Sequence record: PQ464590.1
Length of the DNA stretch: 64,000 nt
Reading direction: 5' to 3' (one strand)
Part shown: in pieces, positions 1 through 64,000 of the stretch
Layout: every line of letters starts with the position of its first letter
How positions within the stretch are numbered: position 1 is the stretch's first letter
Translations under genes and position numbers: made by a program
The notes under the pieces: generated by a model
The model's database searches: none
What the model saw: the letters and a program-made list of their open reading frames with translations, nothing else
Told to the model about the DNA's origin: nothing

Positions 1-413
1 TCACCCTCTTCTTTCACTACACCGCAAGCAGCACGCTTAGCTGGGATTGTGCAGACCTTCTTACGGTTACGAGTGGTGTGGCTGTGTCTCCAGCAACGAC
101 CGTAGTAACGGCGTGTACGTGGCTGTTTAGACCAGTAGTACGGCTGATATGCGTGCCATTCACCGATGAATAGATCCGGTGAAACCATTTTCCCATTCAC
201 GAATAGGTAGAAGCCGTGGTCATGCTCGAAGCTTTTATCGAACCATGAACCGTACTGTTGTGACTTCTTCTCTTTGAATGCCCCTAGGTTGAACTTCATG
301 GAACCGTAGAAACGATTGATTCCTCCGAAGTTCCACACATAAGAGTACATATCATCGATGAACTCTACTTTTCCGTTGTCGTGGTAAATTACAAATTTTT
401 GTTCAATGAACAT
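1..413 (-). CDS. hypothetical protein, truncated by the window edge (MFIEQKFVIYHDNGK...)
   Basis: Translated by hand; ATG at 413 with an AGGAG RBS upstream; open to position 1. Confidence 0.7.
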   Translation of the reverse strand, partial: MFIEQKFVIYHDNGKVEFIDDMYSYVWNFGGINRFYGSMKFNLGAFKEKKSQQYGSWFDKSFEHDHGFYLFVNGKMVSPDLFIGEWHAYQPYYWSKQPRTRRYYGRCWRHSHTTRNRKKVCTIPAKRAACGVVKEEG

Positions 414-483
414 AGTATATCTCCTGAGTTAGTGTTAAGTATCACTAAGCAAAAGACATACGACCCTTATGTAGTTTTTTCAA

Positions 484-1107
484 TTATTCATAATCCTGTG
501 TAGTATGAGGGTAAGAGCAAATGATACGGCCTTTGTAAGACAGAATCGTTGCATCTTCACCATTTTCATTTTCAAACTCACGAACTTCAATGAGTCCGAA
601 TTTCACTTTCTTGGTACGCTTCATGTTATTGAGGTTCCAAGTATTTACTAAGTGTTCTTTACAGTCTTTAGTACTGATCTTGTCTTTAGCAGGAACTGAA
701 GGATCAGATAGTGATTCACCAAGAATATAAGTTAGTACTTCATGAACTTCTTTCTTAGGTACATCATCGTAAGATAGTTCAGCAACACTTTCCATCGTAC
801 CAGGGAACAATACCCCTGAATCGATTAGTGGTTTGTAGATGTCATATAGTAGATAATCAAGGAATCCTTGGTCGTCTAAGTAATCAATCATCAACAGACC
901 GAACATCATGATAGCTTCATCACCGTCATCCACTGGACGACCAATGACTAGTGAACCGTCAAATTCACTGAGAACATCGTCGATTTCATCATCTTCGTAG
1001 TCACCACCTGCTAGGGCTAGTTTCTTGATTTCTGAAAGAACCCACTGTTTGTTGTACAACGGACGAATCATTGAATCTTTATTTGCTACGACTTCTGACC
1101 ATTCCAT
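484..1107 (-). CDS. hypothetical acidic protein
   Basis: 207-aa ORF in the minus-strand gene run; GGAG RBS. Confidence 0.75.
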   Translation of the reverse strand: MEWSEVVANKDSMIRPLYNKQWVLSEIKKLALAGGDYEDDEIDDVLSEFDGSLVIGRPVDDGDEAIMMFGLLMIDYLDDQGFLDYLLYDIYKPLIDSGVLFPGTMESVAELSYDDVPKKEVHEVLTYILGESLSDPSVPAKDKISTKDCKEHLVNTWNLNNMKRTKKVKFGLIEVREFENENGEDATILSYKGRIICSYPHTTQDYE

Positions 1108-1110
1108 ACA

Positions 1111-1815
1111 TTACTCCTTTGGAAATAAGATGCGAAACTCGGTCATGAGTTTGTTGTGTAAAGGTTTAGCGTATTCTATCACAGCACGCGAACGCTCGTC
1201 AAGAGTTCCTTCAGTACTGTAATAAATCTCTTCCATCTTTTGACGGATATCGTCCAGGTACATGATGTGCAAATCTTTGCGAATAAGCGTCATATTCATC
1301 GTGTCGTTCGGGAATTCACAAAATGCCCAGATAGCCATTATAGGGAATTTGAACGCATGATACAAGTTCTTTAGTCCCAGTACTGGATCATAATCATGAG
1401 GAACTACCAACTTCTTGCGTCCCTTGTCGAACGCTCTGTCAGTACTGCGGCTAACCAATTTCCGTACTTTGCTCTTTTTCAATCCAGCGGTAAGTCTGAA
1501 CGAGATATGATTCATGATATTCGTTTTGTTGGTCATGAAGCACAGTATCTTCGGTTCTAGATTAGAAGCCAAATCATACACTTCATAGTCCTGCAAGTAC
1601 TCTACATTGATAGGAATTTCACCACATTCTGGTAAGTACACGGTTTCATTCTCACGATTGAAACCCGTTACCATCTGTACTATTACGTCGATGTCACGTG
1701 GTACTGCACTTAGACCCCAATTTGCTTCAGCAAAGGAACCAACAATGATTACACCTTCTGCCCATGACTCATCGAAGTAATCATAGATGGCTTGTGCCAT
1801 TAATTCGGCATTCAT
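1111..1815 (-). CDS. Pol-beta superfamily nucleotidyltransferase-like protein
   Basis: IIVGSF...RDIDVIV (GS plus DxD) and a helical C-terminus KNLYHAFK; start moved to MNAEL because the longer start lies in a terminator. Confidence 0.6.
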   Translation of the reverse strand: MNAELMAQAIYDYFDESWAEGVIIVGSFAEANWGLSAVPRDIDVIVQMVTGFNRENETVYLPECGEIPINVEYLQDYEVYDLASNLEPKILCFMTNKTNIMNHISFRLTAGLKKSKVRKLVSRSTDRAFDKGRKKLVVPHDYDPVLGLKNLYHAFKFPIMAIWAFCEFPNDTMNMTLIRKDLHIMYLDDIRQKMEEIYYSTEGTLDERSRAVIEYAKPLHNKLMTEFRILFPKE

Positions 1816-1828
1816 ATGTATTCCCCAT

Positions 1829-1853
1829 AAAAAAGCCCACAAAGTGTGGGCTT
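1829..1853 (-). terminator. intrinsic terminator
   Basis: AAGCCCAC-ACTTT-GTGGGCTT hairpin continuing into a T-run on the minus strand. Confidence 0.8.
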
Positions 1854-1937
1854 AAAGTGTTTTCTAAACAACATGGAGTCAAATAATATTATTATTCTTA
1901 TAACATTATTTATCAATATTGTTTAGAATAAGCCCGT

Positions 1938-2180
1938 TTAGATACGGGTCCATTGTTGGTTTTTCACCTCAACAACTTTCTTTTTGCCCTGCTTCACTAC
2001 TTCATAGGTAGTGATCATTGGAGAGCCTTTCACGCCAGTTTGTAAACCCTTGTCGGAAACAAGTAGACGGAACTGCTGACGGGTTAGAACACCGTCACGA
2101 CGAAGACGCTTTAGATTCGCTAGTGCGTCAGCACGGTCTTGTTTAGCACGTTGGGTTTGAGCTTGTTGTTTCTGTTCCAT
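1938..2180 (-). CDS. small basic hypothetical protein
   Basis: MEQKQQAQ start with GAGG RBS. Confidence 0.7.
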   Translation of the reverse strand: MEQKQQAQTQRAKQDRADALANLKRLRRDGVLTRQQFRLLVSDKGLQTGVKGSPMITTYEVVKQGKKKVVEVKNQQWTRI

Positions 2181-2193
2181 GTTTATTTCCTCT

Positions 2194-2601
2194 TTAGTTA
2201 CTTTTGGTATATTTGCGGACTGCATCCATATCCAAATACTTCTGGAAACGTTGATACATTTCTTTCAGTACTGGTAGGTCTTGATACAAGATGTTAGGGT
2301 TTTCTATATTATCATAGAATTCTTCTTCTGTACAGTCAAATGATACATTACTTATTCCTGTACCGAAATCTTCAAAATACTCACACTGTTCATCATACGA
2401 ATCGTTATAGAGTTCATCATCTTCTAAATCTTCATCGTAATAATTATAGATAGACATGGTACAATGGTTCAAACTGAAAGTCAACACATCAGTACTGATT
2501 TTTGCTGATTCTTGTAAGAAACATCTCCCATAATCAGATTCGAATTGTCGAATATTATCGACATTTTTCATCTGTTCAAATAATTTTTGAATCTCTGTCA
2601 T
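2194..2601 (-). CDS. acidic hypothetical protein
   Basis: ORF track; contains CTEEEFYD, weakly like the FQ-array motif. Confidence 0.7.
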   Translation of the reverse strand: MTEIQKLFEQMKNVDNIRQFESDYGRCFLQESAKISTDVLTFSLNHCTMSIYNYYDEDLEDDELYNDSYDEQCEYFEDFGTGISNVSFDCTEEEFYDNIENPNILYQDLPVLKEMYQRFQKYLDMDAVRKYTKSN

Positions 2602-2609
2602 ATGCACCT

Positions 2610-2639
2610 ATTATATCACATTATTTGGGTTTGTCCCAA
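2610..2639 (-). promoter_or_regulatory. promoter of the TTGGGA-N18-TATAAT class with extended -10
   Basis: TTGGGA CAAACCCAAATAATGTGA TATAAT. Confidence 0.7.
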
Positions 2640-2680
2640 AACTTTTTATTAAAATGGGGAAATTTCTTTCCCCTTGTAAC

Positions 2681-4147
2681 TTATAGGTTTTTCTCTGCGA
2701 ACTCTGCGAGTGGAGAACGAACAACACCTTCTAGCTCAATTACACGGCAACCAGGCCAGTCTTTGAATTTCTCGGTAACGTACGTTAGACCACTGTTCGT
2801 TGCACTGATGAACTTACTATCAATCTGGGAGAGGTTCCCCATGATGATAACTTTACAGTTCTCACCTGCACGAGTCAGGATTGTTTTTGCCTGTGCTGGA
2901 GTAATGTTCTGGAATTCATCCACGATTAGAATCGTGTTGATGAAACTACGTCCACGGATGAAGTTCAGTGCTTTGAACTGAATCTGATTACGTTTCATAA
3001 TCTCTTCAATGGAACCTTGAGGGTTCGCGTCATCTTTGTGTAGATATTCCAATGCATCAATCGCCGCACCACAGAACGGGATTACCTTCTCCGCTTCTGT
3101 GCCTGGTAAGAAACCAATCTCTTCAAATTGTGAATCCTGTGTCTTAGAGAAGATCACACGCTCAAAATGATTTCCACGGTTCTTAGGCTCCAGTACTAAG
3201 TCCAAAGCACATGCTAAGGTGATTAGTGTTTTACCTGTACCCGCTGAACCTAATAGTACTGTAATGTGTACATCAGGATCAAGAATACTATTGATTGCCA
3301 TCGCTTGCTTCACGTTCTTAGCTTTGATGTCCCAGACTTTCTGACGAAGTGCTTGACTCTGACCAACATCCAAGAATATTTGGTACACAGTTTCATCAAC
3401 TTCACCATCTGTGAACTCGCGATCACCAAGGCCATCATACACTAAAAGTAGCTCATTGTCATCATAAATGTAGTCACCACAGCATAGACCGTCAGGAAGT
3501 AGACCATCAAGAGTACCTTCTGGAACCATGTGGTATAGTTTACGACCTTCTTGTGTACTGAACACTTCTACATTCTTGTCTTCAATCTCTTTCCAGAAGT
3601 CAAAATCAATTAGATGATGACCAGTGTGGATTAGATCCGAGTCAGAAATGGTAACATCATTACGATAATCCTGTACTTCAACACCGTAAGCCATAGCTTT
3701 GATACGCATGTTGATATCACGAGTTACCAGTACTGAACCAGTTGCTAATGCTACAAGAATAATCTTGTCGTCCGGTACGGAACTATGCATTAGTGTAGCT
3801 ACTTTTGCAGCTTCTTCATCAGGTTTGTCCTGATTCATAGCACGCAATAGTGCTTCAGCTTCTTCAGCAGTAACGATTTGCAAACGACTGTCTGAATCCA
3901 AATGTGGATGCAGACGGGACATATCCACTCCAGTAGCTGAAATTTCTTCGTGAGTAGCTTCTTCAAGAATGTTGCTGATGTTACGGATAGCGATACGTGC
4001 ATCACGTGATACGTCAACGTTACGACTCTTGATTGAATCCAACTCTTCCAGTACTGTAAATGGTAGTACTACTGTTGCTCCTTTGAATGCAGTTACTGCA
4101 CTATGGTCACTTAGTAGTACGTTTGTATCGATAGCATATTTTTTCAT
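2681..4147 (-). CDS. phoH: PIN-domain PhoH-family ATPase (PhoH2/YlaK-like)
   Basis: N-terminal YAIDTNVLL and PDDKI..TRDINMRIKA (PIN); GSAGTGKT Walker A; FIRGRS; VDEFQN; MGNLSQID. Confidence 0.93.
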   Translation of the reverse strand: MKKYAIDTNVLLSDHSAVTAFKGATVVLPFTVLEELDSIKSRNVDVSRDARIAIRNISNILEEATHEEISATGVDMSRLHPHLDSDSRLQIVTAEEAEALLRAMNQDKPDEEAAKVATLMHSSVPDDKIILVALATGSVLVTRDINMRIKAMAYGVEVQDYRNDVTISDSDLIHTGHHLIDFDFWKEIEDKNVEVFSTQEGRKLYHMVPEGTLDGLLPDGLCCGDYIYDDNELLLVYDGLGDREFTDGEVDETVYQIFLDVGQSQALRQKVWDIKAKNVKQAMAINSILDPDVHITVLLGSAGTGKTLITLACALDLVLEPKNRGNHFERVIFSKTQDSQFEEIGFLPGTEAEKVIPFCGAAIDALEYLHKDDANPQGSIEEIMKRNQIQFKALNFIRGRSFINTILIVDEFQNITPAQAKTILTRAGENCKVIIMGNLSQIDSKFISATNSGLTYVTEKFKDWPGCRVIELEGVVRSPLAEFAEKNL

Positions 4148-4185
4148 AAATGTCCTTATTCATGATTTGGGGGAGGTTTAGAACC

Positions 4186-4497
4186 TCATTTTGAAGGGCT
4201 GTAGTTCACATAGCACTGTAAACCTTTAACCCGTTCAGTCCAACACTGCTGGTAAACAATTTGACCAACAGAAACTGGATCTGATGATGTTGAATTCATT
4301 GTAAGACCATCACTGGTTTTCAATGTAAACGAACAATCTGTCTTATTACACTGTCCAATCGTCTGAACAGTGCCTGTATTGTAGTATATGTCTAATTTTT
4401 CAGTATCGTAATTTTGCTGAGCAGCACAAAAGCGAATTGAGAAAATTGCAACGATAATACCGATAAAACCCAGTACTTTCATCATACACAGCCTCAC
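4186..4497 (-). CDS. hypothetical secreted or membrane-anchored protein
   Basis: Hydrophobic N-terminus VLGFIGIIVAIFSI; several Cys. Confidence 0.65.
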   Translation of the reverse strand: MRLCMMKVLGFIGIIVAIFSIRFCAAQQNYDTEKLDIYYNTGTVQTIGQCNKTDCSFTLKTSDGLTMNSTSSDPVSVGQIVYQQCWTERVKGLQCYVNYSPSK

Positions 4498-4820
4498 AGA
4501 TGTTTGAAACCATTCTCCAGATAAGATACAATATTCTTCAACCCAACTGGATTTGCACTGTGTACATAGTACTCGAATGGTTCTTTTATATTATTGTCAA
4601 ACATGTACTCAATCAAGTACTTCGCAAAAGTATAACCCGTCTTTTCTACAACCGATTCGGTATCTCCGAGGTCATGGTCGAATGATACAAATTTTGGAAG
4701 TCCGTGCTTTTGTACATACGAAATCGCGTCTTCACATGTGCGTACTACGATAAAACCCTCTCCTGGGTAATATTTTTCAGCATCACGCAAGTCATCAATG
4801 AACAGATTATACATCGTCAT
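4494..4820 (-). CDS. cyclic-phosphate-processing receiver-like (cREC) domain protein
   Basis: LFIDDLR, VSFDHDLG, TGY, HSANPVG motifs. Confidence 0.75.
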   Translation of the reverse strand: MTMYNLFIDDLRDAEKYYPGEGFIVVRTCEDAISYVQKHGLPKFVSFDHDLGDTESVVEKTGYTFAKYLIEYMFDNNIKEPFEYYVHSANPVGLKNIVSYLENGFKHL

Positions 4821-5381
4821 TTACCCTCTGTCAACGTAATCTACAAGAAGATTTTCCTTCTGTACAAGACGTTCAAGTTCAATCTTTGATGTGCCAATAT
4901 ATAGCTGGTTCAGTAGGTTATTGTACCCACATTCGTTACCACGGCCTTTTGTGTACCGACAGATGTGCATGAGGTTCACTCCTGCATTCTCTGCACTAAA
5001 ATGCTCACCCAAGTGTGCGTTGTTGCGAATTTCTTGAATTTCTTCGTACGAAACCTCATACGAGAAACTATGATTGTGTGTCCCATTTGGGCTGCGAATA
5101 CTTGCCAACGGCACTAAACGTGAGATATCGAGGTCGTAATGGATCTCTTCCCATGCTTCACGTTTGATTGCAATTTCAAGGGATTCATCGTCAGGTTCTA
5201 CCCCGCCGCCAACACCACCCATCATACCATCGAAGCGTAACTCTGACAGTACTAAAGATACGTTCGGAATGTCATTATATGGGTAATTCTGGTACGGAGT
5301 GCAATTCCGTGCGAAAATCCACACAAATACACAATCAAAACGAGTACTGCGTTCACCGAATGGTACGTCAACAAATTCCAC
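4821..5381 (-). CDS. Nudix hydrolase, NUDT16/X29-like
   Basis: LRFDGMMGGVGGGVEPDDESLEIAIKREAWEEI Nudix box; GTG start with AGGAG RBS. Confidence 0.8.
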   Translation of the reverse strand: MEFVDVPFGERSTRFDCVFVWIFARNCTPYQNYPYNDIPNVSLVLSELRFDGMMGGVGGGVEPDDESLEIAIKREAWEEIHYDLDISRLVPLASIRSPNGTHNHSFSYEVSYEEIQEIRNNAHLGEHFSAENAGVNLMHICRYTKGRGNECGYNNLLNQLYIGTSKIELERLVQKENLLVDYVDRG

Positions 5382-5391
5382 TTTTGTTCTC

Positions 5392-6150
5392 CTATTTTAC
5401 TCTCTCATTTACGATATCAATAATTTCCAGGATTGCTTTTGTGATCGGCTTGTAGATTTTTTTGTCGAATGTCCAGTCGTTCTCACCACGTTTGAGGTTC
5501 ACATTCACCGTGTAAGCTGGAGTACCTAAGCCAACCATGTCGCTCCATTTCAAAATTGTATCAGAAGAACCAATTATAATAACTGTATCAAGTTCTGTCA
5601 AGCTTTGCAGTACTTTATTTCTTTCCGCATAAAGTTCAAGACGCTGTCCATCAACGTAACGCTCGGATTCACCAAGGAAAACAACGTTAGGTTTAGCATA
5701 TACGTCCTCTTTTGGAATATATGGTTCATAACCAACATCCAGTACTGTAAAGTCGTTGTGAGCCATAGAATATCCCTCAATTACTTCTTTGAGGTTCCCA
5801 TGAAGGTGCATGGCAGTCCCACCAGCACGCTCATACAAATCGTCCACATTAGCTGTAATGTGCAAGAAACGATCACCCAATTCAGCTTCTAGTCCAGCAA
5901 TGGCGTAGTGTGCATCATTTGGTTCTTTATCCTTCAACATCACTCGGAGAGTATTATAGAATGAATGAATGTGAGCGTACTTACTACCTAAGCTTGCAAT
6001 ATTACAAACATCATTGATGTTCACACCTTCCCATAATGCATCTTCTGCATCACGAAAAGTACTAATGCCTGATTCAGCACTAAGACCAGCACCGCTTAGA
6101 ATTAACAAACGTTTCTGTCCCTTAGCTGCAATAAATTTATTCACATCCAT
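5392..6150 (-). CDS. Sir2/CobB-family NAD-dependent deacylase
   Basis: SGAGLSAESGISTFRD, ITANVDDLYERAG, HLHG, KPNVVFLGE, IIGSS. Confidence 0.92.
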   Translation of the reverse strand: MDVNKFIAAKGQKRLLILSGAGLSAESGISTFRDAEDALWEGVNINDVCNIASLGSKYAHIHSFYNTLRVMLKDKEPNDAHYAIAGLEAELGDRFLHITANVDDLYERAGGTAMHLHGNLKEVIEGYSMAHNDFTVLDVGYEPYIPKEDVYAKPNVVFLGESERYVDGQRLELYAERNKVLQSLTELDTVIIIGSSDTILKWSDMVGLGTPAYTVNVNLKRGENDWTFDKKIYKPITKAILEIIDIVNERVK

Positions 6151-6159
6151 AGTAGTTCC

Positions 6160-6591
6160 TTATTTCTTCAAAGCATTAAACTTTTCATTTCCAAACTTAA
6201 GTACTTTAGGAATACCCTTCAATTTGATTAAAAGTTCTAGTAGATCTTTGTCAGTGTCTTTTGGATTGTAGTTAATGCTCATGTGTATTAGTAAACTGGG
6301 GAAGCTATGATTATATCCAGCATTCTTAAGTTCTTTGTGACGTTTAGTAATGCCAGGAGAGTCCATCGTGATTGCTATCGCATCACCTAGCATCTTCACA
6401 CCAGTTACTTTTGCGTTGTATACTTGGGTATTTTTTAGTATTTTGATGTCAGGATCACTTTCATCGTACATTAATGTGCAGTGTAGTTCAGAAGGTGGAA
6501 GACATTCAATTCCTGCCACCTTCATTATTTTATGAATTTCTTTTGCTTGTGCTGCGTCGAGCTTCAAGCTGCAATATCCTTTGCCAGCCAT
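6160..6591 (-). CDS. acb1: Acb1-like (T4 gp57B-like) 2H phosphodiesterase
   Basis: Two HxT/S motifs: LHCTLMY and IHMSINY; T4 57B as recalled has IHSTICY and PHITLSY with similar spacing; start at MAGKGY. Confidence 0.72.
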   Translation of the reverse strand: MAGKGYCSLKLDAAQAKEIHKIMKVAGIECLPPSELHCTLMYDESDPDIKILKNTQVYNAKVTGVKMLGDAIAITMDSPGITKRHKELKNAGYNHSFPSLLIHMSINYNPKDTDKDLLELLIKLKGIPKVLKFGNEKFNALKK

Positions 6592-6602
6592 TATAATTCC
6601 CT

Positions 6603-6827
6603 CTAAAAGATTTGTGAATACGCTCCTATCCAGTACAGAATGTATGCCAATCCCAAGATTGTACAAACGAATCCTAACCGCATGATTACGAACGCTATTT
6701 GATAGTATTTAGAGGTGAATCTGCCGTCCGGTTCAAGAAAACCTTCCTTCCAGCCCTTCCATTCTAACATCATGATTACAACACTAGCAAGGTACAGTAG
6801 TACGATACCCCAGTATAAAATTACCAT
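6603..6827 (-). CDS. small membrane protein
   Basis: Two hydrophobic segments. Confidence 0.65.
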   Translation of the reverse strand: MVILYWGIVLLYLASVVIMMLEWKGWKEGFLEPDGRFTSKYYQIAFVIMRLGFVCTILGLAYILYWIGAYSQIF

Positions 6828-7075
6828 GATAGTAATCCGTTGTGATATAATCCCAGTACTATAAATCCAATTGGATAAATGGACATGTACACGAAGTGTG
6901 CGTTACGGTTCCATTTCAAACGAGTTTTAACTTTTTCATCTGTTTCATTTGAGATGGAACAGTTCAAGTCACTCACTGCAAACGCTGGAGCCGCAAGAAA
7001 TACACAACCACCGATGTAGAACCACACCATGAACGTAAAGATAATGAACGCCCAGTGCTGAATAGTTTCCATCAT
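6821..7075 (-). CDS. small membrane protein
   Basis: Two hydrophobic segments; overlapping start/stop junctions. Confidence 0.65.
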   Translation of the reverse strand: MMETIQHWAFIIFTFMVWFYIGGCVFLAAPAFAVSDLNCSISNETDEKVKTRLKWNRNAHFVYMSIYPIGFIVLGLYHNGLLSW

Positions 7076-7266
7076 ACCATTGCTCCAAAGGCCAATGCCA
7101 GTACTGAACCAACCACTGTCAGTGTGAGCATAATGGAGCTAATGACGTACAAGCAGAAACGTTCTAAACGAGTTTCAGCTAAACCATTCTTACTGAATGG
7201 AATGACGCACAAAACACCGATAAAACCGATTACTGCCAGAATTGCAAACATGTGATACAGTTCCAT
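7072..7266 (-). CDS. small membrane protein
   Basis: Two TM segments; GAGG RBS; directly downstream of a sigma70-like promoter. Confidence 0.7.
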   Translation of the reverse strand: MELYHMFAILAVIGFIGVLCVIPFSKNGLAETRLERFCLYVISSIMLTLTVVGSVLALAFGAMV

Positions 7267-7296
7267 GATATTACCCTCTATTGTTAAAGTACTGAC

Positions 7297-7325
7297 ATCG
7301 TATCATTATCATGAACCGATGTCAA
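7297..7325 (-). promoter_or_regulatory. sigma70-like promoter
   Basis: TTGACA-N17-TACGAT. Confidence 0.7.
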
Positions 7326-7330
7326 GAAAT

Positions 7331-7531
7331 TTATAGAAGAAAAATCAAAATAGGATAACCGACGTAGATCAGAGCTAGACCTAACCAAATGAAGAACCAT
7401 GTTTTATTTTCTTCTTCTTTAGTCGGAAACTGTGTTGAACCTAACATGGTCGTGACGAATAGCACCCACGGGGTAGCAATAGCTAATGTTATGATGATGA
7501 ACAAAGTTTTCAAAATAATCATAGTAATCAT
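7331..7531 (-). CDS. small membrane protein
   Basis: Two TM segments; start at MITMI overlapping the upstream stop. Confidence 0.6.
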   Translation of the reverse strand: MITMIILKTLFIIITLAIATPWVLFVTTMLGSTQFPTKEEENKTWFFIWLGLALIYVGYPILIFLL

Positions 7532-7740
7532 GCGAACACCATTATAGGTAAGACAATGTATACTGATATAATCAGTGCGAAGATGGAAAGCCAATACACA
7601 TAAATTATTTTGCGTGGTGGCTTATCTTGATAAGCTTGGTCTAGACCATATCCCGCAAGTAGTAAAATAACGAACAGTACTGGTGTAGCTATAGTCCATA
7701 TTCCTACTATTATAAGGATGCTTAGTAAAATGCTCATCAT
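7528..7740 (-). CDS. small membrane protein
   Basis: Two TM segments; start MMSILL. Confidence 0.6.
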   Translation of the reverse strand: MMSILLSILIIVGIWTIATPVLFVILLLAGYGLDQAYQDKPPRKIIYVYWLSIFALIISVYIVLPIMVFA

Positions 7741-7892
7741 TCCACCCAAGATTCACTGTCTTTGTGTTCACCACATTCATCACAGCTATATACATACACT
7801 GTTAGCCAATTATCTGCTTTATCTCGAACTACATCTTTGAATTTGTCCGAGTAACTTTGTGTATCTTTTTCACAATGTTTACACCAACTCAT
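7737..7892 (-). CDS. 51-aa zinc-ribbon-like protein (absent from the ORF track)
   Basis: MSWCKHC...YSCDECGEH, two CxxC; AGGAG RBS; stop overlaps the next start. Confidence 0.65.
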   Translation of the reverse strand: MSWCKHCEKDTQSYSDKFKDVVRDKADNWLTVYVYSCDECGEHKDSESWVE

Positions 7893-7914
7893 ATGATACT
7901 CCTGTTTGTTTGAT

Positions 7915-7941
7915 TAAAAAAGAGGGAGGCAATGCCTCCCA
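7915..7941 (-). terminator. intrinsic terminator after nadV
   Basis: GGGAGGCATTGCCTCCC hairpin followed by a T-tract on the minus strand. Confidence 0.75.
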
Positions 7942-7948
7942 ATATCAA

Positions 7949-9427
7949 TTATAGTCCTTTATTTGCACGAGCACGTACATCATCAAAGCTGCTTAGGTTC
8001 ATGATCTCACCGTTGATATACATATCTACCATCATATCACGGAGGAATGGATTCACCTCTTGTAGCTCAATACGTTCGGCTAGGATCTTACCACTGCTGG
8101 TACATTCGTAAGTAGTCACACGACCACGTAGAGAACGTTTACCAACATCGGTAATTGGGTCTTTGAACAGGTCTTCCCAAGTACCATCTGCTAGCTGCTG
8201 TGCAGAACCTTTCATTGCAAAGGAATATGTATCGCGGCCTTTCTCTGGGTGTACAAGTTTACCACCCATACCGAATACGATATTCTCTAAAGAGTACATC
8301 TTAGCTTCTAAGTTCTCAACGATAGTACGGATACTTTCTTCGTTGATGCCGTCGCCTTGAATAACTCCGATATAACCTGGAAGTACAGAATAGCCATTTG
8401 CGTTTACAGTACTACCAAATTTCTCCATCAAAATCTCTAGGATTTCGATAGGCATTGTGGTTGGATCACCACTGTCTGGACGCATAACAAGTTTAGCACC
8501 AGGGCAGCGTTTACCAATCTCTTCAATTGTTGCTTTTAGTTTAGTACCGATGAAGTCACGCACGAAACGTTTAGCGTCATAAGTATCGATAACTACAGAA
8601 ACAATTGGTGGTACACCTACTGAACCGTTAGCAATGTATTTCTCTACTTTCTTCTCCCATAGGCGAACCATTTTGATTGCCATGTTGAAGTCATCGCGTT
8701 TGTCCGCGTCAGAGTTAGAGCAAGTAGCACTGTGCTCACTAGCTGTAACACTGCTCAAGTACGCGTTCGTGGTGCGATAGTAAGCTTTGATGTAACGGTT
8801 AGCCGCTAGGCAGTCTGATCCATTGAACACCACAGCGTGAGAAATACCTGCAAGGATTGCAGACTCATAGCTTGATGCAGAACGGTCGCCAAAGTTATGC
8901 AAGTGGTAATCGACAAAGCGATGACCAGCGTGACGTTCCATAACATCAGCAAGGAACACTTTGATACTACGAGCGTTCGAAGCTACAGTGGTAGGGAACT
9001 GCACTGCACGTTGAAGTTGAGTTTCAATGTACGATGCGATAACTTTTACACGTGGATCAGTACTGAAGGAGCGTAATAGTGGAACTCCAACAGGAACTAC
9101 AGTACCTTCTGGAATTGCACGGATGTGAAGCGGGAGTTTTCCACCATGAACATTCACGATGTGTTCCCAGAATTCACGGTCAAAATCATCACCACGCTCA
9201 GTGGTTTCTAGTTCAGCTTCATCGATATCAGCCGTTGTAATCGTAATATCAAGGTACTCTTGGAGATAAATCTCTAGACCCATCATCACTACATGACTGG
9301 TATATTTTGTTGGCTTACGAGCAACGATGTTAGATTCTAGACCGATTACACCGTCTTTCATCATAGCATCATGACCAGTTTTGTAAGAGTCAACGTTCAG
9401 GATAAAGTTCACATTTAGATTTTTCAT
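7949..9427 (-). CDS. nadV: nicotinamide phosphoribosyltransferase
   Basis: DSYKTGH, LHNFGDRS, ASEHS, SVVIDTYD, LVMRPDSGDP, VIQGDGI, FGMGG, RDTYSFAMK. Confidence 0.93.
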   Translation of the reverse strand: MKNLNVNFILNVDSYKTGHDAMMKDGVIGLESNIVARKPTKYTSHVVMMGLEIYLQEYLDITITTADIDEAELETTERGDDFDREFWEHIVNVHGGKLPLHIRAIPEGTVVPVGVPLLRSFSTDPRVKVIASYIETQLQRAVQFPTTVASNARSIKVFLADVMERHAGHRFVDYHLHNFGDRSASSYESAILAGISHAVVFNGSDCLAANRYIKAYYRTTNAYLSSVTASEHSATCSNSDADKRDDFNMAIKMVRLWEKKVEKYIANGSVGVPPIVSVVIDTYDAKRFVRDFIGTKLKATIEEIGKRCPGAKLVMRPDSGDPTTMPIEILEILMEKFGSTVNANGYSVLPGYIGVIQGDGINEESIRTIVENLEAKMYSLENIVFGMGGKLVHPEKGRDTYSFAMKGSAQQLADGTWEDLFKDPITDVGKRSLRGRVTTYECTSSGKILAERIELQEVNPFLRDMMVDMYINGEIMNLSSFDDVRARANKGL

Positions 9428-9475
9428 ATTGTATTACCTCTTTGGTATTAGTTAGAGAAAGCTACACGCTTTCCA

Positions 9476-10003
9476 TTATGTTAGCAAACTCACCGGAAGT
9501 TTGTACTTCAATTCCGCGTTGGAGAACATATCTTTGTCTCCTGGGATCATCATTTTGAAGTATCTTTCCTCCTTAGAATTCACGATATCCAGTACTGGAA
9601 AAGTATTTCCATTTTTGTGTACTAGGATTCCGTTCGAAGTATATTCATGAACTGCACTCATATACTTCTTTGAAATTGTTAGGGTACAATCGTATACTTT
9701 TCCGTACTGATATACCCACTGACCAATGTCAGTACTTCTTGAACCATCGAATGGATACTGAAAGTTCATATCAGAAGTACCGAACCATTGCCGAGCAATG
9801 AACCAAAACCTATTATGACCTTGTATATCCATTGCCCGATTCAGATGCCTCACCGCATCAAATATAACATCTTCAGATGACGCACTGAACCCCACATTGA
9901 AAAGAATCAACTCTTCCATTTCATGTTTGTTATAAACCATTCCTGGATGGTTACTAAGGGATTTTATTTCATCCAATAGCCCAGGTGTCAGTACGTACAA
10001 CAT
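9476..10003 (-). CDS. hypothetical protein between natV and nadV
   Basis: ORF abutting natV; start MLYVL. Confidence 0.7.
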   Translation of the reverse strand: MLYVLTPGLLDEIKSLSNHPGMVYNKHEMEELILFNVGFSASSEDVIFDAVRHLNRAMDIQGHNRFWFIARQWFGTSDMNFQYPFDGSRSTDIGQWVYQYGKVYDCTLTISKKYMSAVHEYTSNGILVHKNGNTFPVLDIVNSKEERYFKMMIPGDKDMFSNAELKYKLPVSLLT

Positions 10004-10004
10004 A

Positions 10005-11108
10005 TTACAGAATTCCCAAGAAGGTGTCAATGATAGATACGTGATCTACAAAGAATTTATCACGGTTCTTAGCAATCTCGGTCATTGGCATCCAGAAGCA
10101 ACCTTTGAGGTCATCTGAACCTTTGACTTTAGGTAGTTTAGTACCTTCGAGTTTGATGTACGCACACTTCGTAATTACACGCCAGCGTGGGTCACGGTCG
10201 AAGTCACCAAACTCTTCTACGCGTTCAATCGAACCACGGAGTTTCTTCTCAGGTACGTCAATTTTGGTTTCTTCTTTCAGTTCACGGATAGCGGCATCAA
10301 CCTGATCCTTATCTTTCCATGCATCGAAGAATCCACCAGGGAGACAGTACAGACCTTTTCCTGGTTCAGAGCGACGAATACCTACTAGTACGTGACCTGC
10401 ACATACAACAAGGCTATCACCCGTCAGGAACGGAATTGTATCGAACGGTAGCTTTTTCTTCATATCTGATTTGTATTTTTGCGTGAACGCATGTTCTTTT
10501 ACTAGATAGTCAAATACATCAGATTTATCTACACTAAATTTATTCAAGAACTCAATAGATTCAGCAGGAAGATTTTCTGGAATCTGTTTAGTACTGAATA
10601 GTTGATTACGAATAGATGAACTGTTCAAAACTTCAGAACTGTACACCTGAACGGAATTCTGATTTTTAGTTTTGAACCCACTAACTTCAGGGATAAAATC
10701 TTGCTTCCACTGCGGGAAGAACTCAAGATAAAAAGTACTGTCATCGCCTTCTTTACGACAACCAGTTAGAGTAATGTTCTCACTCTTAGTACATGAGCGA
10801 ACTTGCTGCTGAACTTCCATGAGCCATTTCTGGTTGTTGTACACGAAATCATGCACAGGTAGGATGTCAATATTCACACGACGACCTTTCGCCCATTCGT
10901 CTTGTGCAAGACGGATTGTGATACTGTCCAGTACTTTAGCACGCTCATCAAAGGTGAACGGGTTCTTTGGGCTGCGAGCTTGTTCAGCACTACCAACCAG
11001 AACGATTACACGGTCAGCAGTTTTGATTGCATGTTCCAGTACTGCTTCGTGACCATTGTGTGCTGGCTGGAAGCGTCCAATATATACATATACGTTTTCG
11101 TTTTTCAT
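10005..11108 (-). CDS. natV: bifunctional NMN adenylyltransferase / ADP-ribose Nudix hydrolase (NadM-Nudix)
   Basis: GRFQPAHNGH, GSA...KNPFTFDER, SSSIR; C-terminal LPGGF...AAIRELKEET and RDPRWRVIT. Confidence 0.92.
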   Translation of the reverse strand: MKNENVYVYIGRFQPAHNGHEAVLEHAIKTADRVIVLVGSAEQARSPKNPFTFDERAKVLDSITIRLAQDEWAKGRRVNIDILPVHDFVYNNQKWLMEVQQQVRSCTKSENITLTGCRKEGDDSTFYLEFFPQWKQDFIPEVSGFKTKNQNSVQVYSSEVLNSSSIRNQLFSTKQIPENLPAESIEFLNKFSVDKSDVFDYLVKEHAFTQKYKSDMKKKLPFDTIPFLTGDSLVVCAGHVLVGIRRSEPGKGLYCLPGGFFDAWKDKDQVDAAIRELKEETKIDVPEKKLRGSIERVEEFGDFDRDPRWRVITKCAYIKLEGTKLPKVKGSDDLKGCFWMPMTEIAKNRDKFFVDHVSIIDTFLGIL

Positions 11109-11158
11109 ATCTAATCCTCTTAGGTTTTGTTTACACCAACTCCACGTTGGATAATTTT

Positions 11159-11188
11159 ATTATATCACATAATTGAGAGATGTCCCAA
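11159..11188 (-). promoter_or_regulatory. promoter of the TTGGGA-N18-TATAAT class, driving natV-nadV
   Basis: TTGGGA CATCTCTCAATTATGTGA TATAAT. Confidence 0.7.
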
Positions 11189-11809
11189 TTATTTTTTTTC
11201 TTTCACTTCCTGAATTGCACCCCAACGAACGAGATCGCCGCGTTGAACATTTACAATACTGGAACCGTATGTTTGCGAGACTTGTAGAAGCACATCACTC
11301 GGAATACCGTTCGCAGAGTAGAAAGAGATCATCATCGCAGAACGGACTACTGCACGTTGTGCAAAGTCCATTGCATCATGAACTGTCACTGTTACAGACT
11401 TTGTATCAATGGTATTGGTGATACCGAACGAAACATTGTGAAGACCAAGTAACGCATTCGGTGCAATGTCTCGTTGATCAAGTTTAGCTCCAAAGAAAAT
11501 AAATGTACAAGCACTTGCACAGTACCGTGGAACATAAACTGAAATGTTCTTCTGGTAAACCATTTGGGCAATCTTCATGCCAGCATCATAATCACCACCA
11601 TTACTAGTGACGGACATATGTTCAAATGGTTTCAATTTATACATCCTTTGCAAATATGCAAAGGAGTCTTCTGATATTGAAGCACCAAAATGAATGACGT
11701 TTTCTTTATCGCGGACAATCTTATTGGAAAGGTTCTCCGCTGAACTTGGAATCGTAAAAATCATCCACAGCAGGAATACCTGCACCATTTCTAATAAAAT
11801 CTTTTTCAT
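11189..11809 (-). CDS. exported ClpP/crotonase-fold protein
   Basis: Signal-peptide-like N-terminus; SNGGDYDAGMKIA, CASACTFIFFGA, LGLH. Confidence 0.65.
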   Translation of the reverse strand: MKKILLEMVQVFLLWMIFTIPSSAENLSNKIVRDKENVIHFGASISEDSFAYLQRMYKLKPFEHMSVTSNGGDYDAGMKIAQMVYQKNISVYVPRYCASACTFIFFGAKLDQRDIAPNALLGLHNVSFGITNTIDTKSVTVTVHDAMDFAQRAVVRSAMMISFYSANGIPSDVLLQVSQTYGSSIVNVQRGDLVRWGAIQEVKEKK

Positions 11810-11840
11810 ATACCCTCATGTGAAACCATAATGAACGCTA

Positions 11841-11869
11841 ATAATAGCTTTTACATCGACGTATGTCAA
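11841..11869 (-). promoter_or_regulatory. sigma70-like promoter
   Basis: TTGACA-N17-TATTAT. Confidence 0.7.
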
Positions 11870-11909
11870 TATATATTTAAATGTTTTGGGAGCCGATTGG
11901 CCCCCTTTG

Positions 11910-12191
11910 TTACTTAGTTTCGTTCAGTTTTGTCAACACATATTCAGCTTTTATCATGTCTTTATACAAAATACGTTTACCGTACCAAGTACATACTGGC
12001 ACTTCTTTGTTTTTCAAAACGTTCACAATATAATACTTATTTGATTCTGGGTCGAACCGCTTCTCGTAGTTACGAACCAACTTGGTACTTTCTGGTTCAA
12101 CAGTACTGTTTTTTGCGATGTACAAGATTACACCAACAACCAATGCAAGTACTACAAAAATCAAAACGAAACGAGCAAGTAATAGTAGCAT
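11910..12191 (-). CDS. membrane-anchored hypothetical protein
   Basis: N-terminal TM segment MLLLLARFVLIFVV; GGAGG RBS. Confidence 0.7.
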   Translation of the reverse strand: MLLLLARFVLIFVVLALVVGVILYIAKNSTVEPESTKLVRNYEKRFDPESNKYYIVNVLKNKEVPVCTWYGKRILYKDMIKAEYVLTKLNETK

Positions 12192-12219
12192 AATTGCCTC
12201 CTTTATAAATGGTTCAAGT

Positions 12220-12248
12220 ATGATACCCCTGTTTGGGGAGATTGTCAA
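12220..12248 (-). promoter_or_regulatory. sigma70-like promoter
   Basis: TTGACA-N17-TATCAT. Confidence 0.7.
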
Positions 12249-12312
12249 TAAATATTTAATAGTTCCAAAATCCATCAGTTGAAAAGTTATTCGAGTTGTA
12301 GTTTATTAATAC

Positions 12313-12341
12313 AAAAAAGGAGCCTTATGGCTCCTTTTTAT
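12313..12341. terminator. intrinsic terminator
   Basis: A-tract-GGAGCCTTATGGCTCC-T-tract. Confidence 0.8.
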
Positions 12342-12810
12342 TTGCTTCATCTAATGTAATTACTTCAATACCAGCATTCTTCAGTACTGCAATTGCTTCA
12401 TCTGGAGTTCGAGGGTACTCTTTGTCATAAATGACTTTTGTGATCCCTGAACCAGCAATCAATAATGAACATGTATAACAAGGCTGTAGTGTACTATATA
12501 ATGTAGCACCTTCTCGGTCAATAGGTGCACTATATAAAAGTGCATTCATTTCAGCATGAATCTCATGCATCTGACTCCAATGATGATGCTGAACCTTAGC
12601 ATCTTCCGAAACCCATTGTTGTAAAGTTTTGTTGTGCACTAGGTGTGCATTAACGTCACAACAATTAGGTTGCTTAGCTGGAGTTCCATTATATCCAGTA
12701 CTGACAATTCTATCGTTCTTTACTATTACCGCTCCTACGTGATGAGAGATACACTTACTCTCATCTGCTACATCATAAGCGATCTTCATCCAAGTTGAAT
12801 GCTTCATCAT
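12325..12810 (-). CDS. cd: dCMP deaminase
   Basis: VGAVIV, STGYNGTP, HAEMNAL, PCYTC. Confidence 0.93.
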   Translation of the reverse strand: MMKHSTWMKIAYDVADESKCISHHVGAVIVKNDRIVSTGYNGTPAKQPNCCDVNAHLVHNKTLQQWVSEDAKVQHHHWSQMHEIHAEMNALLYSAPIDREGATLYSTLQPCYTCSLLIAGSGITKVIYDKEYPRTPDEAIAVLKNAGIEVITLDEANKKEP

Positions 12811-13291
12811 AAATTCCTTCTTTTAGTGCTAATTCTTTTAGCTGTTCATGCCATTCCAGTACTTTGAAATAGTCTTCTAAATCCGCTCCATCAATCTGGA
12901 ATGGTTGTTTAGCGTACTTTCCCCATTTCTTGACGAGTTTAGAAACGTATGATTTCCGGTTCTCACCGCCAATCCAATACTCATGGATGTGATATTTTAG
13001 GTCAATGAACTCTTCCGAAGTCGGTGGAAGTTCTTTGACAATTGGCATATTACCCATGAAACCAAATACACGGAAAGTACCATCCCAGTAGTGATGGATG
13101 TCATACCAACTGTCAATAGTGTACCGGAAACGTTTCCATTTACTTTTCAGTACTACATTTTCCAGAATACCACGACGATGTTCGATGGTTTCACGGTAAT
13201 GTTGTTGGCACTTGTTGTACAAGTCAGCAAGTTTATCCAAATTGTCCAACCATGTTGTCGTTTGTTTCGGTGTTAGTTCTTTTAGTATCAT
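12773..13291 (-). CDS. hypothetical protein
   Basis: ORF track; resembles 13796..14347. Confidence 0.75.
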   Translation of the reverse strand: MILKELTPKQTTTWLDNLDKLADLYNKCQQHYRETIEHRRGILENVVLKSKWKRFRYTIDSWYDIHHYWDGTFRVFGFMGNMPIVKELPPTSEEFIDLKYHIHEYWIGGENRKSYVSKLVKKWGKYAKQPFQIDGADLEDYFKVLEWHEQLKELALKEGIYDEAFNLDEDRL

Positions 13292-13818
13292 TTTAGAATC
13301 CCAAATAGTTTCATGCGACCCGTACTTTCGCGTGCATGTCTGTGTAGATTGGCAATACGCAAATCTACCAAGAAGTTAGTTCCATACATATCGATGTGTT
13401 TGATAGTACTGTACGATTCACGGATGCATGTCATATAGAACATTTCTATACATGCAAGTTTGATGATGCGGACTTTAGTACTGAAATTAGTTTCATCAAT
13501 TACTGAACCAGTAAGTTTAGCTAATTTCTTTGTGTTCAAACCCCATGAGTACGATTTCGGGGCAACGTACATGAACGGAACTACAGAGTTGCCGTTCGAA
13601 TTGATCTGGAGTGTAGTGAATTTGGTGATTTTATCCAGGAACTTCACGAAGTCCACTTTCTCACCGAACCAAGGCTTAGGTCCACGTGTCAAATACAATT
13701 CATAGAAGTCCAGAAGTATCTGTGCAGCTTCTTTGTTCAATAGTTCAAGACCACGTATGTATGTTTCAAGATCTAATTTGATATCTTGTATAGCATTACT
13801 CTGCACTGGCGATTCCAT
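13288..13818 (-). CDS. hypothetical protein
   Basis: ORF track; overlapping junctions. Confidence 0.75.
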   Translation of the reverse strand: MESPVQSNAIQDIKLDLETYIRGLELLNKEAAQILLDFYELYLTRGPKPWFGEKVDFVKFLDKITKFTTLQINSNGNSVVPFMYVAPKSYSWGLNTKKLAKLTGSVIDETNFSTKVRIIKLACIEMFYMTCIRESYSTIKHIDMYGTNFLVDLRIANLHRHARESTGRMKLFGILK

Positions 13819-14347
13819 TTTTCACTTCCTCTAAGCGTTTGGTCATATGAGATAGATCATCACGCAGGTCATCAATAGCAAGAATATCTTCGGCTGTTAG
13901 TTCAAAGGGACGTTCTGCGAACTTCATAAGAAGATCAGCAAAATTACGATTCTTTTCATGTGACAGTACATAGCGTGTAGCATAACTAGCTAGAGTGAGT
14001 AGTGTTTGATCACATTTTTTATCTAAAAAATAACGGCAGTCGTACCCACTATAATCCACAAACATGAATGGTTCATTATCAGTGAACTGAATAGTTTTTG
14101 GATTTGATACAGTACTGAAACCTGCACTGTACTTACCAAGTATACCACGAATCATACCAGCTTCATCTACTGGTTTGAATGTAAATGGATTCCAAAGGCT
14201 ATATTTGAAATCACGAACGTACGTTTTATGAGCTTCGAGCATACGCTCTTTCAACAACGCATGGATCTCACGAGCGGTAGTTACACGGTCATGAAGCATC
14301 TGGATAATGTCAGCAGTTTCTTTTGGGGTAATCTTACGAATTTTCAT
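13796..14347 (-). CDS. hypothetical protein
   Basis: Start MKIRK after a GGAG RBS. Confidence 0.75.
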   Translation of the reverse strand: MKIRKITPKETADIIQMLHDRVTTAREIHALLKERMLEAHKTYVRDFKYSLWNPFTFKPVDEAGMIRGILGKYSAGFSTVSNPKTIQFTDNEPFMFVDYSGYDCRYFLDKKCDQTLLTLASYATRYVLSHEKNRNFADLLMKFAERPFELTAEDILAIDDLRDDLSHMTKRLEEVKNGIASAE

Positions 14348-14360
14348 ATTTTCTCCACGT

Positions 14361-14381
14361 AAAAAAGCCACATTACGTGGC
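14361..14381 (-). terminator. intrinsic terminator
   Basis: GCCACGTAATGTGGC followed by TTTTTT on the minus strand. Confidence 0.7.
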
Positions 14382-14391
14382 CTATTTTTGA

Positions 14392-14841
14392 TTATTTAGG
14401 TACGTAGTTGTACTGTTTTAGATCAGTACTGTTCAAGATACCCTCATCATAACCTAGTTGTAGGATTTTGTCAAACGCTTCTTCAACCAACCGCACGACA
14501 TCAGAATAACGATAGATATCATCTTTCTGGAACTCTACGTGTTTTATTAGACCATATAAAATTGGACGCATATGATCTGCATGGAGCTTACGCATACGCT
14601 CGTTGCGTGTTGCAGCCAGGATATCATTCCAATCCGGCACAAAGCGTTCAGGGCGACGTGGTACATCGTACAAGGTCGTAGGGAAAGCCACATTACCAGT
14701 ACTTTTAGCCGAGTCTGCTTGGGCTGCACGATAACCTAAACGGAAGAATGGACTTTTCTCTTTTAGCTCAGCAACAGTTAGTGGTGCATTACTGAAAAAA
14801 TAGTCATATCCTAGTTTGCGTTGTTCTGATTCATTACTCAT
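14392..14841 (-). CDS. hypothetical protein
   Basis: ORF track; AGGAG RBS. Confidence 0.75.
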   Translation of the reverse strand: MSNESEQRKLGYDYFFSNAPLTVAELKEKSPFFRLGYRAAQADSAKSTGNVAFPTTLYDVPRRPERFVPDWNDILAATRNERMRKLHADHMRPILYGLIKHVEFQKDDIYRYSDVVRLVEEAFDKILQLGYDEGILNSTDLKQYNYVPK

Positions 14842-14923
14842 TGAATTACTCCTTGTTGTGTTCTATAACTTATTTCTGACAAATATAGTAAATACTTAAA
14901 AGTCTTTTTAAGGGGATTATAAC

Positions 14924-15586
14924 ATGAAACCTATAGCAAAAATGGGAGATTTTCCATTCTCAGTTGATGGTATTTCAGTATTCGCAGCTACTGATGAAGC
15001 TTCTCAACCAATTTCTGATGAATTGTTCATCGTAAATGAACGTTCTACACGTATTTTCGATCTTATCAATAAGGATGAGGACGAAATGTATACATTTAAA
15101 AGTATGGTTCATCGTGACAAAAATAACAATTTACTACCACTATCAGCTACTGCATCTGAATTACAAGCACTACTAGGAAAAAACCAATTCGTTGTTAAAA
15201 TCTACGACATCGACACTGGTGATGTACTTGGTTATGCATACAAATTCTTCACCAATAAGTTCATTCTTAGTACTGGGGTTGAAGTTCCTGTTGTTGATTT
15301 TAACAAGCAAACAACTGCACCAGCACCTGTTGTTGTTCCAGTTACAAGTGTTGCTTTGAATAAAACTACCTCTACTGGTACAGTTGGTGGTGATGAACAA
15401 CTAACTGTTACGGTTCTACCTGCTGACGCTACTGATAAATCAGTCACGTGGTCATCTTCTGGTCCAGAAGCAACAGTATCCAGTACTGGCTTAGTGACTT
15501 TCGTAAGTGAAGGTACAGTAACCATTACAGTAACTAGCACTGATGGTTCACATACTGCATCTTGTGTATTCACACTATCTGTATAA
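14924..15586 (+). CDS. Ig-like (Big_2) domain protein, probably virion-associated
   Basis: C-terminal VPVTSVALNKT...LTVTVLPADATDKSVTWSSS...VSSTGLVT...GTVTITVTSTDG; only convincing plus-strand gene. Confidence 0.85.
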   Translation: MKPIAKMGDFPFSVDGISVFAATDEASQPISDELFIVNERSTRIFDLINKDEDEMYTFKSMVHRDKNNNLLPLSATASELQALLGKNQFVVKIYDIDTGDVLGYAYKFFTNKFILSTGVEVPVVDFNKQTTAPAPVVVPVTSVALNKTTSTGTVGGDEQLTVTVLPADATDKSVTWSSSGPEATVSSTGLVTFVSEGTVTITVTSTDGSHTASCVFTLSV

Positions 15587-15595
15587 TTACTTAAT

Positions 15596-15622
15596 AAAAA
15601 GCCGCATCTGCGGCTTTTTTTT
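15596..15622. terminator. bidirectional terminator between convergent genes
   Basis: AAAAAGCCGCATCTGCGGCTTTTTTT. Confidence 0.9.
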
Positions 15623-15623
15623 A

Positions 15624-15908
15624 TTATTTCTCAATAGCTTTCTTATCTAAGAAAGTACCTTCTTCTTGGCGGCGACTTGCAGCGTGTGCAAATAGTGAAG
15701 TTGCACTGATGTTCTCTTTTTGTAGAATTGAATTGCTCAATTCAAGAATATCACTTAGTGCATCAAGAATATTTGCAGTTTCAGTTTGGTTCTTTAGCAC
15801 TTCAACACGTTCATTGATTGTATCATAACATGCATCAATGAATTCAGAATCTGACAGTACTACCGCTTCTTCAGGGGCTGTTCCACCCCGAACTAAAATT
15901 TTAGTCAT
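15624..15908 (-). CDS. hypothetical protein
   Basis: Start MTKIL overlaps the clpP stop. Confidence 0.65.
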   Translation of the reverse strand: MTKILVRGGTAPEEAVVLSDSEFIDACYDTINERVEVLKNQTETANILDALSDILELSNSILQKENISATSLFAHAASRRQEEGTFLDKKAIEK

Positions 15909-16603
15909 TATACCCATTCCTCAACACCATTACGGCGTTTTACAAGTAGTTGGCCTTTCTCGTTCTGTTGACCAAGATAGATACCATCGATGAAGCCTTT
16001 AGTTCCGTAGTTCAATGCTTCTTCAGCATTTAGCCACATATCACGGTCACAGTCTTTTAGAAATGTCTCATAATCCTGACCTACTGCTTCAGCAATTTCG
16101 GACATTAGTAATGTGTTCAAGTTCAAACTATGTTGTAGTGAAATTTGTTGGTCTTTCACCGTACCTTGAGTACCGGAGCTTACCATATGTGCCATGATTT
16201 GAGCACGCTTACCAGCAAGACGCATACCAGGTGTACCCATAGTACTTTGCATGTAACAGCCCATAGATGCAGCCATACCCATTACTACAGTACGGACCGG
16301 AGAACGCATGTTGTCAATAACATCCGCAATACCAATACCTGCATGTACTGATCCACCTGGAGAGTTGATGTACAGAGTGATTGGGGACGAATCTTGTGCA
16401 TCCAACCATAGTAGCTGCATCTTGATTACATGTGCCATGTGGTCATCAAAACCAGTATCAACCATGATGATACGAGAGTTCATCAAACGGGATGGTAGAT
16501 CGTAAGAACGCTCACCCTGTGGAGTTTGTTCAACTACGATTGGGATAGTGATGTTTTCAGGTGATAGAGAAGAATGAGGTAGTGGTAGAATATTTGCGTT
16601 CAT
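15908..16603 (-). CDS. clpP: ClpP protease proteolytic subunit
   Basis: PIVVEQTPQGERSYDL, YINSPGG, AASMG (Ser), MAHMV (His), DRDMWL (Asp). Confidence 0.92.
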   Translation of the reverse strand: MNANILPLPHSSLSPENITIPIVVEQTPQGERSYDLPSRLMNSRIIMVDTGFDDHMAHVIKMQLLWLDAQDSSPITLYINSPGGSVHAGIGIADVIDNMRSPVRTVVMGMAASMGCYMQSTMGTPGMRLAGKRAQIMAHMVSSGTQGTVKDQQISLQHSLNLNTLLMSEIAEAVGQDYETFLKDCDRDMWLNAEEALNYGTKGFIDGIYLGQQNEKGQLLVKRRNGVEEWV

Positions 16604-16640
16604 ATAAATTCCTTATGTTGTACTACAATTTTCAGTACTG

Positions 16641-16668
16641 ATTATATCATATCAGTGAATAAAGTCAA
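16641..16668 (-). promoter_or_regulatory. sigma70-like promoter for clpP
   Basis: TTGACT-N16-TATAAT with extended TG. Confidence 0.6.
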
Positions 16669-17090
16669 GCTTTTTCATAAAAATGTGACATTGCAATTGC
16701 ATAAATTTGTTCAACCGCTGCTACTGGAAACAAGATTCTTTTCTGAATCTCAACACCATAATGAATTGGTCCTAATCCTGCAATATCTTTACGTGCACGT
16801 GGATAAATCGTATACAGCGGAGCACCAATGCCCTGTTTATTGCACAGTACTATTCTGTCCAGCAATTGGTCTTCAATACGTCTGTCGTAACACCACTGAT
16901 TTATTCGAGTGTACTCTTCTCGATGTTTGAGACATAAAGCACCAATCTTTCCTAGTTCGTACTTATATATCTGTTCTGAATCGTACAGCATTTGTGTAGG
17001 AATACTTAGCTGCCCTGTCATATTTTCTTTGTACTCTGAAACATAAGAGACACCTCTTATGTTCATAAGTATAAATCCATTCTTGTACAT
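16665..17090 (-). CDS. hypothetical protein
   Basis: ORF track; GGAG RBS. Confidence 0.7.
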   Translation of the reverse strand: MYKNGFILMNIRGVSYVSEYKENMTGQLSIPTQMLYDSEQIYKYELGKIGALCLKHREEYTRINQWCYDRRIEDQLLDRIVLCNKQGIGAPLYTIYPRARKDIAGLGPIHYGVEIQKRILFPVAAVEQIYAIAMSHFYEKA

Positions 17091-17099
17091 ATAAGTCTC

Positions 17100-17492
17100 C
17101 TATATACTTACACTGTATACAAAGTCCGCTAACATCTTTGGAGAAACCATGTCAGTATTGAACGGTAACAGTTTATGGTACGAACAGAAGTAATTATCTT
17201 GGAACTGTTCATGTAGTACTGACATGTGTAAACCAGGACGGTTATCACGAACTAAGATGTAGCTATCTTTGTCGATAATGTCCACTGGAGTAGGTATAAT
17301 GCCTAATGGTCCGTGCCTATTCTTTATTACTGAACCATAATGACACCCACTCAAAACCCGAACCATAACGTCCGAGGTTTGAGGAAGAATGTGGGGATGA
17401 AAATACTCTGAACCCGTATTTTTCCAATGTTCAACTGGCCCCAGTACTGTTTTACCGTACACCTTGAATATTATCATCCCATGTTGCATCAT
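17100..17492 (-). CDS. hypothetical protein
   Basis: ORF track; overlaps the ligase stop. Confidence 0.7.
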   Translation of the reverse strand: MMQHGMIIFKVYGKTVLGPVEHWKNTGSEYFHPHILPQTSDVMVRVLSGCHYGSVIKNRHGPLGIIPTPVDIIDKDSYILVRDNRPGLHMSVLHEQFQDNYFCSYHKLLPFNTDMVSPKMLADFVYSVSI

Positions 17493-18913
17493 TTCTTCTG
17501 AATTGCCTCTGTTAGCGAATTACGGAATACCATCACTGCACTTTCTTTGATTTCAAGAATACGCTCGTAACTATCCGCAGTATCTTTGTCAAAACGGAAT
17601 TCTTCCCAAACTGGTAGGAAGATGCTTTGTTGACCAGTACGCTTATCAACAGTTAGACCAGTACAGGAGATTGTAACAACCTTACCTAGTAACTCATCTC
17701 TCTTATCCCAAATACTTTGGAATGTCCATTCAGCACCTTTCTCTTTGATGCCAGTACCACAGTTAGTGATTACTACACCATCAGAACTTTGTAGCTGTAA
17801 TGAACCTAGCATACCAGTACGTTTCTTTTCACCTTCGTTGAAACCAACAACGAGTAGGTCAACGAACATTTTGAGTTTCATTTTCAACTGCTTAGGTGAA
17901 GTGTGGGATTTCCAGATACCGGATTCACATTTCAGTACTGAACCTTCTTCACCACGAATCATTAGCTCGCTATTGTAGTCAAATGCCTCACCGATGTCAA
18001 GAACTTTCTTGTACTCAACCATACGAACGAATTCAGAATCCGTCTTGTTGATTGCAGTCTCTAGGATCTCACGGCGTTCCTTACGCTCAACGTTCCACAG
18101 ACCATCCAGGAATGCATCGTACGGTAAAACATCCCATAGTACAAATACAACCTTCATGCAGTCAGTGAGCGTTATAGAGCCTTTACCAGCCTTTTGTACG
18201 ATACCATTACTGGTTTCACGTGGCAGTACTGCACCATCGTTGTCAAGCATTAGGACTTCACCGTTGAATACTACACCACTAGCGAAACGTGGATCGGTAT
18301 CCTGGATGTGCTTAGCCAGTACTGCCATTTCCGCATCACGAGTTCCGAGGAAGTCATATAGCTTACCATTACGGGAGGTACAGGTCAAGTGACCATTTAC
18401 AACGGTATGGTTCAAGTACTGACCATCCATCTTCACTTCAGATACAGCATAACCGTGAGTCTTGAAAGAAGTGATGTTCTTCACAGTTTTGACATCCACT
18501 AGGGAACAACGCATATACGGCTCATCTTTCACGAAACCTTTACCAAAGATTTCATTCACAATCTTATCACTTGCACCACATGCTAAGTCTTTGCTTAGTA
18601 CACGGCGAACTACTTCTGCATCATCATGGGTTAGAGAACCTAGGATGTTCGCAATGAAGTCACGAGCAGCGTTACCAGTGTATTGACGAGCATAGATTGC
18701 TTCTAGAAGATGTAGTGCCTCATCTAGACCGTACTTCACATTACTTTCCACGACAGTAGGAATCTTCTTGATACCACTAACAATTCCAGGATCGATACCG
18801 AGTTTCAGTACACGTTTTAGTGTGTCATTGCCCTTGTTACGTTCAAGAATCGCTTTCTTCTCTAGAATACTTGCTGTACCTGCCACTTCGTTTAGAATGT
18901 TCAAAATACTCAT
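17489..18913 (-). CDS. lig: ATP-dependent DNA ligase (T4 gp30-like)
   Basis: EVKMDG (motif I), NGEVL, WDVLP, EGSVLK, KMKLK; start MSILNIL. Confidence 0.93.
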   Translation of the reverse strand: MSILNILNEVAGTASILEKKAILERNKGNDTLKRVLKLGIDPGIVSGIKKIPTVVESNVKYGLDEALHLLEAIYARQYTGNAARDFIANILGSLTHDDAEVVRRVLSKDLACGASDKIVNEIFGKGFVKDEPYMRCSLVDVKTVKNITSFKTHGYAVSEVKMDGQYLNHTVVNGHLTCTSRNGKLYDFLGTRDAEMAVLAKHIQDTDPRFASGVVFNGEVLMLDNDGAVLPRETSNGIVQKAGKGSITLTDCMKVVFVLWDVLPYDAFLDGLWNVERKERREILETAINKTDSEFVRMVEYKKVLDIGEAFDYNSELMIRGEEGSVLKCESGIWKSHTSPKQLKMKLKMFVDLLVVGFNEGEKKRTGMLGSLQLQSSDGVVITNCGTGIKEKGAEWTFQSIWDKRDELLGKVVTISCTGLTVDKRTGQQSIFLPVWEEFRFDKDTADSYERILEIKESAVMVFRNSLTEAIQKK

Positions 18914-18914
18914 A

Positions 18915-20123
18915 TTACTTTCCTTGTAGTTTGTAGAAACCAACTTCGAATTCAGTTGGGTCACTGAAGATTGTCAAGTGTGCCAATTCACCGTCTTTGT
19001 ACGCTGGGTAATTATCGGTTGGGTCGTGGAAGATAGTACTGTACCGTCCGAACCCAATTAGTTCAGTGATATCAACACCAATGTCTATTTCACCACTATC
19101 CAGTAATGTTCCAATTCTACCGAACATTTTATCCACTGTAGGTTTCATCGTGTATTCAACTGAACGTGAACGTCCAGTGTATGAATTATAACTATTTGGT
19201 CGGGTGAATCCAAAGATACGATAATGCTTACCATTATTTGGTGAGTACTTATAAATCAAATGTTCTTGGATTGTACCGAATGTGTTCAATTGAACAGTAC
19301 TGTATTCTACTATCATATCTGCACGCTTGAATGGTTTATCATTCACTAACAGAGGGACACGTTCGAAAAGAATACTCATGTAGTTATTATTGCCACAATT
19401 GAAACGTTCGCGGAAGTACTTATTAGTTTCTTGGACTACTTCATCTCGATTCACATCAATATCCAAATGATCCAATCGAATGATATCCATTTCTAATTTA
19501 GAACGGACAAAGTACACATCATCATTCAGTCGCTTGATAACATGCATCAAAGAACTTTTGGCTGGAATCTGATATGTGTAGTTCAACCCATTACAGATAG
19601 CATGGTATCGACCCATGTAAATGTACTGATTACCAAGTTCACTATCTCGGTCACGGAATCGGAATGCAGCACCAGGTTGAAGTTCTTTCATGGCTTCTTC
19701 CATTCGAGCTTTCTTCTCTTCTTTCTTCAGAAGTGATGCGAATAGTTTAGTGTTCTGGTTCACGAGTTTCTTGTTCTCAGTAAAGAATAACTCACTCATG
19801 ATTTCACCATTCTGAATAGTGTTAGTCTGTAATAGGTCACAGAAGTTATCAGAAGCAATCTCGAACTCGAAACCTTCTGGGTGCATCACTCGCCATACTA
19901 CGTTTGAAGTACTGTGACGGGACACGTTAGTTACAATATGGAATCCAGAACGGGGTGTATTATCGACGTAGATTGGTGACATAGAATCACCAGCCCACTT
20001 ATCAGCGGCGGCTTTCTTCTTATCGAACGTCTTCCCTTCTGTAGTTGCATCAACCATGAAACCGACTATCTCATCGGTTCCACGGTACTGTCGTGCAACA
20101 TAAAACTTTTCAGGTAGTTTCAT
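18915..20123 (-). CDS. large hypothetical protein
   Basis: Long ORF; start MKLPEK. Confidence 0.8.
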   Translation of the reverse strand: MKLPEKFYVARQYRGTDEIVGFMVDATTEGKTFDKKKAAADKWAGDSMSPIYVDNTPRSGFHIVTNVSRHSTSNVVWRVMHPEGFEFEIASDNFCDLLQTNTIQNGEIMSELFFTENKKLVNQNTKLFASLLKKEEKKARMEEAMKELQPGAAFRFRDRDSELGNQYIYMGRYHAICNGLNYTYQIPAKSSLMHVIKRLNDDVYFVRSKLEMDIIRLDHLDIDVNRDEVVQETNKYFRERFNCGNNNYMSILFERVPLLVNDKPFKRADMIVEYSTVQLNTFGTIQEHLIYKYSPNNGKHYRIFGFTRPNSYNSYTGRSRSVEYTMKPTVDKMFGRIGTLLDSGEIDIGVDITELIGFGRYSTIFHDPTDNYPAYKDGELAHLTIFSDPTEFEVGFYKLQGK

Positions 20124-20124
20124 G

Positions 20125-20553
20125 TTAGTTTGCTGTCCTCGCATAAGCAAGCAGTGTCAGTACTGAACCGTACGAACCGTACTTGTCAAATAGTTCATCT
20201 TCAGAAATGAATTTACGACGAAGTGCTTCCATGTCGTCAACCATATCTTGAGTACATAGAATTGCAACACTAGTCAGTGCATCATTCAGATCTTCTTCAT
20301 TGAAGTATGCATAAGGCGATTCTTTATTACCTTTTAGTTGAAGTAACATCGATTGTAAATCATAGTGAGAACCACCATTCAGTACTACAACCGTTTTATG
20401 CTTAGTTGCCCAAGTATGGATCATATCTACGAACTTACTGTGAAGTTCTGAATCATCGTAGTACTTAGTCAGTAATTCAACTGCTGCATGAAGTGCCTGA
20501 ATACCGGATTGTGGCCCCATGCACTTAGCATTATTATAGAAATACAATTTCAT
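20125..20553 (-). CDS. peptidyl-tRNA hydrolase 2 (PTH2)-like protein
   Basis: GIQALHA, W...KTVVVLNG, F.EEDL...LTSVAI pattern. Confidence 0.55.
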   Translation of the reverse strand: MKLYFYNNAKCMGPQSGIQALHAAVELLTKYYDDSELHSKFVDMIHTWATKHKTVVVLNGGSHYDLQSMLLQLKGNKESPYAYFNEEDLNDALTSVAILCTQDMVDDMEALRRKFISEDELFDKYGSYGSVLTLLAYARTAN

Positions 20554-20852
20554 TTTATTAGTACCTGTTTACTTTTACCAAAATTACGTTTTAGTTGTTC
20601 GTTATTAGTACATGCCGCGACCGTATCACAAATCTGACAAGTGACAAATATTTCACCGAGTCTACGAACTTCAACAATAGGATGGTTGCACTCTTCAACC
20701 ATATCTTCATGTAGTTCAGTAAGGCGTTCAGCTTCTTGCTGTGCTTCGTACGCCATGAACTCTGCTTTCTTTATTTCGTCACGTTTCAATGCGTGTTCTT
20801 TCTTTTCAAACACCTTGCCATCATCTGATACGTACATTTCCTGTACTTTCAT
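20550..20852 (-). CDS. hypothetical protein with CxH and CxxC
   Basis: ECNHP...TCQICD. Confidence 0.7.
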   Translation of the reverse strand: MKVQEMYVSDDGKVFEKKEHALKRDEIKKAEFMAYEAQQEAERLTELHEDMVEECNHPIVEVRRLGEIFVTCQICDTVAACTNNEQLKRNFGKSKQVLIK

Positions 20853-21097
20853 TTTACTTCCTCATTCATCCACTCGGATAGTTTAGAACCGATAGGTAGT
20901 TTGTGTAGAATAGCACGAACACCGAACCACGGGATAATGAACCAGAATCCAACAGTACTCATTATTAGAAAGAATACACAATCACCACGTTTGGTAACTG
21001 CAAATCCCTCAATATTAGTCCATACCCAACGCATTAGCTGGTACGAAACAAAAATCAATGGGACACAAATTGCTAAAGTGATAAGTAATAAAACCAT
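20849..21097 (-). CDS. small membrane protein
   Basis: Two TM segments. Confidence 0.65.
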   Translation of the reverse strand: MVLLLITLAICVPLIFVSYQLMRWVWTNIEGFAVTKRGDCVFFLIMSTVGFWFIIPWFGVRAILHKLPIGSKLSEWMNEEVK

Positions 21098-21106
21098 AAT
21101 AAACTC

Positions 21107-21412
21107 CTATTCGATTAGTTTGATTGCGTCGGGTGGGACATTCCATAGTCTAGAAGCCCCAGTTGTATAATCAATAAATTTTATTACTACAGAGTATGGA
21201 TTCCCTGCTGGTACTTCAACAAACTCTGGATATGAGTTATGTTTTCTATAAATCATATCATAATAGTTTTCATAATTTGGATGGTCCTCATTTAGTTCAA
21301 TTGATCGACCTTTGTAGTAATGTTCTATTTCAGAAGCGATATGTTCTATTACGTTTTTCAATTGTCGCATTTGACTAATACGAATACGCAAATAATCTTC
21401 ATCGTATTTCAT
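21107..21412 (-). CDS. hypothetical protein
   Basis: ORF track. Confidence 0.7.
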   Translation of the reverse strand: MKYDEDYLRIRISQMRQLKNVIEHIASEIEHYYKGRSIELNEDHPNYENYYDMIYRKHNSYPEFVEVPAGNPYSVVIKFIDYTTGASRLWNVPPDAIKLIE

Positions 21413-22158
21413 TTTGAAGAACCTCGCTTGAAACTATGTTCATCACGTGGAAGTCGTTTATGACGAAGCATGTTACCATCAAGATAAGCTACCGTTAGCT
21501 CACCACTCAAGTACATACTATCAATCCATACGCGATTCCCGTAAATCAATGGATTAGTTACTGATGTATGACCACTGAATACATAGTCCACCCCACTAAT
21601 ACGTGGAGCCATTAGAACGTTGTTCTTCTGACAGTACTTGAACGTGTCAGTACTCCAGTGAATTCCGTCCAGAATATCATTTGAACCGTTCTGTACATCA
21701 CTCTTGAATGTATCCCAATCAGTGTACCTTAGTGGGACGGCTGCATGAGAGACTCCCAGTACTTTACCTCGATGATGTACTTCAATCACAAAAGGTAATT
21801 GTGCTAAGTAATCTCGGAAGAAATTTACTCCAGTTAGACCTACTTCTCGTGTGAACTCTTGACCACCATTGTTGAACCACACATTGTACCAAGAACGGTC
21901 ATGAGCACCTGCAATGCACATGTATTCGTGATTTCCCATTATTGCATACCGATTCTCGTCGAACAAGAATTCAAATAACGTAGCAGCGGTTTTCGGTCCA
22001 CGGTCAATTAGATCACCAACACTGATTACTACATCGTCGTCGGTAATACCAAATGTTTTTAGTGTTCTTTTATACAAGTCATATTGACCGTGTATATCAC
22101 CGACGAAGTATACATTCTTATCATCAGGAATATTCAGTACTAGTACTGGATTATTCAT
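21409..22158 (-). CDS. Ser/Thr protein phosphatase (PphA/NinI-like metallophosphoesterase)
   Basis: GDIHG, GDLIDRGP, GNHE, GHT. Confidence 0.92.
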   Translation of the reverse strand: MNNPVLVLNIPDDKNVYFVGDIHGQYDLYKRTLKTFGITDDDVVISVGDLIDRGPKTAATLFEFLFDENRYAIMGNHEYMCIAGAHDRSWYNVWFNNGGQEFTREVGLTGVNFFRDYLAQLPFVIEVHHRGKVLGVSHAAVPLRYTDWDTFKSDVQNGSNDILDGIHWSTDTFKYCQKNNVLMAPRISGVDYVFSGHTSVTNPLIYGNRVWIDSMYLSGELTVAYLDGNMLRHKRLPRDEHSFKRGSSK

Positions 22159-22838
22159 CGTACCATCTCCATATATCTCAAGGCTTCCATTATGTCAGGA
22201 TCTTCTAACAGTACTGTTGTACCATCCATCACATGCCACCATTCATTTCTGAACTCCAAGTACATGTTTTGAGTGTATCCAACCTTGAATAGATAACCTT
22301 CTTTATCCCAAGTATTAGGTTCAAAATACTCAATCATCTGAGTCATAAAGTAACTGTACTCTTCTAGTGATTTAGTATGGTCCAGAGTGTATGTGTTTCT
22401 GAATCTGTTTTTATTGTAATCCGTTTCTGAACTACGCTTTATGCCATTCTGTTCGAAGTACTGATTCAGTTCGTATTCTGCACCAACATTGGACATATAA
22501 ACCATATCTCCTAATTTCTTTCTGTACGTTGAACGTAATTCACGTTGAACTTGCATAATGTAATTTATCCGTTCATTGGAACGTGTTGTAAGTAAAGTAC
22601 GTTCATTTTGGTACTGGACGTTCATAGTACTGTGCTTGGTGTACGACTCTTCTGCTTCTTTTGAGTAGTACCCGTATTTTTCACATATATCATGATGTTC
22701 ATCATGAAGACGTTTAATCTCATTCACTACTGAATGAAATCGGTCTGGAATCGATGAGCGTTCGCGGTACAGGCGGCTCTCTTGTTTACGCAGCGTATCT
22801 AAAGCAGAAAAACATGCAGCTATATCTTTATCCATCAT
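22155..22838 (-). CDS. hypothetical protein
   Basis: ORF track; GAGG RBS; promoter directly upstream. Confidence 0.75.
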   Translation of the reverse strand: MMDKDIAACFSALDTLRKQESRLYRERSSIPDRFHSVVNEIKRLHDEHHDICEKYGYYSKEAEESYTKHSTMNVQYQNERTLLTTRSNERINYIMQVQRELRSTYRKKLGDMVYMSNVGAEYELNQYFEQNGIKRSSETDYNKNRFRNTYTLDHTKSLEEYSYFMTQMIEYFEPNTWDKEGYLFKVGYTQNMYLEFRNEWWHVMDGTTVLLEDPDIMEALRYMEMVR

Positions 22839-22865
22839 TAATCCTCAATAGGGCTGTTACACCCT

Positions 22866-22895
22866 ATTATATCACATTTTACAGAACCATCTCAG
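22866..22895 (-). promoter_or_regulatory. variant of the N18 promoter class
   Basis: CTGAGA TGGTTCTGTAAAATGTGA TATAAT. Confidence 0.55.
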
Positions 22896-23802
22896 ATTTG
22901 AACGGTTTCAGGACATGTTTATTTGCATTGAAGCGATTCAGATAATCTTCTTCACCGAAGTTACGATAAATGTTGATAACTTCGTAGAAGTGCTCCCAAG
23001 CGTACTCACGGAACCATCCTGAAGTGATACTAGTACAGACCTTGATTAGTGCAGTGATGAAACTATGCTTACAAGTAGGAGCATTCGCGGAATCACCAAA
23101 TGGAATCTGGGAACGTTCTAATGCAAGTACACAAGTCTCTTCGTACACACCAAGTAGACGAATAGTTTCAGGTACAGAGAAGAACTTCTCTTTAGAAGTC
23201 ATTACTTCTGAACCATCTTTCATATAGTGACGGTACGCAGGAATTTCACCAATAGCAATCGCCTCATGGATTGTATCATGGTCGTACTGATAGTCAACAC
23301 CATCACCATCGAAGAACTGGTTCTTGGAAACATCCAGTACTGGATGGCTGTACGTGTAAGTTTCTTTTTCACGCAGTGCCAGTACTGATTCGAGTTCTTC
23401 AGGAATTGTAGCTCCAAGCTGACGCAGTTTCTTGATGTCTTTCATAGTCTTCAGGAAGTGAGGACTATTACGCAGGAAGCGGTGTGACATCTTCAGAAGG
23501 TAAAGTACGTTGATTGGTGCTACTTCACCAAATAGTTTACCATCTTCTTTGTTATTGCAGTACTGTAAAAGTTGTTCAGTACTGTTACCGTTTTTGCCGA
23601 TCATGAACTCAAAGATATAATCGACACCTTTAATGGCACGAGTGTATTCTTTCTCATGAATGATCTCTGCTCCTTGTGAAAGGAGTATTGTCTTGGCGAT
23701 GTCATATTCATTTTCAGTGCACATGAAATCCACATCAGTTTCAGTACTGTCTTGGCGGGAATCCCAGATATGTTTGCAAGCATAGGAACCGATAGTAATC
23801 AT
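22879..23802 (-). CDS. nucleotidyltransferase-like phage protein
   Basis: N-terminal TIGS...DVDF (GS plus DxD); YDHDTIHE. Confidence 0.6.
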   Translation of the reverse strand: MITIGSYACKHIWDSRQDSTETDVDFMCTENEYDIAKTILLSQGAEIIHEKEYTRAIKGVDYIFEFMIGKNGNSTEQLLQYCNNKEDGKLFGEVAPINVLYLLKMSHRFLRNSPHFLKTMKDIKKLRQLGATIPEELESVLALREKETYTYSHPVLDVSKNQFFDGDGVDYQYDHDTIHEAIAIGEIPAYRHYMKDGSEVMTSKEKFFSVPETIRLLGVYEETCVLALERSQIPFGDSANAPTCKHSFITALIKVCTSITSGWFREYAWEHFYEVINIYRNFGEEDYLNRFNANKHVLKPFKSEMVL

Positions 23803-23858
23803 TTATATCTCCAAAATTAGGACGAACGAAAGGGAAGATTTCTCTTCCCTAGTGTTCA

Positions 23859-24101
23859 TTAGCAGAAATCAGAACTACTCAACCAAGCACCTTTACCGTC
23901 ATGGCTGTGATAGTCACAAAGATATTCGTCGTTCTTGATGTACTCATCACTGTAGAACTCTTTGTCCACAGATCGTAGATAGAAGTCTAGACCATTAGCG
24001 TTAGCTAGTGCTTCTAGTTCTTTGATTTTAGCTTCAACTTCTTCAACTCGAAGTGCGAGTTCTTTTCGTGCTAGTTCTTTTTGTTGTGCAGAAACGGCCA
24101 T
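23859..24101 (-). CDS. small hypothetical protein ending GAWLSSSDFC
   Basis: Paralog of 27555..27788. Confidence 0.75.
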   Translation of the reverse strand: MAVSAQQKELARKELALRVEEVEAKIKELEALANANGLDFYLRSVDKEFYSDEYIKNDEYLCDYHSHDGKGAWLSSSDFC

Positions 24102-24298
24102 TTTTTACCCTTTATAAGTTTTACATACGCATAGTCTAGGATCACCCAAGGGACTATGATGTACCAGAAGAATGTACAGACTACTAGTGCTTCCCAGAAG
24201 TCTTTCATTTTCATTTGTTCTTTGGTAATATAGTATTCAAACCATGCAGAATACAATCCTACTATAATACCAAAAACATAAATGATTAGAATTTCCAT
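24071..24298 (-). CDS. small membrane protein
   Basis: Two TM segments. Confidence 0.65.
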   Translation of the reverse strand: MEILIIYVFGIIVGLYSAWFEYYITKEQMKMKDFWEALVVCTFFWYIIVPWVILDYAYVKLIKGKKWPFLHNKKN

Positions 24299-24495
24299 GT
24301 GATAGAAATTTTCCTGAATAGTGATTTTAGCCCATCATAGATTAGTGTTCCAAGGAACACAGGCCAGATGAGTGCACTGATAATATTGAACATGAACTTG
24401 AATTTGAACGAACCATCGCTGTTATATGGAACATCCCAATTACTATTCATCATAACGATGAATGCGAGTGCGACTATTAGTAAGTAAGTTGTCAT
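24286..24495 (-). CDS. small membrane protein
   Basis: Two TM segments; LIWPV. Confidence 0.65.
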   Translation of the reverse strand: MTTYLLIVALAFIVMMNSNWDVPYNSDGSFKFKFMFNIISALIWPVFLGTLIYDGLKSLFRKISITWKF

Positions 24496-24501
24496 ATGAA
24501 C

Positions 24502-24672
24502 CTACTTTTTGATACGAGGCAAGATAAACAGAATCGCTGCTGGAATGATTGGCTGAACAATTAGTGATGCAACGACCCACAGAATGACGTTGCGGCCTTG
24601 GTCACGTGCTTGAATGTATACACACCCTACCAAAATACACCAAAATACAAAAAATAAAATAGTACTGATCAT
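24502..24672 (-). CDS. 56-aa membrane protein (absent from the ORF track)
   Basis: MISTILFFVFWCILVGCVYIQARDQGRNVILWVVASL...; GGAG RBS. Confidence 0.65.
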   Translation of the reverse strand: MISTILFFVFWCILVGCVYIQARDQGRNVILWVVASLIVQPIIPAAILFILPRIKK

Positions 24673-24681
24673 ACGTTCTCC

Positions 24682-24954
24682 TTAGTTGAATGATACTTTA
24701 TCCGAATCAACGAGTACTAATATCCCATCGATATCAATTGTGAGTCGGATTTTTATTCGCCCCGCGAATGTGCGGATATGGGCATGTTGGATTTCGTACG
24801 CAACAATACAGTCCAATGGTGCTGCGTCGTCATCCAGATACTTCTGTACAATCTCTAATGCGTCAGGTAGTAATGTTACCATTTCACCTTCGAGTTTTTT
24901 AAGAATATGTTCACACAAATGCATCATACTCTCTAATTGGCTTATCTCAATCAT
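24682..24954 (-). CDS. hypothetical protein
   Basis: ORF track; overlapping junctions. Confidence 0.65.
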   Translation of the reverse strand: MIEISQLESMMHLCEHILKKLEGEMVTLLPDALEIVQKYLDDDAAPLDCIVAYEIQHAHIRTFAGRIKIRLTIDIDGILVLVDSDKVSFN

Positions 24955-25195
24955 AATATCCGTACACTTTTAAGTTTGCATACAGTTCAACGTACTTATG
25001 ATTACCTTTTGTCGTGATGTATGTAATCACGCTACGAGGTGGGTCTTCTTCGTTAACTTCTACATCAACGACAACACCCTCAAGAAGACGAATTACCTTA
25101 TGTCCTACTAAGTTTCGTAGGATCTCAATCTCACAACGCTTCATCGCATCTTTGAGAAACTTCTTCTTCATCATGATATCATTCATTTCGGTCAT
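24947..25195 (-). CDS. hypothetical protein
   Basis: ORF track. Confidence 0.65.
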   Translation of the reverse strand: MTEMNDIMMKKKFLKDAMKRCEIEILRNLVGHKVIRLLEGVVVDVEVNEEDPPRSVITYITTKGNHKYVELYANLKVYGYYD

Positions 25196-25686
25196 TTGAT
25201 TGTCTTTTTGAGTTGACTAAAAGAACAGAATACATCAGTACTTGTACGTTCAGGTGTAAACGAACCATGCAGTATAATATTGTTGTATTTTACGTACATA
25301 CCAATTGGGTAGAATGATTTATCTCTGTACGTTAGATCGAATTCGTCGAAGTACTGGAAAAGTGAAGTATGACACTGATTGAAAATGTTGTCAAGCATAT
25401 TTTGCTTCTTCATTGTTGAGATTTGCTCATCAGAGTATGAACTCAAATCCATCTCAAGAACATTATCAAGGTACAACGTCATAGCACCCGATTTTTGAAA
25501 ATATGTACCATACTGATCAGTGAACACAAATGCGTCACCAGCCTTAAGCTTCACATGGTCATTACCTGGTACAGAACCACGCCAGTACAGACACTCTTCC
25601 AGAACATATGTATGTTTATTTTGTAGAGCACTGCTGACTCTGTACAGCATTTCACGTTGAAAAAGTTCTTGAAATTTATCATTCAC
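25192..25686 (-). CDS. hypothetical protein
   Basis: ORF track. Confidence 0.7.
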   Translation of the reverse strand: MNDKFQELFQREMLYRVSSALQNKHTYVLEECLYWRGSVPGNDHVKLKAGDAFVFTDQYGTYFQKSGAMTLYLDNVLEMDLSSYSDEQISTMKKQNMLDNIFNQCHTSLFQYFDEFDLTYRDKSFYPIGMYVKYNNIILHGSFTPERTSTDVFCSFSQLKKTIK

Positions 25687-25925
25687 CGTAGTACCTCAAA
25701 GTCTTCTAATATCCCACGATATTTCCCACCATCCTCATCCATAATGATGATTCGTACTGGATAGCTATCTGTGTATGTGAAGTCCAGGTCATAAAAATCC
25801 CCGACAACACCGGATTCTTTATGACGTAATTTTTTATAACACAGTTCTTCAGATAGCTCTTCTTTGGATTGACGAGCTAGTTGCCATAACTGTTCGGTCT
25901 TACTATACATGGTTTGAATGTCCAT
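25683..25925 (-). CDS. hypothetical protein
   Basis: ORF track. Confidence 0.65.
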   Translation of the reverse strand: MDIQTMYSKTEQLWQLARQSKEELSEELCYKKLRHKESGVVGDFYDLDFTYTDSYPVRIIIMDEDGGKYRGILEDFEVLR

Positions 25926-25926
25926 G

Positions 25927-26172
25927 TCAATCTCCTATGCGTTCGATATATTTCACTTTACACTCATGTGATGAATGGTATTTGATATCTCGGTACAAAA
26001 TCATGAGTGTACCATCACGGGAAAGGAAACAACCTTCGAATTTGAATTCTTGGTCCGTAACACCTTTGACATACACACGCTTACCCTTGTTCGTGTCTCT
26101 GAACTCATCAAGCATCTTCGTTGTAATGCTAGCGAAGTACTCCAATTTTGCTGCTTCATCTAATGCATTCAT
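25927..26172 (-). CDS. hypothetical protein
   Basis: ORF track. Confidence 0.65.
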   Translation of the reverse strand: MNALDEAAKLEYFASITTKMLDEFRDTNKGKRVYVKGVTDQEFKFEGCFLSRDGTLMILYRDIKYHSSHECKVKYIERIGD

Positions 26173-26690
26173 ACGTACTCCGGTAAGTTATGAAAATTTA
26201 CATCGTCACAATCTCTGTACTCGTAAAGACCACTACTAGCGGTTAGCTTACATACCCATCTGTTCACACGGTAATTTGCAGTTTCTACATGTAACACTGG
26301 AGCTTTAAAGCCCTCATTCGTGTACGCAGAACGATATGCCAGTACTACACGTTTATAAAATTCAATATATACTTTGAATACGTGGTAAAGTTTATTCAAC
26401 AGATTATATACCAATTCATTTTGAATAACATATTCTCGGTCAAAAAATTTTACCAAATCCTGGCTGAATTCGTCACCGTTATAATCCATAATTATTTCAA
26501 TTCTAGCTTTAGGTGCATCATAATCGTACACGGAAATATACTTGATTTTGCATTCTTCAGAATTTACCAGTACTGTGGTCCCTGGTGCATGTAATCGTGC
26601 GTTTTTTAAAACGGTAAGTACATTCTGCATCAGTACTGGTACAAGTTCTTCTGCTACTTTACGACTAATCTTCAGCATCTTGGTCATCAT
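26169..26690 (-). CDS. hypothetical protein
   Basis: ORF track. Confidence 0.7.
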   Translation of the reverse strand: MMTKMLKISRKVAEELVPVLMQNVLTVLKNARLHAPGTTVLVNSEECKIKYISVYDYDAPKARIEIIMDYNGDEFSQDLVKFFDREYVIQNELVYNLLNKLYHVFKVYIEFYKRVVLAYRSAYTNEGFKAPVLHVETANYRVNRWVCKLTASSGLYEYRDCDDVNFHNLPEYV

Positions 26691-26943
26691 AACTCCCTAA
26701 CAGGACACAATCTCGACTATCTAGGTTAGTAAATCTCCCGTCATCCTTCTGTACTTTATAGAACACAATACCATAGTCCTCAAATACATCAACAATCATT
26801 GCATCATAGTCAATAGTATCGAAGGATGTTTCATAATGAACATGTACATGATGCCGGAATAAGTCTTTCTTCAGTTGTTGGACTTCACGTTCAATTACAT
26901 CAAGCATGTAGAATAGTCTGTCAATCCGATTTTGGCTGTTCAA
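26665..26943 (-). CDS. hypothetical protein
   Basis: ORF track. Confidence 0.65.
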   Translation of the reverse strand: MNSQNRIDRLFYMLDVIEREVQQLKKDLFRHHVHVHYETSFDTIDYDAMIVDVFEDYGIVFYKVQKDDGRFTNLDSRDCVLLGSYDDQDAED

Positions 26944-27187
26944 CTAATATTACCTCATCAAGTTTTACCCAAAAGACCCTCTTTGAATCCTGGGTATCTT
27001 GAACTTCCACTGAAACATTCTTAGTACTGAATGATACGTTAGTTAGTATGTATACACGATCTGTCCCAGCCCACGCTTTAAATAAATCAGCAATCTCTGG
27101 CACTAGTGTTACATGCTTACGGTGATATTCTTTAGTGAACATATCTTGCATAAGACGGTTCATACCGATAAGTGTTTGTGCTATCAT
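26921..27187 (-). CDS. hypothetical protein
   Basis: ORF track; AGGAG RBS. Confidence 0.65.
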   Translation of the reverse strand: MIAQTLIGMNRLMQDMFTKEYHRKHVTLVPEIADLFKAWAGTDRVYILTNVSFSTKNVSVEVQDTQDSKRVFWVKLDEVILVEQPKSD

Positions 27188-27223
27188 ATTTTTCTCCTAA
27201 TTAAAAGTACTACAGGAGTAGTA

Positions 27224-27553
27224 CTACAAGATATTAACTGCATCAAAAAATACACACTGTTTCAAACCATTAGAGTCCACAATCCTAACAACCAGTGATG
27301 GCTCACCATAACGAGTAGATTCAACTACTGCATCAACGGTCAGGCCAATGTTCTCTTCAGTGAATAACTTAGTTGGTTTTTTTGCAAAGTACGCTAAATC
27401 TTCTTCCGATAACTCATTCAATCGGTTGAAGTATGTTTCATTTAGAATACAAGGCTTACCTTTCAGTTCTTGTGAAAGGGACTTTGCAATCCCTTTACAC
27501 ATCTGATGCATATCTTCGAACTGCTTGACCTTATTGAGAAGAGTCTTATCCAT
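27224..27553 (-). CDS. hypothetical protein
   Basis: Start MDKTLL. Confidence 0.65.
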   Translation of the reverse strand: MDKTLLNKVKQFEDMHQMCKGIAKSLSQELKGKPCILNETYFNRLNELSEEDLAYFAKKPTKLFTEENIGLTVDAVVESTRYGEPSLVVRIVDSNGLKQCVFFDAVNIL

Positions 27554-27554
27554 C

Positions 27555-27788
27555 TTAGCACATCTGACTAGAGGAAATCCACGCACCTTCATCATCAGAT
27601 AGGCCGAGATCTTCTTTCATCCAATCATCAACTTCAGATGCTGGGTAGTAAGTTGCACCAGCACCGTAAGTGATTTCGAAATCAAAGGTAATGCCATGTT
27701 CGTCAGCAATGATTTCTGCATCCCAAAGTGCACGCTGTGCTTTTTCTTTGAGTGCTTCAATTTTCTTTTTAGCTTCATCTTTAGTCAT
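27555..27788 (-). CDS. small hypothetical protein ending GAWISSSQMC
   Basis: Paralog of 23859..24101; AGGAG RBS. Confidence 0.75.
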   Translation of the reverse strand: MTKDEAKKKIEALKEKAQRALWDAEIIADEHGITFDFEITYGAGATYYPASEVDDWMKEDLGLSDDEGAWISSSQMC

Positions 27789-27799
27789 TGTATTTCTCC

Positions 27800-28735
27800 T
27801 TAGAAATTACCAAATGCTACCTGGTACACTTTCAGTCCAAGTAGTTTACGCCACATTTTTACAACACGGTCACGGTCATCAAATACTTTCACGACACGCT
27901 TACCAGTACCGAAGACGTGCTTCATGTACAGTTCGTATTTCACGATATCATCGCCACGGTTATCATCAGCACCACGCATGTACAGGTGATGATAAGTGAA
28001 TGCATGTTTCTGTAACCACTGTTCTGTCATTTCACGGCAGGTTTCATGACGACCACTCATTACGATGATACGGGTACGCTTGGTATCCATCTCGAACTCG
28101 CTTTGAATAGTGTTCATTACTTCCCAATCGGGGTCATCCAGATACACTTTGCTTTCATCGTACGGAGAACGTTTGTTGCCCATATGAGCAATCGTACCGT
28201 CGATGTCAACGATGATATAACGGAAACCATCAGACGCTTCCAGTACTGGAAACTTGATTTTACTGTAGTAGTAATCGTCTGCCATTTTATCAATGACAGC
28301 TTCAGGTACAGCAGTACTACGCTTGATATTCCAGTCTTTGCAATGATTCACGTACGCGTTGATTGCAAAATACTCATGTACGAAGTCTTTACCCTTTTTG
28401 AATTCTTCAAAGAAGTCTTGTACTTTTACTGTGTACTTGTTAGCAACAGCGTACTCAACCCACTTATCATGAACTTTAGGATTCAGGTTCGTATCAGCAA
28501 CAATAATGTTCCAACCTTTGGATACAGCAACATCAGCAGAAGAGCACTGTACAGTTTGTACGTACGTTTCGTTTGCTTTGTTGAACTTGTAGTTCCAATG
28601 ACCACCAGCCATTGTTGCACGGACATCATCTTGGTTCAGGATGATGGTTTTACTTTTTGATTTCGAAACGAAATCATTGGCCCAACTAGATTTACCGCAT
28701 CCAGGAAGCCCCTTTGTCAGTGTTAGTACTGGCAT
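27800..28735 (-). CDS. pseT: polynucleotide 5'-kinase / 3'-phosphatase
   Basis: GLPGCGKS P-loop, IIVADTNL; HAD DIDGT, SGR, VFDDR. Confidence 0.93.
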   Translation of the reverse strand: MPVLTLTKGLPGCGKSSWANDFVSKSKSKTIILNQDDVRATMAGGHWNYKFNKANETYVQTVQCSSADVAVSKGWNIIVADTNLNPKVHDKWVEYAVANKYTVKVQDFFEEFKKGKDFVHEYFAINAYVNHCKDWNIKRSTAVPEAVIDKMADDYYYSKIKFPVLEASDGFRYIIVDIDGTIAHMGNKRSPYDESKVYLDDPDWEVMNTIQSEFEMDTKRTRIIVMSGRHETCREMTEQWLQKHAFTYHHLYMRGADDNRGDDIVKYELYMKHVFGTGKRVVKVFDDRDRVVKMWRKLLGLKVYQVAFGNF

Positions 28736-28946
28736 TCTTTGTTACCCCATAACGTTTACAGATTTTTGTTAGTACTATTTCGTTCACACGAATACTAGCA
28801 GTGTCTTTTGCTGAACTATAAGTCAACGGTTCCCATTCTAGATTCGCACTATCCATGAAGGATATACATCTGAAGTAATCACTAAGTTTGTTGAATTTGA
28901 CCATTGACATGTCTTGTACAATACTATGACTAATTTCCACTTTCAT
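28692..28946 (-). CDS. hypothetical protein
   Basis: ORF track; GGAG RBS. Confidence 0.6.
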   Translation of the reverse strand: MKVEISHSIVQDMSMVKFNKLSDYFRCISFMDSANLEWEPLTYSSAKDTASIRVNEIVLTKICKRYGVTKNASTNTDKGASWMR

Positions 28947-28961
28947 GATTTTTCTCTCCAG

Positions 28962-29174
28962 TTATTGAATTATAAAAGTACTTTCTGCATCCATCAAACT
29001 AATGTTGAAGAACGCACCTTCATCGATATATAATTCATTGTCAATAATATATGCTTCATCACCAATACTTCTGGCAAGTTCTGCGTACTTATCCCGTACT
29101 GAATTTGGACAAGAAACATGGTAATATGTCTTATCCTTGTACAGTACTTTATTCAATACAATTCTATTACTCAC
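28962..29174 (-). CDS. hypothetical protein
   Basis: ORF track. Confidence 0.6.
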   Translation of the reverse strand: MSNRIVLNKVLYKDKTYYHVSCPNSVRDKYAELARSIGDEAYIIDNELYIDEGAFFNISLMDAESTFIIQ

Positions 29175-29406
29175 GTGCGTATCTTCCTACATCGTAGATT
29201 CTGGGTTTCTTATTTTTGGGTTTACGTTTTTTCTTATAAGCAGTGCTTGAGACTCCGAAAGTATTGGCAATTCTCTTAGCACTCTTTTTAACTCCTTTAT
29301 GGGAGCGTTCATGCTGTAAAGAATCGATTTCTTCCAAAATCCTTCTCTGCTCTTCCGGTGTACGTACTTCACCCTTTTTCAATTGGTACTTCGGTTTGTT
29401 AGCCAT
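29167..29406 (-). CDS. small basic hypothetical protein
   Basis: Lys/Arg-rich; GGAG RBS. Confidence 0.65.
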   Translation of the reverse strand: MANKPKYQLKKGEVRTPEEQRRILEEIDSLQHERSHKGVKKSAKRIANTFGVSSTAYKKKRKPKNKKPRIYDVGRYARE

Positions 29407-29434
29407 GAACTACTCCCTGTTCAGCTATCAAGTG

Positions 29435-30586
29435 TTAGAAATCCGCTAACACTTCTTTCATGTACTTCTGTAATACTTCTTTGTAATCAACTTTCTTCCC
29501 GTTGTACAAAGCAAAAGCTAGACCTTGACGGTTCAACACATTAGGCAACGTTCCTGTTACCGCAGCGGCGAACTCTTTACGGTCCAAATGTTTATGCTTC
29601 TGAACGAAGCTTTCAACATCCGCCTGTAGCTTATTATAGCACATAAAAATGAGATTTTCCATTTTTTTGATTTTTTCTAAGCAATAATTGTCAGTACTGA
29701 ACAATTGTTTCAGGTCATCGGATGCACCCTGCAATACAGCCTCGTATAAGCGAGAATCCACGTTGATACTGTCCTTTGTGAAGTGTAACGCACAATACCA
29801 GTCAGTCTTCACCTTGAACATCGTGCCGTCTTTTAGACGAACTACGAATCCCTCAACATCCTGCATAGAACGGACAGCTTCAATACTTTCCTTCAACGTT
29901 TCACGCATAGGGAATGTCTTATTGATCTTACCATCTTTCGCCAATACAGAACGTTCGTATAGTACTGGGAAACGTTTTTTCAGTTCATCCGCATCAAGAA
30001 GTTCACCCGTAATACGATGACGCAAACTCAGTACTGTCAACTCATCTTTTTGGTACGGTAGAACAATACGAAACTCAGGTGATGTATACTCCAGTGTTAC
30101 TGTATATTGGGCTAAGTCAGCTTCACGTAATGCATCGTACAAAACCGTATCTGCTAGGATCATTGCATTACTATTGTAAGCATGTTCAGAGTGCAAAGAA
30201 CCATTAGATTTCACACGAAGAACACCGTCATTGTCGGTAAAAGTACTGATAACTGAACCGTCAAGTTTATCCATTGCTGAATCAATTTCAGTACTAAGTA
30301 CATCTTTTGGGAACATTACAAATGGATTCTCATACGCGTTGAAAAACTTGTCCATAGTACGGCAAGCACACCGAATTAGAGAACCGTCTTCGCGAATTTC
30401 CCACATCGATCCACGGGCTTCAAGTGCACTATCTGCAAGGAAGTCCGAGTACGATGCTAAGCGGTACGAGAAGATACGATACGTACCACCACCGATACTA
30501 GTGAAGTCTTTGAAGAAAAAGGCTTCATTAGTTTCGCATAGTTTGTTTAGATTAGAATAAATCTGGATGATCGATTCTTGTGCCAT
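29435..30586 (-). CDS. rnlA: RNA ligase 1 (T4 gp63-like)
   Basis: MDKFFN, KLDGSVI, EYTSP, EGFVV, FKVKTDWY; start MAQES. Confidence 0.92.
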   Translation of the reverse strand: MAQESIIQIYSNLNKLCETNEAFFFKDFTSIGGGTYRIFSYRLASYSDFLADSALEARGSMWEIREDGSLIRCACRTMDKFFNAYENPFVMFPKDVLSTEIDSAMDKLDGSVISTFTDNDGVLRVKSNGSLHSEHAYNSNAMILADTVLYDALREADLAQYTVTLEYTSPEFRIVLPYQKDELTVLSLRHRITGELLDADELKKRFPVLYERSVLAKDGKINKTFPMRETLKESIEAVRSMQDVEGFVVRLKDGTMFKVKTDWYCALHFTKDSINVDSRLYEAVLQGASDDLKQLFSTDNYCLEKIKKMENLIFMCYNKLQADVESFVQKHKHLDRKEFAAAVTGTLPNVLNRQGLAFALYNGKKVDYKEVLQKYMKEVLADF

Positions 30587-31217
30587 TTTTATTTGCCTCT
30601 TCAAAAGCTTTTAGAATTCCAGGGAATTCAATTTCTATATCAGTAAAGAAATCATCACGTAGTTTGAACCCTTCAAAGTCCATGTCTAAGTGGTCATAAT
30701 CAATGATACTACAGCGTTTATATGAAATCAAGTACGGTTGCACTTTCTTCATGTACTGGATAGCTTTCAGTACTGCTTCGTACTCAGGTACATCACGTTC
30801 CATCATTAGCTGGAAATGTTCATCCTCTCCTAATGATTCACTAATAACCAAATATGTTTCTTTACTATTTTTATCGTGGATTGTAACTTCATCACTCCAC
30901 GGAACAATAACACCCCAATTACTGTACAATGTACTTTTAGGTACTTGATATGTAGTACTGAAAACTGCTACATTATCATTTATTTCAGAATCATGAATAA
31001 TGTAAGTAATGTCTCCACGTGGCTTAGATGAAGCCATATGTAACTGGAAACGATCTTCAGGATTGCATAGTCCTTCATATACATCAAAATACACATTCTT
31101 TAGTATAGTATTTTTGTCAACTATATCCCGTAAGCCATAACGTTGAACTAGGTTGTGATAACCAAACTTCTGCAATAGTACAGTACTGGCAAGCACATTT
31201 ATAAGATTAGTAATCAT
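30552..31217 (-). CDS. FQ-motif family protein
   Basis: GEDEHFQLMM. Confidence 0.7.
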   Translation of the reverse strand: MITNLINVLASTVLLQKFGYHNLVQRYGLRDIVDKNTILKNVYFDVYEGLCNPEDRFQLHMASSKPRGDITYIIHDSEINDNVAVFSTTYQVPKSTLYSNWGVIVPWSDEVTIHDKNSKETYLVISESLGEDEHFQLMMERDVPEYEAVLKAIQYMKKVQPYLISYKRCSIIDYDHLDMDFEGFKLRDDFFTDIEIEFPGILKAFEEANKNGTRIDHPDLF

Positions 31218-31770
31218 AATCTGGACTCATCCTCTCTTTACAAACATCAAAATATTCTCCAATTGGAAGATTCTGCCATTTGTCGAATGGAATGTTCGTT
31301 CTTAGTTTATAACAATTAGTTTTCATATGGTATCCGATATCCCACATTTCAATTAGTGGTAATGCGTCAGGGATATCCACAATAGTACTACCTTGGAAAT
31401 TAGTTTCTTCGGACATAAATTGACATGGATCATATAGCACTTCTGGATCGTTCAGATTCATCAACAATAGCTGATCCTTTTCAATGCTATAGAACATAAT
31501 TGTCCCTTCACCAGTACTGATCTGGATAGGAGAACTATCAGAATTGAAAAAGAATGCATTCGTGTCGATGTCAATTTGTAGAAACTGTTTTTCATAGTTC
31601 TTTATTGTTAGAATCATATCACTGTAGTTGAATTCGTAATGATGTATATTCTGCCAATCAAAATAATCATTCGGTAAAGAACAGTCATGCTCCATTAGCG
31701 TATTGAAATCGAATTGACGCAGATCACCCATACCACTAATAATCGCATCAATAAAATTCATGTTAGTCAT
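31207..31770 (-). CDS. FQ-motif family protein
   Basis: SEETNFQGSTIVD. Confidence 0.75.
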   Translation of the reverse strand: MTNMNFIDAIISGMGDLRQFDFNTLMEHDCSLPNDYFDWQNIHHYEFNYSDMILTIKNYEKQFLQIDIDTNAFFFNSDSSPIQISTGEGTIMFYSIEKDQLLLMNLNDPEVLYDPCQFMSEETNFQGSTIVDIPDALPLIEMWDIGYHMKTNCYKLRTNIPFDKWQNLPIGEYFDVCKERMSPDYDY

Positions 31771-31783
31771 ATTTGTCTCCTAT

Positions 31784-31811
31784 TAAAAAGCCCAGTTGCA
31801 GTACTGGGCTT
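31784..31811 (-). terminator. intrinsic terminator
   Basis: AAGCCCAGT-ACTGCA-ACTGGGCTT then TTT. Confidence 0.8.
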
Positions 31812-31815
31812 GATT

Positions 31816-32550
31816 TTAGAAATGAACAGAAATCATTGCTAGAAGTTCAGTGTCTTCTGGACGAACATATTTCTGTTTCTTTATTTTGAAATACATTGAA
31901 TCCGCGTCACGAAGATCATAACGTTTCTTCAGGCATCTCGTATAAGCTTGGTTATTCGGATGAACCCATTCATAAATCTGAACACCTTCATCGTTATATC
32001 CCTCAATACTACATCTATTACCATTGTGCTTTAGATAGTTCTTACTACGTTCAGTAAATGTCTTCTCTGCTACACTAGCTGGCTTATCGTACTGATAAGG
32101 CATCTCCGTAAGTCTGAAGTAAAAATACTCTTCATCTTCTGAATAACCTAGTAAGATAGTTTCAGTACTGCTAACTCCGTAGTGTTGCAGACTTCTACTC
32201 TCATTGTCCCAGATGTCATTCAGTACTTCATCGAATACCTCTGACGGTTCAGCATTCGGATTGGAAACTCCTGATACTCTTCTCTCAATAATGGGATCTG
32301 TGTATCTCCTTTCCTCTTGCATTTCACCGTTCATATATAAACTAACAAACTTGTCTTTGTACGTCTTTACAGAGAATTGCGTTCCCTGCACAGGGCTGTA
32401 CACATCTGCTAACATGTTAGCTTGTCCACATTGAACACCATCTGTTGCTCCAGCAGTTGCGTATTCTGCCATGACAGGTGTTAAAGCTTGAAAGTTAGCC
32501 ATGTTTAGCTCGTTAGCTAGTTCTTGGGCAAATTTTATACGATCCAACAT
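31816..32550 (-). CDS. hypothetical protein
   Basis: ORF track; AGGAG RBS. Confidence 0.75.
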   Translation of the reverse strand: MLDRIKFAQELANELNMANFQALTPVMAEYATAGATDGVQCGQANMLADVYSPVQGTQFSVKTYKDKFVSLYMNGEMQEERRYTDPIIERRVSGVSNPNAEPSEVFDEVLNDIWDNESRSLQHYGVSSTETILLGYSEDEEYFYFRLTEMPYQYDKPASVAEKTFTERSKNYLKHNGNRCSIEGYNDEGVQIYEWVHPNNQAYTRCLKKRYDLRDADSMYFKIKKQKYVRPEDTELLAMISVHF

Positions 32551-32580
32551 CGTTCACACTCCTTGTGAATATTACCCTAG

Positions 32581-33117
32581 TTACTCCTTAAAAAAGTGTT
32601 TCAATGCGTTTACTGCACCCGTGAAAATATAATTATGGTTCAGTTCTATAGAACTCAACTGCTTATGTGCTTTGTCTAGTAGTACCATATTATCATGGTC
32701 CGCATTATACAAAGTACTGAACTGGAACATAGCATCTTCTGCATAAATGTCAGGGATATGATATATTTCAGCATCTGATAGTTTCAATACTAAAGTCTCA
32801 CCCTTATCAAACAACGCGTACTTGATGCCATTGTCAGTTCTTTTTGATTCAGTGTTGAATCCCATACTGAAGCTGTACTTTTCTACGATACCATTTGATT
32901 CATGGATTATATTCAAGTACGGACGGTTCGTTGCAGTCTTGATAATAGTGCATATAGGCCGACCATGTTGGTCGTTATATATCCGTACTGTTTCACCACG
33001 TTGTTCATGCTCATAATACAACGTAAATCCTGGTTGTGACCCATTCAGTACTTCAGGATCTTCACCCCGTTCTAATTCATAAAAAATACTTTCAATAAAA
33101 TTCATCTTGAGATTCAT
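32581..33117 (-). CDS. FQ-motif family protein
   Basis: AEDAMFQFSTLY. Confidence 0.75.
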   Translation of the reverse strand: MNLKMNFIESIFYELERGEDPEVLNGSQPGFTLYYEHEQRGETVRIYNDQHGRPICTIIKTATNRPYLNIIHESNGIVEKYSFSMGFNTESKRTDNGIKYALFDKGETLVLKLSDAEIYHIPDIYAEDAMFQFSTLYNADHDNMVLLDKAHKQLSSIELNHNYIFTGAVNALKHFFKE

Positions 33118-33713
33118 TTCAACTCCGGTACATCAGGAATTTGTAAGTCCACAATTGGATATGTGTACGTGAGAATGATCTTGTCGAACTCCCAGTATTC
33201 TTTTGCTTTCTCTACCAGAAGTACATCAATCATTTCGTCCTGAATATACACGTACTCAGTGGGAATGTCAACGACTAATGAAGTCTGGAACATAACTGCT
33301 TCGTCAGACTTGTCAACCATATGTGCATTAGTACTGCCATATCCGTCACTCATCCACGTGAATTTACCAGTGTTCGAAGCACGGATAGTCACGGTATCGT
33401 CAACTAAATCACGAACCATGTTAGTCTCGACATTACGATAATCAGCACGGATTGCTACGGCTGCAACACCAGCCAACTGATATGAGCTAGCATCTTCAGA
33501 GGTTTGTACCAGTACTGTCACTTTCCCATGAATACGTGTTGCTTTGATTTGAAAAGCTGGCTCATCATCGTCATCAAGCCAGCAGTTCTGTTTATACACA
33601 TGATTATCCACATCATTCTCAACGAAACCGAACTGTACTAATTCTTCTGCTGAAGCTTGGTTGACGAACTTAAACATCTTCCACAACTTCTGGATTTGCA
33701 GTACGTGATTCAT
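33114..33713 (-). CDS. FQ-motif family protein
   Basis: DEAVMFQTSLVVD. Confidence 0.75.
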   Translation of the reverse strand: MNHVLQIQKLWKMFKFVNQASAEELVQFGFVENDVDNHVYKQNCWLDDDDEPAFQIKATRIHGKVTVLVQTSEDASSYQLAGVAAVAIRADYRNVETNMVRDLVDDTVTIRASNTGKFTWMSDGYGSTNAHMVDKSDEAVMFQTSLVVDIPTEYVYIQDEMIDVLLVEKAKEYWEFDKIILTYTYPIVDLQIPDVPELK

Positions 33714-33728
33714 ATTTTCTCCTAATTA

Positions 33729-33752
33729 AAAAGGCATCATAACAGATGCCTT
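33729..33752 (-). terminator. intrinsic terminator
   Basis: AAGGCATC-TGTTAT-GATGCCTT then TTT. Confidence 0.75.
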
Positions 33753-34227
33753 AGATATCGTCAAGACCTGGGAGTATAATGTTTACATCGGCATTAAATC
33801 CCATAATCCTACAGTACTTGAATGCTGGATGTGACTCTATACGACGAGCAGTTTGCCAGATTGGTAGAAGCTGTTCGACATCGCACAGTACTGAATTCTG
33901 GAATATCTCTTCTTCAGTGTCTAAACTTACTGTACCTGAATCCGATTGGTTGTAAAAGTAATTCGCATGTTCTAACGGTTCGGTACTACTAAGTGAACAA
34001 AAGAATTCACCAGGTCGCCAATCCAACAACGGGCCGTACTTATATCCGTTGTGTTCTAGACGAATAGACATAGTCCCATATTTTCGTAGTATTAGAATGC
34101 ATGACTTATTACTTACCCCATGTTCGAACGGTCGCCAATCAATTGTATAAGGACCACCCGAATACACAATCCGAGTAGTTCCATCATACGTGCAAGCCAA
34201 TGCATACATCTGGTCGATTACATTCAT
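33751..34227 (-). CDS. FQ-motif family protein
   Basis: TEEEIFQNSVLCD. Confidence 0.75.
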   Translation of the reverse strand: MNVIDQMYALACTYDGTTRIVYSGGPYTIDWRPFEHGVSNKSCILILRKYGTMSIRLEHNGYKYGPLLDWRPGEFFCSLSSTEPLEHANYFYNQSDSGTVSLDTEEEIFQNSVLCDVEQLLPIWQTARRIESHPAFKYCRIMGFNADVNIILPGLDDI

Positions 34228-34412
34228 ATGTCTTTATCTATTAGTCGCTCGTAAAGGAAGTTACCACACACAGTACAGTACGCTTTGATGTAAACATTCA
34301 TCCCGTACTGGCCTACACATGCATGAGAAGTGTAATCACCCTCAACGTGGTCATCACACTTCCGACAGTACTCCCATTCGATTTGATTATTCGGGAGTTT
34401 TTTGTTCGTCAT
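34224..34412 (-). CDS. small zinc-ribbon protein
   Basis: CRKC and CTVC. Confidence 0.55.
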   Translation of the reverse strand: MTNKKLPNNQIEWEYCRKCDDHVEGDYTSHACVGQYGMNVYIKAYCTVCGNFLYERLIDKDI

Positions 34413-34638
34413 CTTTAGAACATTCCTCTGGTGCTTCGTCAAGGATTTGTTTTACCTTCTCCTGAACTTCAGCATCAATAGTACTAGTAAATGCCCAGGA
34501 AATTAGTGCAGCCACAATTGGTGCAAATATCCATAATGCAATGTCTAAACTTGGAAACATAGCATATACGTACTGACCTATCAGTATTACAGCTAATGCC
34601 ACCACGAATAGAAATAAACGAATTAGCGAATATTTCAT
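34387..34638 (-). CDS. small membrane protein
   Basis: Two TM segments. Confidence 0.65.
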   Translation of the reverse strand: MKYSLIRLFLFVVALAVILIGQYVYAMFPSLDIALWIFAPIVAALISWAFTSTIDAEVQEKVKQILDEAPEECSKDDEQKTPE

Positions 34639-34753
34639 GATATCATCCTAGTTATGTTTCCTACAATTACTTCTAGTGGATAGTACTTATCAAGGTACAC
34701 ACCACCAGCAATTCCTAAAATAGTTAGTATTAGTAATGTCCAATTGTTCATGA

Positions 34754-35485
34754 TCACTCCAGAGAATTGTCATTATCCCACTGCGGCTTGATGTGTGGCA
34801 TCGTTTGCCGTGTATAAGGAACAACGTCTTGTAGCATCTTAGGAGTTATCAATGAAGATGTTGGTTCTGGTTTCACACAAAGTGCACGAATAGTATGTAC
34901 TTGTGTATTCAGCATGAACTTCAATGTTTCGTACACAGAACGTTGTGAGAATTGTTCTTTAGCACTCTTGATAAGATCCAAGAAATACGCATCAACTTCA
35001 TCACAGTACTCATGAAGTTTATAATCAGTGAATACACCAGGTGCAGTACTAAGATTATGAACACGGTCAATCAGTTTCACAACTGAACATACTTCACATT
35101 CAGATAACTCACGGAAGTACTTATGATAAGTACGTAGGCCAGGATGGTCAGGCTCTTTGGCAAGACGGTTGCTGTACTGGACAGTTTCAGGGAATAGCTC
35201 CTGAAGCTCCAGAGCCATCTCTGGGTAGTCTTCCAGCAAATCATGGGCGATGATAGCCATGTACACGTCCAGTGGCTTAGTGAGTGATTCATGGAACGTG
35301 AGGGCTAGTGCTAGCATCTCAAGCTGGTGGCTGAACTCTGGAGAACCATCTTTACGCTCATTGCAATGAATCTTCTCCGCATAAGAGATTAGGCGGCGAA
35401 GGGCATAGAAACTTTTATCAGCAAGGGATAGTCCTTCGACAATCCCCAGTACCTTTGTGCGTAGTTTGATAAAATCTGTTTTCAT
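34754..35485 (-). CDS. HD-domain hydrolase, small alarmone hydrolase (SpoT/MESH1)-like
   Basis: H...RKDGSPEFSH, AHDLLED, VKLIDRVHNL. Confidence 0.85.
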   Translation of the reverse strand: MKTDFIKLRTKVLGIVEGLSLADKSFYALRRLISYAEKIHCNERKDGSPEFSHQLEMLALALTFHESLTKPLDVYMAIIAHDLLEDYPEMALELQELFPETVQYSNRLAKEPDHPGLRTYHKYFRELSECEVCSVVKLIDRVHNLSTAPGVFTDYKLHEYCDEVDAYFLDLIKSAKEQFSQRSVYETLKFMLNTQVHTIRALCVKPEPTSSLITPKMLQDVVPYTRQTMPHIKPQWDNDNSLE

Positions 35486-36048
35486 TATTCACCATCCTGG
35501 TCAAGATAGTCTAGAACAATACCGCTACATTTGAAAGTACTGAATAGTGCTTCGTTTGCACGATCAAACGGAGTTAGTACAAATACATCCATTGGGTCAA
35601 TCTCTGGAAGCTTATCTTCAGAAACACCCATGCTGGTTAGTTGAGAGTAAATCTCATCTTTGTACTCTTCGAACTTCTCTGGAGAACGGAAGTCCATAGC
35701 TAGCTGGCAGATTTCCCCATCTTCAGTGCCGAATAAAATACCAAGCTGGGTGTCACATGCAACTTCGCACCAAACACGTTTCTGTAAGGAAGCTTCGAGG
35801 AAGTTCTGTACTGCTAGAACTTTATCGTGGCGAGTACTGTTTACAATCGCATCCATGTTCTTCAACATTTCAATCATGTCAGTACTGTCACAAGTTTCTT
35901 CATATACACCAGCATCGTTCAGAACGTACTGTACACCATCTACATGCATAGCGTACGCGTATTCCTGCTCTTCCTTCTGCTTGCCGCGAACAGGGCGTAG
36001 TGACAGTCCTAGACGCAAATAACGCATATAAGTATTGCTATTGATCAT
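35485..36048 (-). CDS. hypothetical protein
   Basis: ORF track; AGGAG RBS. Confidence 0.75.
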   Translation of the reverse strand: MINSNTYMRYLRLGLSLRPVRGKQKEEQEYAYAMHVDGVQYVLNDAGVYEETCDSTDMIEMLKNMDAIVNSTRHDKVLAVQNFLEASLQKRVWCEVACDTQLGILFGTEDGEICQLAMDFRSPEKFEEYKDEIYSQLTSMGVSEDKLPEIDPMDVFVLTPFDRANEALFSTFKCSGIVLDYLDQDGE

Positions 36049-36304
36049 CGCTTTCTCCTTTGATTTCTATATAGACTTTATTCGATCCTAAGTATGTTAA
36101 CTTGACCGAATCAGATGCGATATCATTATCTGCATCTTTATATTTGATACTCACCAGTTTACCAGTGTATGTGACTTCTGTCAAGAAGCGTTTCGTTTCT
36201 GTATCAAGTTTTTCGATTACGATAACACTCAATACATTACCATGCATCATGTAAGTCTTTTGCTTGATTTGAACATCATTGATTTGGAACATAATAACCC
36301 TCAA
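36038..36304 (-). CDS. hypothetical protein
   Basis: ORF track. Confidence 0.6.
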   Translation of the reverse strand: MRVIMFQINDVQIKQKTYMMHGNVLSVIVIEKLDTETKRFLTEVTYTGKLVSIKYKDADNDIASDSVKLTYLGSNKVYIEIKGESDDQ

Positions 36305-36315
36305 ATTTAAGGTGC

Positions 36316-36348
36316 AAAAAAGCCGTGTACAATACTATACACAGCTTA
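36316..36348 (-). terminator. probable intrinsic terminator
   Basis: GCTGTGTA..TACACGGC imperfect stem followed by TTTTT. Confidence 0.6.
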
Positions 36349-36358
36349 AAGACCTTTG

Positions 36359-36670
36359 TCAATGAACATCCATCGTATAAAGACGTTCATCAATGAATTG
36401 TTGTGCTTGTTCAGCAGTCATCTCTTCTGGAGTTTCTAAGAACTGCATTAGATTAGGAAGTACTTGAAAAAAACTAACAAATGCAAGTACTGTTTCAGTA
36501 TCATAACTGTAACCCATAGGAACTACAGTACTCTTCCATGCACCAGCATGTTTATGTGCCAGTACTGACATCATATTCACACCATCTAATGAAACCCCGA
36601 TGTGACGATACCCAGTACTTTCATTATCATCCCAAAGCATAGTTGGGACTTTCAGTAGCATTTCAGCCAT
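36359..36670 (-). CDS. hypothetical protein
   Basis: ORF track; GAGG RBS. Confidence 0.7.
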   Translation of the reverse strand: MAEMLLKVPTMLWDDNESTGYRHIGVSLDGVNMMSVLAHKHAGAWKSTVVPMGYSYDTETVLAFVSFFQVLPNLMQFLETPEEMTAEQAQQFIDERLYTMDVH

Positions 36671-37205
36671 TTAGTACCTCATAAATTTGATTGAAATCGA
36701 ATTTGTCATATCCAATACACAGTACTAATAGATTTTCTGACATAGCTAAGTACTGACGAAGCTGGGACATTTCCAGCACTAACGATTGTACCATATCCAT
36801 TTCAATAGGCACTATCAACCCCTTCTGGAATACATCTTCTTCAGAATTGAGGTCCACTTCGCAAATCAAATTCTCTACGAAGTCATTGGAGTCCAGGTAA
36901 TTCACAGTACTGTTAGAATAATATGGTACTCTCATTTGATACCAACTATAACAATTCTTACCATACGTAGTACTATTCAGTGTATGATGTGATAATCCCA
37001 GAAACTGACCGTCATTACTAACACCAGAACCGACTATGATATCAAGCATCTCATCACGATCACCATCTGGAGTACGAATTAGTATCCTACGGGTTGAACG
37101 ACCCATCGTTGTAATCTGAATAATGTATCTTTCAGAATATATAGGGGCCGATGGCTGTTCATCCCAGTTTTGTAAAATGTCCAGTACTTTAGCTATGTAA
37201 TTCAC
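36663..37205 (-). CDS. FQ-motif family protein
   Basis: NSEEDVFQKGLIV. Confidence 0.75.
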   Translation of the reverse strand: MNYIAKVLDILQNWDEQPSAPIYSERYIIQITTMGRSTRRILIRTPDGDRDEMLDIIVGSGVSNDGQFLGLSHHTLNSTTYGKNCYSWYQMRVPYYSNSTVNYLDSNDFVENLICEVDLNSEEDVFQKGLIVPIEMDMVQSLVLEMSQLRQYLAMSENLLVLCIGYDKFDFNQIYEVLNG

Positions 37206-37744
37206 TTACGTATCCTCTCATATACGTCCACGAACATCTTATACTTCAGTACTTCATCATCCCCAGGAAGGGCTAGTCTGAAATTATCGAAGTCCTGATT
37301 TCGTGCACAGTTACGCATCATGGTTGAACTGAATACGCTTTCTTCTCTTTGAGAACCAGCCATTACAGTACTAATATTAGCGAAATTGTATAAGGAACCG
37401 TTGTACTTGTCAAGAGTTTTTTGAAACTCATCTTTGCGGTCAGAACCGCCTACGAAAATTATATTGTGGTATTTCCCATCTAAGTCCGTCATGATGTCGA
37501 ATAGTTGGGATTTAGAACCTTGCAGTACTCTACCAATGTCAGGATAGAATCCATCAATGTAGTACTGCTTCAGTTCAAGAGGAAGTGGATTCTTAACATC
37601 ATCCACTGTTGCACTAAGGAATAGTTTTAGATCCGCATTTAGATCCTTTTCTAACTGTAATGCATGTTCGAACACATACCCATGACCAATGTGGACAGGA
37701 TTCATGCGTCCGAACATAAAGATACACGTATCTCTTTTAGACAT
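37202..37744 (-). CDS. HIGH-family cytidylyltransferase-like protein
   Basis: FGRMNPVHIGH, KNPL, GGSDR, SSTMMR. Confidence 0.85.
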   Translation of the reverse strand: MSKRDTCIFMFGRMNPVHIGHGYVFEHALQLEKDLNADLKLFLSATVDDVKNPLPLELKQYYIDGFYPDIGRVLQGSKSQLFDIMTDLDGKYHNIIFVGGSDRKDEFQKTLDKYNGSLYNFANISTVMAGSQREESVFSSTMMRNCARNQDFDNFRLALPGDDEVLKYKMFVDVYERIRK

Positions 37745-38255
37745 TCTTCATCACCAAGCCTAGAGTCTTTAAGTACTGAATCTTAGAATCAGTTAAATTC
37801 TTGTCCAGTACTATCAAGCATGAAGGGAAAGGAGCCGAGTCTTGTTTCTCGTTCTCATTCTTATTCGGGTCAAAGAACTTCAATCTACCTTTGATAAAGC
37901 AGATGCAGTCACAAACCTTAGCTGCGTACTTCTGGAATGCTACAGTATCGGTCCTTGAAGGAACTAACAGTACTACAGTAGCACCTTTATCGTACGCGTC
38001 TACAGCTTTAGCGAGCCACGTTTTTAGGTCATTGTAAGGGGGATTTAGCCAACAAATTTCAGTACCCCAATCTTGAATTAGACTATTGTCGTCAGGAGTG
38101 AAGTACTTTGAACATAATGCACTGTCTTCAAGACAAGCTACATCTAGTGTGAAATGCCATTCGGCATCTATATCTTTGAACAAATCTCTAGGAGTATTCC
38201 ATGTCTGCGATTTAGAACTGAAATGGACTCCATGTTTATCTTTTTTCTCATCCAT
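37737..38255 (-). CDS. phage DNA N6-adenine methyltransferase
   Basis: WNTPRDLF, FTLDVAC, WLNPPY, LVPSRT, FIKGRLKF. Confidence 0.9.
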   Translation of the reverse strand: MDEKKDKHGVHFSSKSQTWNTPRDLFKDIDAEWHFTLDVACLEDSALCSKYFTPDDNSLIQDWGTEICWLNPPYNDLKTWLAKAVDAYDKGATVVLLVPSRTDTVAFQKYAAKVCDCICFIKGRLKFFDPNKNENEKQDSAPFPSCLIVLDKNLTDSKIQYLKTLGLVMKNV

Positions 38256-38269
38256 GAGTTGTTAGTGTC

Positions 38270-38794
38270 CTATTGTAAACAGCACGCTACAATATCATCA
38301 AATCTCTTTGGAACGTAGTCGTACTCATCTAAAAACTTGAAATAAGCACCATATTGCATATAGATATTGAAATGTTCATCCTCTCCAAATTCATATTGCA
38401 TGAACTCTTCGTTGGAACCACTGAAATTTACAAAACTTCTTATGTCTGCGGTGACTTCTTTACTGTCATTGAAGTAGCGGACTTCAGCCAGTACGCCAGC
38501 ACTTGTGTAGCGAGTATACTCGCCAGATAGTTTGCCGTCTTTATTTACCACGTACCTGGAACTAATCCCTCCGTGGTTATACCTCTCTTCTCTGTAATTT
38601 CCGTATTTGACAGAGAAAATAACAGGGAGTTTAGTAGGTCTAAACGAAATCGTACCTAGTACTTCTCCATCTAGGTATTCAGTAATGAAACTGGGTTTCG
38701 AGTATTCCCTCTTGATTTCATATCCAGTAAAAGATGCTAGATGTACTTCATCAAGGGATTTCCCTGTTAGGTCTTTATATTGTTTGGTGGTCAT
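38270..38794 (-). CDS. MORN-variant repeat protein with a divergent FQ-like motif
   Basis: GKLSGEYTRYTSAGVLAEVRYF; GEDEHFNIYMQY. Confidence 0.65.
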   Translation of the reverse strand: MTTKQYKDLTGKSLDEVHLASFTGYEIKREYSKPSFITEYLDGEVLGTISFRPTKLPVIFSVKYGNYREERYNHGGISSRYVVNKDGKLSGEYTRYTSAGVLAEVRYFNDSKEVTADIRSFVNFSGSNEEFMQYEFGEDEHFNIYMQYGAYFKFLDEYDYVPKRFDDIVACCLQ

Positions 38795-38799
38795 TGGTA

Positions 38800-39463
38800 T
38801 TCTTCTTCTCTGATATTTCTAAATGACAAGAATCACTTCACTCCGTTTCAGTGATTCAGTCCTAATTCTATTAAGAAACTCACTATCGTTCGTTCTTAAT
38901 GAATCAGTACTCTTATAAGTTATTAAGAATAATACTTGACGAGGTTTTGTTGATTCAATTTCATCCCCCACTGGGGAGGGAGAAAAGAGGTTTGACGCTG
39001 GTATGCTTCATCATTTTATGTCACGAATTTCTATAAGAACGGAAGCGGGTTGCCCTGTTTCTTCCTATCGCGGTTCTATGCAACGGTCGTAGTCTTACTA
39101 CGCTTCAATACGTACCACATAAACAGTACTGTACTGTATCCTCAAATTTTGGACGCAACTAGGGCTAGCCCTTAGATGGTCGCTTTAAAATCTGAAAGAT
39201 TCCCTTATACATTTGGTAAGGTGCGATCCTTATATGTCTATCATGCCATAAGCAAGCCGAGTTCTGTCGTATTAAATTGACTCGGTTTAATCAGCCGCAT
39301 TGCCGTGGGAGGTACAAACTATGCCTACACCTAACGGGTTTCTTTTGCTGAACGTACTTGAATGCGTACTCATCTGTCCTCTACATTTTCGAGTGAATCA
39401 GGTTCTGGTCGTACTAGTAATAACTAGTCATTCAAAAATAGGTTCGGGACCGGAAATGGTCCC
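38800..39463 (-). ncRNA. candidate structured ncRNA, long leader or origin-like region
   Basis: About 660 nt with no credible minus-strand gene; several hairpins; predicted start at a GGGACC hairpin about 7 nt below a strong -10. Confidence 0.45.
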
Positions 39464-39469
39464 AATTAT

Positions 39470-39499
39470 ATTATATCACATTTTTTGGATTTATCCCAA
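39470..39499 (-). promoter_or_regulatory. promoter of the TTGGGA-N18-TATAAT class
   Basis: TTGGGA TAAATCCAAAAAATGTGA TATAAT. Confidence 0.75.
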
Positions 39500-39505
39500 A
39501 AATCT

Positions 39506-40309
39506 TTACAGTGCTTCAGTACTGATCCTGTGCATATACACATACATCCTACGATAAAATTCAATCTGATGCGGAGTCAATTCATCTTTACAGGCAAGAT
39601 AGTATTCACCATCATCAAGGTACTGATTGAATAAGAAGTTCAACGCATCCATACTAATATAAGTAAATGGTTTGCGATCTGAATCTTCTGCTAACATTGG
39701 AACATTTATAGAAACTTGAACAGTAGGAAATATTTCTTCTTCCTTTTTCTGTAGTACTGTATTTAGATCCGAGCAAATTTGGTAATATTTCGTGTACACC
39801 CAATGCTCAATTATAGGTTTACAGTACTCATGGAGATTCGAATAGAATGCGGGTTCAACCAGTATCGTAACGTTATCACGAGAATTCGTAGGATTATTGT
39901 TTACACCCCACTCTATCATCTGTGCTGACTTTACTGAACCACCCCACGATACACCCTGAGATTTAGAACCGTCATCGTAGGTAGCATTCTCCGCTGAACT
40001 TAGAGAAGAGCCGAATACGTAATTCTCCGTGTACAGGTTATACACTAGATAATCACCATCCATGATACCTTCCATCATGAACTGGAAACCAATGTCATCT
40101 GGTATATCGATTAGTGTAGTTTTGGTTTCCATATGATAACTATCGACGCAGTACTGCCTGAATTCCTCTCGGAACATCTCTTTGAATGAATATAATTCAT
40201 GATGATGACGTTGTGTAGTATAGGAATTGTGTCCTACTGGATCACTTCCTACACAATCTTCACCCCAGCGGTTAGGGTCGTATGTTGATATGCAGAACTT
40301 GATTCTCAT
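39506..40309 (-). CDS. hypothetical protein with an FQ-like motif near the N-terminus
   Basis: PDDIGFQFMMEG. Confidence 0.75.
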   Translation of the reverse strand: MRIKFCISTYDPNRWGEDCVGSDPVGHNSYTTQRHHHELYSFKEMFREEFRQYCVDSYHMETKTTLIDIPDDIGFQFMMEGIMDGDYLVYNLYTENYVFGSSLSSAENATYDDGSKSQGVSWGGSVKSAQMIEWGVNNNPTNSRDNVTILVEPAFYSNLHEYCKPIIEHWVYTKYYQICSDLNTVLQKKEEEIFPTVQVSINVPMLAEDSDRKPFTYISMDALNFLFNQYLDDGEYYLACKDELTPHQIEFYRRMYVYMHRISTEAL

Positions 40310-41076
40310 TATGGTCCTCTGAATGTATGTTTCGTTCCATCAAAAGTACTGTAATAGTACGGTAACGATTTATCAATTGAACTCTCCAGGAAATCACGTA
40401 ACTTAGCATGACGCTGAACACCGTTTACAATATAATTGTTCACGATATTACGCTCATCATACTGTGTTAGTGGCTCTAAGTGGATTTCATAGTCGAATGT
40501 GTTGGCTAGTTTAGCACTATCCAGCACTTTGTAAACCCCATTGCGGTGCGTTTGTCTAAACATTGATCTGCAACCACGAATAAAAGCACTAGGAGAGCTT
40601 GCAGCGTTCACCGCAGCTTTCTCATGGTCCGATATCATAGTGTATCCATAACGCTCCCAGAACGGCGTAAACGTCGCTCTATTGGAGTGTATGTTACGCA
40701 CACCATCATACATAGCCTGAACTTCTACGCGTGGCAGGAACTCCACATCTTCCTCTAGCCAAGCTTTAGGTTGGTCAACCCACAATCCAGTACGGAGATT
40801 GATTCCGTAATCCTCGAAGTCAGAACATTCCATGAAATCTTCAAAGTACTGTGTCAAGTACTCTTCTTTCATAGTACGTAAGTTCTTCTGGTATTCTTTG
40901 ACTAATGGAAGGATTTGTGTATTGTAACGATCCCGTAAAGAATCATCCATGAGTGTATCATCAAAGATATCACGGAATTGTAGTACTGAAATGAGTTTAG
41001 GATGAATTGATGCTGATAGCTTTAGGATTTCATTGATAGTATCTCTTGAGTACTGTTTGATCTCCTTTATATTCAT
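40309..41076 (-). CDS. hypothetical protein
   Basis: Start MNIKE after an AGGAG RBS. Confidence 0.75.
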   Translation of the reverse strand: MNIKEIKQYSRDTINEILKLSASIHPKLISVLQFRDIFDDTLMDDSLRDRYNTQILPLVKEYQKNLRTMKEEYLTQYFEDFMECSDFEDYGINLRTGLWVDQPKAWLEEDVEFLPRVEVQAMYDGVRNIHSNRATFTPFWERYGYTMISDHEKAAVNAASSPSAFIRGCRSMFRQTHRNGVYKVLDSAKLANTFDYEIHLEPLTQYDERNIVNNYIVNGVQRHAKLRDFLESSIDKSLPYYYSTFDGTKHTFRGP

Positions 41077-41112
41077 ATGATCTCCTTGTGTTGAAATTAA
41101 CAAAATTTAATT

Positions 41113-41144
41113 AAAAAAATAGCACGATACCTAAGCATCGTGCT
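41113..41144 (-). terminator. intrinsic terminator
   Basis: AGCACGAT..ATCGTGCT followed by ATTTTTTT. Confidence 0.8.
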
Positions 41145-41150
41145 TTATTA

Positions 41151-41474
41151 TTACCTACGACCGAACCGCTTCCAGCGACTAGCACTAATTATTGCATTCA
41201 CTAGGAAGAAGATACCGAATCCCCAGAATGGAATCACTGCAACCCAACCTATAATAACGTACGCTAAGATGTTCAGCAACGCTACTAATGCCCAAGGCGT
41301 ATCACTGTCACCAAACAAGTTCCAGCCAGGTAGAATACATACATCATCTAGATTATGATACTCATTGAAAGCCATGACGAATGCATATTTTCCGATACAG
41401 TACAGAACACGTGCGACTAACAGTACGTATAAGAACGCACCCAAGTACAAATAAACATTTAGTACAGCTTCCAT
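41151..41474 (-). CDS. membrane protein
   Basis: Two to three hydrophobic segments. Confidence 0.7.
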   Translation of the reverse strand: MEAVLNVYLYLGAFLYVLLVARVLYCIGKYAFVMAFNEYHNLDDVCILPGWNLFGDSDTPWALVALLNILAYVIIGWVAVIPFWGFGIFFLVNAIISASRWKRFGRR

Positions 41475-41485
41475 TGATTTTCCTC

Positions 41486-41800
41486 TTAGTGATTAGTGCT
41501 GTAAGCGAATACTGGACGCATGTTCTCTAGTGGATTCACTTCAGGTTTCAGTACTGTAACGCGTACTGAATACTCTTCTCCAGTAGTAGGGTGAGTTAGA
41601 GTTTCGTAGTGAACGCTCTCGATACATGCTTCGTATTCTTCTTTAGTACGAGTTGGACCAGAACCAAAACGTTTCTTTCCTTCTTGTACTTCTAGTTCAG
41701 TCTCTTGGTCTGGAACGGTATCGTCATGTACTTCAGGTTGTACAGTTTCAAAACCACGTTCTTCTAGACCGCTGAACATATCAAATTTGTTGTTTTCCAT
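41486..41800 (-). CDS. acidic hypothetical protein
   Basis: ORF track. Confidence 0.7.
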   Translation of the reverse strand: MENNKFDMFSGLEERGFETVQPEVHDDTVPDQETELEVQEGKKRFGSGPTRTKEEYEACIESVHYETLTHPTTGEEYSVRVTVLKPEVNPLENMRPVFAYSTNH

Positions 41801-41837
41801 TTCGTAATTCCTTATTTCCGTATAAAAGTATTTGAGA

Positions 41838-42221
41838 TTATGCGATTAGTAGTGTGCCGTGACGTAGCTGCTCAAGTTGTTTCAGTACTACTTCACGTTC
41901 AACGATAGCTGGGACTTCCTCGCCAAGCTGTTCGCATACATCTTCTAAAAATTCTAGATCAGAATTAGAAGAGTTATAAGCTTCTTGTAGTGATAACCAA
42001 ACTTTCGATGGCTCATCACCTACCGAACTCTTAGGCCATTTGTTACCGTACTGTTCAACTGTTTTGTTATTCAGAACACGAATTGCATTGAACAATTGAC
42101 CGATACTGAAGTGCTTAGTAAAACCTAAGTCCTCAATACATACTAGCTTAGGTGAACCTTCTTTCTCGATAAGAAGTACACCTGTGATTGCCTTTAGAAT
42201 CTGTGAATTAGTGTATTGCAT
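41838..42221 (-). CDS. hypothetical protein
   Basis: GAGG RBS; promoter upstream. Confidence 0.75.
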   Translation of the reverse strand: MQYTNSQILKAITGVLLIEKEGSPKLVCIEDLGFTKHFSIGQLFNAIRVLNNKTVEQYGNKWPKSSVGDEPSKVWLSLQEAYNSSNSDLEFLEDVCEQLGEEVPAIVEREVVLKQLEQLRHGTLLIA

Positions 42222-42250
42222 GTTATATCCTCTCTTTCGAATGATGCCTT

Positions 42251-42280
42251 ATTATAGCACATAAACGCGATTCATCCCAA
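42251..42280 (-). promoter_or_regulatory. promoter of the TTGGGA-N18-TATAAT class
   Basis: TTGGGA TGAATCGCGTTTATGTGC TATAAT. Confidence 0.7.
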
Positions 42281-42288
42281 AAATATTT

Positions 42289-42594
42289 TTACCTGAAATT
42301 GATGCTCTTATGCCACTCACCGAAATCTTCCAGTATCAATAGGAACATATCAGGGTCGGAACAATCAAGTACATGCTCAACATAGCCGTACTGTAAGTAT
42401 TTGACCGATTTCTTGGTCTTGTCAAACTTGCTTTGCATCGTGATTAGTTCAGTGGCATTTTCCGCTGAATTTTGTGGAACCAAATATATTGGAGTTCCAT
42501 CAGGGTGTAGTACCTTCTGACTGCCATTAGGGATGGAACGAAGTCCTAAACTCACCGTGAATGGCCTATCATCCTTGAATTTTATTTTGTACAT
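42289..42594 (-). CDS. hypothetical protein with a divergent FQ-like motif
   Basis: SDPDMFLLIL. Confidence 0.65.
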   Translation of the reverse strand: MYKIKFKDDRPFTVSLGLRSIPNGSQKVLHPDGTPIYLVPQNSAENATELITMQSKFDKTKKSVKYLQYGYVEHVLDCSDPDMFLLILEDFGEWHKSINFR

Positions 42595-42595
42595 A

Positions 42596-43492
42596 TCAAT
42601 CCTTCGTTATGTTTTGAAGCACAGTACTGAGAATAGTACAATTCCCACCTGGCTTCATAGCTCCTTTTATTCTACTAACTACTTCAGTACGGAACGTTTC
42701 AATAATCTCAAAAGATTCTTGATCCGCAAGTAATTCGAATTCGAACATGTACTCTGGATTGAATAGATGTTCAAAACTCGCATCAGGGAAGTTCATCAGT
42801 ACTTTCTTTTTCTTGAACGCATCAAGATTCAGACCGTATGACATTTCCACAACACCTTTCTTCGGTGTCTGTTTTAGAGATATTTCCAAGAAACTCTCTT
42901 TATTTCCATTTATAGTACAGTGACGAACTAGACCGTAACTTTCTCTAGTACTGCCATTTGCACGTTGTTTATCGTGTAATTCTAACACATTAGAGTAACC
43001 TGTGTATTGACCTGTTGCTGAACCATCAATATATTTGTACACGAGAAGAATATGCTTATTGTACTTAGCGTACTTAATCGTACTAAAAGCATAACTATCC
43101 GGTAAGAACACAGTTGTTCTTTTTTGTTTAGTACTGCGAGTAATTCCAAGACCTTTTCCAGTACTGCTGATGTTCATGTCCTTATATACAAGTCCTTTAC
43201 CCTTACGCCATGTGTAATTCATTCCATCCATGTATAACATGATGTTATTTCGTTCTTCAGTGTAACGAATAGCAGGGCAATAGATTTTATCAGAACTTGG
43301 ATAGAAAGCGAAGGAAATCTTTTCAATGATCAGTACTGACCCATCTTCTAATGTCAGATGAATGCGTGGGGTATCCTCCCGTACATAATCGAATGGGAGA
43401 AAAGAATTCCCATCAGTACGGTAGAATTCCTTGAACATATCAATGTACTCTTGAAGAGAGTATTTGGTGAAATCAAAATATGGGTGTTTCAT
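42596..43492 (-). CDS. hypothetical protein with a divergent FQ-like motif
   Basis: NPEYMFEFELL near the C-terminus. Confidence 0.75.
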   Translation of the reverse strand: MKHPYFDFTKYSLQEYIDMFKEFYRTDGNSFLPFDYVREDTPRIHLTLEDGSVLIIEKISFAFYPSSDKIYCPAIRYTEERNNIMLYMDGMNYTWRKGKGLVYKDMNISSTGKGLGITRSTKQKRTTVFLPDSYAFSTIKYAKYNKHILLVYKYIDGSATGQYTGYSNVLELHDKQRANGSTRESYGLVRHCTINGNKESFLEISLKQTPKKGVVEMSYGLNLDAFKKKKVLMNFPDASFEHLFNPEYMFEFELLADQESFEIIETFRTEVVSRIKGAMKPGGNCTILSTVLQNITKD

Positions 43493-43507
43493 GTTATCCT
43501 CAAAATG

Positions 43508-43660
43508 TTAAAAGGACGTGCTATCCCAGCCACGTCCTTTATGTTTGATTTTACCTTTACGGTCTTCTTTCTTCTGATCTACAAACGTCTTAGGTTTGTT
43601 GAACGTTTCCATATGTTTCGCAACTGGGTTGCAAACAGCAGGTTTCTTACTCTTAGACAC
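43508..43660 (-). CDS. 50-aa basic protein (absent from the ORF track)
   Basis: GTG start overlapping the upstream stop; NPVAKHMETFNKPKTFVDQKKEDRKGKIKHK. Confidence 0.65.
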   Translation of the reverse strand: MSKSKKPAVCNPVAKHMETFNKPKTFVDQKKEDRKGKIKHKGRGWDSTSF

Positions 43661-44130
43661 TAGTTCACTCCTGGGTCTTTTAGGGTTAGGCTTTCTATGT
43701 CAGATGCGTAAAGCATAACATTAGGATTATCTTCACTCACTCTGAAATCATGATAACTTTCTTTTACAGTGAAGTTATCAAGTATATATCCTTTTGTCAA
43801 GAAAAGAATGACATTATCACCCTTGATCTTGTAAGTATTCTTTTTCATGTGCACTTCACGTTGTGGAGTACTATCAGGGTTGTTCCGCATCACACATTCA
43901 TTGTATTCGTCGTTCAAACACATAGGCATACCCATAATGAATGATTCAGCCCTGTTCACAGTACAGACGAACATGTTACATGTGTCCGAGTGAAAGAAGT
44001 CATACATAGTCTTAGAGCTATAGAATAAGCACTGCACCACTTCTTTGATGTTGAACATCATGTCATGAATTTCAAAACCATCCCGTAGAATTACTTCATC
44101 TAGTGGTCCACATTCTTCTACTTCAATCAT
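43660..44130 (-). CDS. hypothetical protein
   Basis: Start MIEVEE after AGGAG. Confidence 0.7.
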   Translation of the reverse strand: MIEVEECGPLDEVILRDGFEIHDMMFNIKEVVQCLFYSSKTMYDFFHSDTCNMFVCTVNRAESFIMGMPMCLNDEYNECVMRNNPDSTPQREVHMKKNTYKIKGDNVILFLTKGYILDNFTVKESYHDFRVSEDNPNVMLYASDIESLTLKDPGVN

Positions 44131-44175
44131 AAGTTCACTCCTTGAACTTTTACGCACTATCCATGTGCGTAGTGT

Positions 44176-44661
44176 TTATTCTTCTTCGTACAGCTTCGTG
44201 GCTTCACGAACACTTTCAATAGCGGCCTCAAGAGTAGGCACATGTACTTTCTTATCAGTCTTCGGTGCTGAACGTAGCACTTCAAGAACTTCTAAGTATT
44301 TAGGTACGATATCTTTCAGGATTCCGAAGTCAAAATCGTACACCGTGCTCAACTGGAATGTCTCTGCACCAGAGATGTACAGAGAACTAACATCTTTACG
44401 GAAGTCAGTATTGTACAACGCGAGCTTCAGTTCACGTGGAATAACCAAAGAACCAGCCTGAACCTCAGTAGGAACCATAGTAATACTCGCGAACTTATCA
44501 TTATCCACGTACAGAAGACGTAGACTATTCAAACCGATAACAACAGTAACGCCATCGTTGACGTACTGAATATGATCATCCGTTAGTGTAACGTTGTGTG
44601 CTAGTGTAGAATGAGAATTTAGAAAATCAATAATCTCATTGAAACCGTCAATGTGGGTCAT
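44176..44661 (-). CDS. FQ-motif family protein
   Basis: GAETFQLSTVYD. Confidence 0.75.
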   Translation of the reverse strand: MTHIDGFNEIIDFLNSHSTLAHNVTLTDDHIQYVNDGVTVVIGLNSLRLLYVDNDKFASITMVPTEVQAGSLVIPRELKLALYNTDFRKDVSSLYISGAETFQLSTVYDFDFGILKDIVPKYLEVLEVLRSAPKTDKKVHVPTLEAAIESVREATKLYEEE

Positions 44662-45170
44662 GATAGATCCTTTCTGATAACATCAATTAGTTTGACCAGT
44701 ACTTCACGACTAATAGGAAGTATTGGGTTTAGTGTTTCGAACTGGAAGAAGTCATACTCATTCATCAGTTCAAATGGGACTTCAATTTCGAAGTCATCAT
44801 AGCCATAATCATGACTAGGTTTAGTTTCACGAAGCCGAACAACTTCTTTCTTCGGATCTACATGAATAAGAAACTCTGCATGTTTAGTACATTCAAGTCC
44901 AAGTTCATTGTACCCGATATACACTGTAGTATTATCTTTTGTTTTAGTACCGTCTGAATCACGCTCATAAACAGTATGAACTTCTAAACGCATCAATACT
45001 GAACCATATTGAGCAGTAGTGTTTCGCCCGTCCCGCGTAATGTATAATGGAATACCATCATAGTACTGACACGCTCGAAAATCTGACCAACAATCAACTA
45101 CGTGCTTAGTGATCTCGTCACATGAAGATTTACGTGTTCTTGGTTTGAATAAACGATATAAATGAGGCAT
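44658..45170 (-). CDS. FQ-motif family protein
   Basis: NEYDFFQFETL. Confidence 0.75.
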   Translation of the reverse strand: MPHLYRLFKPRTRKSSCDEITKHVVDCWSDFRACQYYDGIPLYITRDGRNTTAQYGSVLMRLEVHTVYERDSDGTKTKDNTTVYIGYNELGLECTKHAEFLIHVDPKKEVVRLRETKPSHDYGYDDFEIEVPFELMNEYDFFQFETLNPILPISREVLVKLIDVIRKDLS

Positions 45171-45597
45171 GTACGCTCCAACATAATTTTATAGTTTCGA
45201 TCATTGTATCAAAATCGAAATCAACTGTCAATGGAATACCAAAACCAATTGTGTTCTGGACGAAGAAAGTCGATTCCATCTCTGATAGCTCAAATGAGTC
45301 ATCGAACAGATTAGTACTGACCATCCCGTTTTTAGTCTTCACCTTCAGTATGAACTGAGGACCGTAACGTAATGTGAAACAATCCTTCTCCATGTACACC
45401 GTACATAGTGTCTGTAAATACGAAGTACGAATTCTGAAATTCATACTGTTCGAACCTTTACCCTTGATGATGTCCACACCGAAACCATCACCGTTGAAGA
45501 ATCCACTCCTGAACTCCAACGGGCGGATAAGAGCCTGTTTCATTCCTTCCTGGATAATATAGTTCACTGTATCAATATTTTTTAGTACATCCAACAT
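45130..45597 (-). CDS. FQ-motif family protein (divergent)
   Basis: MESTFFVQNTI. Confidence 0.7.
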   Translation of the reverse strand: MLDVLKNIDTVNYIIQEGMKQALIRPLEFRSGFFNGDGFGVDIIKGKGSNSMNFRIRTSYLQTLCTVYMEKDCFTLRYGPQFILKVKTKNGMVSTNLFDDSFELSEMESTFFVQNTIGFGIPLTVDFDFDTMIETIKLCWSVHASFISFIQTKNT

Positions 45598-46162
45598 TCT
45601 TATCAATCCCTTCTTTTAGTATAGCCATAAATTGTTCTGGAGGCATAGGTAAGTTTTCAAATTGAGTGAACCGGATCTGGAAACCAAAATCATCAAGACA
45701 ACGAAGCATCGTTCTGTAGATAGAATCCAACTCTTCATACGCTGGCATATCAAATAGAGTACTGTACTGGAAATGATCTTCCTCTGGAAGATAACCAGTA
45801 CTGAAAGTGTTGTTCATTTTATCTATTATGTCAAACATCTCTTCCGAGTACTGCCCACGCTGATGAATCTGCATCCCAGTCAGGTAGTGTACTGATGTGA
45901 AGTCAAAACTATCAAAAGCAGAACCTTCAGATTTAGCATCTTCATCATGGTATAATGAAATCAAATCCAGTGAACCAGTACCAGTACTGTATATTACACG
46001 TGCTTCGTACCCATCAATATGAAGAGATATCTCATCATATTGTGATTTGTGAATAATATGACGACCTAGCCAGCGAGAAGAAAACTTTTGCAGTACTGGA
46101 ATCAGGTCAATGAATTGATTCACTACTTCTAAACGTTGTTCATTGCTCTTCCAAAAACTCAT
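45572..46162 (-). CDS. FQ-motif family protein
   Basis: PEEDHFQYSTLFD. Confidence 0.75.
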   Translation of the reverse strand: MSFWKSNEQRLEVVNQFIDLIPVLQKFSSRWLGRHIIHKSQYDEISLHIDGYEARVIYSTGTGSLDLISLYHDEDAKSEGSAFDSFDFTSVHYLTGMQIHQRGQYSEEMFDIIDKMNNTFSTGYLPEEDHFQYSTLFDMPAYEELDSIYRTMLRCLDDFGFQIRFTQFENLPMPPEQFMAILKEGIDKNVGCTKKY

Positions 46163-46532
46163 TTATCATATCCTCTGCGTCATCCATATGAATAGGGTCA
46201 ACATCAAGTACTTGTACTCTGGATGCATCCCATACCATATAAGATGGTTGTACATCCGGTTCATATTTGTTAACGTACTGAACTGAATCATACTCAGTAC
46301 TGAATACGTCACGCCACTCCTGGTCACCCCCTAAATCATCCATACAAGCGATTCTGCCGAGATCCACTTGTACCTTATGCAAGTACACTGTTTCCTCATA
46401 CAAAGGGCAGTCATCGCTTCTGAGCTTCCGTAGAGCCGCTTCTAGAGCCGAGTATAACCCGCCCAAGTGCAGACCACCGTACGGGATGTAGAATTCAGAG
46501 ATTTTCACAGTACTGGCGTGGTACAAAATCAT
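46140..46532 (-). CDS. putative ADP-ribosyltransferase-fold protein
   Basis: LYHAS, GLHLG, YDSVQYVNKYE, SYMVW pattern. Confidence 0.5.
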   Translation of the reverse strand: MILYHASTVKISEFYIPYGGLHLGGLYSALEAALRKLRSDDCPLYEETVYLHKVQVDLGRIACMDDLGGDQEWRDVFSTEYDSVQYVNKYEPDVQPSYMVWDASRVQVLDVDPIHMDDAEDMINEFLEEQ

Positions 46533-47155
46533 ATAAGATTTCCAGTTATAAAATTAGGATAAAAAACATAATCAGCGAAGTCAGTGGCATCACAGTAGAA
46601 TTCAGTGCCAATCGGCAACGCTTCGACAGCAGCACTTGCAGCAGCTAACTCACGAAGGATATGCTCAATTGGACGTGTCTCATGATCCATGCTGTACAGG
46701 AACACTGTCTCTTCGACACCACCATGTTCTTTCCCAGAATGATAACAAATGTCGTCCTCAATTGCAACCGTCATTTCTTGTTTAGGTGAACTTTTGCTAT
46801 CGGAGTCAATCCGAACAATACACCCTTTATCATGTTGATATAGAGTGAACCGATTATCATGAACTGAAATCTCATTCAAACTCCATGATTTATCTTCAGG
46901 ATTAGTATAACGGAATCCAATAACGGCATCATCCATATTACGTTCAGAGCAAACATATAAGCCCTTGACATCATAACGCAAAAAGATCTTACCTAACAGT
47001 CTAGTACTGTAACCTGTTGGAATGTATAGAATTGCACCATGAACATAAGTCTCTAAGAACTTAGCATGAGACTCATATACTTCCTTTAGAATTGGAGTCA
47101 AGAACTCTACCACTTCAACTGCTTGAACTTCATTATCACGAAGAAAATTCTTCAT
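46529..47155 (-). CDS. FQ-motif family protein (divergent)
   Basis: VEETVFLYSMDH. Confidence 0.7.
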   Translation of the reverse strand: MKNFLRDNEVQAVEVVEFLTPILKEVYESHAKFLETYVHGAILYIPTGYSTRLLGKIFLRYDVKGLYVCSERNMDDAVIGFRYTNPEDKSWSLNEISVHDNRFTLYQHDKGCIVRIDSDSKSSPKQEMTVAIEDDICYHSGKEHGGVEETVFLYSMDHETRPIEHILRELAAASAAVEALPIGTEFYCDATDFADYVFYPNFITGNLI

Positions 47156-47766
47156 ATATTCTCCAGTAATTCTTTCAGGTTCATTGGAAATTTATATGAC
47201 CAAATCTGTACATTGCTATTCTTTGGTAAATCGTACGATTTGAATTTTTCAATACTTGATAATGCTGATTGTAGTTCATCGTATGAAATAGTGTGCTCGA
47301 ATTCTAAGTTCAATTTGAATAGAATCTCTTCTTGATCTTCACGAGTACTGAATGCGTATTTTTCATATGAACTGAATTCAAGAACATCCGATTCGAATGT
47401 AATAGTACTGTCGGTGGTATCATACGTTACCAAAACATCCTCACCCGATATCTGTGCATGAAATGACAAATACAACTGGAACAATGTATCGGATGTATTG
47501 GCATCGCACTCAAAGAATTGTGGTTGAATAGAGCCAGAATAAGATTCAAAATTGAATTCAATATTAGCGAATGTGCTACCCTTTTCATTCAAAAGACGAA
47601 TCTCATCATCACAAATAACTACACCAAACTTTTCATCTTTAGTATAGTACTCAATGAATGATTTCTTAGAGTACCGAGAATAAAACTCCTCCCGACGTTT
47701 CACGAGTACTTCAAATAATTCCATAACTTCATTTGTTTGGTGATTCTTATTTTCTAATGTGTTCAT
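47152..47766 (-). CDS. FQ-motif family protein (divergent)
   Basis: QEEILFKLNLE. Confidence 0.7.
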   Translation of the reverse strand: MNTLENKNHQTNEVMELFEVLVKRREEFYSRYSKKSFIEYYTKDEKFGVVICDDEIRLLNEKGSTFANIEFNFESYSGSIQPQFFECDANTSDTLFQLYLSFHAQISGEDVLVTYDTTDSTITFESDVLEFSSYEKYAFSTREDQEEILFKLNLEFEHTISYDELQSALSSIEKFKSYDLPKNSNVQIWSYKFPMNLKELLENI

Positions 47767-48401
47767 TAGTAACCTTTTAGTAATTCATCGAAGTCCACTA
47801 GACTCTCACGATCCATCATTCCTAAGTTGTTATACAACGTTAGTTCATAATTAGGAAGGAGAGGTAAGTTGTATAAACGGTTCACAATCTCACGAATCTC
47901 TTCTTCAGAGAGAACCGAATACATAGTACTGTACTGGAATAATTCAGCACTGATGTCATTAGTGTAATGAGAACCGTTCAATAAAATATAAACATCTTCT
48001 AATTCTTTCTTCAGGTCTGGATTGTTAGTAAGGAGGGTTGTTGGATTCATGTCTATATTAGCACTATCTTTATTCAAACGAATCATGCCTGGATAAATGT
48101 GAGTACTGCCTCTGTACTGAACTCGTCTATAACGAAGTACACCCGATTCATACAATTCTATTTCAGCTTCAGATTTACCAATACGTAATGAAATACCATC
48201 AATGCTTTCATATATGGACCGATGTAGTGACCCAGTACTGTTCAAGATGAAATTATTACAACGCTCCAAAAATCTGAATAACATAAAGTAATCATTATCA
48301 TTCATAAGAGTAGGGTACAGTACTGAAGTCTGATCCTCACTACTAGTTCTAGCCATTGATGCTTGGATTTGTGTGTTTATCTGGCTTAGAGTTGTAGCCA
48401 T
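47766..48401 (-). CDS. FQ-motif family protein
   Basis: ISAELFQYSTMY. Confidence 0.75.
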   Translation of the reverse strand: MATTLSQINTQIQASMARTSSEDQTSVLYPTLMNDNDYFMLFRFLERCNNFILNSTGSLHRSIYESIDGISLRIGKSEAEIELYESGVLRYRRVQYRGSTHIYPGMIRLNKDSANIDMNPTTLLTNNPDLKKELEDVYILLNGSHYTNDISAELFQYSTMYSVLSEEEIREIVNRLYNLPLLPNYELTLYNNLGMMDRESLVDFDELLKGY

Positions 48402-48885
48402 CGATTAGCTCCTTAGCTGCTTTGATAGCAGGATTCAAACGACGAATGTCCATTGATGCCAAAAAGATTGAATTCACTTCAGGAATACGTTCACGAATCT
48501 TTTCTTTTACATAATTCTGGTACAATTCATGTTCATCATGAATCATGAGTAATTGGAATTCATGTTCTTCTGAATTGTTTACAGTACTGAATTCGTTTGT
48601 ACCTTCACGATCCCGAAGGTTCATTTTATACCCACCACGTTTCATCAGTGGTTTCATTTCACCAAACATTGCTAGTTCATGGTATATACTGGACTGTGCA
48701 TTCAAAGTACTCACGACCATTGAATCACTGAACTTGAATGCATAAGTCCTTATACATGCGTCGAAGTAATTTGCATTGAATATACCCTTCTTGCACATAA
48801 CTTCATGCAACTCACACATGCAGTTGTATAATTCAACTACACGGTTCACAAATGAATTAGCCTTTACATAGATTTTCGTACGCAT
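48349..48885 (-). CDS. FQ-motif family protein
   Basis: SEEHEFQLLMIHD; start MRTKI. Confidence 0.75.
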   Translation of the reverse strand: MRTKIYVKANSFVNRVVELYNCMCELHEVMCKKGIFNANYFDACIRTYAFKFSDSMVVSTLNAQSSIYHELAMFGEMKPLMKRGGYKMNLRDREGTNEFSTVNNSEEHEFQLLMIHDEHELYQNYVKEKIRERIPEVNSIFLASMDIRRLNPAIKAAKELIDGYNSKPDKHTNPSING

Positions 48886-49405
48886 TTTGTAATTCCTCAA
48901 AATCTGATTCAAGAACAAGACAATCATCGTACGAGGTATAGTTCAAGTACGCTAAATCATTATTATTCAGTAACCCTAACGCGGACCTATAAACACGATT
49001 GAATAGTTCTGGATCTGGAATATCTTCTTCAACAGTACTCAACTGGAAGAGGGTACTTTCTAAATCATCATCTTCTAATTGGTAAGTACTGTTCATGAAT
49101 GTGAACCCAGCAACACCGCAAGTATCAATGTAGAATCCTTCTTGGCTCACATTTACTTCAGTACCTTTGAGTTTGATATCTCGTGCGTCATCAAACAAAT
49201 CACTGTTATCAACAACGAAGAACACAGCAGGACTAGCTTCCTCATGATTCATTAGTTCGCCAGTAATACTACGTACTCCAGTCTGGAGATTATTCTCCAC
49301 TACGAATTTGAGAGTAACACCATCTGATACGATATCAGTACTGCCAATGTAACTCCCATTCAGTAACATCTGGAGAATACGCAGAACGAATGGAAAGTTC
49401 TTCAT
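48857..49405 (-). CDS. FQ-motif family protein
   Basis: LESTLFQLSTVE; start MKNFP. Confidence 0.75.
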   Translation of the reverse strand: MKNFPFVLRILQMLLNGSYIGSTDIVSDGVTLKFVVENNLQTGVRSITGELMNHEEASPAVFFVVDNSDLFDDARDIKLKGTEVNVSQEGFYIDTCGVAGFTFMNSTYQLEDDDLESTLFQLSTVEEDIPDPELFNRVYRSALGLLNNNDLAYLNYTSYDDCLVLESDFEELQNAYENLCKG

Positions 49406-49406
49406 A

Positions 49407-50021
49407 TCACTTTTGTTCAGCAACATACATTTTCCTTAGTAAAGCCGGTAGTAATGACCACGCCTCATCACAAATAGGTTTCATGATTTCGTCATTATGA
49501 AGTTCATGGCGTTCAATGAAATTCACGGCGAATTGTACTTCTTTATCAATGAAGTCATAGATCTCGTGAATCTCTTGTAAAGATTTGAGTAGTTCAATCG
49601 TTGGTGCGTTCTGCACAGTACTCAATTGAAATAGCTCTTCTTCAGTACTGTACAGTTTTACATCATGGAAGTTCAATCCATTTTTTTCAGAAGTGAATGT
49701 ACAGTACGGATTATCATCCCAATTATTGGATCTGAATTTGAAACGACCTAATGTGTAGTTGTGTGAGTTCGTAACGAAACTGTATGAAGTATTCTCACAC
49801 TCTGGGCGATTCACCACGATCTCAACTGCTTCAATATGACCATTGAAACGTAGCCGTATAGAGCACTCTAACGGGTCATACGCAATGATAAGCTGTACTG
49901 TATCGTTGTCTACAGTAATCTTATTCGAACCAGTACACCCAGCCTTGTACGCAATATGATACGCTAAACGAGTGAGTGGTGTAAGCTGCTCATGCAACTG
50001 GACCAACGTTTTATCGAACAT
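49407..50021 (-). CDS. FQ-motif family protein
   Basis: TEEELFQLSTVQ. Confidence 0.75.
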   Translation of the reverse strand: MFDKTLVQLHEQLTPLTRLAYHIAYKAGCTGSNKITVDNDTVQLIIAYDPLECSIRLRFNGHIEAVEIVVNRPECENTSYSFVTNSHNYTLGRFKFRSNNWDDNPYCTFTSEKNGLNFHDVKLYSTEEELFQLSTVQNAPTIELLKSLQEIHEIYDFIDKEVQFAVNFIERHELHNDEIMKPICDEAWSLLPALLRKMYVAEQK

Positions 50022-50022
50022 G

Positions 50023-50619
50023 TTACCTCACATATTTCATGTATTCTTTTAGCTCTTGCATCAGACCCAGTACCGTTTTGTCAGTACTGCCAAGGTGCGA
50101 TGTTAGACGAAGCTTGAATGTTATCATCTTCTTCAGAAGAAGTCCAGCTTTATGGAGGCACGCAACGCCATATTCTTCAGAGAAATCAGAAACCAATGAT
50201 TCCTGGAAGATAATACCTTCTAAATCTTCTACACAAGTTGCATCCAGAAGATCATCATACCGTACTGAATCGACACCGTAACCATTACCGATGACGAATT
50301 CATGTACGTACTTACAGTTTCTGCTATTATTCAGCACTATACTATTATGCTTATCCCACGGACTTACAATTGTCCTACCAATAAAAGTACCATCATTTGA
50401 CCAATGTTCAGGATCTGTAGTATAAGGAGTTGCATCACAAATGATTCCGTGCTTAGAGCGAATAACAAAAGTATCAGCCCCATCATTCATGTACTTGTGT
50501 CTTTCTAATGAAATACTACCGTTGTTGAATTTACTCTTCAGCCACCCACGTTTCTTCTCAAATAACAAGAAGTACCGCTCGAATACTGAAATAACTTCAC
50601 AGTACTGTTTAGCGTCCAT
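50023..50619 (-). CDS. FQ-motif family protein
   Basis: LEGIIFQESLVSD. Confidence 0.75.
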   Translation of the reverse strand: MDAKQYCEVISVFERYFLLFEKKRGWLKSKFNNGSISLERHKYMNDGADTFVIRSKHGIICDATPYTTDPEHWSNDGTFIGRTIVSPWDKHNSIVLNNSRNCKYVHEFVIGNGYGVDSVRYDDLLDATCVEDLEGIIFQESLVSDFSEEYGVACLHKAGLLLKKMITFKLRLTSHLGSTDKTVLGLMQELKEYMKYVR

Positions 50620-51196
50620 GACGTTCCTCTATAACTTTTACTAATGCAGGAATGAATTCATCGTACGGTAACTTATGTATGCGTAAACCAGTACGGCGAT
50701 AATGTACCATATCAGGGATAAGGAAATTATACATCTGACTATTCAGTACTACACCCAATAGAACTTCAGGTTCAAGAACTGTACTCAGTTGGAATAATGT
50801 ACTCTCCGAAGAAGGATCGCGAAAATCTTCCAGAAGTACCTCGTGTGTAGTAATCTGATTATCAAATTGAACAGATTTGAATTCAAGGAATGTTGTCAAA
50901 GCATTCTCATTGTACAGGTAGATGTTACCAGGCTGCATGTATGGTTCAGAATCTGAATTGTCATAAATTCTATTACGATCCACTTTAGCACTAATGCACG
51001 TGAACAACATCGAAGTCCAATCTTCTGGAGTTCTTGTCACACTAACACGATCATGATGGAATAACAATGTATATCCAGGGCATAATTCATAAGTTTTTTT
51101 ATTCCCATCCACCAATTCAGCCAATTGTGCCATCAAGTGCAGTACTTGAACCTCATTATCAATGTCATTGACATCGATTAGTACTTTATCAGTCAT
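50609..51196 (-). CDS. FQ-motif family protein
   Basis: SESTLFQLSTVL. Confidence 0.75.
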   Translation of the reverse strand: MTDKVLIDVNDIDNEVQVLHLMAQLAELVDGNKKTYELCPGYTLLFHHDRVSVTRTPEDWTSMLFTCISAKVDRNRIYDNSDSEPYMQPGNIYLYNENALTTFLEFKSVQFDNQITTHEVLLEDFRDPSSESTLFQLSTVLEPEVLLGVVLNSQMYNFLIPDMVHYRRTGLRIHKLPYDEFIPALVKVIEERHGR

Positions 51197-51854
51197 TCGT
51201 CAAAATCCCTTCTCTCAATTTTTGTAGAACCTCATCCATCCCAGCAAGGGAATCTTCCCACATAGATAGATCAGGTGCAGTTATGTTTATCGTATCACGG
51301 ATATTGTCCGCTGTCAATAAGGACAGAATCCCGTACTGAATCATTGATACATCATTGAAATTCAATAGAGTACTGTACTGGAACTCCATTTCTTCTGTTG
51401 AACCCTGTAATAGTGTATTACATTCAGCAGTAGTTAGTACTTCTACCTCTTCGTTAGAAACGACTATAGTACTGTCAGTATAATCCCCGTAGTACATCGA
51501 AGCACCTAAATGTGAAATCCAAGCATGTGAAGCACGCCTCGATGGATAAGAATAATTATACTGAATAGCCCTAATGTGTTTTTGTTTAGGTAAACCATCT
51601 TCATCTAACCAACTATTCTGAATCTGAAGCTTTACGCTATTGTTCGCGTACTGTATTTGAAGTACTAACCTACTAGTAATTTCTGTACCTGATGTACTAG
51701 AAACATAAGTCCTCTGACCTATACTAAAGTTGCGATCAGTCAGCCATTCATCGTTATCGTTTGAAATCTTTTGGTGTTCTTTGAGAAACAAACTCATAAG
51801 CTGCATGTAGCTAAGGAACTTGTATGTCAGTACTGATTTGTCGAAATTATTCAT
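51189..51854 (-). CDS. FQ-motif family protein
   Basis: TEEMEFQYSTLL. Confidence 0.75.
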   Translation of the reverse strand: MNNFDKSVLTYKFLSYMQLMSLFLKEHQKISNDNDEWLTDRNFSIGQRTYVSSTSGTEITSRLVLQIQYANNSVKLQIQNSWLDEDGLPKQKHIRAIQYNYSYPSRRASHAWISHLGASMYYGDYTDSTIVVSNEEVEVLTTAECNTLLQGSTEEMEFQYSTLLNFNDVSMIQYGILSLLTADNIRDTINITAPDLSMWEDSLAGMDEVLQKLREGILTND

Positions 51855-52449
51855 ATGAATTCCTATACGGATTCTTATCCTTTATCAGTTCCAGAACTTT
51901 ACGAAGATCTACATCATCATTGAAGATGCGTTCATATATCTGCCACCGAGAACCACGAATTTGCAAGTTCCGTGCAAATGGCTCGAACATGATTCCATAC
52001 AGATCAGTATTTTCATGTAGTAAAGAATTCTGGAAACAAACAGAATCAAATGTATCTTCGTCATGAATAATATCAGTACTGACATTTATATCCTGAATCT
52101 CAGTACTGTACCGTTTGTGTATTAGAATCACATCATTGCCGCGACATTCACGGAGTTTAACTGTGAAGTACGGAACTGCACGCCAAGGATCAACAACTGG
52201 TAGAATAGCGACTGAACTACTATAGTATTCCGGTGTAATAGTGTAGTTCAGAATAAAATTATTATGATGGTACACAATACCCTCACGATCATTTACGTAC
52301 CATTTGTAATCACCATGATAGTACGTAGTAGTTCCTACAATACTGGCATGATTGCCAATGTGTTCAATAATCTCTTGGAGTAATAAACATTTCTCGTGAC
52401 TAAACATAAGGAACCTCTGAAGTCTTGAAGTGCTTGAAATAAACATCAT
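51847..52449 (-). CDS. FQ-motif family protein
   Basis: FDSVCFQNSLLH. Confidence 0.75.
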   Translation of the reverse strand: MMFISSTSRLQRFLMFSHEKCLLLQEIIEHIGNHASIVGTTTYYHGDYKWYVNDREGIVYHHNNFILNYTITPEYYSSSVAILPVVDPWRAVPYFTVKLRECRGNDVILIHKRYSTEIQDINVSTDIIHDEDTFDSVCFQNSLLHENTDLYGIMFEPFARNLQIRGSRWQIYERIFNDDVDLRKVLELIKDKNPYRNSYE

Positions 52450-52945
52450 CAATCAAGTCATTTACTTTATGCGGATCAATTGGAATATCCCGTAGACCAA
52501 ATGGATGTAGTTGCATAATCAAACATGCAGAACCCTCTAATAAGGGTAGCAGTACTGAACTAATAATCAGTCCGTATATTGAGGTTTCTAACATACTCCC
52601 ACTATGCAGTACTTCGAATTGGAATACAGATTCCTCAAAAGCATCTAGTGTAACTTCACATGGGTTAGTTGGCATCTCTCCATTGCCCCACCAATGAGAT
52701 GGATGTGTATTGTCACCCCATAGATTTCTCGTATTACCTAACCAATTAGAAGCGTCAGGACATATCTCGATGTAGTTGTCACCAATGTAAGTATTCACAG
52801 TACGGGAACCCGCTGTCAAGTCCACGCTAATACCTAAAGAACTTTTAGTACTGCTAATGGAACCTACACCATTAGATTCCTTCGCTAACTCAATAGCCTT
52901 ACGTGTTAATGCACGTAATTGATATGCAGATTTTAGTGAAATCAT
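52400..52945 (-). CDS. FQ-motif family protein
   Basis: FEESVFQFEVLH. Confidence 0.75.
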   Translation of the reverse strand: MISLKSAYQLRALTRKAIELAKESNGVGSISSTKSSLGISVDLTAGSRTVNTYIGDNYIEICPDASNWLGNTRNLWGDNTHPSHWWGNGEMPTNPCEVTLDAFEESVFQFEVLHSGSMLETSIYGLIISSVLLPLLEGSACLIMQLHPFGLRDIPIDPHKVNDLIDDVYFKHFKTSEVPYV

Positions 52946-53544
52946 ACTAGTTCTAGTTCCCGTAGTTTCTTATATTGGCGTTGTAGTAGATTAGCCATAG
53001 TACGAATCTCATTCTCACTCAACTGGTACAGTACTGCATTAGTACTAATTTTGGAATCTGACCCAATAAGAATATCACGAACAAATAGATTCACCAATAA
53101 CATTGACGCGACTTGTGGATCGTATATAGTACTCAACTGGAATAAAGCACTCTCGTAATCATCTACAGTACTTGGGGCATCAATGATAAGTAAATCATTT
53201 GGCTCAATACGATTGGTTTCGGAATTGTAAAATCCGAAGTTATCATAAGTACTACCTAGATAATCTGCCATCTGAATACGCCACCCCTCGGAGTGTGTTG
53301 CAGCGTACATCGAGTGAACTGTACCATTAGGACCAATACTGATTACTTCAGAAACAGTTGGACTAAGGCGATTCAGATATATCTCGTGTTGAAAATCAAA
53401 TACAATAGCGTGATTACCAAATACTTTATCAAGTTGTTCATCACCGAACTTCATATTGATGTTCGAAGACAGCCAGTACTGACGAACCTCAACCAGTAAT
53501 TTTACCAACTCACGAATAGCAACGCATGTCTCAAAAGGAATCAT
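52942..53544 (-). CDS. FQ-motif family protein
   Basis: YESALFQLSTIYD. Confidence 0.75.
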   Translation of the reverse strand: MIPFETCVAIRELVKLLVEVRQYWLSSNINMKFGDEQLDKVFGNHAIVFDFQHEIYLNRLSPTVSEVISIGPNGTVHSMYAATHSEGWRIQMADYLGSTYDNFGFYNSETNRIEPNDLLIIDAPSTVDDYESALFQLSTIYDPQVASMLLVNLFVRDILIGSDSKISTNAVLYQLSENEIRTMANLLQRQYKKLRELELV

Positions 53545-53558
53545 AAAATTTCTCCCAT

Positions 53559-53591
53559 AAAAAAAGGCATTGTACCATACGATACAACGCC
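53559..53591 (-). terminator. probable intrinsic terminator
   Basis: AGGCGTTGTA..TACAATGCCT imperfect stem followed by TTTTT. Confidence 0.7.
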
Positions 53592-53598
53592 TGTCAAA

Positions 53599-54138
53599 TC
53601 AATCGAAGAAGTATTTGTGCACCGCAAGGACTTTGTTATGATCAAATTCCCCAGCAGTCATCAGCAAATCAGTGTTCAACGTGAAGATATATTTTGGTTC
53701 CATCAAATCTTTGATAAAATTGAACAGTACTAAACCATCAACCAGACCATCATCAATACCAGTACTGATACAATCAGCCTGGAAAGCAGCAGCCTCCCAA
53801 TCCGCACAGAAATCCATATCACTAAATGGATCTTGTACACGATCCAGTTTAGCATTAAATGCATCAGCGTACCATACGGAACCAGTACCGATCTGTTCAA
53901 CTGCTTCAGTACCACACAACTCAATATATCCCCTGTACTCACCAGCAGCAATAGCTACCTGTACTTCATCGGATCTAGGGAATGAATCATTTCGGAACAA
54001 GCGTAGCCGGAAAATACAATGATAATCATCGTTAATGACTATCCCATCTTCTACTGCTGGTACTTGACCTTGTTCTAAATTATACTTCGCTAAACGAAAT
54101 ATATCACGTATCATCCATGCACAATCTTTAGAAATCAT
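53599..54138 (-). CDS. FQ-motif family protein
   Basis: WEAAAFQADCI. Confidence 0.75.
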   Translation of the reverse strand: MISKDCAWMIRDIFRLAKYNLEQGQVPAVEDGIVINDDYHCIFRLRLFRNDSFPRSDEVQVAIAAGEYRGYIELCGTEAVEQIGTGSVWYADAFNAKLDRVQDPFSDMDFCADWEAAAFQADCISTGIDDGLVDGLVLFNFIKDLMEPKYIFTLNTDLLMTAGEFDHNKVLAVHKYFFD

Positions 54139-54715
54139 TACTCGCCATCTCCACTGTATTCTTTAGTGCTCTTAGTAAGAACTTAGCATCTTGCTCGCAG
54201 AACTTAGAAGTACTGACCGATACCCTAAGAACATATTGTAATTCTATATCTAACAACCTATCAAGATGCTCTTTGTACATTATTGTTTCTTTACATAATT
54301 CTAATGGTGGAACCGAACCTATAGTACTGAACTGGAAGTGAGTCTCTTCTACATTCTCATCACTGAAGAACAATTCATCATTACCAGTACGAGTAGAATA
54401 ACTAACAGTAGGATTCTTCCTACTCAGGTATGCAAATTCAGTATAGTCTGGATCTGTCCGTAGACGGAAACCAGAATCACCTTCTTCTGAACCACCATGC
54501 TTACCATAAGTACAGTTACAAATTTCAACAGTATGCCCCATTCTGGACTTAGTGTTAAGAATAAAACGAATAGTCCCGAAAGAACGACTGAAAGTAAGTT
54601 TATATGAATTAGCCCCACTATCCATCTCCAGTTCTGTATCAAAGAAATCTCCAGAACCAGTTTCAGCCATAAATGTCAGTACTTCATCTAATAATCTAAG
54701 CTTTTCCATATTCAT
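54128..54715 (-). CDS. FQ-motif family protein
   Basis: VEETHFQFSTI. Confidence 0.75.
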   Translation of the reverse strand: MNMEKLRLLDEVLTFMAETGSGDFFDTELEMDSGANSYKLTFSRSFGTIRFILNTKSRMGHTVEICNCTYGKHGGSEEGDSGFRLRTDPDYTEFAYLSRKNPTVSYSTRTGNDELFFSDENVEETHFQFSTIGSVPPLELCKETIMYKEHLDRLLDIELQYVLRVSVSTSKFCEQDAKFLLRALKNTVEMASNDF

Positions 54716-55232
54716 CCATCATAATAAGTTCTAGAGTATCACAGTTCACCATAATGAATCCAAAGAAACGTTCAGTGAAAATCTGTACATCTTTAGCCTG
54801 TAACCGATTCATTTCAGTCAAGTACTCGTAAGTGAAGTACTCCCACTTGTCCAGTACTAAACTCTGCTGGAACATGTCCTCTTCAGTACCAGAACCAACA
54901 TAGAACTTCTCAGTCATTGAATTATCAACATCGTACTCAGTGGCATCTTTCTTGTAAAACATATTAGCAGGGAATGTAGTACCGACCTCTCTGCTAATAC
55001 GTGGTCCACCCATAAATCCCCTGAACTTAGCAAGGATGTATTGATTATCCAATGAGTCCAAACGATGCGGTACATCAATGATGTTTTCAGGCTTTACACC
55101 TTCGAAGTAGTCATTACTCACTCCCATAATACGATTATGATACTCTGGGAAGTACTTAGGGAATATACCATCATGGATTGAGTTCGTAAAGACATTTACG
55201 TACCGTGCCAGTTCCTTTCCATTCATAATCAT
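54696..55232 (-). CDS. FQ-motif family protein
   Basis: TEEDMFQQSLVLD. Confidence 0.75.
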   Translation of the reverse strand: MIMNGKELARYVNVFTNSIHDGIFPKYFPEYHNRIMGVSNDYFEGVKPENIIDVPHRLDSLDNQYILAKFRGFMGGPRISREVGTTFPANMFYKKDATEYDVDNSMTEKFYVGSGTEEDMFQQSLVLDKWEYFTYEYLTEMNRLQAKDVQIFTERFFGFIMVNCDTLELIMMDEYGKA

Positions 55233-55810
55233 ACAATTCCCCTCATGTATTCAGCAGCAAAAGCATCTAACTTATCTTTATGTAAAATAAGGTACTTGCA
55301 GAAGTTCACAGTATAAACACGGAACGGTACTTTGATATTCGATTCACGTAGTACTGAATATATTTCAAACGCAGCAGCTTCAGCACCATCTACAGTACTT
55401 TGTTGGAAAATCATCTCTTCAGTTAGTTCACTGAAATCGTACTTAGTAAATTCGGAAGCACTAGTACCATCAACATCAGTATCGTCGAATTTCTCAAACT
55501 GGAATCCAGTAGCTTTAGGATGATACTCAATATTGAAAATGTATCCAGGACGAATTGGACATGTGATATTACTATTACCAGCACTCCAAACTTCGAGTAC
55601 CCTAGCAGACAAATCATTCGTCCGAAGGTACTTTCTGTGCTGTAATTCTTCACCAGCAATATACGAATCATTCTGTACACAGTATCCAGTATTTTCATCA
55701 GGATCTTCCAGTACTGAAGAATAACCGTTCTCACAACAGTACAACATAATGACTAAGTACCGTGCGAATTCATGAGGACTAAAAAATGATACTTCTTTAT
55801 CTGTGTACAT
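55229..55810 (-). CDS. FQ-motif family protein
   Basis: TEEMIFQQSTVD; start MYTDK. Confidence 0.75.
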   Translation of the reverse strand: MYTDKEVSFFSPHEFARYLVIMLYCCENGYSSVLEDPDENTGYCVQNDSYIAGEELQHRKYLRTNDLSARVLEVWSAGNSNITCPIRPGYIFNIEYHPKATGFQFEKFDDTDVDGTSASEFTKYDFSELTEEMIFQQSTVDGAEAAAFEIYSVLRESNIKVPFRVYTVNFCKYLILHKDKLDAFAAEYMRGIV

Positions 55811-55840
55811 CACGTTAATCTCCAAGATAAAAATTAATTT

Positions 55841-55860
55841 CGCGGCGGGGGAGGGCCGCG
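55841..55860. other. GC-only hairpin in a short intergenic gap
   Basis: CGCGGC-GGGGGAGG-GCCGCG; GC-only arms in an AT-rich genome. Confidence 0.6.
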
Positions 55861-55947
55861 TATTACATAGCATCTTACACTTTATCTATACTTTTGGAAG
55901 CGGAAAATTTTTTGACCCCGATACAAACGTATAAAGGGTCTTATTTA

Positions 55948-56649
55948 TCAAAACAAATCTGCACCAAATTCACGCATGAAATATTCATGATGCTTATCAG
56001 CCATCTCCGTCCATTCTCCCTTCGGTATTAGGTCATACAATTCCTGTACCGATTCAGGTTCTAAAACACTGTAAAAATGTAATCCATATACTGAATTGAA
56101 CTTGCAAAATGAATCCATGTAAAACTTCCATACTGAATACCATTGCCCATAATCACCTTGGATTGTACTGTTCTGGAAAAACGATTCCTGTACTGAATCT
56201 GAACTAATCGTCTTAGCGTGCATCTCTTTGGATAAATTTTTCAAACCATCAAAACGATTACCATGATCCATCAAATGAATTATGTCTTCATTCTTAGCGG
56301 ACATGTAATAACATGATGATGGATGGAATATCGGATTTATATCATGTTTGCCAGCATAAGGCTTGGAACAAAAATAAACGACACTTCCTGTCAAAAATGC
56401 ATCCCAAAAATCCCGTACCTTCCATGAACTAATCTTGGCACAATTGTTCACCGATGACATAATCGCTAAACCATGCTTGTCCAAATATACTGGTCCTTCT
56501 TTGCCCACACCTGGTTCGCCTACCTCATAACCGAATACGGCATTAACGGACTCAATATTTGGATTGATTTCCTGCAACATCACAATAGCAAGCATCTGCT
56601 TGAACATCACAAAATCTGATACGTCAATTTGTGGACCACACGGTTCCAT
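55948..56649 (-). CDS. FQ-motif family protein
   Basis: VQESFFQNSTIQ. Confidence 0.75.
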   Translation of the reverse strand: MEPCGPQIDVSDFVMFKQMLAIVMLQEINPNIESVNAVFGYEVGEPGVGKEGPVYLDKHGLAIMSSVNNCAKISSWKVRDFWDAFLTGSVVYFCSKPYAGKHDINPIFHPSSCYYMSAKNEDIIHLMDHGNRFDGLKNLSKEMHAKTISSDSVQESFFQNSTIQGDYGQWYSVWKFYMDSFCKFNSVYGLHFYSVLEPESVQELYDLIPKGEWTEMADKHHEYFMREFGADLF

Positions 56650-56658
56650 TATGCACCT

Positions 56659-57270
56659 CTAACTTGTCTCTCGCAATAATTGCTTGTACGCCAATTCACA
56701 TACATGGAATGTCTCTTCACAGCACTCCACCTCTAAATCAACTGAATCAAAATCCTGATTGAATAATGCATTCACAATGAATGGTACAATGTACGATTCA
56801 TTCATATCCATCAACAATTCAAAATTCAATTCTTCTGTTCTGGTACGGATATCCTGTACTGAAGGTACTTGACGAACACTACTGTCTGGAAAACTAACTG
56901 TACTATCCGCTCCTAATCCACCTGTACCCATTCTCTTGAAAGGATTATCCAATGTACTGACCGATGTCCCACGCATCTTCTTATCAAGAACTGCGTTCGG
57001 ACGGAACAACATCGTAGGCATCTTGTGAATACTCATAACGCATAAATCACCTACTGATTCTAAGGAACAATACAACTGAATACCATGACGGGAACGAATG
57101 TATCTCGCATTACGCATGATAATCGTTCCTACATCATCATCAAAACGTACTACACGTGAATTCTCTGACTCGTACATCAGCCCATATAAGGGCTTCAGTA
57201 CTGAATCATAAAAATCCAAAGCTATCTGTACTTTGTTATCACTACTCAAAATTGAATTCCTTTGAATCAA
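56659..57270 (-). CDS. FQ-motif family protein (divergent)
   Basis: TEELNFELLMDM. Confidence 0.7.
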   Translation of the reverse strand: MIQRNSILSSDNKVQIALDFYDSVLKPLYGLMYESENSRVVRFDDDVGTIIMRNARYIRSRHGIQLYCSLESVGDLCVMSIHKMPTMLFRPNAVLDKKMRGTSVSTLDNPFKRMGTGGLGADSTVSFPDSSVRQVPSVQDIRTRTEELNFELLMDMNESYIVPFIVNALFNQDFDSVDLEVECCEETFHVCELAYKQLLRETS

Positions 57271-58261
57271 ATTTGGAACGTACGCGAATGGAATGAGCTA
57301 AATCACTTGTGCGTTCACCGTACTCAATCATTCTAGCACGCTGCTCTGCGATAATCAACTCCAAAATGATCGAAAAATCATCGTTCGTTTCGGACGCTTG
57401 AAGGTACTCAAGGTTCATATCTAATGTATTGAAATTGTACGGAATACGATCCTCACATGATGATGCTAAACACTCCGCCACTGTCGTATTCATTCTGGTA
57501 TGTACTAAGGAACCCTGGAACATGTACGCTTCCATATCGGAAGCTTGCAGTACTGGTACGCTCGTATTATTGTCCTCTGCATTATAACATACAATGTCCG
57601 CCCCCACTACTGCGGTACGCATGAATCTCCAACGATCCAATACGTACATACCACCCACTTTCTGACTCTGGGGATGACGTAACTCAATAATGTTATTCGA
57701 TTTCCATGCATCAGCATCTTTCTGTACTGAAATCTTTATCTCCCCCGAATTGTACCGTACTGAATAACGCTTCCCATTGATCTGGAAATATTCCTGCTGC
57801 CGATTGAACTGACGAGCATTCAACCAATCTGGCTCAATCTGCCATCCGAATACGGATAACATCAACTCCCATAACTGTATCGTCTTGGCAATTGTGTTCA
57901 TCGTCTTGTCATGCATCTTCACTAATTCTGGAATGTCACCGTCTGTGATATCCATAATATCAGGTGTCTTGATTTCCACGTAGCCCTCTTCTACACGTTT
58001 TTTCTGTGCAAGGTAATGAGCCATCCACATAAAATTGGATTTACCTGAACTACGACTTGAACCAATTACATTCAATTGCCCAGGAGCGAAACCACCGTTG
58101 ATTCCGCTAATCCCCATCATTGGTGTAGCGTACATCGATGCTATATCATAATCATATGTGAATGTACCTGGTGTACCACGATTAGCACGACCTTGAGCTT
58201 GGACATTGGTAGGAATCAATTTCTTGAAAGCATACGCATCAGCAACATTCATGAACGGCAT
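57242..58261 (-). CDS. FQ-motif family protein with an N-terminal extension bearing PolB-like and helicase-like motif fragments
   Basis: MEAYMFQGSLVH; YDIASMY; GGFAPGQLNVIGSSRSSGKS. Confidence 0.75.
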   Translation of the reverse strand: MPFMNVADAYAFKKLIPTNVQAQGRANRGTPGTFTYDYDIASMYATPMMGISGINGGFAPGQLNVIGSSRSSGKSNFMWMAHYLAQKKRVEEGYVEIKTPDIMDITDGDIPELVKMHDKTMNTIAKTIQLWELMLSVFGWQIEPDWLNARQFNRQQEYFQINGKRYSVRYNSGEIKISVQKDADAWKSNNIIELRHPQSQKVGGMYVLDRWRFMRTAVVGADIVCYNAEDNNTSVPVLQASDMEAYMFQGSLVHTRMNTTVAECLASSCEDRIPYNFNTLDMNLEYLQASETNDDFSIILELIIAEQRARMIEYGERTSDLAHSIRVRSKFDSKEFNFE

Positions 58262-59004
58262 TATAATTCCTCAATATCCTGTACTGTAGCTGGTTGTAAA
58301 CCGAAACGCTCTAATAACATCGGTACGTCATTAGGGTCAATGTCAATCCCTGGGCAATTGTACTTCTGAAGGTACGCCATCAACAACTCCACAACAGGAC
58401 TCATCGAACGGAATAACCAAGCCTCCGCATTCAAATTCGCATCTGAAGCGTACTGGTCAAAATCCTTCAATTTCATATCCACGTCTACTTTCCCACCCTT
58501 ACTGAACTGGTAAAACGTGTACTCACCGTTGTTCACAGGAGCGAATACTACGTTGCTCAACTGAGAACCAATAATGGTGTACTGACAGGAACGTTTATAC
58601 CGAGCATCCTCTGGGGTACGGAAAATAGCAACACGTGTACGAATATCCTGTACCGTTGTTGTTTCTTCACCTGTCTCTTCATTCTTCGTTTTAGATTCGG
58701 TTTGCTGACCCGTCAAATAATGATACACGCGATCCATGTATCCATTATCTGGTGTCTCAATCTCTTGTACTTCTTCTTGTACCAGGTCAGCATTAATCTG
58801 ACGTGCACCAATCTTATTCTGCATCTTAGCTTGTTCTTCAGGCGAAATCTTCAACGCATTACTGGTGTCCATATCTTCTGTACTGAAGAATTGATCCAAC
58901 ATGCGTACATTATTGTGCATGAATGTACTGATGTTCAAAATGTTCTTAGCTAATAGCAATGTTTCTACGTAACGGGATAACTTACCCTGACGCATTCTTT
59001 TCAT
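58261..59004 (-). CDS. hypothetical protein, possibly with a divergent FQ motif
   Basis: AEAWLFRSMS. Confidence 0.75.
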   Translation of the reverse strand: MKRMRQGKLSRYVETLLLAKNILNISTFMHNNVRMLDQFFSTEDMDTSNALKISPEEQAKMQNKIGARQINADLVQEEVQEIETPDNGYMDRVYHYLTGQQTESKTKNEETGEETTTVQDIRTRVAIFRTPEDARYKRSCQYTIIGSQLSNVVFAPVNNGEYTFYQFSKGGKVDVDMKLKDFDQYASDANLNAEAWLFRSMSPVVELLMAYLQKYNCPGIDIDPNDVPMLLERFGLQPATVQDIEEL

Positions 59005-59642
59005 TATTCTTCTCCATCTTTGCAGTACTGGTAAATTTCTTGAACGAATCTGTGATCGTCTTCGTCAAATTCTGGAATCACCTTCATCACAGCAACTAGC
59101 GATGCCATGCGGTGAACGAAACTGTACTTCAATATACTATCATGAAGGTACGATGTCAAGATCTCATTGAACAAATATCTCTCATCATGTATCAATGAAA
59201 GCTGGAATAACATCTCTTCTGTGTACTCACGTAGCAGCAAAACATTATGATCATCCGATGTTGAACTGTACTTATAACCCCTACGCATCGTCGTATGGAT
59301 ATTGAATAATGTATTGTCCTTTTCGAACAATGGTGTGCACGGTACATGCATGTTATTGCGTTCTTCACAATAAATTGGATCGTCAAATACAACAATACCT
59401 AATGATATTTTGTTCGTTGTGAATTCTGTACCGTACACTTCTTTATTGTCAGGGTTACGTGTTACATAACATTGCTGCGTATATAACTCTTTATTCATTG
59501 GTGCTTTCTGGGTAAGGTACTGTATTAACCGTACTAAGATGGAACCGTACCGTACTGCATCATTGTAATACTTCGGATTTGGCATTTTCATTCTCGAATA
59601 AAGGGGAGGGTAAACTCTTATCCCTGTGTGCGTAAAATTCAC
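59004..59642 (-). CDS. FQ-motif family protein
   Basis: TEEMLFQLSLIHD. Confidence 0.75.
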   Translation of the reverse strand: MNFTHTGIRVYPPLYSRMKMPNPKYYNDAVRYGSILVRLIQYLTQKAPMNKELYTQQCYVTRNPDNKEVYGTEFTTNKISLGIVVFDDPIYCEERNNMHVPCTPLFEKDNTLFNIHTTMRRGYKYSSTSDDHNVLLLREYTEEMLFQLSLIHDERYLFNEILTSYLHDSILKYSFVHRMASLVAVMKVIPEFDEDDHRFVQEIYQYCKDGEE

Positions 59643-60225
59643 GAACAGCTTGCATTCGCTCCTTTGGACTATTCTGGATTATAACACACATATGACCAAT
59701 GTCAACCCGTGCTGACAAAATCTTTTCGTACCTCAATGTACTCAACAAAATGAATGATAACAATTCCCAATATGTATGTACTAAACTCTCCTGGAAATAA
59801 TACTCCTCTGTCCACTCCGATAAATCAGGATATCTCTGGTACGACATATCCTCGTACTGAATCTGATTCGTATCCATACCTGTACTACTGGAATTACGAA
59901 CCTTCACAAATTTATCTTCTATTTTGTACGATACAACACAGGACTCATATGCTCCACTGTATATTGTACTACTGTAAAGCAATGAATTATTTGTCTGTAC
60001 CTCATCAGATAGAACACTAAAATAAGAATCGAATAATAGTTCTCGCGTTCTTGGGGGAGGTGGAATCATTCGAGTATCACCTATACTTATCTTGTACTCA
60101 TTGTTATGATAACCCCAAAGACCTACTACTAAATCTTTGTCATGGTACATTGTGTACAGAATAGCACAAATATCATCAGCTAATCCTAATGACTCTTCTA
60201 ATGTACTAGGAAGAATAAAACTCAT
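59560..60225 (-). CDS. FQ-motif family protein
   Basis: TEEYYFQESLVH; start MSFIL. Confidence 0.75.
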   Translation of the reverse strand: MSFILPSTLEESLGLADDICAILYTMYHDKDLVVGLWGYHNNEYKISIGDTRMIPPPPRTRELLFDSYFSVLSDEVQTNNSLLYSSTIYSGAYESCVVSYKIEDKFVKVRNSSSTGMDTNQIQYEDMSYQRYPDLSEWTEEYYFQESLVHTYWELLSFILLSTLRYEKILSARVDIGHMCVIIQNSPKERMQAVREFYAHRDKSLPSPLFENENAKSEVLQ

Positions 60226-60715
60226 CGTATCGTTTCTCCAATTGATGATATAACTGCTCGAACTCATTCAAGAATTTGTAGAACTCTCCCAGTACTATAA
60301 AAACGCTAGGAACATTCAATGCCCTACATTCTCTGAAATACTCTAATGTATAAAGTTCTAAATCGGTCAGTACTAAACTCTGCTGGAATTCTTCTTCTTC
60401 AGATAATAAAGGAATAGATATCTCTTTACTTTCTTCTGTTGAATAAGCCCCTAAACCCAGTACTGCGAATACAGTACTCTCTTCTAATAAAGACATCTCT
60501 ACATGTTTAGGTGATGCATAAGCTGTATAAGAATGACGTATGCTCTTATTCTCTCTAAGGAACAAAGTACTATGCGTACATAACTTCCATGAATCATCCC
60601 TGTTCTTGAACATCATTGACATTATCATAAGTGGATGATGATACATTGCATGTAACAGTACTGCTGTAGCTTTTGCTAATTCTTTTGCTGTATAACGAAA
60701 ATCAAAATGAATCAT
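60206..60715 (-). CDS. FQ-motif family protein
   Basis: SEEEEFQQSLVL. Confidence 0.75.
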   Translation of the reverse strand: MIHFDFRYTAKELAKATAVLLHAMYHHPLMIMSMMFKNRDDSWKLCTHSTLFLRENKSIRHSYTAYASPKHVEMSLLEESTVFAVLGLGAYSTEESKEISIPLLSEEEEFQQSLVLTDLELYTLEYFRECRALNVPSVFIVLGEFYKFLNEFEQLYHQLEKRYDEFYSS

Positions 60716-61170
60716 ATATGAACACCTTTTGGTAAAGGGAACAATCTCTCCATAGCATTCAGTACTACATATGTACTTCCATCAACATGTCTTTCTGTAC
60801 CATAATTACCGTACAGTGCGTAGTATATTCCGTTTATGAATCTCTGTGTATTAGAGAGTGCCATAAGACATTCTGTATTAGAAGGATCTGTTATGTCAAT
60901 GTATATGAATGATACACCCATCATAGTAAACGTACTTCCATTAGGAGAAAAAGACAAATTTCGGTACTCGGTTCGGTTACGCTGTGTCTTATTACCCTCT
61001 AGTATAAGTACCTCTCTGTTATAATCACGTACTGTAACACGATTGGAATTGTTCCTGCGAACATTGAAATGTAATGATGAATCTAATATGTCAGTACTGG
61101 GTAAGCTCATAAGAGAACGTATCATAGCACCGTACAGTACTCCCTCTCTTGTGTAATAATCGAATTTCAT
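60712..61170 (-). CDS. hypothetical protein (no FQ motif seen)
   Basis: ORF track; ATGA overlaps. Confidence 0.7.
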   Translation of the reverse strand: MKFDYYTREGVLYGAMIRSLMSLPSTDILDSSLHFNVRRNNSNRVTVRDYNREVLILEGNKTQRNRTEYRNLSFSPNGSTFTMMGVSFIYIDITDPSNTECLMALSNTQRFINGIYYALYGNYGTERHVDGSTYVVLNAMERLFPLPKGVHI

Positions 61171-61562
61171 GAATGGCGTAGTACCTGTAATGTAATAGGA
61201 TGATAATAATCTGGACCATAAACCGTCTGTAGTACCCTAGTTACACTTTTACAGTACTTTTGTGCTGCATGAATAACATAAGGGTCAACCCCACCGAAAT
61301 CAGTAACACACATCAGTTGGAACCACTGTGCTTCATTTTCATCAGATAATTCGATACATGATAAATCAACTAGTGGTGTCTTGTCAAGAATGAACTCTAA
61401 TTCATCAGCAGTGTAATGGATGAAATAATCCTCATATCCTGAAGTACCTTTGTTACCCCATGATGTATATTCAATCCTATCTTCACCTATCCTGATAGTC
61501 AGAACTTCAATCGCTCCTAGATTATAGTACATGATCTGTGCTTGTATATCTTGTGATATCAT
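61167..61562 (-). CDS. FQ-motif family protein
   Basis: NEAQWFQLMCV. Confidence 0.75.
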   Translation of the reverse strand: MISQDIQAQIMYYNLGAIEVLTIRIGEDRIEYTSWGNKGTSGYEDYFIHYTADELEFILDKTPLVDLSCIELSDENEAQWFQLMCVTDFGGVDPYVIHAAQKYCKSVTRVLQTVYGPDYYHPITLQVLRHS

Positions 61563-61576
61563 CTCTAACTCTCCAC

Positions 61577-61936
61577 TTACTCAACTTGTACTATTATTCT
61601 TGTATTGAAAGTACAGTCCTTGTAGTTCTTCATTATCGTCTGAACTAAACGTAACATGTAATCATACGGTATACGACCATAGTCAGCCACTAAAGATTCT
61701 TGGAATAGTTCCTCTTCACTCATTAGATGTAAGGGTGGTAAATTCATAATACCATTCTTAGGAAGAACCAAGTACAGTACTGAATCATCCTGACCTGGAT
61801 TCTTGATATGCAGGATATATGGGTTCTGATGTGGCTCACCTTTCTTACATGATGGCAGTACTATACTATAGTAATGTGCACCAGTACTGTTGTTGTGCCA
61901 CATGAATACTTCTTCTGGCATGTCGATGTAGTCCAT
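61577..61936 (-). CDS. FQ-motif family protein (short subfamily)
   Basis: PPLHLMSEEELFQESLV. Confidence 0.75.
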   Translation of the reverse strand: MDYIDMPEEVFMWHNNSTGAHYYSIVLPSCKKGEPHQNPYILHIKNPGQDDSVLYLVLPKNGIMNLPPLHLMSEEELFQESLVADYGRIPYDYMLRLVQTIMKNYKDCTFNTRIIVQVE

Positions 61937-61937
61937 T

Positions 61938-62273
61938 CTATACTCCCACCTCTATTTTGTCATCATGGTCTTTTTTATTTGAGTTTATACAGTACTTCAA
62001 ATGTTTCTGAAGAGCTATCATTTGGTGTACCGTGATTGGATGTTCCCATACGCACATTAGTTGGAATAGTTCTTCTTCCGAAAGACTTTCTAAGTCAGGG
62101 AGACTGTACCGTTGAACTTCACCTTTCTCACTATATGTATTGTACCTAAAATCAGTTGAACCATCTTTTAGAACAATACAATGATCAAAGTTATCTGGAT
62201 GTGTGAAGTACAGAGTGTAGTCTTTTGAGATATTACTTCCTTTATATTCACGGTACTGTATATATAATTCCAT
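61938..62273 (-). CDS. FQ-motif family protein (short subfamily)
   Basis: PDLESLSEEELFQLMCVWEHP. Confidence 0.78.
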   Translation of the reverse strand: MELYIQYREYKGSNISKDYTLYFTHPDNFDHCIVLKDGSTDFRYNTYSEKGEVQRYSLPDLESLSEEELFQLMCVWEHPITVHQMIALQKHLKYCINSNKKDHDDKIEVGV

Positions 62274-62274
62274 A

Positions 62275-62607
62275 TCAGTACTCCAATGTTAGTTCAAATG
62301 ATCTATATCCAGACCACTTGTTGATATTGTATTTTACATATTTCTGAACCATCAAAACGAAGTATATAGAACATGGTTCATCCCAAAGTAGCGAGGCTTG
62401 AAAGAATTCACTTTCATCCAGAATTGTCAAATCTGGAACTTTAATGCATGGTTCGTGTTCTTGTATATCTTGGATTTCAGTTTGTGGTTCATCTGTTCTC
62501 CAGTTATTATAGTACACAATGAAGTAATCATGGTCTTCTTCTTGCACCTGTACTTCAAACTCACCATTCGCTTCCCTGTAATAAGATACGATCACATTAG
62601 CTTTCAT
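62275..62607 (-). CDS. FQ-motif family protein (short subfamily)
   Basis: PDLTILDESEFFQASLLWDEP. Confidence 0.78.
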   Translation of the reverse strand: MKANVIVSYYREANGEFEVQVQEEDHDYFIVYYNNWRTDEPQTEIQDIQEHEPCIKVPDLTILDESEFFQASLLWDEPCSIYFVLMVQKYVKYNINKWSGYRSFELTLEY

Positions 62608-62933
62608 TAGTACTCCAGAATAAGATTAGCGTGTGAGCATCCGTTGTACACATGAAGGTTCTCCAATATGAACTCCTGTGCCGCGAGTACAAAGTATATC
62701 TGGTACGGTGCATCCCATATTAGTGAGGCTTGAAAAACCTCTTCCTCGGTCATGCGAGTAAAGTCTGGAATAGGAATGCTTGGTTTATAGTCATCATCGG
62801 ACTGAATTTTGAATGCAGGTGCAGCATTGTTTATTGAGTAGCACGCCACATAGTACTCCGATGATGTATCTCTAAGATGAAATTCATATTCACCATTGAC
62901 ATTGTAATAAAATAGTTCTACTTGTGTTTTCAT
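62607..62933 (-). CDS. FQ-motif family protein (short subfamily)
   Basis: PDFTRMTEEEVFQASLIWDAP. Confidence 0.78.
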   Translation of the reverse strand: MKTQVELFYYNVNGEYEFHLRDTSSEYYVACYSINNAAPAFKIQSDDDYKPSIPIPDFTRMTEEEVFQASLIWDAPYQIYFVLAAQEFILENLHVYNGCSHANLILEY

Positions 62934-62941
62934 TTTGATTC

Positions 62942-63274
62942 CTAGTATTCAAGACCGTATGAATAGAAAGTATCACCTTTCCATGTTGGTTGACGTTCGT
63001 AAACATATTTCTGGATAGCGTATACAAGATAGAATTCTAATGGTTCATCCCATACTACACTCGCTTGGAATAACTCTTCTTCTGATAGTGTTGTTAAATC
63101 TAGTACAGTATCATCATACGGGCCGTGATTGTCTATATGTTGGATGAGCCATTCTAACTCTAAGTTTTCGTTATGACATAGAATCAACATATAGTCAGTT
63201 CCAGTACAGTCAACGTGAGCCTCATAACATCCGTCATCCCATTCGTAATAGTTTATCCCGATAGTGTGTTTCAT
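62942..63274 (-). CDS. FQ-motif family protein (short subfamily)
   Basis: LDLTTLSEEELFQASVVWDEP; start MKHTI. Confidence 0.78.
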   Translation of the reverse strand: MKHTIGINYYEWDDGCYEAHVDCTGTDYMLILCHNENLELEWLIQHIDNHGPYDDTVLDLTTLSEEELFQASVVWDEPLEFYLVYAIQKYVYERQPTWKGDTFYSYGLEY

Positions 63275-63609
63275 TAGTACTCCAACTCTATATCCCAAGT
63301 GAATGAACCATACTCATATTCATATAGTACATCATAACCATACTTCTGAATAGCATGAACAAGTTCAATATCCAATTCATGGTCCCAGACACACATCTCC
63401 TGGAAATATTCTTCTTCAGAGAGTGTAGGTAAGTTCTTCACATCTTTACGTGGGGTCGCAAGTTTATCCATAGTACATTCAATTGTACCCAGATTATATG
63501 AGAGCCGAATTACCGTTTTCGTTTTATCATCGAATGCATGGAACTCTACAGAGTCAGCTAGTGAAAAGTATATCCTACATTTTAGATACTTACTTCTCAA
63601 AAAGTACAT
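63274..63609 (-). CDS. FQ-motif family protein (short subfamily)
   Basis: LPTLSEEEYFQEMCVWDH. Confidence 0.78.
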   Translation of the reverse strand: MYFLRSKYLKCRIYFSLADSVEFHAFDDKTKTVIRLSYNLGTIECTMDKLATPRKDVKNLPTLSEEEYFQEMCVWDHELDIELVHAIQKYGYDVLYEYEYGSFTWDIELEY

Positions 63610-63618
63610 GTTGCACTC

Positions 63619-63954
63619 CTAGTATATCAAGTCTCTGAATACAAGTTCATTCGATTTTTTTAGGTACTCAAGATTTTCTAGCACGTATTTTTGGACGGCT
63701 AACATTTTTTCAGTCTCTGAAAATTCTTGAACGAGAGAATATTGGAATAGCTCTTCTTCCGATAGTACAGTCAAATCTGGAACTGTACCCGATTTTTCCC
63801 ACGAGTGTATCATACCATGTTGCCATACGCAACCGTTCGAACCAAATAGATATTCGAGGAAAAAGATGTTATCTACCTTACAACGAATCAGACTTACAGA
63901 AGAATATGGAAGGTATTTGAAGTTCACGGTTATAATGTCGTACGTTGTTTTCAT
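63619..63954 (-). CDS. FQ-motif family protein (short subfamily)
   Basis: PDLTVLSEEELFQYSLV. Confidence 0.78.
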   Translation of the reverse strand: MKTTYDIITVNFKYLPYSSVSLIRCKVDNIFFLEYLFGSNGCVWQHGMIHSWEKSGTVPDLTVLSEEELFQYSLVQEFSETEKMLAVQKYVLENLEYLKKSNELVFRDLIY

Positions 63955-64000
63955 AATAGTATGAATACCCTTTTATGTAGTTGAGAAATACGCTCGGCTA

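Follow-up and report, generated by a model that had tools for sequence, protein, structure and literature searches.

Genome-wide AGTACT enrichment in the Erwinia jumbo phage Hallingskeid points to selection on a strand-symmetric DNA word

The window analysed here, a stretch of 64,000 nucleotides, corresponds to positions 302159-366158 of PQ464590.1 (100% identity) and forms the last 64 kb of the Erwinia jumbo phage Hallingskeid; whole-genome counts for this phage refer to 364 kb. The features that bear on the word AGTACT are collected in Table 1. The terminator hairpin folds at -17.3 kcal/mol (z-score -4.3), and the AGTACT at 31800-31805 is part of its stem and loop. In the GTAC-dense stretch near the end of the window, four of the five genes carry 16-21 GTAC per kb, flanked mostly as TGTACT, and only 4 AGTACT are found there.

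Table 1. Features of the window, in window coordinates
Feature	Position	Strand	Basis
Dispersed word enrichment (781 GTAC, 244 AGTACT, 82 CAGTACTG)	1..64000	.	Counts, shuffles; contexts all unique
First AGTACT of the window, within a coding region (example of an intragenic site)	670..675	.	
Two abutting AGTACT (starts 22136 and 22142)	22136..22147	.	
Rho-independent terminator hairpin 3' of CDS0610	31786..31812	-	Fold, then five-U run
CDS0623, Dam-family N6-adenine DNA methyltransferase	37737..38255	-	PF05869, E = 9.5e-32
GTAC-dense, AGTACT-poor stretch	55900..60300	.	GTAC 6-21 per kb

A preliminary description of this DNA counted 20 AGTACT in the first 6,000 nt against about 2 expected, and our recount gives the same 20 against 1.95. 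It is also evident that the word stays conspicuous to the end of the window, as had been claimed: 244 copies are observed whereas 20.8 are expected from base composition, and 100 dinucleotide-preserving shuffles of the window give 21.2 ± 4.4 (maximum 35). Across 364 kb there are 1,306 copies versus 118 expected (11.1×). Similarly, the GTAC core is found 781 times in the window (223 expected) and about 3,900 times in the genome, and the octamer CAGTACTG 82 times in the window (0.8 expected) and 410 times across 364 kb (4.6 expected). In the window, the core and its graded symmetric flanks give the consensus C-A-GTAC-T-G, with (C/A)-A-GTAC-T-(G/T) as the full site preference. Because the 26-nt contexts of all 244 AGTACT sites are unique, repeats play no role in the count. 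On average, sites lie about 94 bp apart for GTAC and about 280 bp apart for AGTACT; GTAC spacing in the window is Poisson-like (coefficient of variation ~1), no helical periodicity was found in the distances between GTAC pairs there, and no positional logic of AGTACT sites was seen apart from about 21 early promoters. The count also exceeds Markov expectations, a check proposed in the preliminary description: GTAC is expected 531 times in the window at order 2, and AGTACT 55, 116 and 196 times at orders 2, 3 and 4, respectively. The higher-order values come near the observed 244 because the inflated pentamers are already inside those models.

The enrichment is independent of coding. Three types of shuffle (200 each) were applied to the coding DNA of the window, in which AGTACT occurs 229 times: permutation of synonymous codons gives 51 ± 6, permutation of codon order 27 ± 5, and synonymous permutation with both flanking nucleotides fixed 78 ± 7. 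The corresponding values for CAGTACTG are 4.6, 1.3 and 8.4 (75 observed), and the z-scores over the three shuffles range from 20 to 60. Thus the excess survives the codon-preserving shuffles under which, according to the preliminary description, it should have disappeared if it were a coding effect. Counts and folding likewise bear out its statement that the word occurs in all reading frames, in intergenic DNA and in one terminator stem: GTAC is spread over the three frames (241, 215 and 277) and is as dense in non-coding as in coding DNA. Codon choice depends on context, with Ser AGT used at 77.5% before AC versus 25% elsewhere, Val GTA at 85% before CTG versus 39%, Leu CTG at 50% after GTA versus 13%, and Tyr TAC at 89% after CAG versus 48%; the dipeptides ST, VL and QY are enriched 1.5-1.7×, whereas their reversed orders are at ~0.9. 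The word excess has therefore shifted synonymous codon choice and dipeptide use, and the similar frames, the non-coding parity and the context-dependent codons show that the pressure acts on the DNA itself. That the excess simply follows from base composition, codon usage, amino-acid content or the avoidance of other words was tested and rejected, and is of negligible probability: GTA, TAC, AGT and ACT are common codons and an order-4 model yields most of the copies, but the excess outlasts every codon-preserving shuffle and is equal in non-coding DNA, the success of that model has the pentamer origin noted above, and banning other palindromes would be unable to lift one word 11-fold and its 8-mer 90-fold.

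Symmetry is a further property of the site. Flank pairs of GTAC that are reverse complements of each other are nearly equally frequent and AGTACT is a perfect palindrome, so that there is no orientation bias. The flanks are also correlated, in that CA on one flank is paired with TG on the opposite flank 410 times across 364 kb versus 224 under independence. The palindrome background of this genome is one of avoidance. Across 364 kb GCGC is never found where 548 copies are expected, no copy exists of 22 among the 64 six-base palindromes, and GGTACC is among the missing words (0 versus at least 50 expected) although GTAC is enriched ~3×; the palindromes next after AGTACT, TGTACA (2.1×) and CGTACG (1.8×), have the same core. 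AGTACT is the single large exception among the avoided palindromes of Hallingskeid. The avoidance resembles, in extreme form, that of restriction sites by phages, and it holds for GCGC, GGTACC and 21 other hexamers; AGTACT goes the opposite way. AGTACT is a type II recognition sequence (ScaI, with RsaI for the core), and its enrichment is thus a liability that needs an outweighing benefit. Moreover, the most over-represented 8-mer without GTAC in Hallingskeid is the E. coli Chi sequence (53 copies, 13.5×), evidence that short words in this genome answer to selection quite generally. Chi (GCTGGTGG) and the uptake sequences USS and DUS, read by RecBCD and by ComP with the uptake machinery, are likewise dispersed words in excess that let a DNA-processing machine tell own from foreign DNA, with density rather than exact position as the property that counts; they differ from AGTACT in being asymmetric and orientation-dependent.

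Relatives of Hallingskeid and other genomes were compared for this pattern. The enterobacterial RaK2/121Q/CBB-like jumbo clade as a whole has high AGTACT and lacks GCGC and GGTACC: all relatives with a major capsid protein identity of 86% or more (mostly 91-96%) show AGTACT at 3-9× and no copy of either avoided word, and these carriers include RaK2, Kaldavass and contigs that putatively represent Serratia BF, Yersinia fHe-Yen9-04 and CBB. Among relatives at or below 73% capsid identity the pattern is absent, with three exceptions, namely L029 (at 73%), which has a weak AGTACT excess (2.4×) and normal GCGC, and the GCGC-free loci L036 and L041. In orthologue comparisons, 31% of AGTACT sites keep their position (~69% turnover) versus 16% for other hexamers. 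The dispersed excess is thus kept across relatives despite positional turnover, as in Chi, USS and DUS; under the reading favoured below, site density would matter rather than exact position.

The same signature was found in a siphovirus-like prophage family of ~36 kb in Escherichia and Pseudescherichia, which is AGTACT-rich, GCGC-free and GGTACC-free. In more than 60 loci AGTACT stands at 4-11× and GTAC at 2.1-3.6×, nearly all of them have no GCGC where ~30 are expected, and the signature stops sharply at the host junction. These prophages carry a lambda-type terminase and portal, an HK97-type capsid, a tape-measure protein and a serine recombinase; a lysozyme domain is all that a tblastx comparison finds in common with Hallingskeid, a search that could miss small or fast-evolving proteins. 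The two nevertheless are alike in flank preferences and context-dependent codon choice, and the hexamer-palindrome profiles of the jumbo and prophage lineages correlate at r = 0.78, versus only 0.04-0.22 with E. coli or distant jumbo relatives. Flanks are independent in the prophage family (AGTACT 95 observed versus 94 expected), which makes recognition of the whole hexamer less clear there. Judged by this sequence comparison, the signature appears to be convergent, having arisen also in an unrelated prophage family. A stretch of 50 kb sampled from E. coli K-12 holds 0.06 AGTACT per kb (0.26× expectation) and 6.8 GCGC per kb, versus 3.6 and 0, respectively, in the phage; by word counts, lambda, T5 and DCP80 lack the signature. 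Codon shuffles, reading frames, non-coding DNA, upkeep within the clade and the unrelated prophages all agree with the earlier proposal of a genome-wide selected mark that is not an amino-acid effect.

Taken as a whole, the evidence points to selection on a DNA word, not to methylation or codon usage. The reading that we favour, tentatively and at somewhat less than even chances, is that AGTACT is a selected strand-symmetric recognition word, likely read by a dimer, that marks DNA as different from that of the host. Its density would be upheld by selection on the double-stranded word itself, and the putative reader of so symmetric a site would most likely be a dimeric protein or enzyme. AGTACT richness would be one third of a signature whose other parts are freedom from GCGC and from GGTACC; because this signature is opposite to that of the enterobacterial host chromosome, the word can mark DNA as 'not host' and as 'one of us'. 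The benefit would lie in telling phage from host DNA, the marked DNA being protected, recruited or organised. The putative reader may come from the host, or from the jumbo phages, with the prophages having copied their code, and no candidate emerged, in that no shared gene or host factor could be tied to AGTACT. Of the site for a phage DNA-binding protein suggested in the preliminary description, binding by a protein is still the best reading, and the results suggest that the protein need not be encoded by the jumbo clade itself; a recombination site, also suggested there, is a further candidate. If the reader came from the host, other coliphages should be affected as well, yet lambda, T5 and DCP80 are unenriched.

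In a purely functional analogy, viral DNA may be set apart here from that of the host so that nucleases or other factors can attack one and spare the other, as with the hydroxymethylcytosine of T4 and the restriction-modification enzymes with which chloroviruses destroy host DNA, with the difference that those systems modify bases and the proposed mark lies in word content, GCGC-free and AGTACT-rich. The signature could play the role of the T4 hydroxymethylcytosine, which these unmodified T4-related jumbo phages lack. A bolder version, which we consider unlikely, is that AGTACT richness and GCGC freedom make up a portable identity code that replaces hydroxymethylcytosine and was copied by an unrelated temperate element. 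A phage nuclease or other factor would then act on GCGC-bearing host DNA, a symmetric AGTACT reader would protect or recruit phage DNA, and the temperate element, as a hitchhiker or satellite, would have copied the code to survive or exploit jumbo infection; alternatively, both might answer to a common host reader.

Selection of a recognition word has to be weighed against a mutational or repair drive of the very-short-patch kind, which would turn near-cognates into GTAC or AGTACT and leave sites without benefit. In favour of such a drive, enrichment peaks under the weakest constraint (accessory genes and intergenic DNA) and reaches its minimum in conserved structural genes and in two of the five genes annotated as mobile endonucleases, a pattern that fits a time-dependent process, and site turnover is high at constant density. 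The CCWGG of E. coli, driven by Vsr, is likewise a short word raised genome-wide independently of coding. Vsr, however, leaves a depleted precursor word (CTWGG) and an enrichment below 2-fold, whereas the enrichment in Hallingskeid reaches 3-fold to 90-fold and no one-mismatch neighbour of the core is clearly depleted (0.78-1.92×; ATAC 1.01, GCAC 1.19, GAAC 1.92). Furthermore, a host-encoded drive should also hit the host chromosome, lambda and T5, all of which are unenriched, a phage-encoded one needs the same enzyme in two lineages that have only a lysozyme domain in common, and an 8-bp symmetric specificity is unusual for repair bias. We therefore regard a drive as rather improbable.

The preliminary description had also envisaged a methylation or other modification mark comparable to HIP1, and this part of it is not upheld. 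HIP1 (GCGATCGC) of cyanobacteria is also a short palindrome that is hugely over-represented in all frames and in non-coding DNA, that codon usage does not explain and that is conserved across related genomes; it is linked to a cognate methyltransferase and a methylated core. AGTACT, by contrast, is found in a virus, is lacking from the host of that virus and turns up again in a family of unrelated prophages. Nicks are associated with particular motifs in phages, GCGC in T5 and WACTRTGAC in tf/Rembedalsseter. Nanopore comparison of native and amplified virion DNA found only GATC (6mA) and CCWGG (5mC) in Hallingskeid, and GATC, CCWGG and TGCAT in its relative Kaldavass (PMC11780129). The same study of native Hallingskeid DNA described nick-caused coverage drops only for another phage and did not single out AGTACT (PMC11780129). 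No GTAC methylation is thus reported for Hallingskeid. By type, its Dam-family (PF05869) and C5 (PF00145) enzymes match the two observed marks, although both marks could just as well be the work of host Dam and Dcm; CDS0623 accords with the GATC methylation and is no GTAC candidate. That a mark on GTAC or AGTACT, of the HIP1 or chlorovirus M.CviQI type, was missed is very unlikely. The HIP1 analogy, the two phage methyltransferases with their inferred specificities and a methyltransferase-like gene in the prophage family would speak for it, as would the manual inspection from which the published motifs came (PMC11780129). A modification at ~3,900 GTAC sites, however, would be hard to miss, and the complete avoidance of GGTACC, needless if the core were protected, indicates that GTAC-containing sites are exposed to restriction.

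We see just as little chance that AGTACT is a preferred binding or cleavage site of a type IIA topoisomerase (a phage T4-type topoisomerase II, host gyrase or topoisomerase IV), an enzyme that would cut on both sides of GTAC with a 4-base stagger, and that selection keeps the site because it speeds up the decatenation or supercoiling of so large a genome. The symmetric site has a central tetramer that begins with G and ends with C, in line with the preference of these enzymes for G/C at the ends of the 4-bp stagger, and genes for both topoisomerase II subunits are present in the jumbo clade. The E. coli gyrase motif, however, is degenerate, spans 130 bp with a 10.75-bp periodicity and is read indirectly, and its G preference is quinolone-dependent (PMC6379681); the phage sites show no such phasing. 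No topoisomerase gene was found in the prophage family, and host DNA, lambda and T5 are unenriched.

That AGTACT serves as the operator of an early-promoter regulator, with incidental intragenic copies, is still less probable. At about 21 sigma-70-like promoters between 0.9 and 22.6 kb of the record, AGTACT lies directly against the -10 element (TTGACA, 9-10 nt, AGTACTgTATAAT), and at many of them a second AGTACT closely precedes the -35 element, at a distance of 20-22 bp. These promoters nevertheless explain only ~40 of the 1,306 sites and none in the window, and the predicted early promoters of CBB lack AGTACT, yet CBB is enriched genome-wide; AGTACT-bearing early promoters are specific to the Hallingskeid lineage. 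Finally, the reading of AGTACT as a decoy or activating site for the host nucleoid-occlusion factor SlmA is close to refuted: SlmA is present in the host group, its site GTGAGTACTCAC is centred on AGTACT (PMC3020112) and the word is scarce in the E. coli sample, but SlmA needs G1 and T2 and tolerates changes of the central TA (PMC3020112), whereas the phage motif needs the central TA, holds no information beyond the second flanking base and does not show the G and T at positions 1-2 and A and C at 11-12 around AGTACT, GT.AGTACT.AC being at chance level (4 copies) and GAGTACTC the rarest flank pair (5 copies versus 410 for CAGTACTG).

The 64-kb window is 100% identical to positions 302159-366158 of the Hallingskeid record PQ464590.1 (366,158 bp), the genome of a jumbo myovirus (T4-related, 'group 2.2') whose isolation host is Erwinia aphidicola (PMC11780129). 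By annotation, almost all genes in the window are on the minus strand, and most have no assigned function; the others belong to nucleotide and NAD metabolism or encode ligases and a Dam-family methyltransferase. AGTACT occurs 244 times in the window, compared with 20.8 expected from composition and 21.2 ± 4.4 in dinucleotide-preserving shuffles. The preliminary description had counted 20 copies in the first 6 kb, the same count that we obtained, and had taken the word for a genome-wide mark; indeed, the excess is seen throughout the 364 kb of Hallingskeid that we assembled out of the public record for genome counts, at a density of one AGTACT per 280 bp. The GTAC core is found 781 times in the window (223 expected), and its excess is present everywhere in the genome (60-150 per 10 kb), being weakest in conserved genes for structure and replication and in CDS0097 and CDS0221, two of the five genes annotated as mobile endonucleases.

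The flanks of GTAC show graded and symmetric preferences: A is favored next to the core and C one base further out, beyond which nothing is informative. Because of these preferences, the full octamer CAGTACTG is enriched ~100-fold in the window (82 vs. 0.8 expected) and 90-fold in the genome (410 vs. 4.6 expected). Counts of reverse-complement flank pairs are alike, and the two flanks of a site are correlated (410 observed vs. 224 if independent), which is consistent with a symmetric site read on double-stranded DNA. Among the NAGTACTN palindromes in the Hallingskeid genome, GAGTACTC is strongly disfavored, with 5 copies compared with 410 of CAGTACTG, 58 of AAGTACTT and 57 of TAGTACTA. Inflation of the count by repeats or paralogues was rejected, as all 244 sites in the window have unique contexts; the sole paralogue family found by blastp in the window is a set of six tandem genes (table). 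Regular spacing or helical phasing was also rejected, since the coefficient of variation is ~1 (Poisson-like) and the pair-distance profile is flat except for a 5-bp peak of GTAC arising from overlapping flank preferences.

The excess is not explained by codons, low-order composition or amino acids, the last of which the preliminary description had doubted as a full account. In coding DNA of the window, 229 AGTACT were observed, compared with 51 ± 6 in shuffles keeping the protein sequence and codon usage, 27 ± 5 in shuffles keeping codon content, and 78 ± 7 when the two flanking nucleotides were held in addition to protein and codon usage. GTAC is found in all three reading frames (241, 215 and 277), and its density is equal in non-coding and coding DNA. 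Codon choice depends on context: AGT makes up 77.5% of serine codons before AC vs. 25% elsewhere, GTA 85% of valine codons before CTG vs. 39%, CTG 50% of leucine codons after GTA vs. 13%, and TAC 89% of tyrosine codons after CAG vs. 48%. Moreover, the dipeptides ST, VL and QY are 1.5-1.7-fold enriched, whereas the reversed TS, LV and YQ are at ~0.9. The accumulation of AGTACT has come at the cost of changed codons and amino acids in hundreds of genes.

Loss of palindromes is expected in phages, and Hallingskeid takes it to an extreme, yet it accumulates one restriction-type palindrome. The 364 kb contain no copy of 22 of the 64 six-base palindromes, among them the sites of KpnI, BamHI, PstI, SalI, SacI, XhoI, SphI, NcoI, PvuII and SmaI, each expected in 21-50 copies. 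AGTACT (11.1-fold) is the lone large exception; next come TGTACA (2.1-fold) and CGTACG (1.8-fold), both with the GTAC core, and GGTACC is absent although it contains the same core. GCGC is likewise missing (0 vs. 548 expected in 364 kb; 0 vs. ~90 in the window). The top over-represented 8-mer without GTAC is E. coli Chi, GCTGGTGG (53 copies, 13.5-fold), and the 11 copies in the first 20.3 kb of the record are all in the active orientation for RecBCD coming from the left end. As the palindrome purge and the Chi excess show, even weak selection on words clearly leaves its mark on this genome. TTAA is at 0.13 of expectation in the window, 0.13-0.79 across 40-kb blocks of the genome and 0.5-0.85 in relatives; its avoidance is lineage-specific and regionally uneven.

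To compare relatives, we took from IMG/VR the regions surrounding the major capsid and NAMPT genes. All relatives with capsid identity of at least 86% (most 91-96%), including contigs that are putatively Serratia BF, Yersinia fHe-Yen9-04 and CBB, have 1.4-2.5-fold GTAC and 3-9-fold AGTACT, and lack GCGC and GGTACC. RaK2 (confirmed by BLAST) and Kaldavass display the same AGTACT-rich, GCGC-free and GGTACC-free signature. The absence of GCGC and GGTACC is common to the whole enterobacterial jumbo clade, whatever the host genus, and may be due to a phage-encoded GCGC-specific nuclease besides host restriction. Environmental relatives with capsid identity of 73% or less show neither the AGTACT excess nor the GCGC absence, with three exceptions: L029, a 73% relative with a weak AGTACT excess (2.4-fold) and normal GCGC, and L036 and L041, which are GCGC-free. 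Hallingskeid shows the second-position preference for C and the strong TTAA depletion most clearly. When 286 orthologue pairs (67% nucleotide identity) were aligned by codons, 31% of AGTACT sites were found at the same position in both, compared with ~16% for other hexamers, and the synonymous codons forming the word are retained more often (0.90 vs. 0.74 for AGT; 0.88 vs. 0.67 for ACT). The remaining 69% of sites are not shared between orthologues. AGTACT keeps its density despite the turnover of individual sites.

We also scanned IMG/VR for three clustered AGTACT sites. In the sample of matches listed, most were collagen-like or other tandem coding repeats and were rejected as genome-wide enrichment; the sample also contained RaK2 and a single contig unrelated to the jumbo clade, L145. 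More than 60 loci make up the family of L145, a siphovirus-like prophage of ~36 kb that has a lambda-type terminase and portal, an HK97-type protease-capsid fusion, a tape-measure protein, a tail fibre, a SegE-like GIY-YIG endonuclease and a large serine recombinase. In Pseudescherichia vulneris NBRC 102420 the element is inserted between ppdD/hofB and nadC, the ATPase and nuclease parts of its terminase large subunit are in separate reading frames, and no replication genes were recognised in it. Related copies, for which the shared tail-protein locus was fetched, are present in Escherichia sp. ESNIH1 and a Pseudescherichia metagenome-assembled genome.

Coordinates of features and sampled loci
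Feature	Sequence	Coordinates	Remark
Dam-family methyltransferase	window	37737-38255	one of two phage methyltransferases
Five-gene block	window	55900-60300	
Six tandem paralogues	window	61938-63954	minus strand; ~110 aa; mean 43% identity
Chi copies, left end	L003 (Hallingskeid)	389-20308	
Early promoters	L003 (Hallingskeid)	890-22650	outside the window, near the left end of the record
Prophage, ~36 kb	L291 + L245 (P. vulneris NBRC 102420, contig BBMZ01000008)	1-19500 + 1-18000	
Siphovirus-like module and T4-like genes	L220 (Escherichia phage DCP80, PQ671644)	1-42353	
TGCA sample	L101 (Kaldavass)	200001-250000	
Host sample	L100 (E. coli K-12)	1000001-1050000	

Members of the prophage family have 4-11-fold AGTACT and 2.1-3.6-fold GTAC, GGTACC is almost absent, and GCGC is found 0 times of ~30 expected in nearly all of them. 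The signature stops abruptly at both host junctions: each 2 kb holds 20-30 GTAC and 0 GCGC inside the element, and 2-8 GTAC, 0 AGTACT and 15-31 GCGC outside. The flank preferences are as in the jumbo clade (A first, C or A second, G disfavored), and AGTACT again exceeds a synonymous shuffle (82 vs. 23 ± 4), in all frames and in non-coding DNA, with the same context-dependent codon choice as in Hallingskeid. The hexamer-palindrome profiles of the two lineages are correlated (r = 0.78), compared with 0.04-0.22 for each against E. coli or distant jumbo relatives. In a tblastx comparison, the only similarity between the prophage family and Hallingskeid was a T4-type lysozyme domain (50-58% amino-acid identity), located in the baseplate hub in the jumbo phage; this likeness suggests gene exchange between the two. 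Chi was not found in the prophage family. No close relative of the family was found among isolated phages or the complete E. coli genomes searched. The nearest match among isolated phages (~30% amino-acid identity) is in DCP80, where a siphovirus-like head/tail module is joined to the T4-like genes motA, ndd and rIIA; GATC occurs 0 times in 42 kb, in both parts.

The signature is absent from lambda, T5, DCP80 and a 50-kb E. coli sample. AGTACT occurs at 0.06 per kb in E. coli vs. 3.6 in the phage, and GCGC at 6.8 per kb vs. 0. In the K-12 locus, AGTACT has 3 copies (0.26 of expectation in this small sample). Selection for a recognition word best accounts for a pressure that is specific to 8 bp, symmetric, independent of coding, kept through turnover and reached independently by two lineages with almost no genes in common. 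Alternatively, a mutational drive could have generated the excess. If the drive were phage-encoded, two unrelated lineages would require the same enzyme; a host-encoded drive is unlikely, given the lack of enrichment in host DNA, lambda and T5. Moreover, none of the precursor neighbors of GTAC is clearly depleted.

Since the signature inverts the host chromosome at both words, we favor, for the selected word, a role in distinguishing AGTACT-rich DNA from host DNA, in which the signature would mark DNA as distinct. The putative reader would be a symmetric protein, encoded by the host or by the jumbo phage; in the latter case the prophage family would have copied the code. That two unrelated lineages in the same host family share the word, its flanks and the GCGC absence argues for a protein-DNA interaction so far unrecognised in enterobacterial phages, and suggests a possible way for large unmodified T4-related phages to separate their own DNA from that of the host. 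This convergent three-part signature is the most interesting aspect of the AGTACT finding; enrichment of AGTACT or GTAC was not mentioned in the literature on the jumbo clade as searched. In the bacterial chromosomes that were examined, the signature delimits the prophage family with a resolution of 1.5-2 kb windows, and it is a simple metagenome marker for such elements.

Methylation or another modification, proposed in the preliminary description, is disfavored. In a comparison of native with whole-genome-amplified nanopore signal, only GATC (6mA) and CCWGG (5mC) were reported for Hallingskeid, and GATC, CCWGG and TGCAT for Kaldavass (PMC11780129). The Dam-family enzyme and the second phage methyltransferase, a C5 enzyme, fit the two marks by type; host Dam and Dcm could equally account for them (PMC11780129). 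Moreover, the complete absence of GGTACC implies exposure of GTAC-containing sites to restriction. Native reads mapped normally, and nick-caused drops in coverage were described only for another phage (PMC11780129). The closest known phenomenon is HIP1, but AGTACT lacks the methylation link that defines it. In Kaldavass the word reported as modified, TGCAT, is depleted rather than enriched: TGCA is at 0.30 of expectation (L101; see also loci L019 and L022), compared with 1.4-1.8-fold in Hallingskeid and most clade members.

Several specific candidates were rejected. The primase site fails because GTA followed by a base other than C is not enriched (GTAA 0.87, GTAG 0.91, GTAT 1.01); therefore the palindrome, not the trinucleotide, is under selection. 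Double deamination of GCGC to GTAC fails because the GCGC deficit (548) is far below the GTAC excess (~2,600), and GTGC and GCAC, through which such a change would pass, occur at about the expected level. An SlmA decoy fails because the flanks that an SlmA site requires do not match those of AGTACT, the 18-bp core-to-core distance of LexA-box geometry shows no excess, and the published mapped gyrase motif is extended and periodic, unlike AGTACT. A conserved early-promoter operator was rejected because the predicted CBB promoters lack AGTACT. In Hallingskeid, the arrangement TTGACA, 9-10 nt, (C)AGTACTG, TATAAT, in which AGTACT abuts the -10 element, is seen at ~21 sigma-70-like early promoters; many bear a second AGTACT just upstream of -35, and several cassettes are near-identical. 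These promoters cover only ~40 of the 1,306 genomic AGTACT sites.

A local departure from the usual flanks is seen in the five-gene block of the window, where four genes are dense in GTAC (16-21 per kb) and the fifth has 5.7 per kb. Here the prevailing form is TGTACT (24 copies) and AGTACT is scarce (4 copies), and the block may have a different history.

Follow-up and report, generated by a model that had tools for sequence, protein, structure and literature searches.

We showed that a gene of the Erwinia jumbo phage Hallingskeid (PQ464590.1), labelled just "nudix hydrolase" in that record, encodes a protein of the NUDT16-like family. Judged from its sequence, the product is most likely a catalytically competent Nudix diphosphatase of this family, and most likely it works together with the cREC (cyclic-phosphate-processing receiver-like) phosphoesterase encoded next to it, each contributing one of two activities. 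We see about an even chance that it serves as the diphosphatase half of a cREC-Nudix unit in an NAD+ island and acts on ADP-ribose derivatives.

The window analysed is the last 64 kb (64,000 nucleotides) of the Hallingskeid sequence. The gene is an open reading frame of 186 codons on the minus strand with a GTG start, and an AGGAG motif lies six bases before this GTG, overlapping the stop codon of the Sir2 gene. Two perfect sigma-70 consensus promoters flank the gene; their conservation was checked in the relatives and none was found. None of the sequencing runs listed for this stretch is recorded as RNA; 25-30% of its sampled words occur in wastewater "RNA-Seq" metagenomes, but these may be DNA. 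The features of the island, all on the minus strand, are as follows.

2656..2673, minus: terminator-like hairpin after PIN-PhoH (consensus scan only)
2681..4147, minus: PIN-PhoH (predicted RNase and ATPase; Pfam PIN_4 and PhoH), final gene of the putative transcription unit
4186..4497, minus: small conserved membrane protein between cREC and PhoH (no Pfam family)
4494..4820, minus: cREC protein (Pfam PF20274, E 4.5e-25)
4821..5381, minus: NUDT16-like Nudix hydrolase, GTG start (PF22327, PHROG 9999, AF2, Foldseek, VIA)
4875..4901, minus: YIGTSKIEL, residues 161-169, C-terminal helix motif corresponding to the human FIGSAREQL base-binding helix (alignments)
5136..5204, minus: Nudix box, residues 60-82, G-x5-E-x7-R-E-A-W-E-E-I-H-Y, with R74, E75, E78 and E79 intact
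5226..5237, minus: RFDG motif (R49, D51, G52), corresponding to human NUDT16 Arg50 and Asp52 (alignment to NUDT16 chains)
5392..6150, minus: CobB-like (class III-like) Sir2 with a single cysteine (Pfam SIR2, E 7.1e-22; PDB CobB 1s5p, E 7.9e-27)
6160..6591, minus: 2H phosphoesterase, Acb1-like by Pfam (PF23474, E 7.3e-15) and a LigT-type "RNA ligase" by PHROG
7924..7940, minus: terminator-like hairpin that follows NAMPT and precedes the block 2H-Sir2-Nudix-cREC (consensus scan only)
7949..9427, minus: NAMPT (nicotinamide phosphoribosyltransferase; Pfam), first enzyme of NARP2-type NAD+ salvage, conserved upstream in relatives
10005..11108, minus: NMNAT fused to a NadM-type Nudix domain (Pfam), second NAD+ salvage enzyme

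The family assignment is confirmed by profile, sequence and structural comparisons. The Pfam model PF22327 (Nudt16-like) matched the phage protein with an E-value of 6.8e-14 (52.6 bits, cut-off 27), and precomputed matches to it occur in 48/48 close homologue clusters. When the single sequence was compared with the PDB (phmmer), NUDT16, X29 and TIRR occupied places 1-15; a profile of 21 phage homologues retrieved X29 (8.5e-12) and human NUDT16 (about 5e-11), with the first non-NUDT16 Nudix protein at 0.005. Foldseek, run on the AF2 model (pLDDT 94), returned NUDT16, X29 or TIRR at all of ranks 1-39 (TM 0.70-0.79), followed by a five-log gap in E-value, down to E 1.8e-7 and TM 0.57. Moreover, in the VIA comparison the model matched X29 with a Z of 20.9 over 175 of 186 residues, the next fold reaching 14.8 over 128. 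The resemblance to NUDT16/X29 proposed in the first-pass annotation is thus far above chance: the best matches at every level were NUDT16/X29, and not the MutT/NudE-type enzymes which the annotation had named as the outcome that would speak against it. The two human strings which it had named, MRFDGRLGFPGGFVD and FIGSAREQL, both occur in solved NUDT16 chains and align to the corresponding phage segments, and the C-terminal YIGTSKIEL is present in the phage protein.

It is scarcely conceivable that the protein is instead an ordinary MutT/NudE-type housekeeping enzyme, which cleans oxidised dNTPs and resembles NUDT16 only superficially. The generic NUDIX model PF00293 (E 5.5e-7) and, weakly, the MutT/NUDIX family PHROG 1198 (8.1e-6) do match, but the specific models score far higher (52.6 bits for PF22327 vs 30.1 for PF00293; 4.9e-82 for PHROG 9999), and the reading is already contradicted by the PDB profile search, Foldseek and VIA. 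MutT-type structures gave Z values of 12-13.4 in VIA, i.e. about 6-8 units lower and with about 50 fewer residues covered. In NCBIfam, curated bacterial Nudix families included, no family was found at E <= 1e-3. Furthermore, Hallingskeid encodes a separate MutT-like Nudix protein beside the tail sheath gene, for which the PHROG 1198 match has an E-value of 2.7e-41. This virion-associated protein and T4 NudE, which hydrolyses ADPR, FAD and Ap3A (as cited in PMC9503650), share with the NUDT16-like protein the status of phage-encoded Nudix hydrolases.

The catalytic residues are intact. The segment LRFDGMMGGVGGGVE represents residues 48-62 of the phage protein, within which R49, F50, D51 and G52 align to human R50-G53. 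Phage R49, D51, R74, E75, E78, E79 and E131 correspond to R50, D52, R75, E76, E79, E80 and E136 of the human enzyme, whose active-site residues have been assigned roles (PMC4485890, PMC6459841); Arg50 and Asp52 hold the phosphate (PMC4485890), and roles are also described for Ile164, Ser166 and Gln170 of the C-terminal helix (PMC6459841, PMC4485890). All seven phage residues are invariant in the phage clade (21 phage homologues) and near-invariant across 166 family members: E75, E79 and the metal-binding E131 downstream of the box are present in 166/166, R49 in 164/166 and D51 in 154/166.

The phage protein and human NUDT16/X29 share the PF22327 domain, the fold (with the N-terminal strand and additional helices typical of this family), the RFDG clamp, the Nudix-box glutamates, the glutamate E131/E136 and the I-G-S/T helix motif, whereas their sequence identity is only 21-25%. 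The base-recognition set of the animal orthologue is not kept: human His24, Phe57 and Gln170 are replaced by Phe23, Gly56 and Glu168, so that the human enzyme is no guide to specificity. At the position of the human "mouth" residue Phe61 the phage protein has Gly60, so that the first glycine of a canonical Nudix box is back in place, and both phenylalanine positions are occupied by Gly or Ala throughout the phage clade. Across the 166 members, the column of phage residue 23 contains Y in 95, F in 35 and H in 13. We considered Glu168 vs Gln170 as a marker of adenine/hypoxanthine specificity and rejected it, since Glu is the family default (E in 142 of 166; Q in 15, Gln occurring in animal rows) and is also found in a member fused to a Ham1 ITPase. 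The proteins also differ in charge, the phage protein being acidic (pI 4.8), while the human dimer binds its substrate by a positively charged trench (PMC4485890). Finally, the phage protein adjoins or is fused to cREC, a partner not known for eukaryotic NUDT16/X29.

A profile search of 1.8 billion representatives revealed 479 relatives, mostly metagenomic, several of which reside in phage-like or bacterial contexts. In a tree of 130 rows, the animal sequences (Gordionus, Ornithodoros) formed a clade of their own (SH-aLRT 99), joined by Goniomonas with a support of 90; the RaK2-like phage clade (support 96) falls into the opposite half, and the deep nodes of the tree are unresolved. The protein had been described as resembling a eukaryotic subfamily, with phylogeny suggested as the check. 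The family membership stood, but neither the eukaryotic speciality nor a grouping with the animal enzymes did, given the many metagenomic relatives and the separate animal clade. A scan of bacterial genomes with the phage alignment found nothing, its search patterns being too clade-specific. A wider alignment of 48 sequences contained no segment of sufficient conservation for such a scan, and the bacterial distribution of the family therefore rests on metagenomic contigs and on a hint of Campylobacterota among the relatives in the ESM Atlas. Fusions to Ham1 ITPase or HD_4 domains occur elsewhere in the family, whose substrates are therefore not confined to ADP-ribose compounds. The literature searched yielded neither biochemical data on any prokaryotic or viral NUDT16-like protein nor a link between NUDT16 and phage Nudix proteins.

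The closest partner of the Nudix gene is cREC. The TAA stop codon of the former directly precedes the ATG of the latter, and the two are fused in 21/48 homologue clusters, belonging to three separate subclades; phage GAP32 provides one natural fusion. The model of the cREC protein (pLDDT 92) has only receiver domains among its top 50 folds (Z up to 9.5), and its residues D9, D10, D48, H49, D50, S88 and N90 are invariant. The Nudix-cREC-PIN/PhoH arrangement persists at 47% identity where no Sir2 is nearby; in one such distant locus we looked for a diverged Sir2 or 2H gene upstream and found none (no Pfam match; BLASTP E 0.95). The first-pass annotation had drawn on the position of the gene next to Sir2. 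The context does point to ADP-ribose chemistry, as it had suggested, but Sir2 is not the closest partner.

The sirtuin-2H-Nudix-cREC-PIN neighbourhood of jumbo phages was published by Iyer, Burroughs, Anantharaman and Aravind (2021, PMC7824862; 2022, PMC9503650), and all five of its genes are present and co-directional at 2681-6591, the 2H-to-PhoH genes being bracketed by the two terminator-like hairpins. Their example, Serratia phage BF, represents the same system: its relative is 63% identical, is fused to cREC and lies in an identical gene order. To this our analysis adds the NUDT16-like assignment with its structural evidence, a map of the residues and the distribution across the family; in PMC9503650, most phage Nudix domains were sorted into T4 NudE-like and NadM-like clades, and its text contains no occurrence of NUDT16. 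The sirtuin-2H-Nudix-cREC-PIN order was found in 10 RaK2-like loci and two metagenomic contigs. The longer order NMNAT-Nudix, NAMPT, 2H, Sir2, NUDT16-like, cREC, PIN-PhoH is kept in most RaK2-like loci, down to about 50% identity, and completely in the two loci whose flanks reach the NMNAT gene. In phages 121Q and RaK2, Sir2-Nudix-cREC is retained without a 2H gene, and 121Q has no NAD-salvage gene nearby. In an unrelated phage-like contig, a NUDT16-like gene lies beside NAMPT and an NMNAT without its usual Nudix domain.

Some details of the other island genes should be added. The single cysteine of the Sir2 protein means that it has no Cys4 zinc site, and the NCBIfam CobB models score far below their cut-offs on it. 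The annotated 2H coding sequence (6160-6591) is shorter than the mechanically derived reading frame (6160-6666), and the reading frame between NAMPT and NMNAT matched no family. The NadM/NatV-type Nudix domain of NMNAT, located about 5 kb away in the same island, is likewise a Nudix domain of NAD/ADPR metabolism. It differs from the NUDT16-like protein in matching PF00293 and PHROG 1198/395 only, and not PF22327, and in being fused to a nucleotidyltransferase instead of cREC.

The link to a partner phosphoesterase within a conserved NAD-handling island suggests that the Nudix enzyme breaks down ADP-ribose-derived molecules. Gene neighbourhood is circumstantial evidence in this respect. Among ADP-ribose derivatives, those with a substituted distal ribose would be the likeliest substrates, and the list of candidates comprises ADP-ribose 1''-2'' cyclic phosphate (ADPr>P), ADP-ribose phosphate, O-acyl-ADP-ribose and plain ADP-ribose. 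When ADP-ribose is bound to human NUDT16, its distal ribose faces the solvent, and substituents at this site should therefore be tolerated (PMC6459841). The cyclic phosphate or ADP-ribose phosphate could be supplied by a Tpt1-like transfer of 2'-phosphate by the sirtuin; cREC would then open or remove the (cyclic) phosphate, and the Nudix enzyme would cut the pyrophosphate to give AMP and a phosphoribosyl product. In this manner the unit may clear the products of NAD+ consumption and return AMP and ribose phosphate to metabolism. A PRPP synthetase, as part of a ribose-phosphate recycling loop, was looked for in the phage and is absent.

In the Tpt1/KptA pathway, NAD+-dependent removal of an RNA 2'-phosphate generates ADPr>P, which has to be opened and disposed of. 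This pathway, with its cyclic phosphodiesterase and Macro (Poa1) steps, parallels the chemistry proposed for the phage. The difference is that the Hallingskeid genome contains no Tpt1/KptA and no clear Macro domain, which leaves room for a route in which the sirtuin, cREC and the NUDT16-like Nudix enzyme would substitute for them. Such a route was outlined by Iyer et al., who proposed that cREC and Nudix degrade cyclic or phosphorylated ADP-ribose: either the sirtuin behaves as a KptA and the resulting ADPr>P is handled by 2H, cREC and Nudix, or cREC supplies the Nudix enzyme with cyclic ADPr that it has linearised (PMC9503650, PMC7824862).

Several observations point the other way. ADP-ribose is a poor substrate for human NUDT16 (Km about 0.8 mM; PMC6459841), which prefers IDP (PMC4485890), and both facts count against an ADP-ribose substrate. 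The Sir2 protein is CobB-like and its 2'-phosphate transfer hypothetical, which counts against the route through ADPr>P. Moreover, hydrolysis of plain ADP-ribose would be redundant, since the NMNAT of the phage comes with an ADPR-pyrophosphatase domain of the NadM type.

Three roles had been put forward in the first-pass annotation, namely erasing protein ADP-ribosylation, removing NAD caps and destroying ADPR-derived signals; all of them are conjectural. A rather unlikely alternative, related to the second, is that the pair processes RNA ends: the Nudix enzyme would strip NAD, ADP-ribose, FAD or dinucleotide-polyphosphate caps or a 5' pyrophosphate to leave a 5'-monophosphate, cREC would heal 3' ends carrying 2',3'-cyclic phosphates, and together with PIN-PhoH and an RNA ligase they would perform RNA repair or targeted decay. 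The founding members of the family are RNA-decapping enzymes, NUDT16/X29 acting on U8 snoRNA, and human NUDT16 is reported to strip NAD, FAD and dpCoA caps. PIN-PhoH stays beside Nudix-cREC even where Sir2 is missing, an association of cREC with RNA ligases has been reported for both phage and cellular genomes (PMC7824862), and at other sites the Hallingskeid genome codes for a CCA-adding enzyme and for an RNA ligase of the Rnl2 type. However, this ligase is 40 kb away, outside the island, and the NAD-salvage genes would be left unexplained. The phage clade is also strongly acidic (median pI 4.96, net charge about -10; -13 for the Hallingskeid protein), and the phage protein has no RNA-binding domain, unlike the human dimer with its basic trench.

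It is improbable that the enzyme serves in counter-defence. Here, with cREC, it would destroy immune messengers (Thoeris gcADPR isomers, His-ADPR and further cyclic ADPR molecules) by cutting their pyrophosphate, while its neighbours, an Acb1-like 2H enzyme and an NAD+ salvage pathway, would be directed at cyclic oligonucleotides and at NADase effectors, respectively. The 2H protein does match the Acb1 family, NAMPT and NMNAT constitute the NARP2 counter-defence pathway (PMC13464706), and Iyer et al. regard phage Nudix, Macro and cREC as acting mainly against low-molecular-weight ADPr signals (PMC9503650, PMC7824862). The small residues replacing the two human phenylalanines might also enlarge the pocket. 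Against this, no Nudix enzyme degrading Thoeris signals was reported in the literature searched, 121Q and RaK2 keep the Nudix gene without 2H, and the sirtuin in the operon is not accounted for. Neither NCBIfam nor PADLOC had a match for Nudix or cREC, PADLOC covering defence and not anti-defence proteins. The narrower proposal that the two proteins are a dedicated destroyer of cyclic ADP-ribose-type immune messengers (e.g. Thoeris gcADPR isomers), with cREC or Nudix opening the ring and Nudix cutting the pyrophosphate, is likewise doubtful.

Sanitation of the purine pool, by hydrolysis of (deoxy)inosine and xanthosine di- and triphosphates and possibly blunting deaminase defences that convert ATP to ITP, appears highly improbable. 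A study of Cad1, concerned with ATP-to-ITP immunity, reportedly cites NUDT16. IDP and dIDP are the preferred substrates of the human enzyme (PMC4485890), and the cellular member fused to Ham1 ITPase lies among purine-biosynthesis genes (purA, SAICAR synthase). This member, though, belongs to the other half of the tree from the phage clade, whose own context is NAD, sirtuin and cREC rather than purine metabolism. In addition, the human residues recognising hypoxanthine have been replaced, and fusion to a cyclic-phosphate esterase would have no explanation.

The significance of the gene depends on the actual substrate of its product. If this is plain ADP-ribose, the gene would be an unremarkable accessory metabolic gene, whereas an immune messenger or an RNA cap would make it a new enzymatic counter-defence or RNA-repair activity. 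If the unit did destroy cyclic messengers, it would be the first Nudix-based anti-Thoeris enzyme, and the island would constitute a multi-target anti-signalling cassette (Acb1-like 2H, NARP2 and Nudix-cREC).

NUDT16 is known as a vertebrate enzyme of decapping, IDP cleaning and de-ADP-ribosylation. Our analysis shows that a well-conserved phage clade and several hundred mostly metagenomic relatives share its family with an intact active site. Together they provide a tractable prokaryotic and viral model for the ancestral chemistry of the NUDT16-like family.

Four independent lines of evidence agree in placing the Nudix protein of Erwinia phage Hallingskeid, a RaK2/121Q/GAP32-group jumbo phage of 366 kb (PQ464590.1), in the NUDT16-like family. 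The best Pfam match was the Nudt16-like family PF22327 (E 6.8e-14, 52.6 bits against a cut-off of 27), compared with 30.1 bits for the generic NUDIX family. The top 15 distinct sequences of a PDB sequence search were NUDT16, X29 and TIRR/syndesmos (a NUDT16 paralogue), and a profile of 21 sequences run against the PDB found X29 at 8.5e-12 and human NUDT16 at about 5e-11, the first Nudix protein from outside the family following at 0.005. The structure comparisons rest on an AF2 model (mean pLDDT 94.1). Foldseek ranks 1-39 were exclusively NUDT16/X29/TIRR (E 4e-13 to 1.5e-9, TM 0.69-0.79), followed by a CoA pyrophosphatase (E 1.8e-7, TM 0.57). A Foldseek-independent search of 48,161 chains aligned X29 over 175 of the 186 residues (Z 20.9) and the next fold over 128 (Z 14.8); the 47 additional residues are what this family adds to the Nudix core. 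None of the curated bacterial Nudix families of NCBIfam matched, and a MutT-type PHROG scored weakly (8.1e-6 vs 4.9e-82 for the protein's own PHROG 9999). Since the Pfam, PDB-sequence, structural and negative-control lines all agree, the protein is NUDT16-like and not of the MutT/NudE type, which the first-pass annotation had named as the opposing outcome.

The gene is one ORF of 186 aa, labelled in GenBank just as "nudix hydrolase"; the window is the final 64 kb of the phage record, and record positions 306558-308858 correspond to window positions 4400-6700 with 100% identity. The two motifs quoted in the first-pass annotation lie at residues 48-62 and 161-169, and the human strings it gave are correct and align to both segments (HMMER alignments, solved NUDT16 chains). 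The genes from 11108 down to 2681 are all on the minus strand, in the following order:

NMNAT-Nudix fusion, minus strand, first of ten
9476-10030, minus strand, family-less ORF of 184 aa between NAMPT and NMNAT-Nudix
NAMPT, minus strand
several small membrane ORFs, minus strand, between NAMPT and 2H
6160-6666, minus strand, 2H phosphoesterase (Acb1-like by Pfam, LigT-type "RNA ligase" by PHROG)
5392-6150, minus strand, CobB-like Sir2
4821-5381, minus strand, NUDT16-like Nudix
cREC (receiver-like protein), minus strand, directly after the NUDT16-like Nudix
small membrane protein, minus strand, between cREC and PIN-PhoH
PIN-PhoH, minus strand, last

The GTG start of the Nudix gene lies six bases past an AGGAG sequence that overlaps the Sir2 stop codon, and its TAA stop is immediately followed by the ATG of cREC. 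By consensus scan, terminator-like hairpins follow NAMPT and PhoH, with none convincing between them. Two perfect TTGACA-N17-TATAAT sigma-70 sites, the only ones in the 64-kb window, fall within an 800-bp interval around the Nudix gene, on its coding strand: the first (5573-5601, minus strand) is in the 3' portion of Sir2, and the second (4806-4834, minus strand) overlies both the Nudix stop codon and the cREC start codon. The expected number is 0.03, and two were reached in 1 of 100 shuffles; neither is conserved at the same position in 13 related loci.

The catalytic residues are intact. In a residue map using an offset of -1, R49, D51, R74, E75, E78, E79, E131, I162 and T164 of the phage protein correspond to R50, D52, R75, E76, E79, E80, E136, I164 and S166 of human NUDT16, respectively. 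In the human enzyme Arg50 contacts the phosphates and is positioned by Asp52, the metal ligands are Glu76/80/136, and the lining of the base pocket includes Ile164/Ser166 (PMC4485890, PMC6459841). All the mapped residues are invariant in 21 phage homologues, and E75, E79 and E131 are present in 166/166 family members; the enzyme should be active. The phage protein differs from human NUDT16 at three residues that contact the base or form the mouth: it has Glu168 (invariant) for Gln170, Gly/Ala across the phage clade for Phe57, and Gly60 for Phe61, bringing back the canonical glycine that opens the Nudix box. The position equated with His24 by the family alignment is Phe/Tyr. Glu168 was considered as a marker of changed base specificity and rejected, because Glu is the family default (142/166) and is found in a Ham1 ITPase fusion protein too, while Gln occurs in the animal rows.

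A word-index search retrieved close relatives only (48 clusters, 39-98% identity, 48/48 with precomputed PF22327 hits). An exhaustive profile search of 1.84 billion representatives yielded 479 proteins at E <= 1e-3 (174 at <= 1e-10), mostly unnamed metagenomic proteins; animal orthologues were recovered directly from Gordionus (horsehair worm) and Ornithodoros (tick), both named "U8 snoRNA-decapping enzyme-like". Nudt16-like scored above cut-off in all 20 sampled members and was the top family in 17; slightly higher scores went to a fused Ham1 domain in P0101 and to generic NUDIX in P0188 and P0194. Gene contexts include phage-like contigs and a 618-kb contig of small ORFs, and the ESM Atlas look-alike clusters comprise Uroviricota, Campylobacterota, Arthropoda and Chordata. 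In a maximum-likelihood tree (130 rows, deep nodes unresolved) the RaK2-like phage proteins form one clade (SH-aLRT 96), nested within a set of metagenomic sequences, a phage-context member among them; in the tree's other half, the animal sequences make up a separate clade together with the protist Goniomonas (SH-aLRT 99 and 90). The phylogeny with animal NUDT16, for which the first-pass annotation had asked, does not group the phage proteins with the animal enzymes. The phage Nudix is thus a bona fide NUDT16-like member that is neither an orthologue of animal NUDT16 nor a recent capture from it. The family is broadly prokaryotic and viral, and the animal enzymes are one branch.

Among the partners of the Nudix, ranked by tightness and persistence, cREC leads, PIN-PhoH is second, and Sir2 with the NAD salvage genes is third; cREC comes first because of its fusions, its retention in a distant contig and its distribution among records. 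Nudix and cREC are fused into one protein of about 300 aa in 21 of the 48 clusters (including GAP32, fHe-Yen9-04, BF and XbC2); fused forms occur in three separate subclades, although the well-supported branches of the tree by themselves force just one change. In the phage collection the NUDT16-like Nudix was found in 71 records, all RaK2-like. There are 180 records with cREC and 999 with a Sir2 of this type, T5-like and rV5-like phages among the latter. Tblastn of eight island proteins against all fetched loci revealed the same gene order in ten RaK2-like loci of four genera; the 2H gene is absent from 121Q and RaK2, and 121Q also lacks nearby NAD salvage. Two metagenomic contigs (about 50% identity) keep the full set. 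A more distant one (47%) has only Nudix-cREC-PIN/PhoH, its two upstream genes being neither Sir2 nor 2H, and a still more distant NUDT16-like gene adjoins NAMPT and an NMNAT without the usual Nudix domain. In this last case, the phage-like metagenomic contig L019 (2687-8849), RlaP, GmrSD_N, NUDT16-like, rhomboid protease, NMNAT and NAMPT genes form one run, and the NUDT16-like gene, standing alone, may take the place of the NadM-type Nudix that the NMNAT lacks. The 184-aa ORF matched no Pfam family; an ORF of similar size occupies its position in Serratia phage BF and a metagenomic relative. In an IMG/VR relative (L007:4863-5602) the Sir2 match is broken into two parts that overlap and lie in different frames (query residues 1-75 and 73-247), an apparent frameshift or sequencing error.

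cREC matched PF20274 (E 4.5e-25) and was modelled (pLDDT 92) as a four-stranded receiver-like domain, whose top 50 structural matches were without exception receiver domains of response regulators (Z up to 9.5), none of them a characterised enzyme. Its invariant residues (D9-D10 after strand 1, D48-H49-D50 after strand 3, S88/N90 after strand 4) match the acidic pocket from which the Aravind group predicted a cyclic-phosphate esterase (PMC7824862). Sir2 is nearest to CobB (PDB 1s5p, 7.9e-27), reaches about one third of the cut-offs of the CobB models in NCBIfam, and has a single cysteine, and therefore lacks the usual Cys4 zinc module. The 2H gene, annotated as "RNA ligase" (PHROG 755), also matches Pfam Acb1 (anti-CBASS, 7.3e-15); its mechanical ORF begins 75 bp before the annotated start (6591). 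The whole genome encodes a single cREC; Tpt1/KptA is absent, as is any clear Macro domain. Its Rnl2-type RNA ligase lies 40 kb from the island. Three other Nudix genes are of different types, one being the NMNAT fusion; the two outside the window (227527-227997 and 259357-261157 of PQ464590.1) are a MutT-like gene directly after the tail sheath gene and a Nudix-glutaredoxin fusion whose neighbours are a CCA-adding enzyme and a "phosphatase" that matches Macro weakly.

These data establish a NUDT16-type diphosphatase with intact catalytic residues, coupled to cREC to the point of fusion, in a stable NAD-centred neighbourhood. We put at about even the chance that its substrate is an ADP-ribose derivative carrying a (cyclic) phosphate, acyl or other substituent on the distal ribose, processed by cREC and Nudix together: cREC would deal with the substituent, and the Nudix would cut the pyrophosphate to give AMP and a phosphoribosyl product. 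In the human NUDT16-ADP-ribose complex the distal ribose is solvent-exposed (PMC6459841), and therefore substituted substrates are plausible for this fold. This is in essence the hypothesis of Iyer et al., in which the sirtuin acts like KptA on RNA 2'-phosphates and 2H, cREC and Nudix process ADP-ribose 1''-2'' cyclic phosphate or, alternatively, cREC linearises cyclic ADP-ribose for the Nudix (PMC7824862, PMC9503650).

Decapping or deNADding of RNA 5' ends, as part of a module for RNA repair or decay, seems unlikely, and is weakened by the acidity of the protein (pI 4.8, net charge -13). Destruction of ADP-ribose-derived immune messengers is in our view improbable, and sanitation of inosine nucleotides, as by the human enzyme and the Ham1 fusion, very improbable; MutT-like housekeeping is scarcely credible. 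The Ham1 fusion (P0101, L021:5001-6176) has purA and SAICAR-synthase genes as neighbours on a cellular contig, and other NUDT16-like proteins are fused to HD_4 and ankyrin domains. The natural fusions to Ham1 ITPase and HD_4 (RelA/SpoT-type hydrolase) in P0101, P0145, P0091 and P0188 hint that other branches have roles related to inosine nucleotides and alarmones.

Earlier papers already describe this gene neighbourhood, the fusion of Nudix to cREC and the idea that ADP-ribose cyclic phosphate is processed (PMC7824862, PMC9503650), and databases already carry the PF22327 tag on these proteins. We found no published assignment of the phage Nudix to the NUDT16 family and no experiment on it; the 2022 survey, whose text does not mention NUDT16, places most phage Nudix domains in NudE-like or NadM-like clades (PMC9503650). 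The protein is of moderate interest, since it would allow a prediction that is still open to be tested by simple biochemistry and shows the NUDT16 family from a viral or prokaryotic side.

What the first reader, a model, noticed from the sequence alone, without database searches (positions are those of the whole stretch)
30552..63954. Array of about 40 diverse proteins sharing an E-E-x-x-F-Q-x-S-[T/L]-[V/I] motif: candidate modular effector system
Seen: by manual reading, 37 ORFs carry a clear acidic-helix FQ motif (for example TEEELFQLSTV, SESTLFQLSTV, TEEMIFQQSTV, SEEELFQASVV, PEEDHFQYSTL), and about 8 more carry divergent versions. It usually lies roughly 40-80 aa from the C-terminus and is followed by a helical segment, while the N-terminal parts show no evident similarity. 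From 44.2 kb to the window end almost every gene is a member, often translationally coupled. I recognise no named family with this signature. Inference: a variable domain plus a constant docking module, like F-box or SOCS-box adaptors. Many different target-binding domains could be routed to one shared partner such as a protease, a polymerase, a scaffold or an injection/packaging machine. It could be a large host-takeover or anti-defence library.
Basis: partly seen in the sequence, partly recalled or inferred. Interest (0 to 1): 0.95.

Follow-up and report, generated by a model that had tools for sequence, protein, structure and literature searches.

The report
Giant fast-evolving FQ-motif phage protein family
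A jumbo bacteriophage of Erwinia devotes about a tenth of its genes (36 in this window, at least 68 genome-wide) to one previously unrecognised family of small acidic proteins that share only a ~20-residue "EE-x-x-FQ-x-S-T-V" island; it is probably an early-expressed repertoire of host-interaction proteins, but its function is unknown.

Summary
36 minus-strand genes in 30.5-64 kb carry the motif (strict form 26 times, against about 0.1 in shuffles and 0 in the upstream 30 kb), and about 5 more carry degenerate versions. The window is the last 64 kb of Erwinia phage Hallingskeid (366 kb, RaK2/121Q-type jumbo phage). A piecewise scan finds 68 members genome-wide, none in the structural or replication block. 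Relatives (EJP2, 121Q/phAPEC6, CBB, RaK2, fHe-Yen9) carry the family too.

Sequence similarity between paralogs is confined to about 22 residues. AlphaFold models of a small and a large member (pTM 0.80 and 0.78) each give one compact alpha+beta domain, with the motif as the first helix of a helical hairpin on a beta-meander. This favours a constant scaffold with variable surface over unrelated domains plus a docking box.

There is no Pfam, PDB or PADLOC relative. Genes form overlapping trains behind sigma70-type promoters, next to early and counter-defence genes. Homologs are absent from the phAPEC6 virion proteome. Each copy is under purifying selection (dN/dS about 0.18) but evolves about twice as fast as neighbours, with copy-number turnover.

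Function remains inferred. In passing I found a conserved ~460-nt structured RNA candidate at 38938-39396.

The parts
30552..31217 (-). FQ-family member, large class (221 aa, F135)
   Evidence: motif profile hit
31207..31770 (-). FQ-family member (187 aa, F125)
   Evidence: leave-one-out E 1e-5
32581..33117 (-). FQ-family member (178 aa, F131)
33114..33713 (-). FQ-family member (199 aa, F142)
33751..34227 (-). FQ-family member (158 aa, F109)
36663..37205 (-). FQ-family member (180 aa, F126; G at +3)
44176..44661 (-). FQ-family member (161 aa, F102)
   Evidence: ortholog in L013 dN/dS 0.16
44658..45170 (-). FQ-family member (170 aa, F142, short 29-aa tail)
45130..45597 (-). degenerate member (F-F-V-Q in place of F-Q)
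   Evidence: conserved ortholog in EJP2 (52% identity) and L013
45572..46162 (-). FQ-family member (196 aa, F131); the slowest-evolving member against EJP2 (61% identity)
46529..47155 (-). degenerate member (F-L in place of F-Q)
47152..47766 (-). degenerate member (F-K in place of F-Q; its best EJP2 match keeps FQ)
47766..48401 (-). FQ-family member (211 aa, F155)
48349..48885 (-). FQ-family member (178 aa, F110)
48857..49426 (-). FQ-family member (189 aa, F127)
49407..50021 (-). FQ-family member (204 aa, F131)
   Evidence: tblastn motif match to Asteriusvirus phages
50023..50619 (-). FQ-family member (198 aa, F138)
50609..51196 (-). FQ-family member (195 aa, F135)
51189..51854 (-). FQ-family member (221 aa, F158)
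51847..52407 (-). FQ-family member (186 aa, F125); large member modelled
   Evidence: AlphaFold pLDDT 76.8, pTM 0.78; BFVD matches
52400..52945 (-). FQ-family member (181 aa, F108; E at +3)
52942..53544 (-). FQ-family member (200 aa, F135); four tandem EJP2 genes all match it best
53545..53598 (-). intergenic gap with an 11/12 sigma70-type promoter (TTGACA-N17-TACAAT)
53599..54138 (-). FQ-family member (179 aa, F119; divergent, D-C at +3/+4)
   Evidence: EJP2 ortholog 38% identity with the same variant
54128..54715 (-). FQ-family member (195 aa, F127)
54696..55232 (-). FQ-family member (178 aa, F121)
55229..55810 (-). FQ-family member (193 aa, F135)
55948..56649 (-). FQ-family member (233 aa, F158)
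56659..57177 (-). degenerate member (F-E in place of F-Q)
57242..58261 (-). FQ-family member, outlier (339 aa, F248, extra ~110 aa at the N-terminus)
   Evidence: weak PHROG hit in the extension
58261..59004 (-). possible degenerate member (F-R in place of F-Q)
   Evidence: weakest assignment
59004..59591 (-). FQ-family member (195 aa, F129)
   Evidence: profile score 22 bits without being a seed
59560..60225 (-). FQ-family member (221 aa, F144)
60206..60715 (-). FQ-family member (169 aa, F110)
61167..61562 (-). FQ-family member, small class (131 aa, F81)
61577..61936 (-). small-class member (119 aa, F78)
61938..62273 (-). small-class member (111 aa, F70)
62275..62607 (-). small-class member (110 aa, F69)
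62607..62933 (-). small-class member (108 aa, F67)
62942..63274 (-). small-class member (110 aa, F69); small member modelled
   Evidence: AlphaFold pLDDT 87.4, pTM 0.80; BFVD matches TM 0.57-0.70
63274..63609 (-). small-class member (111 aa, F69)
63619..63954 (-). small-class member (111 aa, F70); first gene of the train, 46 bp from the record end
36334..36362 (-). 11/12 sigma70-type promoter (TTGACA-N17-TATAGT) inside the first sub-array
33736..33764 (-). 10/12 sigma70-type promoter (TTGACG-N17-TATGAT) upstream of 33114-33713

Best explanation
What it is (shown). The region holds 36 clear and about 5 degenerate members of a phage-specific paralogous family with at least 68 members in Erwinia phage Hallingskeid. 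Each member is a small, acidic, soluble protein without signal peptide or membrane segment. The only sequence shared across the family is a ~20-residue island. Residue shares by position relative to F: S/T at -5 (51%), E at -4 (80%), E at -3 (58%), hydrophobic at -1 (71%), F, Q, S at +3 (64%), T or L at +4 (77%), V/I/L at +5 (84%), D/E at +7 (63%).

How it is built (predicted). In the models of both size classes tested, the island is the first helix of a two-helix hairpin. The hairpin follows an N-terminal antiparallel beta-meander and is followed by a closing beta-strand, all within one compact domain. The large class adds an N-terminal helix, a long loop and a C-terminal helix. I therefore read the island as the keystone of one fold: a helix N-cap, acidic first turn, a buried aromatic residue, a turn, and the cap of the next helix. 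The rest of the protein, meaning the sheet, loops and termini, has diverged freely.

How it is expressed (inferred from sequence). Genes run in long, overlapping, same-strand trains punctuated by host-type sigma70 promoters. They lie directly downstream of a 22-kb block dense in near-consensus sigma70 promoters and next to RNA-repair, NAD-salvage and DNA-methylase genes. They are probably read by host RNA polymerase early in infection and stay in the cytoplasm.

What it does (inferred). The family is most likely a diversified repertoire of non-enzymatic binding proteins. Each copy would be specialised, through its own constrained variable surface, for a different host or competitor target, serving host takeover or counter-defence. 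The repertoire is renewed by tandem duplication and loss.
For: Family and motif.

Genome-wide census: 68 hits and 0 in shuffled controls.

One compact domain with the same element order in both models:
- Small member: E2-11, E17-23, E28-34, E40-46, E55-57, H65-73 (motif), H81-97, E102-109; pLDDT 87, pTM 0.80.
- Large member: H4-20, six strands, H117-130 (motif), H133-145, E153-158, then helices; pTM 0.78.
- The motif and next helix have the highest pLDDT in the small model (93-96).

Full-length structural matches are only to uncharacterised proteins of slurp01, PBECO4, RaK2 and fHe-Yen9.

No enzyme signature: only F and Q are invariant. There is no Pfam, PADLOC or PDB hit.

Physical properties: acidic, median pI 4.8; only one member exceeds a simple hydrophobic-stretch threshold, and no signal-peptide or transmembrane predictor was run.

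Layout and promoters: 50 of 63 junctions are coupled, with 11/12 sigma70 promoters in the gaps. Upstream, 21 of 41 gaps hold a promoter matching 10/12 or better, against 1.8 expected. Five of six CBB members lie in the block its authors propose as early.

Not in virions: 0 of 15 phAPEC6 motif proteins are among its 62 virion proteins.

Functional but fast-evolving: 25 ortholog pairs have median dN/dS 0.18 (0.07-0.53) and dN 0.056, against 0.025 for neighbours. The N-terminal parts are 81-90% conserved within ortholog pairs.

Birth and death: the window has 4 small genes where L013 has 1. Four EJP2 tandem genes match one Hallingskeid gene. Against EJP2, members are 25-38% identical or undetectable, while embedded non-family genes are 59-80% identical.
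Against: - The shared fold rests on two AlphaFold models whose alignments were largely made of the paralogs themselves. I could not superpose them or inspect burial of F and Q.
- Foldseek hit lists for the two models do not overlap at significant levels.
- Profile-profile similarity between the size classes covers only 22 columns.
- Half of the conserved island positions are polar (E, E, Q, S, D). That is more than a purely structural keystone needs and would suit a shared binding surface.
- Early expression is inferred from promoter consensus only. No transcript or protein data exist for this phage.
- The virion proteome is from a relative and has limited sensitivity.
- No target, partner or phenotype is known for any member in any phage.
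Confidence: 0.5

Rival explanations
1. Adaptor library. The island is a common docking epitope. Through it, about 70 different binding proteins deliver their targets to one shared partner, for example a phage- or host-encoded ATP-dependent protease, RNA polymerase or a chaperone.
For: - A single island with conserved polar residues (E 80%, E 58%, Q, S 64%, D/E 63%) sits in otherwise unalignable paralogs. This is the pattern expected of a shared interaction site.
- The phage encodes a ClpP-like protease in the window (11189-11809). Two further genes elsewhere are annotated as ATP-dependent proteases.
- Each paralog's variable part is itself under purifying selection.
Against: - The island is predicted to be an integral helix of a compact domain, not a separable box.
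- The N-terminal parts carry no recognisable binding domains.
- Size classes are narrow.
- The conserved polar residues sit where helix caps would be.
- No co-varying partner gene was identified.
Confidence: 0.17
2. Self-association module. The conserved helical hairpin is an interface through which paralogs form homo- or hetero-oligomers, giving combinatorial assemblies.
For: - Co-transcribed, translationally coupled neighbours would be made together in similar amounts.
- The conserved part is a helix-turn-helix hairpin, a common oligomerisation element.
Against: - Monomer models are already compact with high pTM.
- There is no heptad-like repeat.
- Members occur in three separate genome regions and in very different numbers in related phages, which argues against a fixed stoichiometric assembly.
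Confidence: 0.1
3. Packaged or injected internal proteins. The island would be a targeting signal for incorporation into the capsid or for ejection with the DNA.
For: - The family lies near one end of the deposited linear record.
- Large myoviruses are known to package polymorphic internal proteins (established knowledge of T4 internal proteins).
Against: - 0 of 15 phAPEC6 homologs are in its 62-protein virion proteome.
- None of the members in 121Q is annotated as structural.
- The island is internal and folded, not an N-terminal cleavable peptide.
- The promoters are host-type, not late-type. No TATAAATA occurs on the coding strand above 30 kb.
Confidence: 0.04
4. Shared proteolytic processing site. 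The proteins would be cut after the invariant Gln by a sequence-specific protease, as in viral polyprotein processing.
For: An acidic stretch followed by an aromatic residue and Gln superficially resembles sites cut after Gln by 3C/NIa-type cysteine proteases (general knowledge; no letters recalled here).
Against: - The residue after Gln is highly variable and often bulky (L 20%, A 14%, Q 13%, Y 12%).
- The site sits inside a predicted high-confidence helix.
- The only proteases found in the window are a ClpP homolog and the head-maturation protease, neither of that type.
Confidence: 0.03
5. Functionless duplicates. The array would be neutral debris of runaway tandem duplication, and the motif would be what happens to survive.
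For: Degenerate copies exist, and copy number varies between close relatives.
Against: - All 25 ortholog pairs have dN/dS of 0.53 or less, with median 0.18.
- No frameshifts or internal stops were seen in any member.
- The family persists across phage genera infecting nine host genera.
Confidence: 0.03

Closest known systems
Lineage-specific multigene families of large DNA viruses. One example is the ~35-copy zinc-ribbon expansion in Bacillus phage G noted by Iyer et al. 2021 (PMC7824862). By general knowledge, others are the MGF families of African swine fever virus and the ankyrin or Bcl-2-like families of poxviruses.
   Same: - Dozens of tandem, same-strand paralogs in the non-core part of a very large viral genome.
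- Rapid divergence and copy-number turnover with each copy under purifying selection.
- A presumed role in host interaction.
   Different: - No sequence or fold relationship to any of them.
- Here the conserved part is reduced to about 20 residues of a fold with no PDB match.
- The family makes up about 10% of all genes.
- It was not noted in the jumbo-phage survey.
Early-gene, hyperplastic regions of T4-like phages: clusters of small ORFs of unknown function behind strong sigma70-type early promoters (established knowledge of T4). The block CBB_390-546 was proposed as early by Buttimer et al. 2017 (PMC5259590).
   Same: - Same strand and dense host-type promoters.
- Small non-structural proteins adjacent to RNA-repair and nucleotide-metabolism genes.
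- CBB members of the family lie in that proposed early block.
   Different: T4 early ORFs are mostly unrelated singletons. Here most belong to one family arranged in translationally coupled trains.
F-box and SOCS-box substrate adaptors
   Same: One short conserved helical element is shared by many otherwise dissimilar proteins.
   Different: - In those families the box is a separable module joined to unrelated, recognisable interaction domains of very different sizes, and it binds a defined partner.
- Here no separable module, no recognisable second domain and no partner is seen.
PHROG families of unknown function: phrog_30548, 13866, 33987, 34017, 34516, 23379, 32531, 38478 and 22855
   Same: Individual members match these clusters, mostly through the motif segment.
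   Different: The clusters are not linked to each other. Only 5 of 26 large members reach any of them, so the superfamily is not recognised in that classification.
Uncharacterised proteins of RaK2, PBECO4, slurp01 and fHe-Yen9 in the BFVD structure library (for example A0A1C3S6H0, H6X4J2, L7TLC1, H6X4N8)
   Same: Full-length fold matches of the same size classes: TM 0.57-0.70 for the small class and 0.43-0.52 for the large class. They come from the same phage clade.
   Different: None has a name or known function, so they extend the family without explaining it.

Membership tests
Modular adaptor proteins of the F-box / SOCS-box kind | The conserved box is an independently folding module separable from the rest of the protein | tested here: not met
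   Both AlphaFold models give one compact domain (pTM 0.80 and 0.78). The motif helix lies between an N-terminal sheet and a C-terminal closing strand. This is prediction, not experiment.
Modular adaptor proteins of the F-box / SOCS-box kind | Variable parts are diverse, recognisable interaction domains of differing architecture | tested here: not met
   No Pfam domain was found in any of 10 members. Lengths fall into narrow classes. The beta-meander comes first in both models.
Modular adaptor proteins of the F-box / SOCS-box kind | The box binds one common partner | not testable with these tools
   No interaction data exist, and no complex prediction tool was available.
Viral lineage-specific multigene family (a kind, not a homologous family) | Many paralogs in tandem in the accessory part of a large viral genome | tested here: met
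   36 in the window and 68 genome-wide, in three regions, with none in the replication or structural block.
Viral lineage-specific multigene family (a kind, not a homologous family) | Copy-number turnover and accelerated divergence between related viruses, with copies kept functional | tested here: met
   Copy number differs (4 genes against 1) with L013, and EJP2 shows a four-gene tandem expansion. Median dN is 0.056 against 0.025 for neighbours, and median dN/dS is 0.18.
Packaged internal proteins of T4-type phages | Presence in purified virions | tested here: not met
   0 of 15 phAPEC6 homologs appear in the published 62-protein virion proteome. This was tested in a relative only.
Packaged internal proteins of T4-type phages | N-terminal cleavable capsid-targeting peptide | tested here: not met
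   The only conserved element lies at about two-thirds of the length. N-termini show no shared signal.
Any curated protein family or solved fold | Significant sequence match to Pfam, PADLOC or PDB sequences | tested here: not met
   Pfam best E-value is 0.1. PADLOC gives none. PDB profile searches with A4 and A5 give 0 hits at E of 1 or less.
Any curated protein family or solved fold | Significant structural match to a solved structure | tested here: not met
   Foldseek of the small model against PDB gives best E 0.24 and TM 0.33.
Substrates of a Gln-specific processing protease | Small residue after the scissile Gln, an accessible site, and a cognate protease encoded nearby | tested here: not met
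   The position after Q is variable and often bulky. The site lies in a helix. The only proteases found are ClpP-like and head-maturation types.

The most novel reading that the evidence does not exclude
The FQ island is a universal docking epitope. On this reading, the phage encodes a library of about 70 single-domain binders that all plug into one shared machine, for example its own ClpP-type or other ATP-dependent protease, or host RNA polymerase. That would be a programmable substrate-adaptor system in a bacteriophage, functionally analogous to eukaryotic F-box or SOCS-box systems but built on a new fold.
Probability: 0.12. Interest if true: 0.9.

Novelty: new variant of a known kind. Interest (0 to 1): 0.66.

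Why it matters
More than 80% of the genes of RaK2/121Q-type jumbo phages are annotated as hypothetical. This result shows that a large share of that dark matter, about 10% of all genes in Hallingskeid, is a single family. It has also expanded in phages of Escherichia, Klebsiella, Salmonella, Yersinia, Pectobacterium and Erwinia.

The family can now be recognised by one short signature and two structural models. Dozens of orphan genes become one tractable question: what does this scaffold bind?

The family's features are those of genes engaged in host-virus conflict: early-type promoters, exclusion from virions, fast turnover, and purifying selection on each copy. It is therefore a natural place to look for new host-takeover or counter-defence functions.

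The conserved structured RNA found in passing, in the same block, adds a second unexplored element shared by the whole clade.

Tried and rejected
- BLASTP all-against-all links only the eight small genes and one further pair of members, 54696-55232 with 60206-60715.
- hhalign of ortholog-group profiles with the motif removed gave no pair above 10% probability. The first attempt timed out.
- Leave-one-out segment profiles found no cross-member signal outside the motif. Two script errors came first.
- Chou-Fasman propensity averaging was too crude and gave only weak trends consistent with the models.
- The exhaustive profile search of 1.84 billion proteins gave only 29 hits, nearly all orthologs of window genes from close uncultured relatives. 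It gave no new clades or names.
For A4 it found 74 pattern matches, none confirmed by tblastn.
- The back-translated motif scan of viral contigs returned only 5 loci.
- No promoter was found in the 46 bp (plus 152 bp across the record junction) upstream of the first array gene.
- The idea that the 711-bp gap element is multi-copy was rejected. The extra "places" are short promoter-like matches.
- The cleavage-site idea and the packaged-protein idea were considered and set aside for the reasons given under the rival explanations.
- The loose regex wrongly flagged the cytidyltransferase and methyltransferase genes. They are not members.

While weighing hypotheses in my reasoning I recalled from memory a few short (4-7 residue) consensus motifs. 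These were cleavage sites of viral cysteine proteases, some bacterial peptide-docking motifs and one toxin-family motif.

Full report
IDENTITY OF THE WINDOW

The window is 100% identical to the last 64 kb of Erwinia phage Hallingskeid (PQ464590.1, 366,158 bp). Window position 1 corresponds to record position 302,159. Hallingskeid is a contractile-tailed jumbo phage isolated on Erwinia aphidicola. Its describers place it in the group 2.2 jumbo phages with RaK2, 121Q/PBECO4 and CBB (PMC11780129). Every gene in 30.5-64 kb is annotated "hypothetical protein", apart from one cytidyltransferase and one DNA methyltransferase.

THE OBSERVATION

Almost all genes lie on the minus strand. A regex scan and a motif-anchored profile find the island in 36 genes. 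Six lie at 30552-37205 and thirty at 44176-63954. Thirty of the 37 genes between 44.2 kb and the window end are clear members.

Five of the other seven carry degenerate versions in which Q is replaced or displaced. For one of these, its best EJP2 match retains FQ.

The strict form of the motif occurs 26 times. Residue shuffles give a mean of 0.07, and the 61 genes of the upstream 30 kb give 0. In a leave-one-out test, 30 of the 35 seed members still score E<0.05 against a profile built from the other paralogs.

The motif lies at a median 0.66 of protein length. Among the 36 curated members it is 29-92 residues from the C-terminus, median about 61. Fifty of 63 gene junctions overlap or are 15 bp or less apart.

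HOW FAR THE SIMILARITY REACHES

- BLASTP links only the eight ~110-aa genes at 61167-63954 and one further pair of members, 54696-55232 with 60206-60715.
- In a full-length alignment of 26 large members, only F and Q are invariant.
- I built ortholog-group profiles from metagenomic relatives and removed the motif. No pair of N-terminal parts then reached even 20% hhalign probability (0 of 231).
- Leave-one-out profiles give median z=11 for the 22-residue motif window. The first 45 residues, the middle and the C-terminal tail give z near 0.
- Between the small-class and large-class alignments, only 22 columns align (91.5% probability, E 9e-7).
- Across 85 instances from four phages, anchored on FQ, the shares are: S/T 51% at -5, E 80% at -4, E 58% at -3, hydrophobic 71% at -1, S 64% at +3, T or L 77% at +4, V/I/L 84% at +5 and D/E 63% at +7.

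STRUCTURE

A small member (62942-63274, alignment of 41 sequences) gives a confident AlphaFold model: pLDDT 87.4, pTM 0.80. It has four long antiparallel strands and a short fifth, then helix 65-73 carrying the motif, helix 81-97 and a closing strand 102-109.

A large member (51847-52407, alignment of 59 sequences) gives pLDDT 76.8, pTM 0.78. It has an N-terminal helix, six strands and a low-confidence loop. Then come helix 117-130 carrying the motif, helix 133-145, a strand and C-terminal helices.

The order of core elements is the same in both, and each model is one compact domain. In both, S/T at -5 and the acidic residues sit at the start of the motif helix, and D/E at +7 sits just before the second helix. 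This is where helix-capping residues would be.

Foldseek finds nothing significant in the PDB for the small model (best E 0.24). Profile searches of PDB sequences return nothing. In the viral predicted-structure library, the small model matches ~110-120-aa uncharacterised proteins of slurp01, PBECO4 and RaK2 (TM 0.57-0.70). The large model matches ~195-210-aa uncharacterised proteins of RaK2 and fHe-Yen9 phages (TM 0.43-0.52).

Caveats: I could not superpose the two models or read burial, and the two hit lists do not overlap significantly.

DISTRIBUTION

A piecewise scan of the rest of the Hallingskeid genome found 32 further members. The pieces were never joined.
- 8 at record 76-86 kb.
- 18 at 97-122 kb.
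- 6 at 263-284 kb.
- None in 1-76 kb.
- None in the 122-262 kb replication and structural block.
- None in shuffled copies of the same 932 ORFs.

The total is 68, about 10% of the 682 annotated features. The members outside the window are mostly 118-199 aa.

In related phages:
- EJP2 has a syntenic block in which at least 30 of 72 genes carry the motif.
- 121Q and phAPEC6 have 15-17 in one 40-kb stretch.
- CBB has 6 in 50 kb.

An exhaustive profile search of 1.84 billion proteins returned only 29 significant hits, nearly all orthologs from close uncultured relatives. The family appears confined to this phage clade. Pfam and PADLOC give nothing. Only 5 of 26 large members reach any PHROG, each a different one of unknown function. 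Non-family genes embedded in the array each hit one PHROG at 1e-42 to 1e-133. I found no paper describing the family.

EXPRESSION CONTEXT

The few gaps in the array hold sigma70-type promoters:
- TTGACA-N17-TACAAT upstream of 52942-53544.
- TTGACA-N17-TATAGT at 36334-36362.
- Three more sites matching 10 of 12 positions.

No T4-type late box occurs on the coding strand above 30 kb.

The first 22.7 kb of the record continues the same strand upstream across the record junction. There, 21 of 41 intergenic gaps carry a promoter matching 10/12 or better, against 1.8 expected from shuffles. Many are the same TTGACA-N17-CATAAT.

Downstream of the array lie an Rnl1-type RNA ligase, polynucleotide kinase, NAD-salvage genes, Sir2, DNA ligase, dCMP deaminase and a ClpP homolog.

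The CBB authors proposed the block that holds five of the six CBB members found here as the early, host-takeover region (PMC5259590).

In phAPEC6, none of the 15 motif proteins is among the 62 proteins detected in virions (PMC7247149).

Members are acidic (median pI 4.8), and only one exceeds a simple hydrophobic-stretch threshold. No dedicated signal-peptide or transmembrane predictor was run.

EVOLUTION

I compared the window with a collinear uncultured relative (L013). The 25 family orthologs have median identity 89.8%, dN 0.056, dS 0.33 and dN/dS 0.18 (range 0.07-0.53). Eleven neighbouring genes have 94.2%, 0.025, 0.32 and 0.09.

Identity within ortholog pairs is 81-90% across the N-terminal parts and 92-93% at the motif. 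Each copy's private part is therefore constrained.

The window has four small genes where L013 has one.

Against EJP2, embedded non-family genes are 59-80% identical. Most members are 25-38% identical or undetectable. Four tandem EJP2 genes all match one Hallingskeid gene best.

INTERPRETATION

Shown:
- One very large, clade-restricted family exists.
- Its conservation is confined to about 20 residues.
- It lies in coupled trains behind host-type promoters.
- Each copy is under purifying selection, with faster change than neighbours and copy-number turnover.
- Homologs are absent from a relative's virion proteome.
- It has no known sequence or fold relative.

Predicted: a single alpha+beta domain with the island as the first helix of a hairpin.

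Inferred: early cytoplasmic expression, and a role as a diversified repertoire of binding proteins for host takeover or counter-defence.

Its core idea, a shared contact site, is not excluded, because half of the conserved positions are polar.

Rivals considered are self-association, packaging, a cleavage site and neutral debris. Each has specific evidence against it, given in the rival explanations.

DECLARED SLIP

While weighing hypotheses in my reasoning I recalled from memory several short consensus motifs. These were viral protease cleavage sites, bacterial docking peptides and one toxin-family motif.

IN PASSING

The 711-bp gap at 38795-39505 is 81.7% identical to its EJP2 counterpart, while the adjacent methyltransferase coding sequence is only 68.5% identical. 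Homologs occur in 71 records of this clade, always in an unannotated gap between co-oriented genes.

A nine-sequence alignment supports 73 base pairs in 16 helices, 27 of them with compensatory double changes.
- Paired cells: 94.9%, against 85.3% in shuffles.
- Double-change pairs: 27, against 12.8 in shuffles and 2-9 with slid partners.
- Covariation score: 0.337, against 0.157 shuffled and 0.084 or less slid.
- No shuffle of 500 reached the observed values.

The core maps to 38938-39396 on the minus strand. Rfam 15 has no match, and I found no paper.

Noticed in passing
window 38938-39396 (minus strand), within the 711-bp gap 38795-39505: Candidate new large structured RNA (~430-460 nt core).
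- It is more conserved than flanking coding DNA: 81.7% identity against 68.5% for the adjacent coding sequence, compared with EJP2.
- It is present in 71 RaK2/121Q/CBB/GAP32/BF/Munch-type phage records, always in an unannotated gap.
- The consensus fold has 73 pairs in 16 helices, 27 with compensatory changes. All shuffle and slide controls are passed.
- A long-range helix, 39374-39369 with 38943-38938, closes the core.
- It is preceded by a conserved extended -10 box (39479-39470) and a hairpin of variable sequence (39465-39444).
- Rfam has no match, and no paper was found.
- The five tiny plus-strand ORFs annotated here are probably spurious.
   Followed up: partly
PQ464590.1 record 76-122 kb and 262-284 kb (outside the window; loci L022, L023, L021): 32 further members of the FQ family, mostly of a mid-size class (118-199 aa). 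They include tight clusters at 100.1-102.5 kb, 105.8-112.2 kb and 262.8-264.9 kb. The window holds only about half of the family.
   Followed up: yes
L001 (record 1-22,683), same strand as the array and contiguous with it across the record junction: A very dense series of near-consensus sigma70 promoters. 21 of 41 gaps match 10/12 or better, against 1.8 expected, and many are identical TTGACA-N17-CATAAT. They sit in front of small genes, as in a classic early region. The first array gene has no promoter of its own within 198 bp. The record junction is therefore probably not a physical genome end relevant to transcription.
   Followed up: partly
L001 23,542-33,003 (record coordinates): Eight tandem plus-strand paralogs annotated 'regulator of chromosome condensation' (RCC1-like), a second multigene family in this phage. 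Proteins listed as 'DNA condensation protein' are among the virion proteins of phAPEC6 in its published proteome; I did not test whether they are homologs of these RCC1-like genes.
   Followed up: no
window 46140-46532, 31816-32550, 43660-44130, 41838-42221, 35485-36048: Non-family genes embedded in the array that are unusually well conserved. They are 62-80% identical to EJP2, dN/dS is 0.05-0.06 for the two (46140-46532 and 43660-44130) that fall inside L013, and each matches a single PHROG at 1e-47 to 1e-133. All are of unknown function. Their constant presence inside a fast-changing array is unexplained.
   Followed up: partly
window 11189-11809: The gene annotated 'protease' is a ClpP homolog (Pfam PF00574, just above its cut-off). 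Two further genes elsewhere in the genome (record 141.7 kb and 222.3 kb) are annotated as ATP-dependent proteases. They are possible partners if the adaptor reading were true.
   Followed up: partly
window 57242-58261: The only member with a long N-terminal extension (339 aa, motif at 248). The extension gives a weak PHROG match to a segment of DnaB-like helicases (E 8e-5). It may be the one true fusion in the family.
   Followed up: no
window 34754-35485: A hypothetical protein inside the first sub-array with a borderline HD-domain (phosphohydrolase) match (Pfam PF01966, 21.7 bits against a cut-off of 22).
   Followed up: no
window 2609-2641 and 39470-39499: The same promoter-like sequence (a TTGGGA-type -35 with an extended -10), 91% identical over 33 nt, recurs upstream of the RNA candidate and downstream of the PhoH-like gene. 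A similar site lies at 42251-42280.
   Followed up: no
L005 (IMGVR_UViG_3300012988_000001, 366,160 bp): A metagenomic viral contig only 2 bp longer than Hallingskeid carries the same motif-bearing sequence. It is probably a near-identical phage sampled independently.
   Followed up: no
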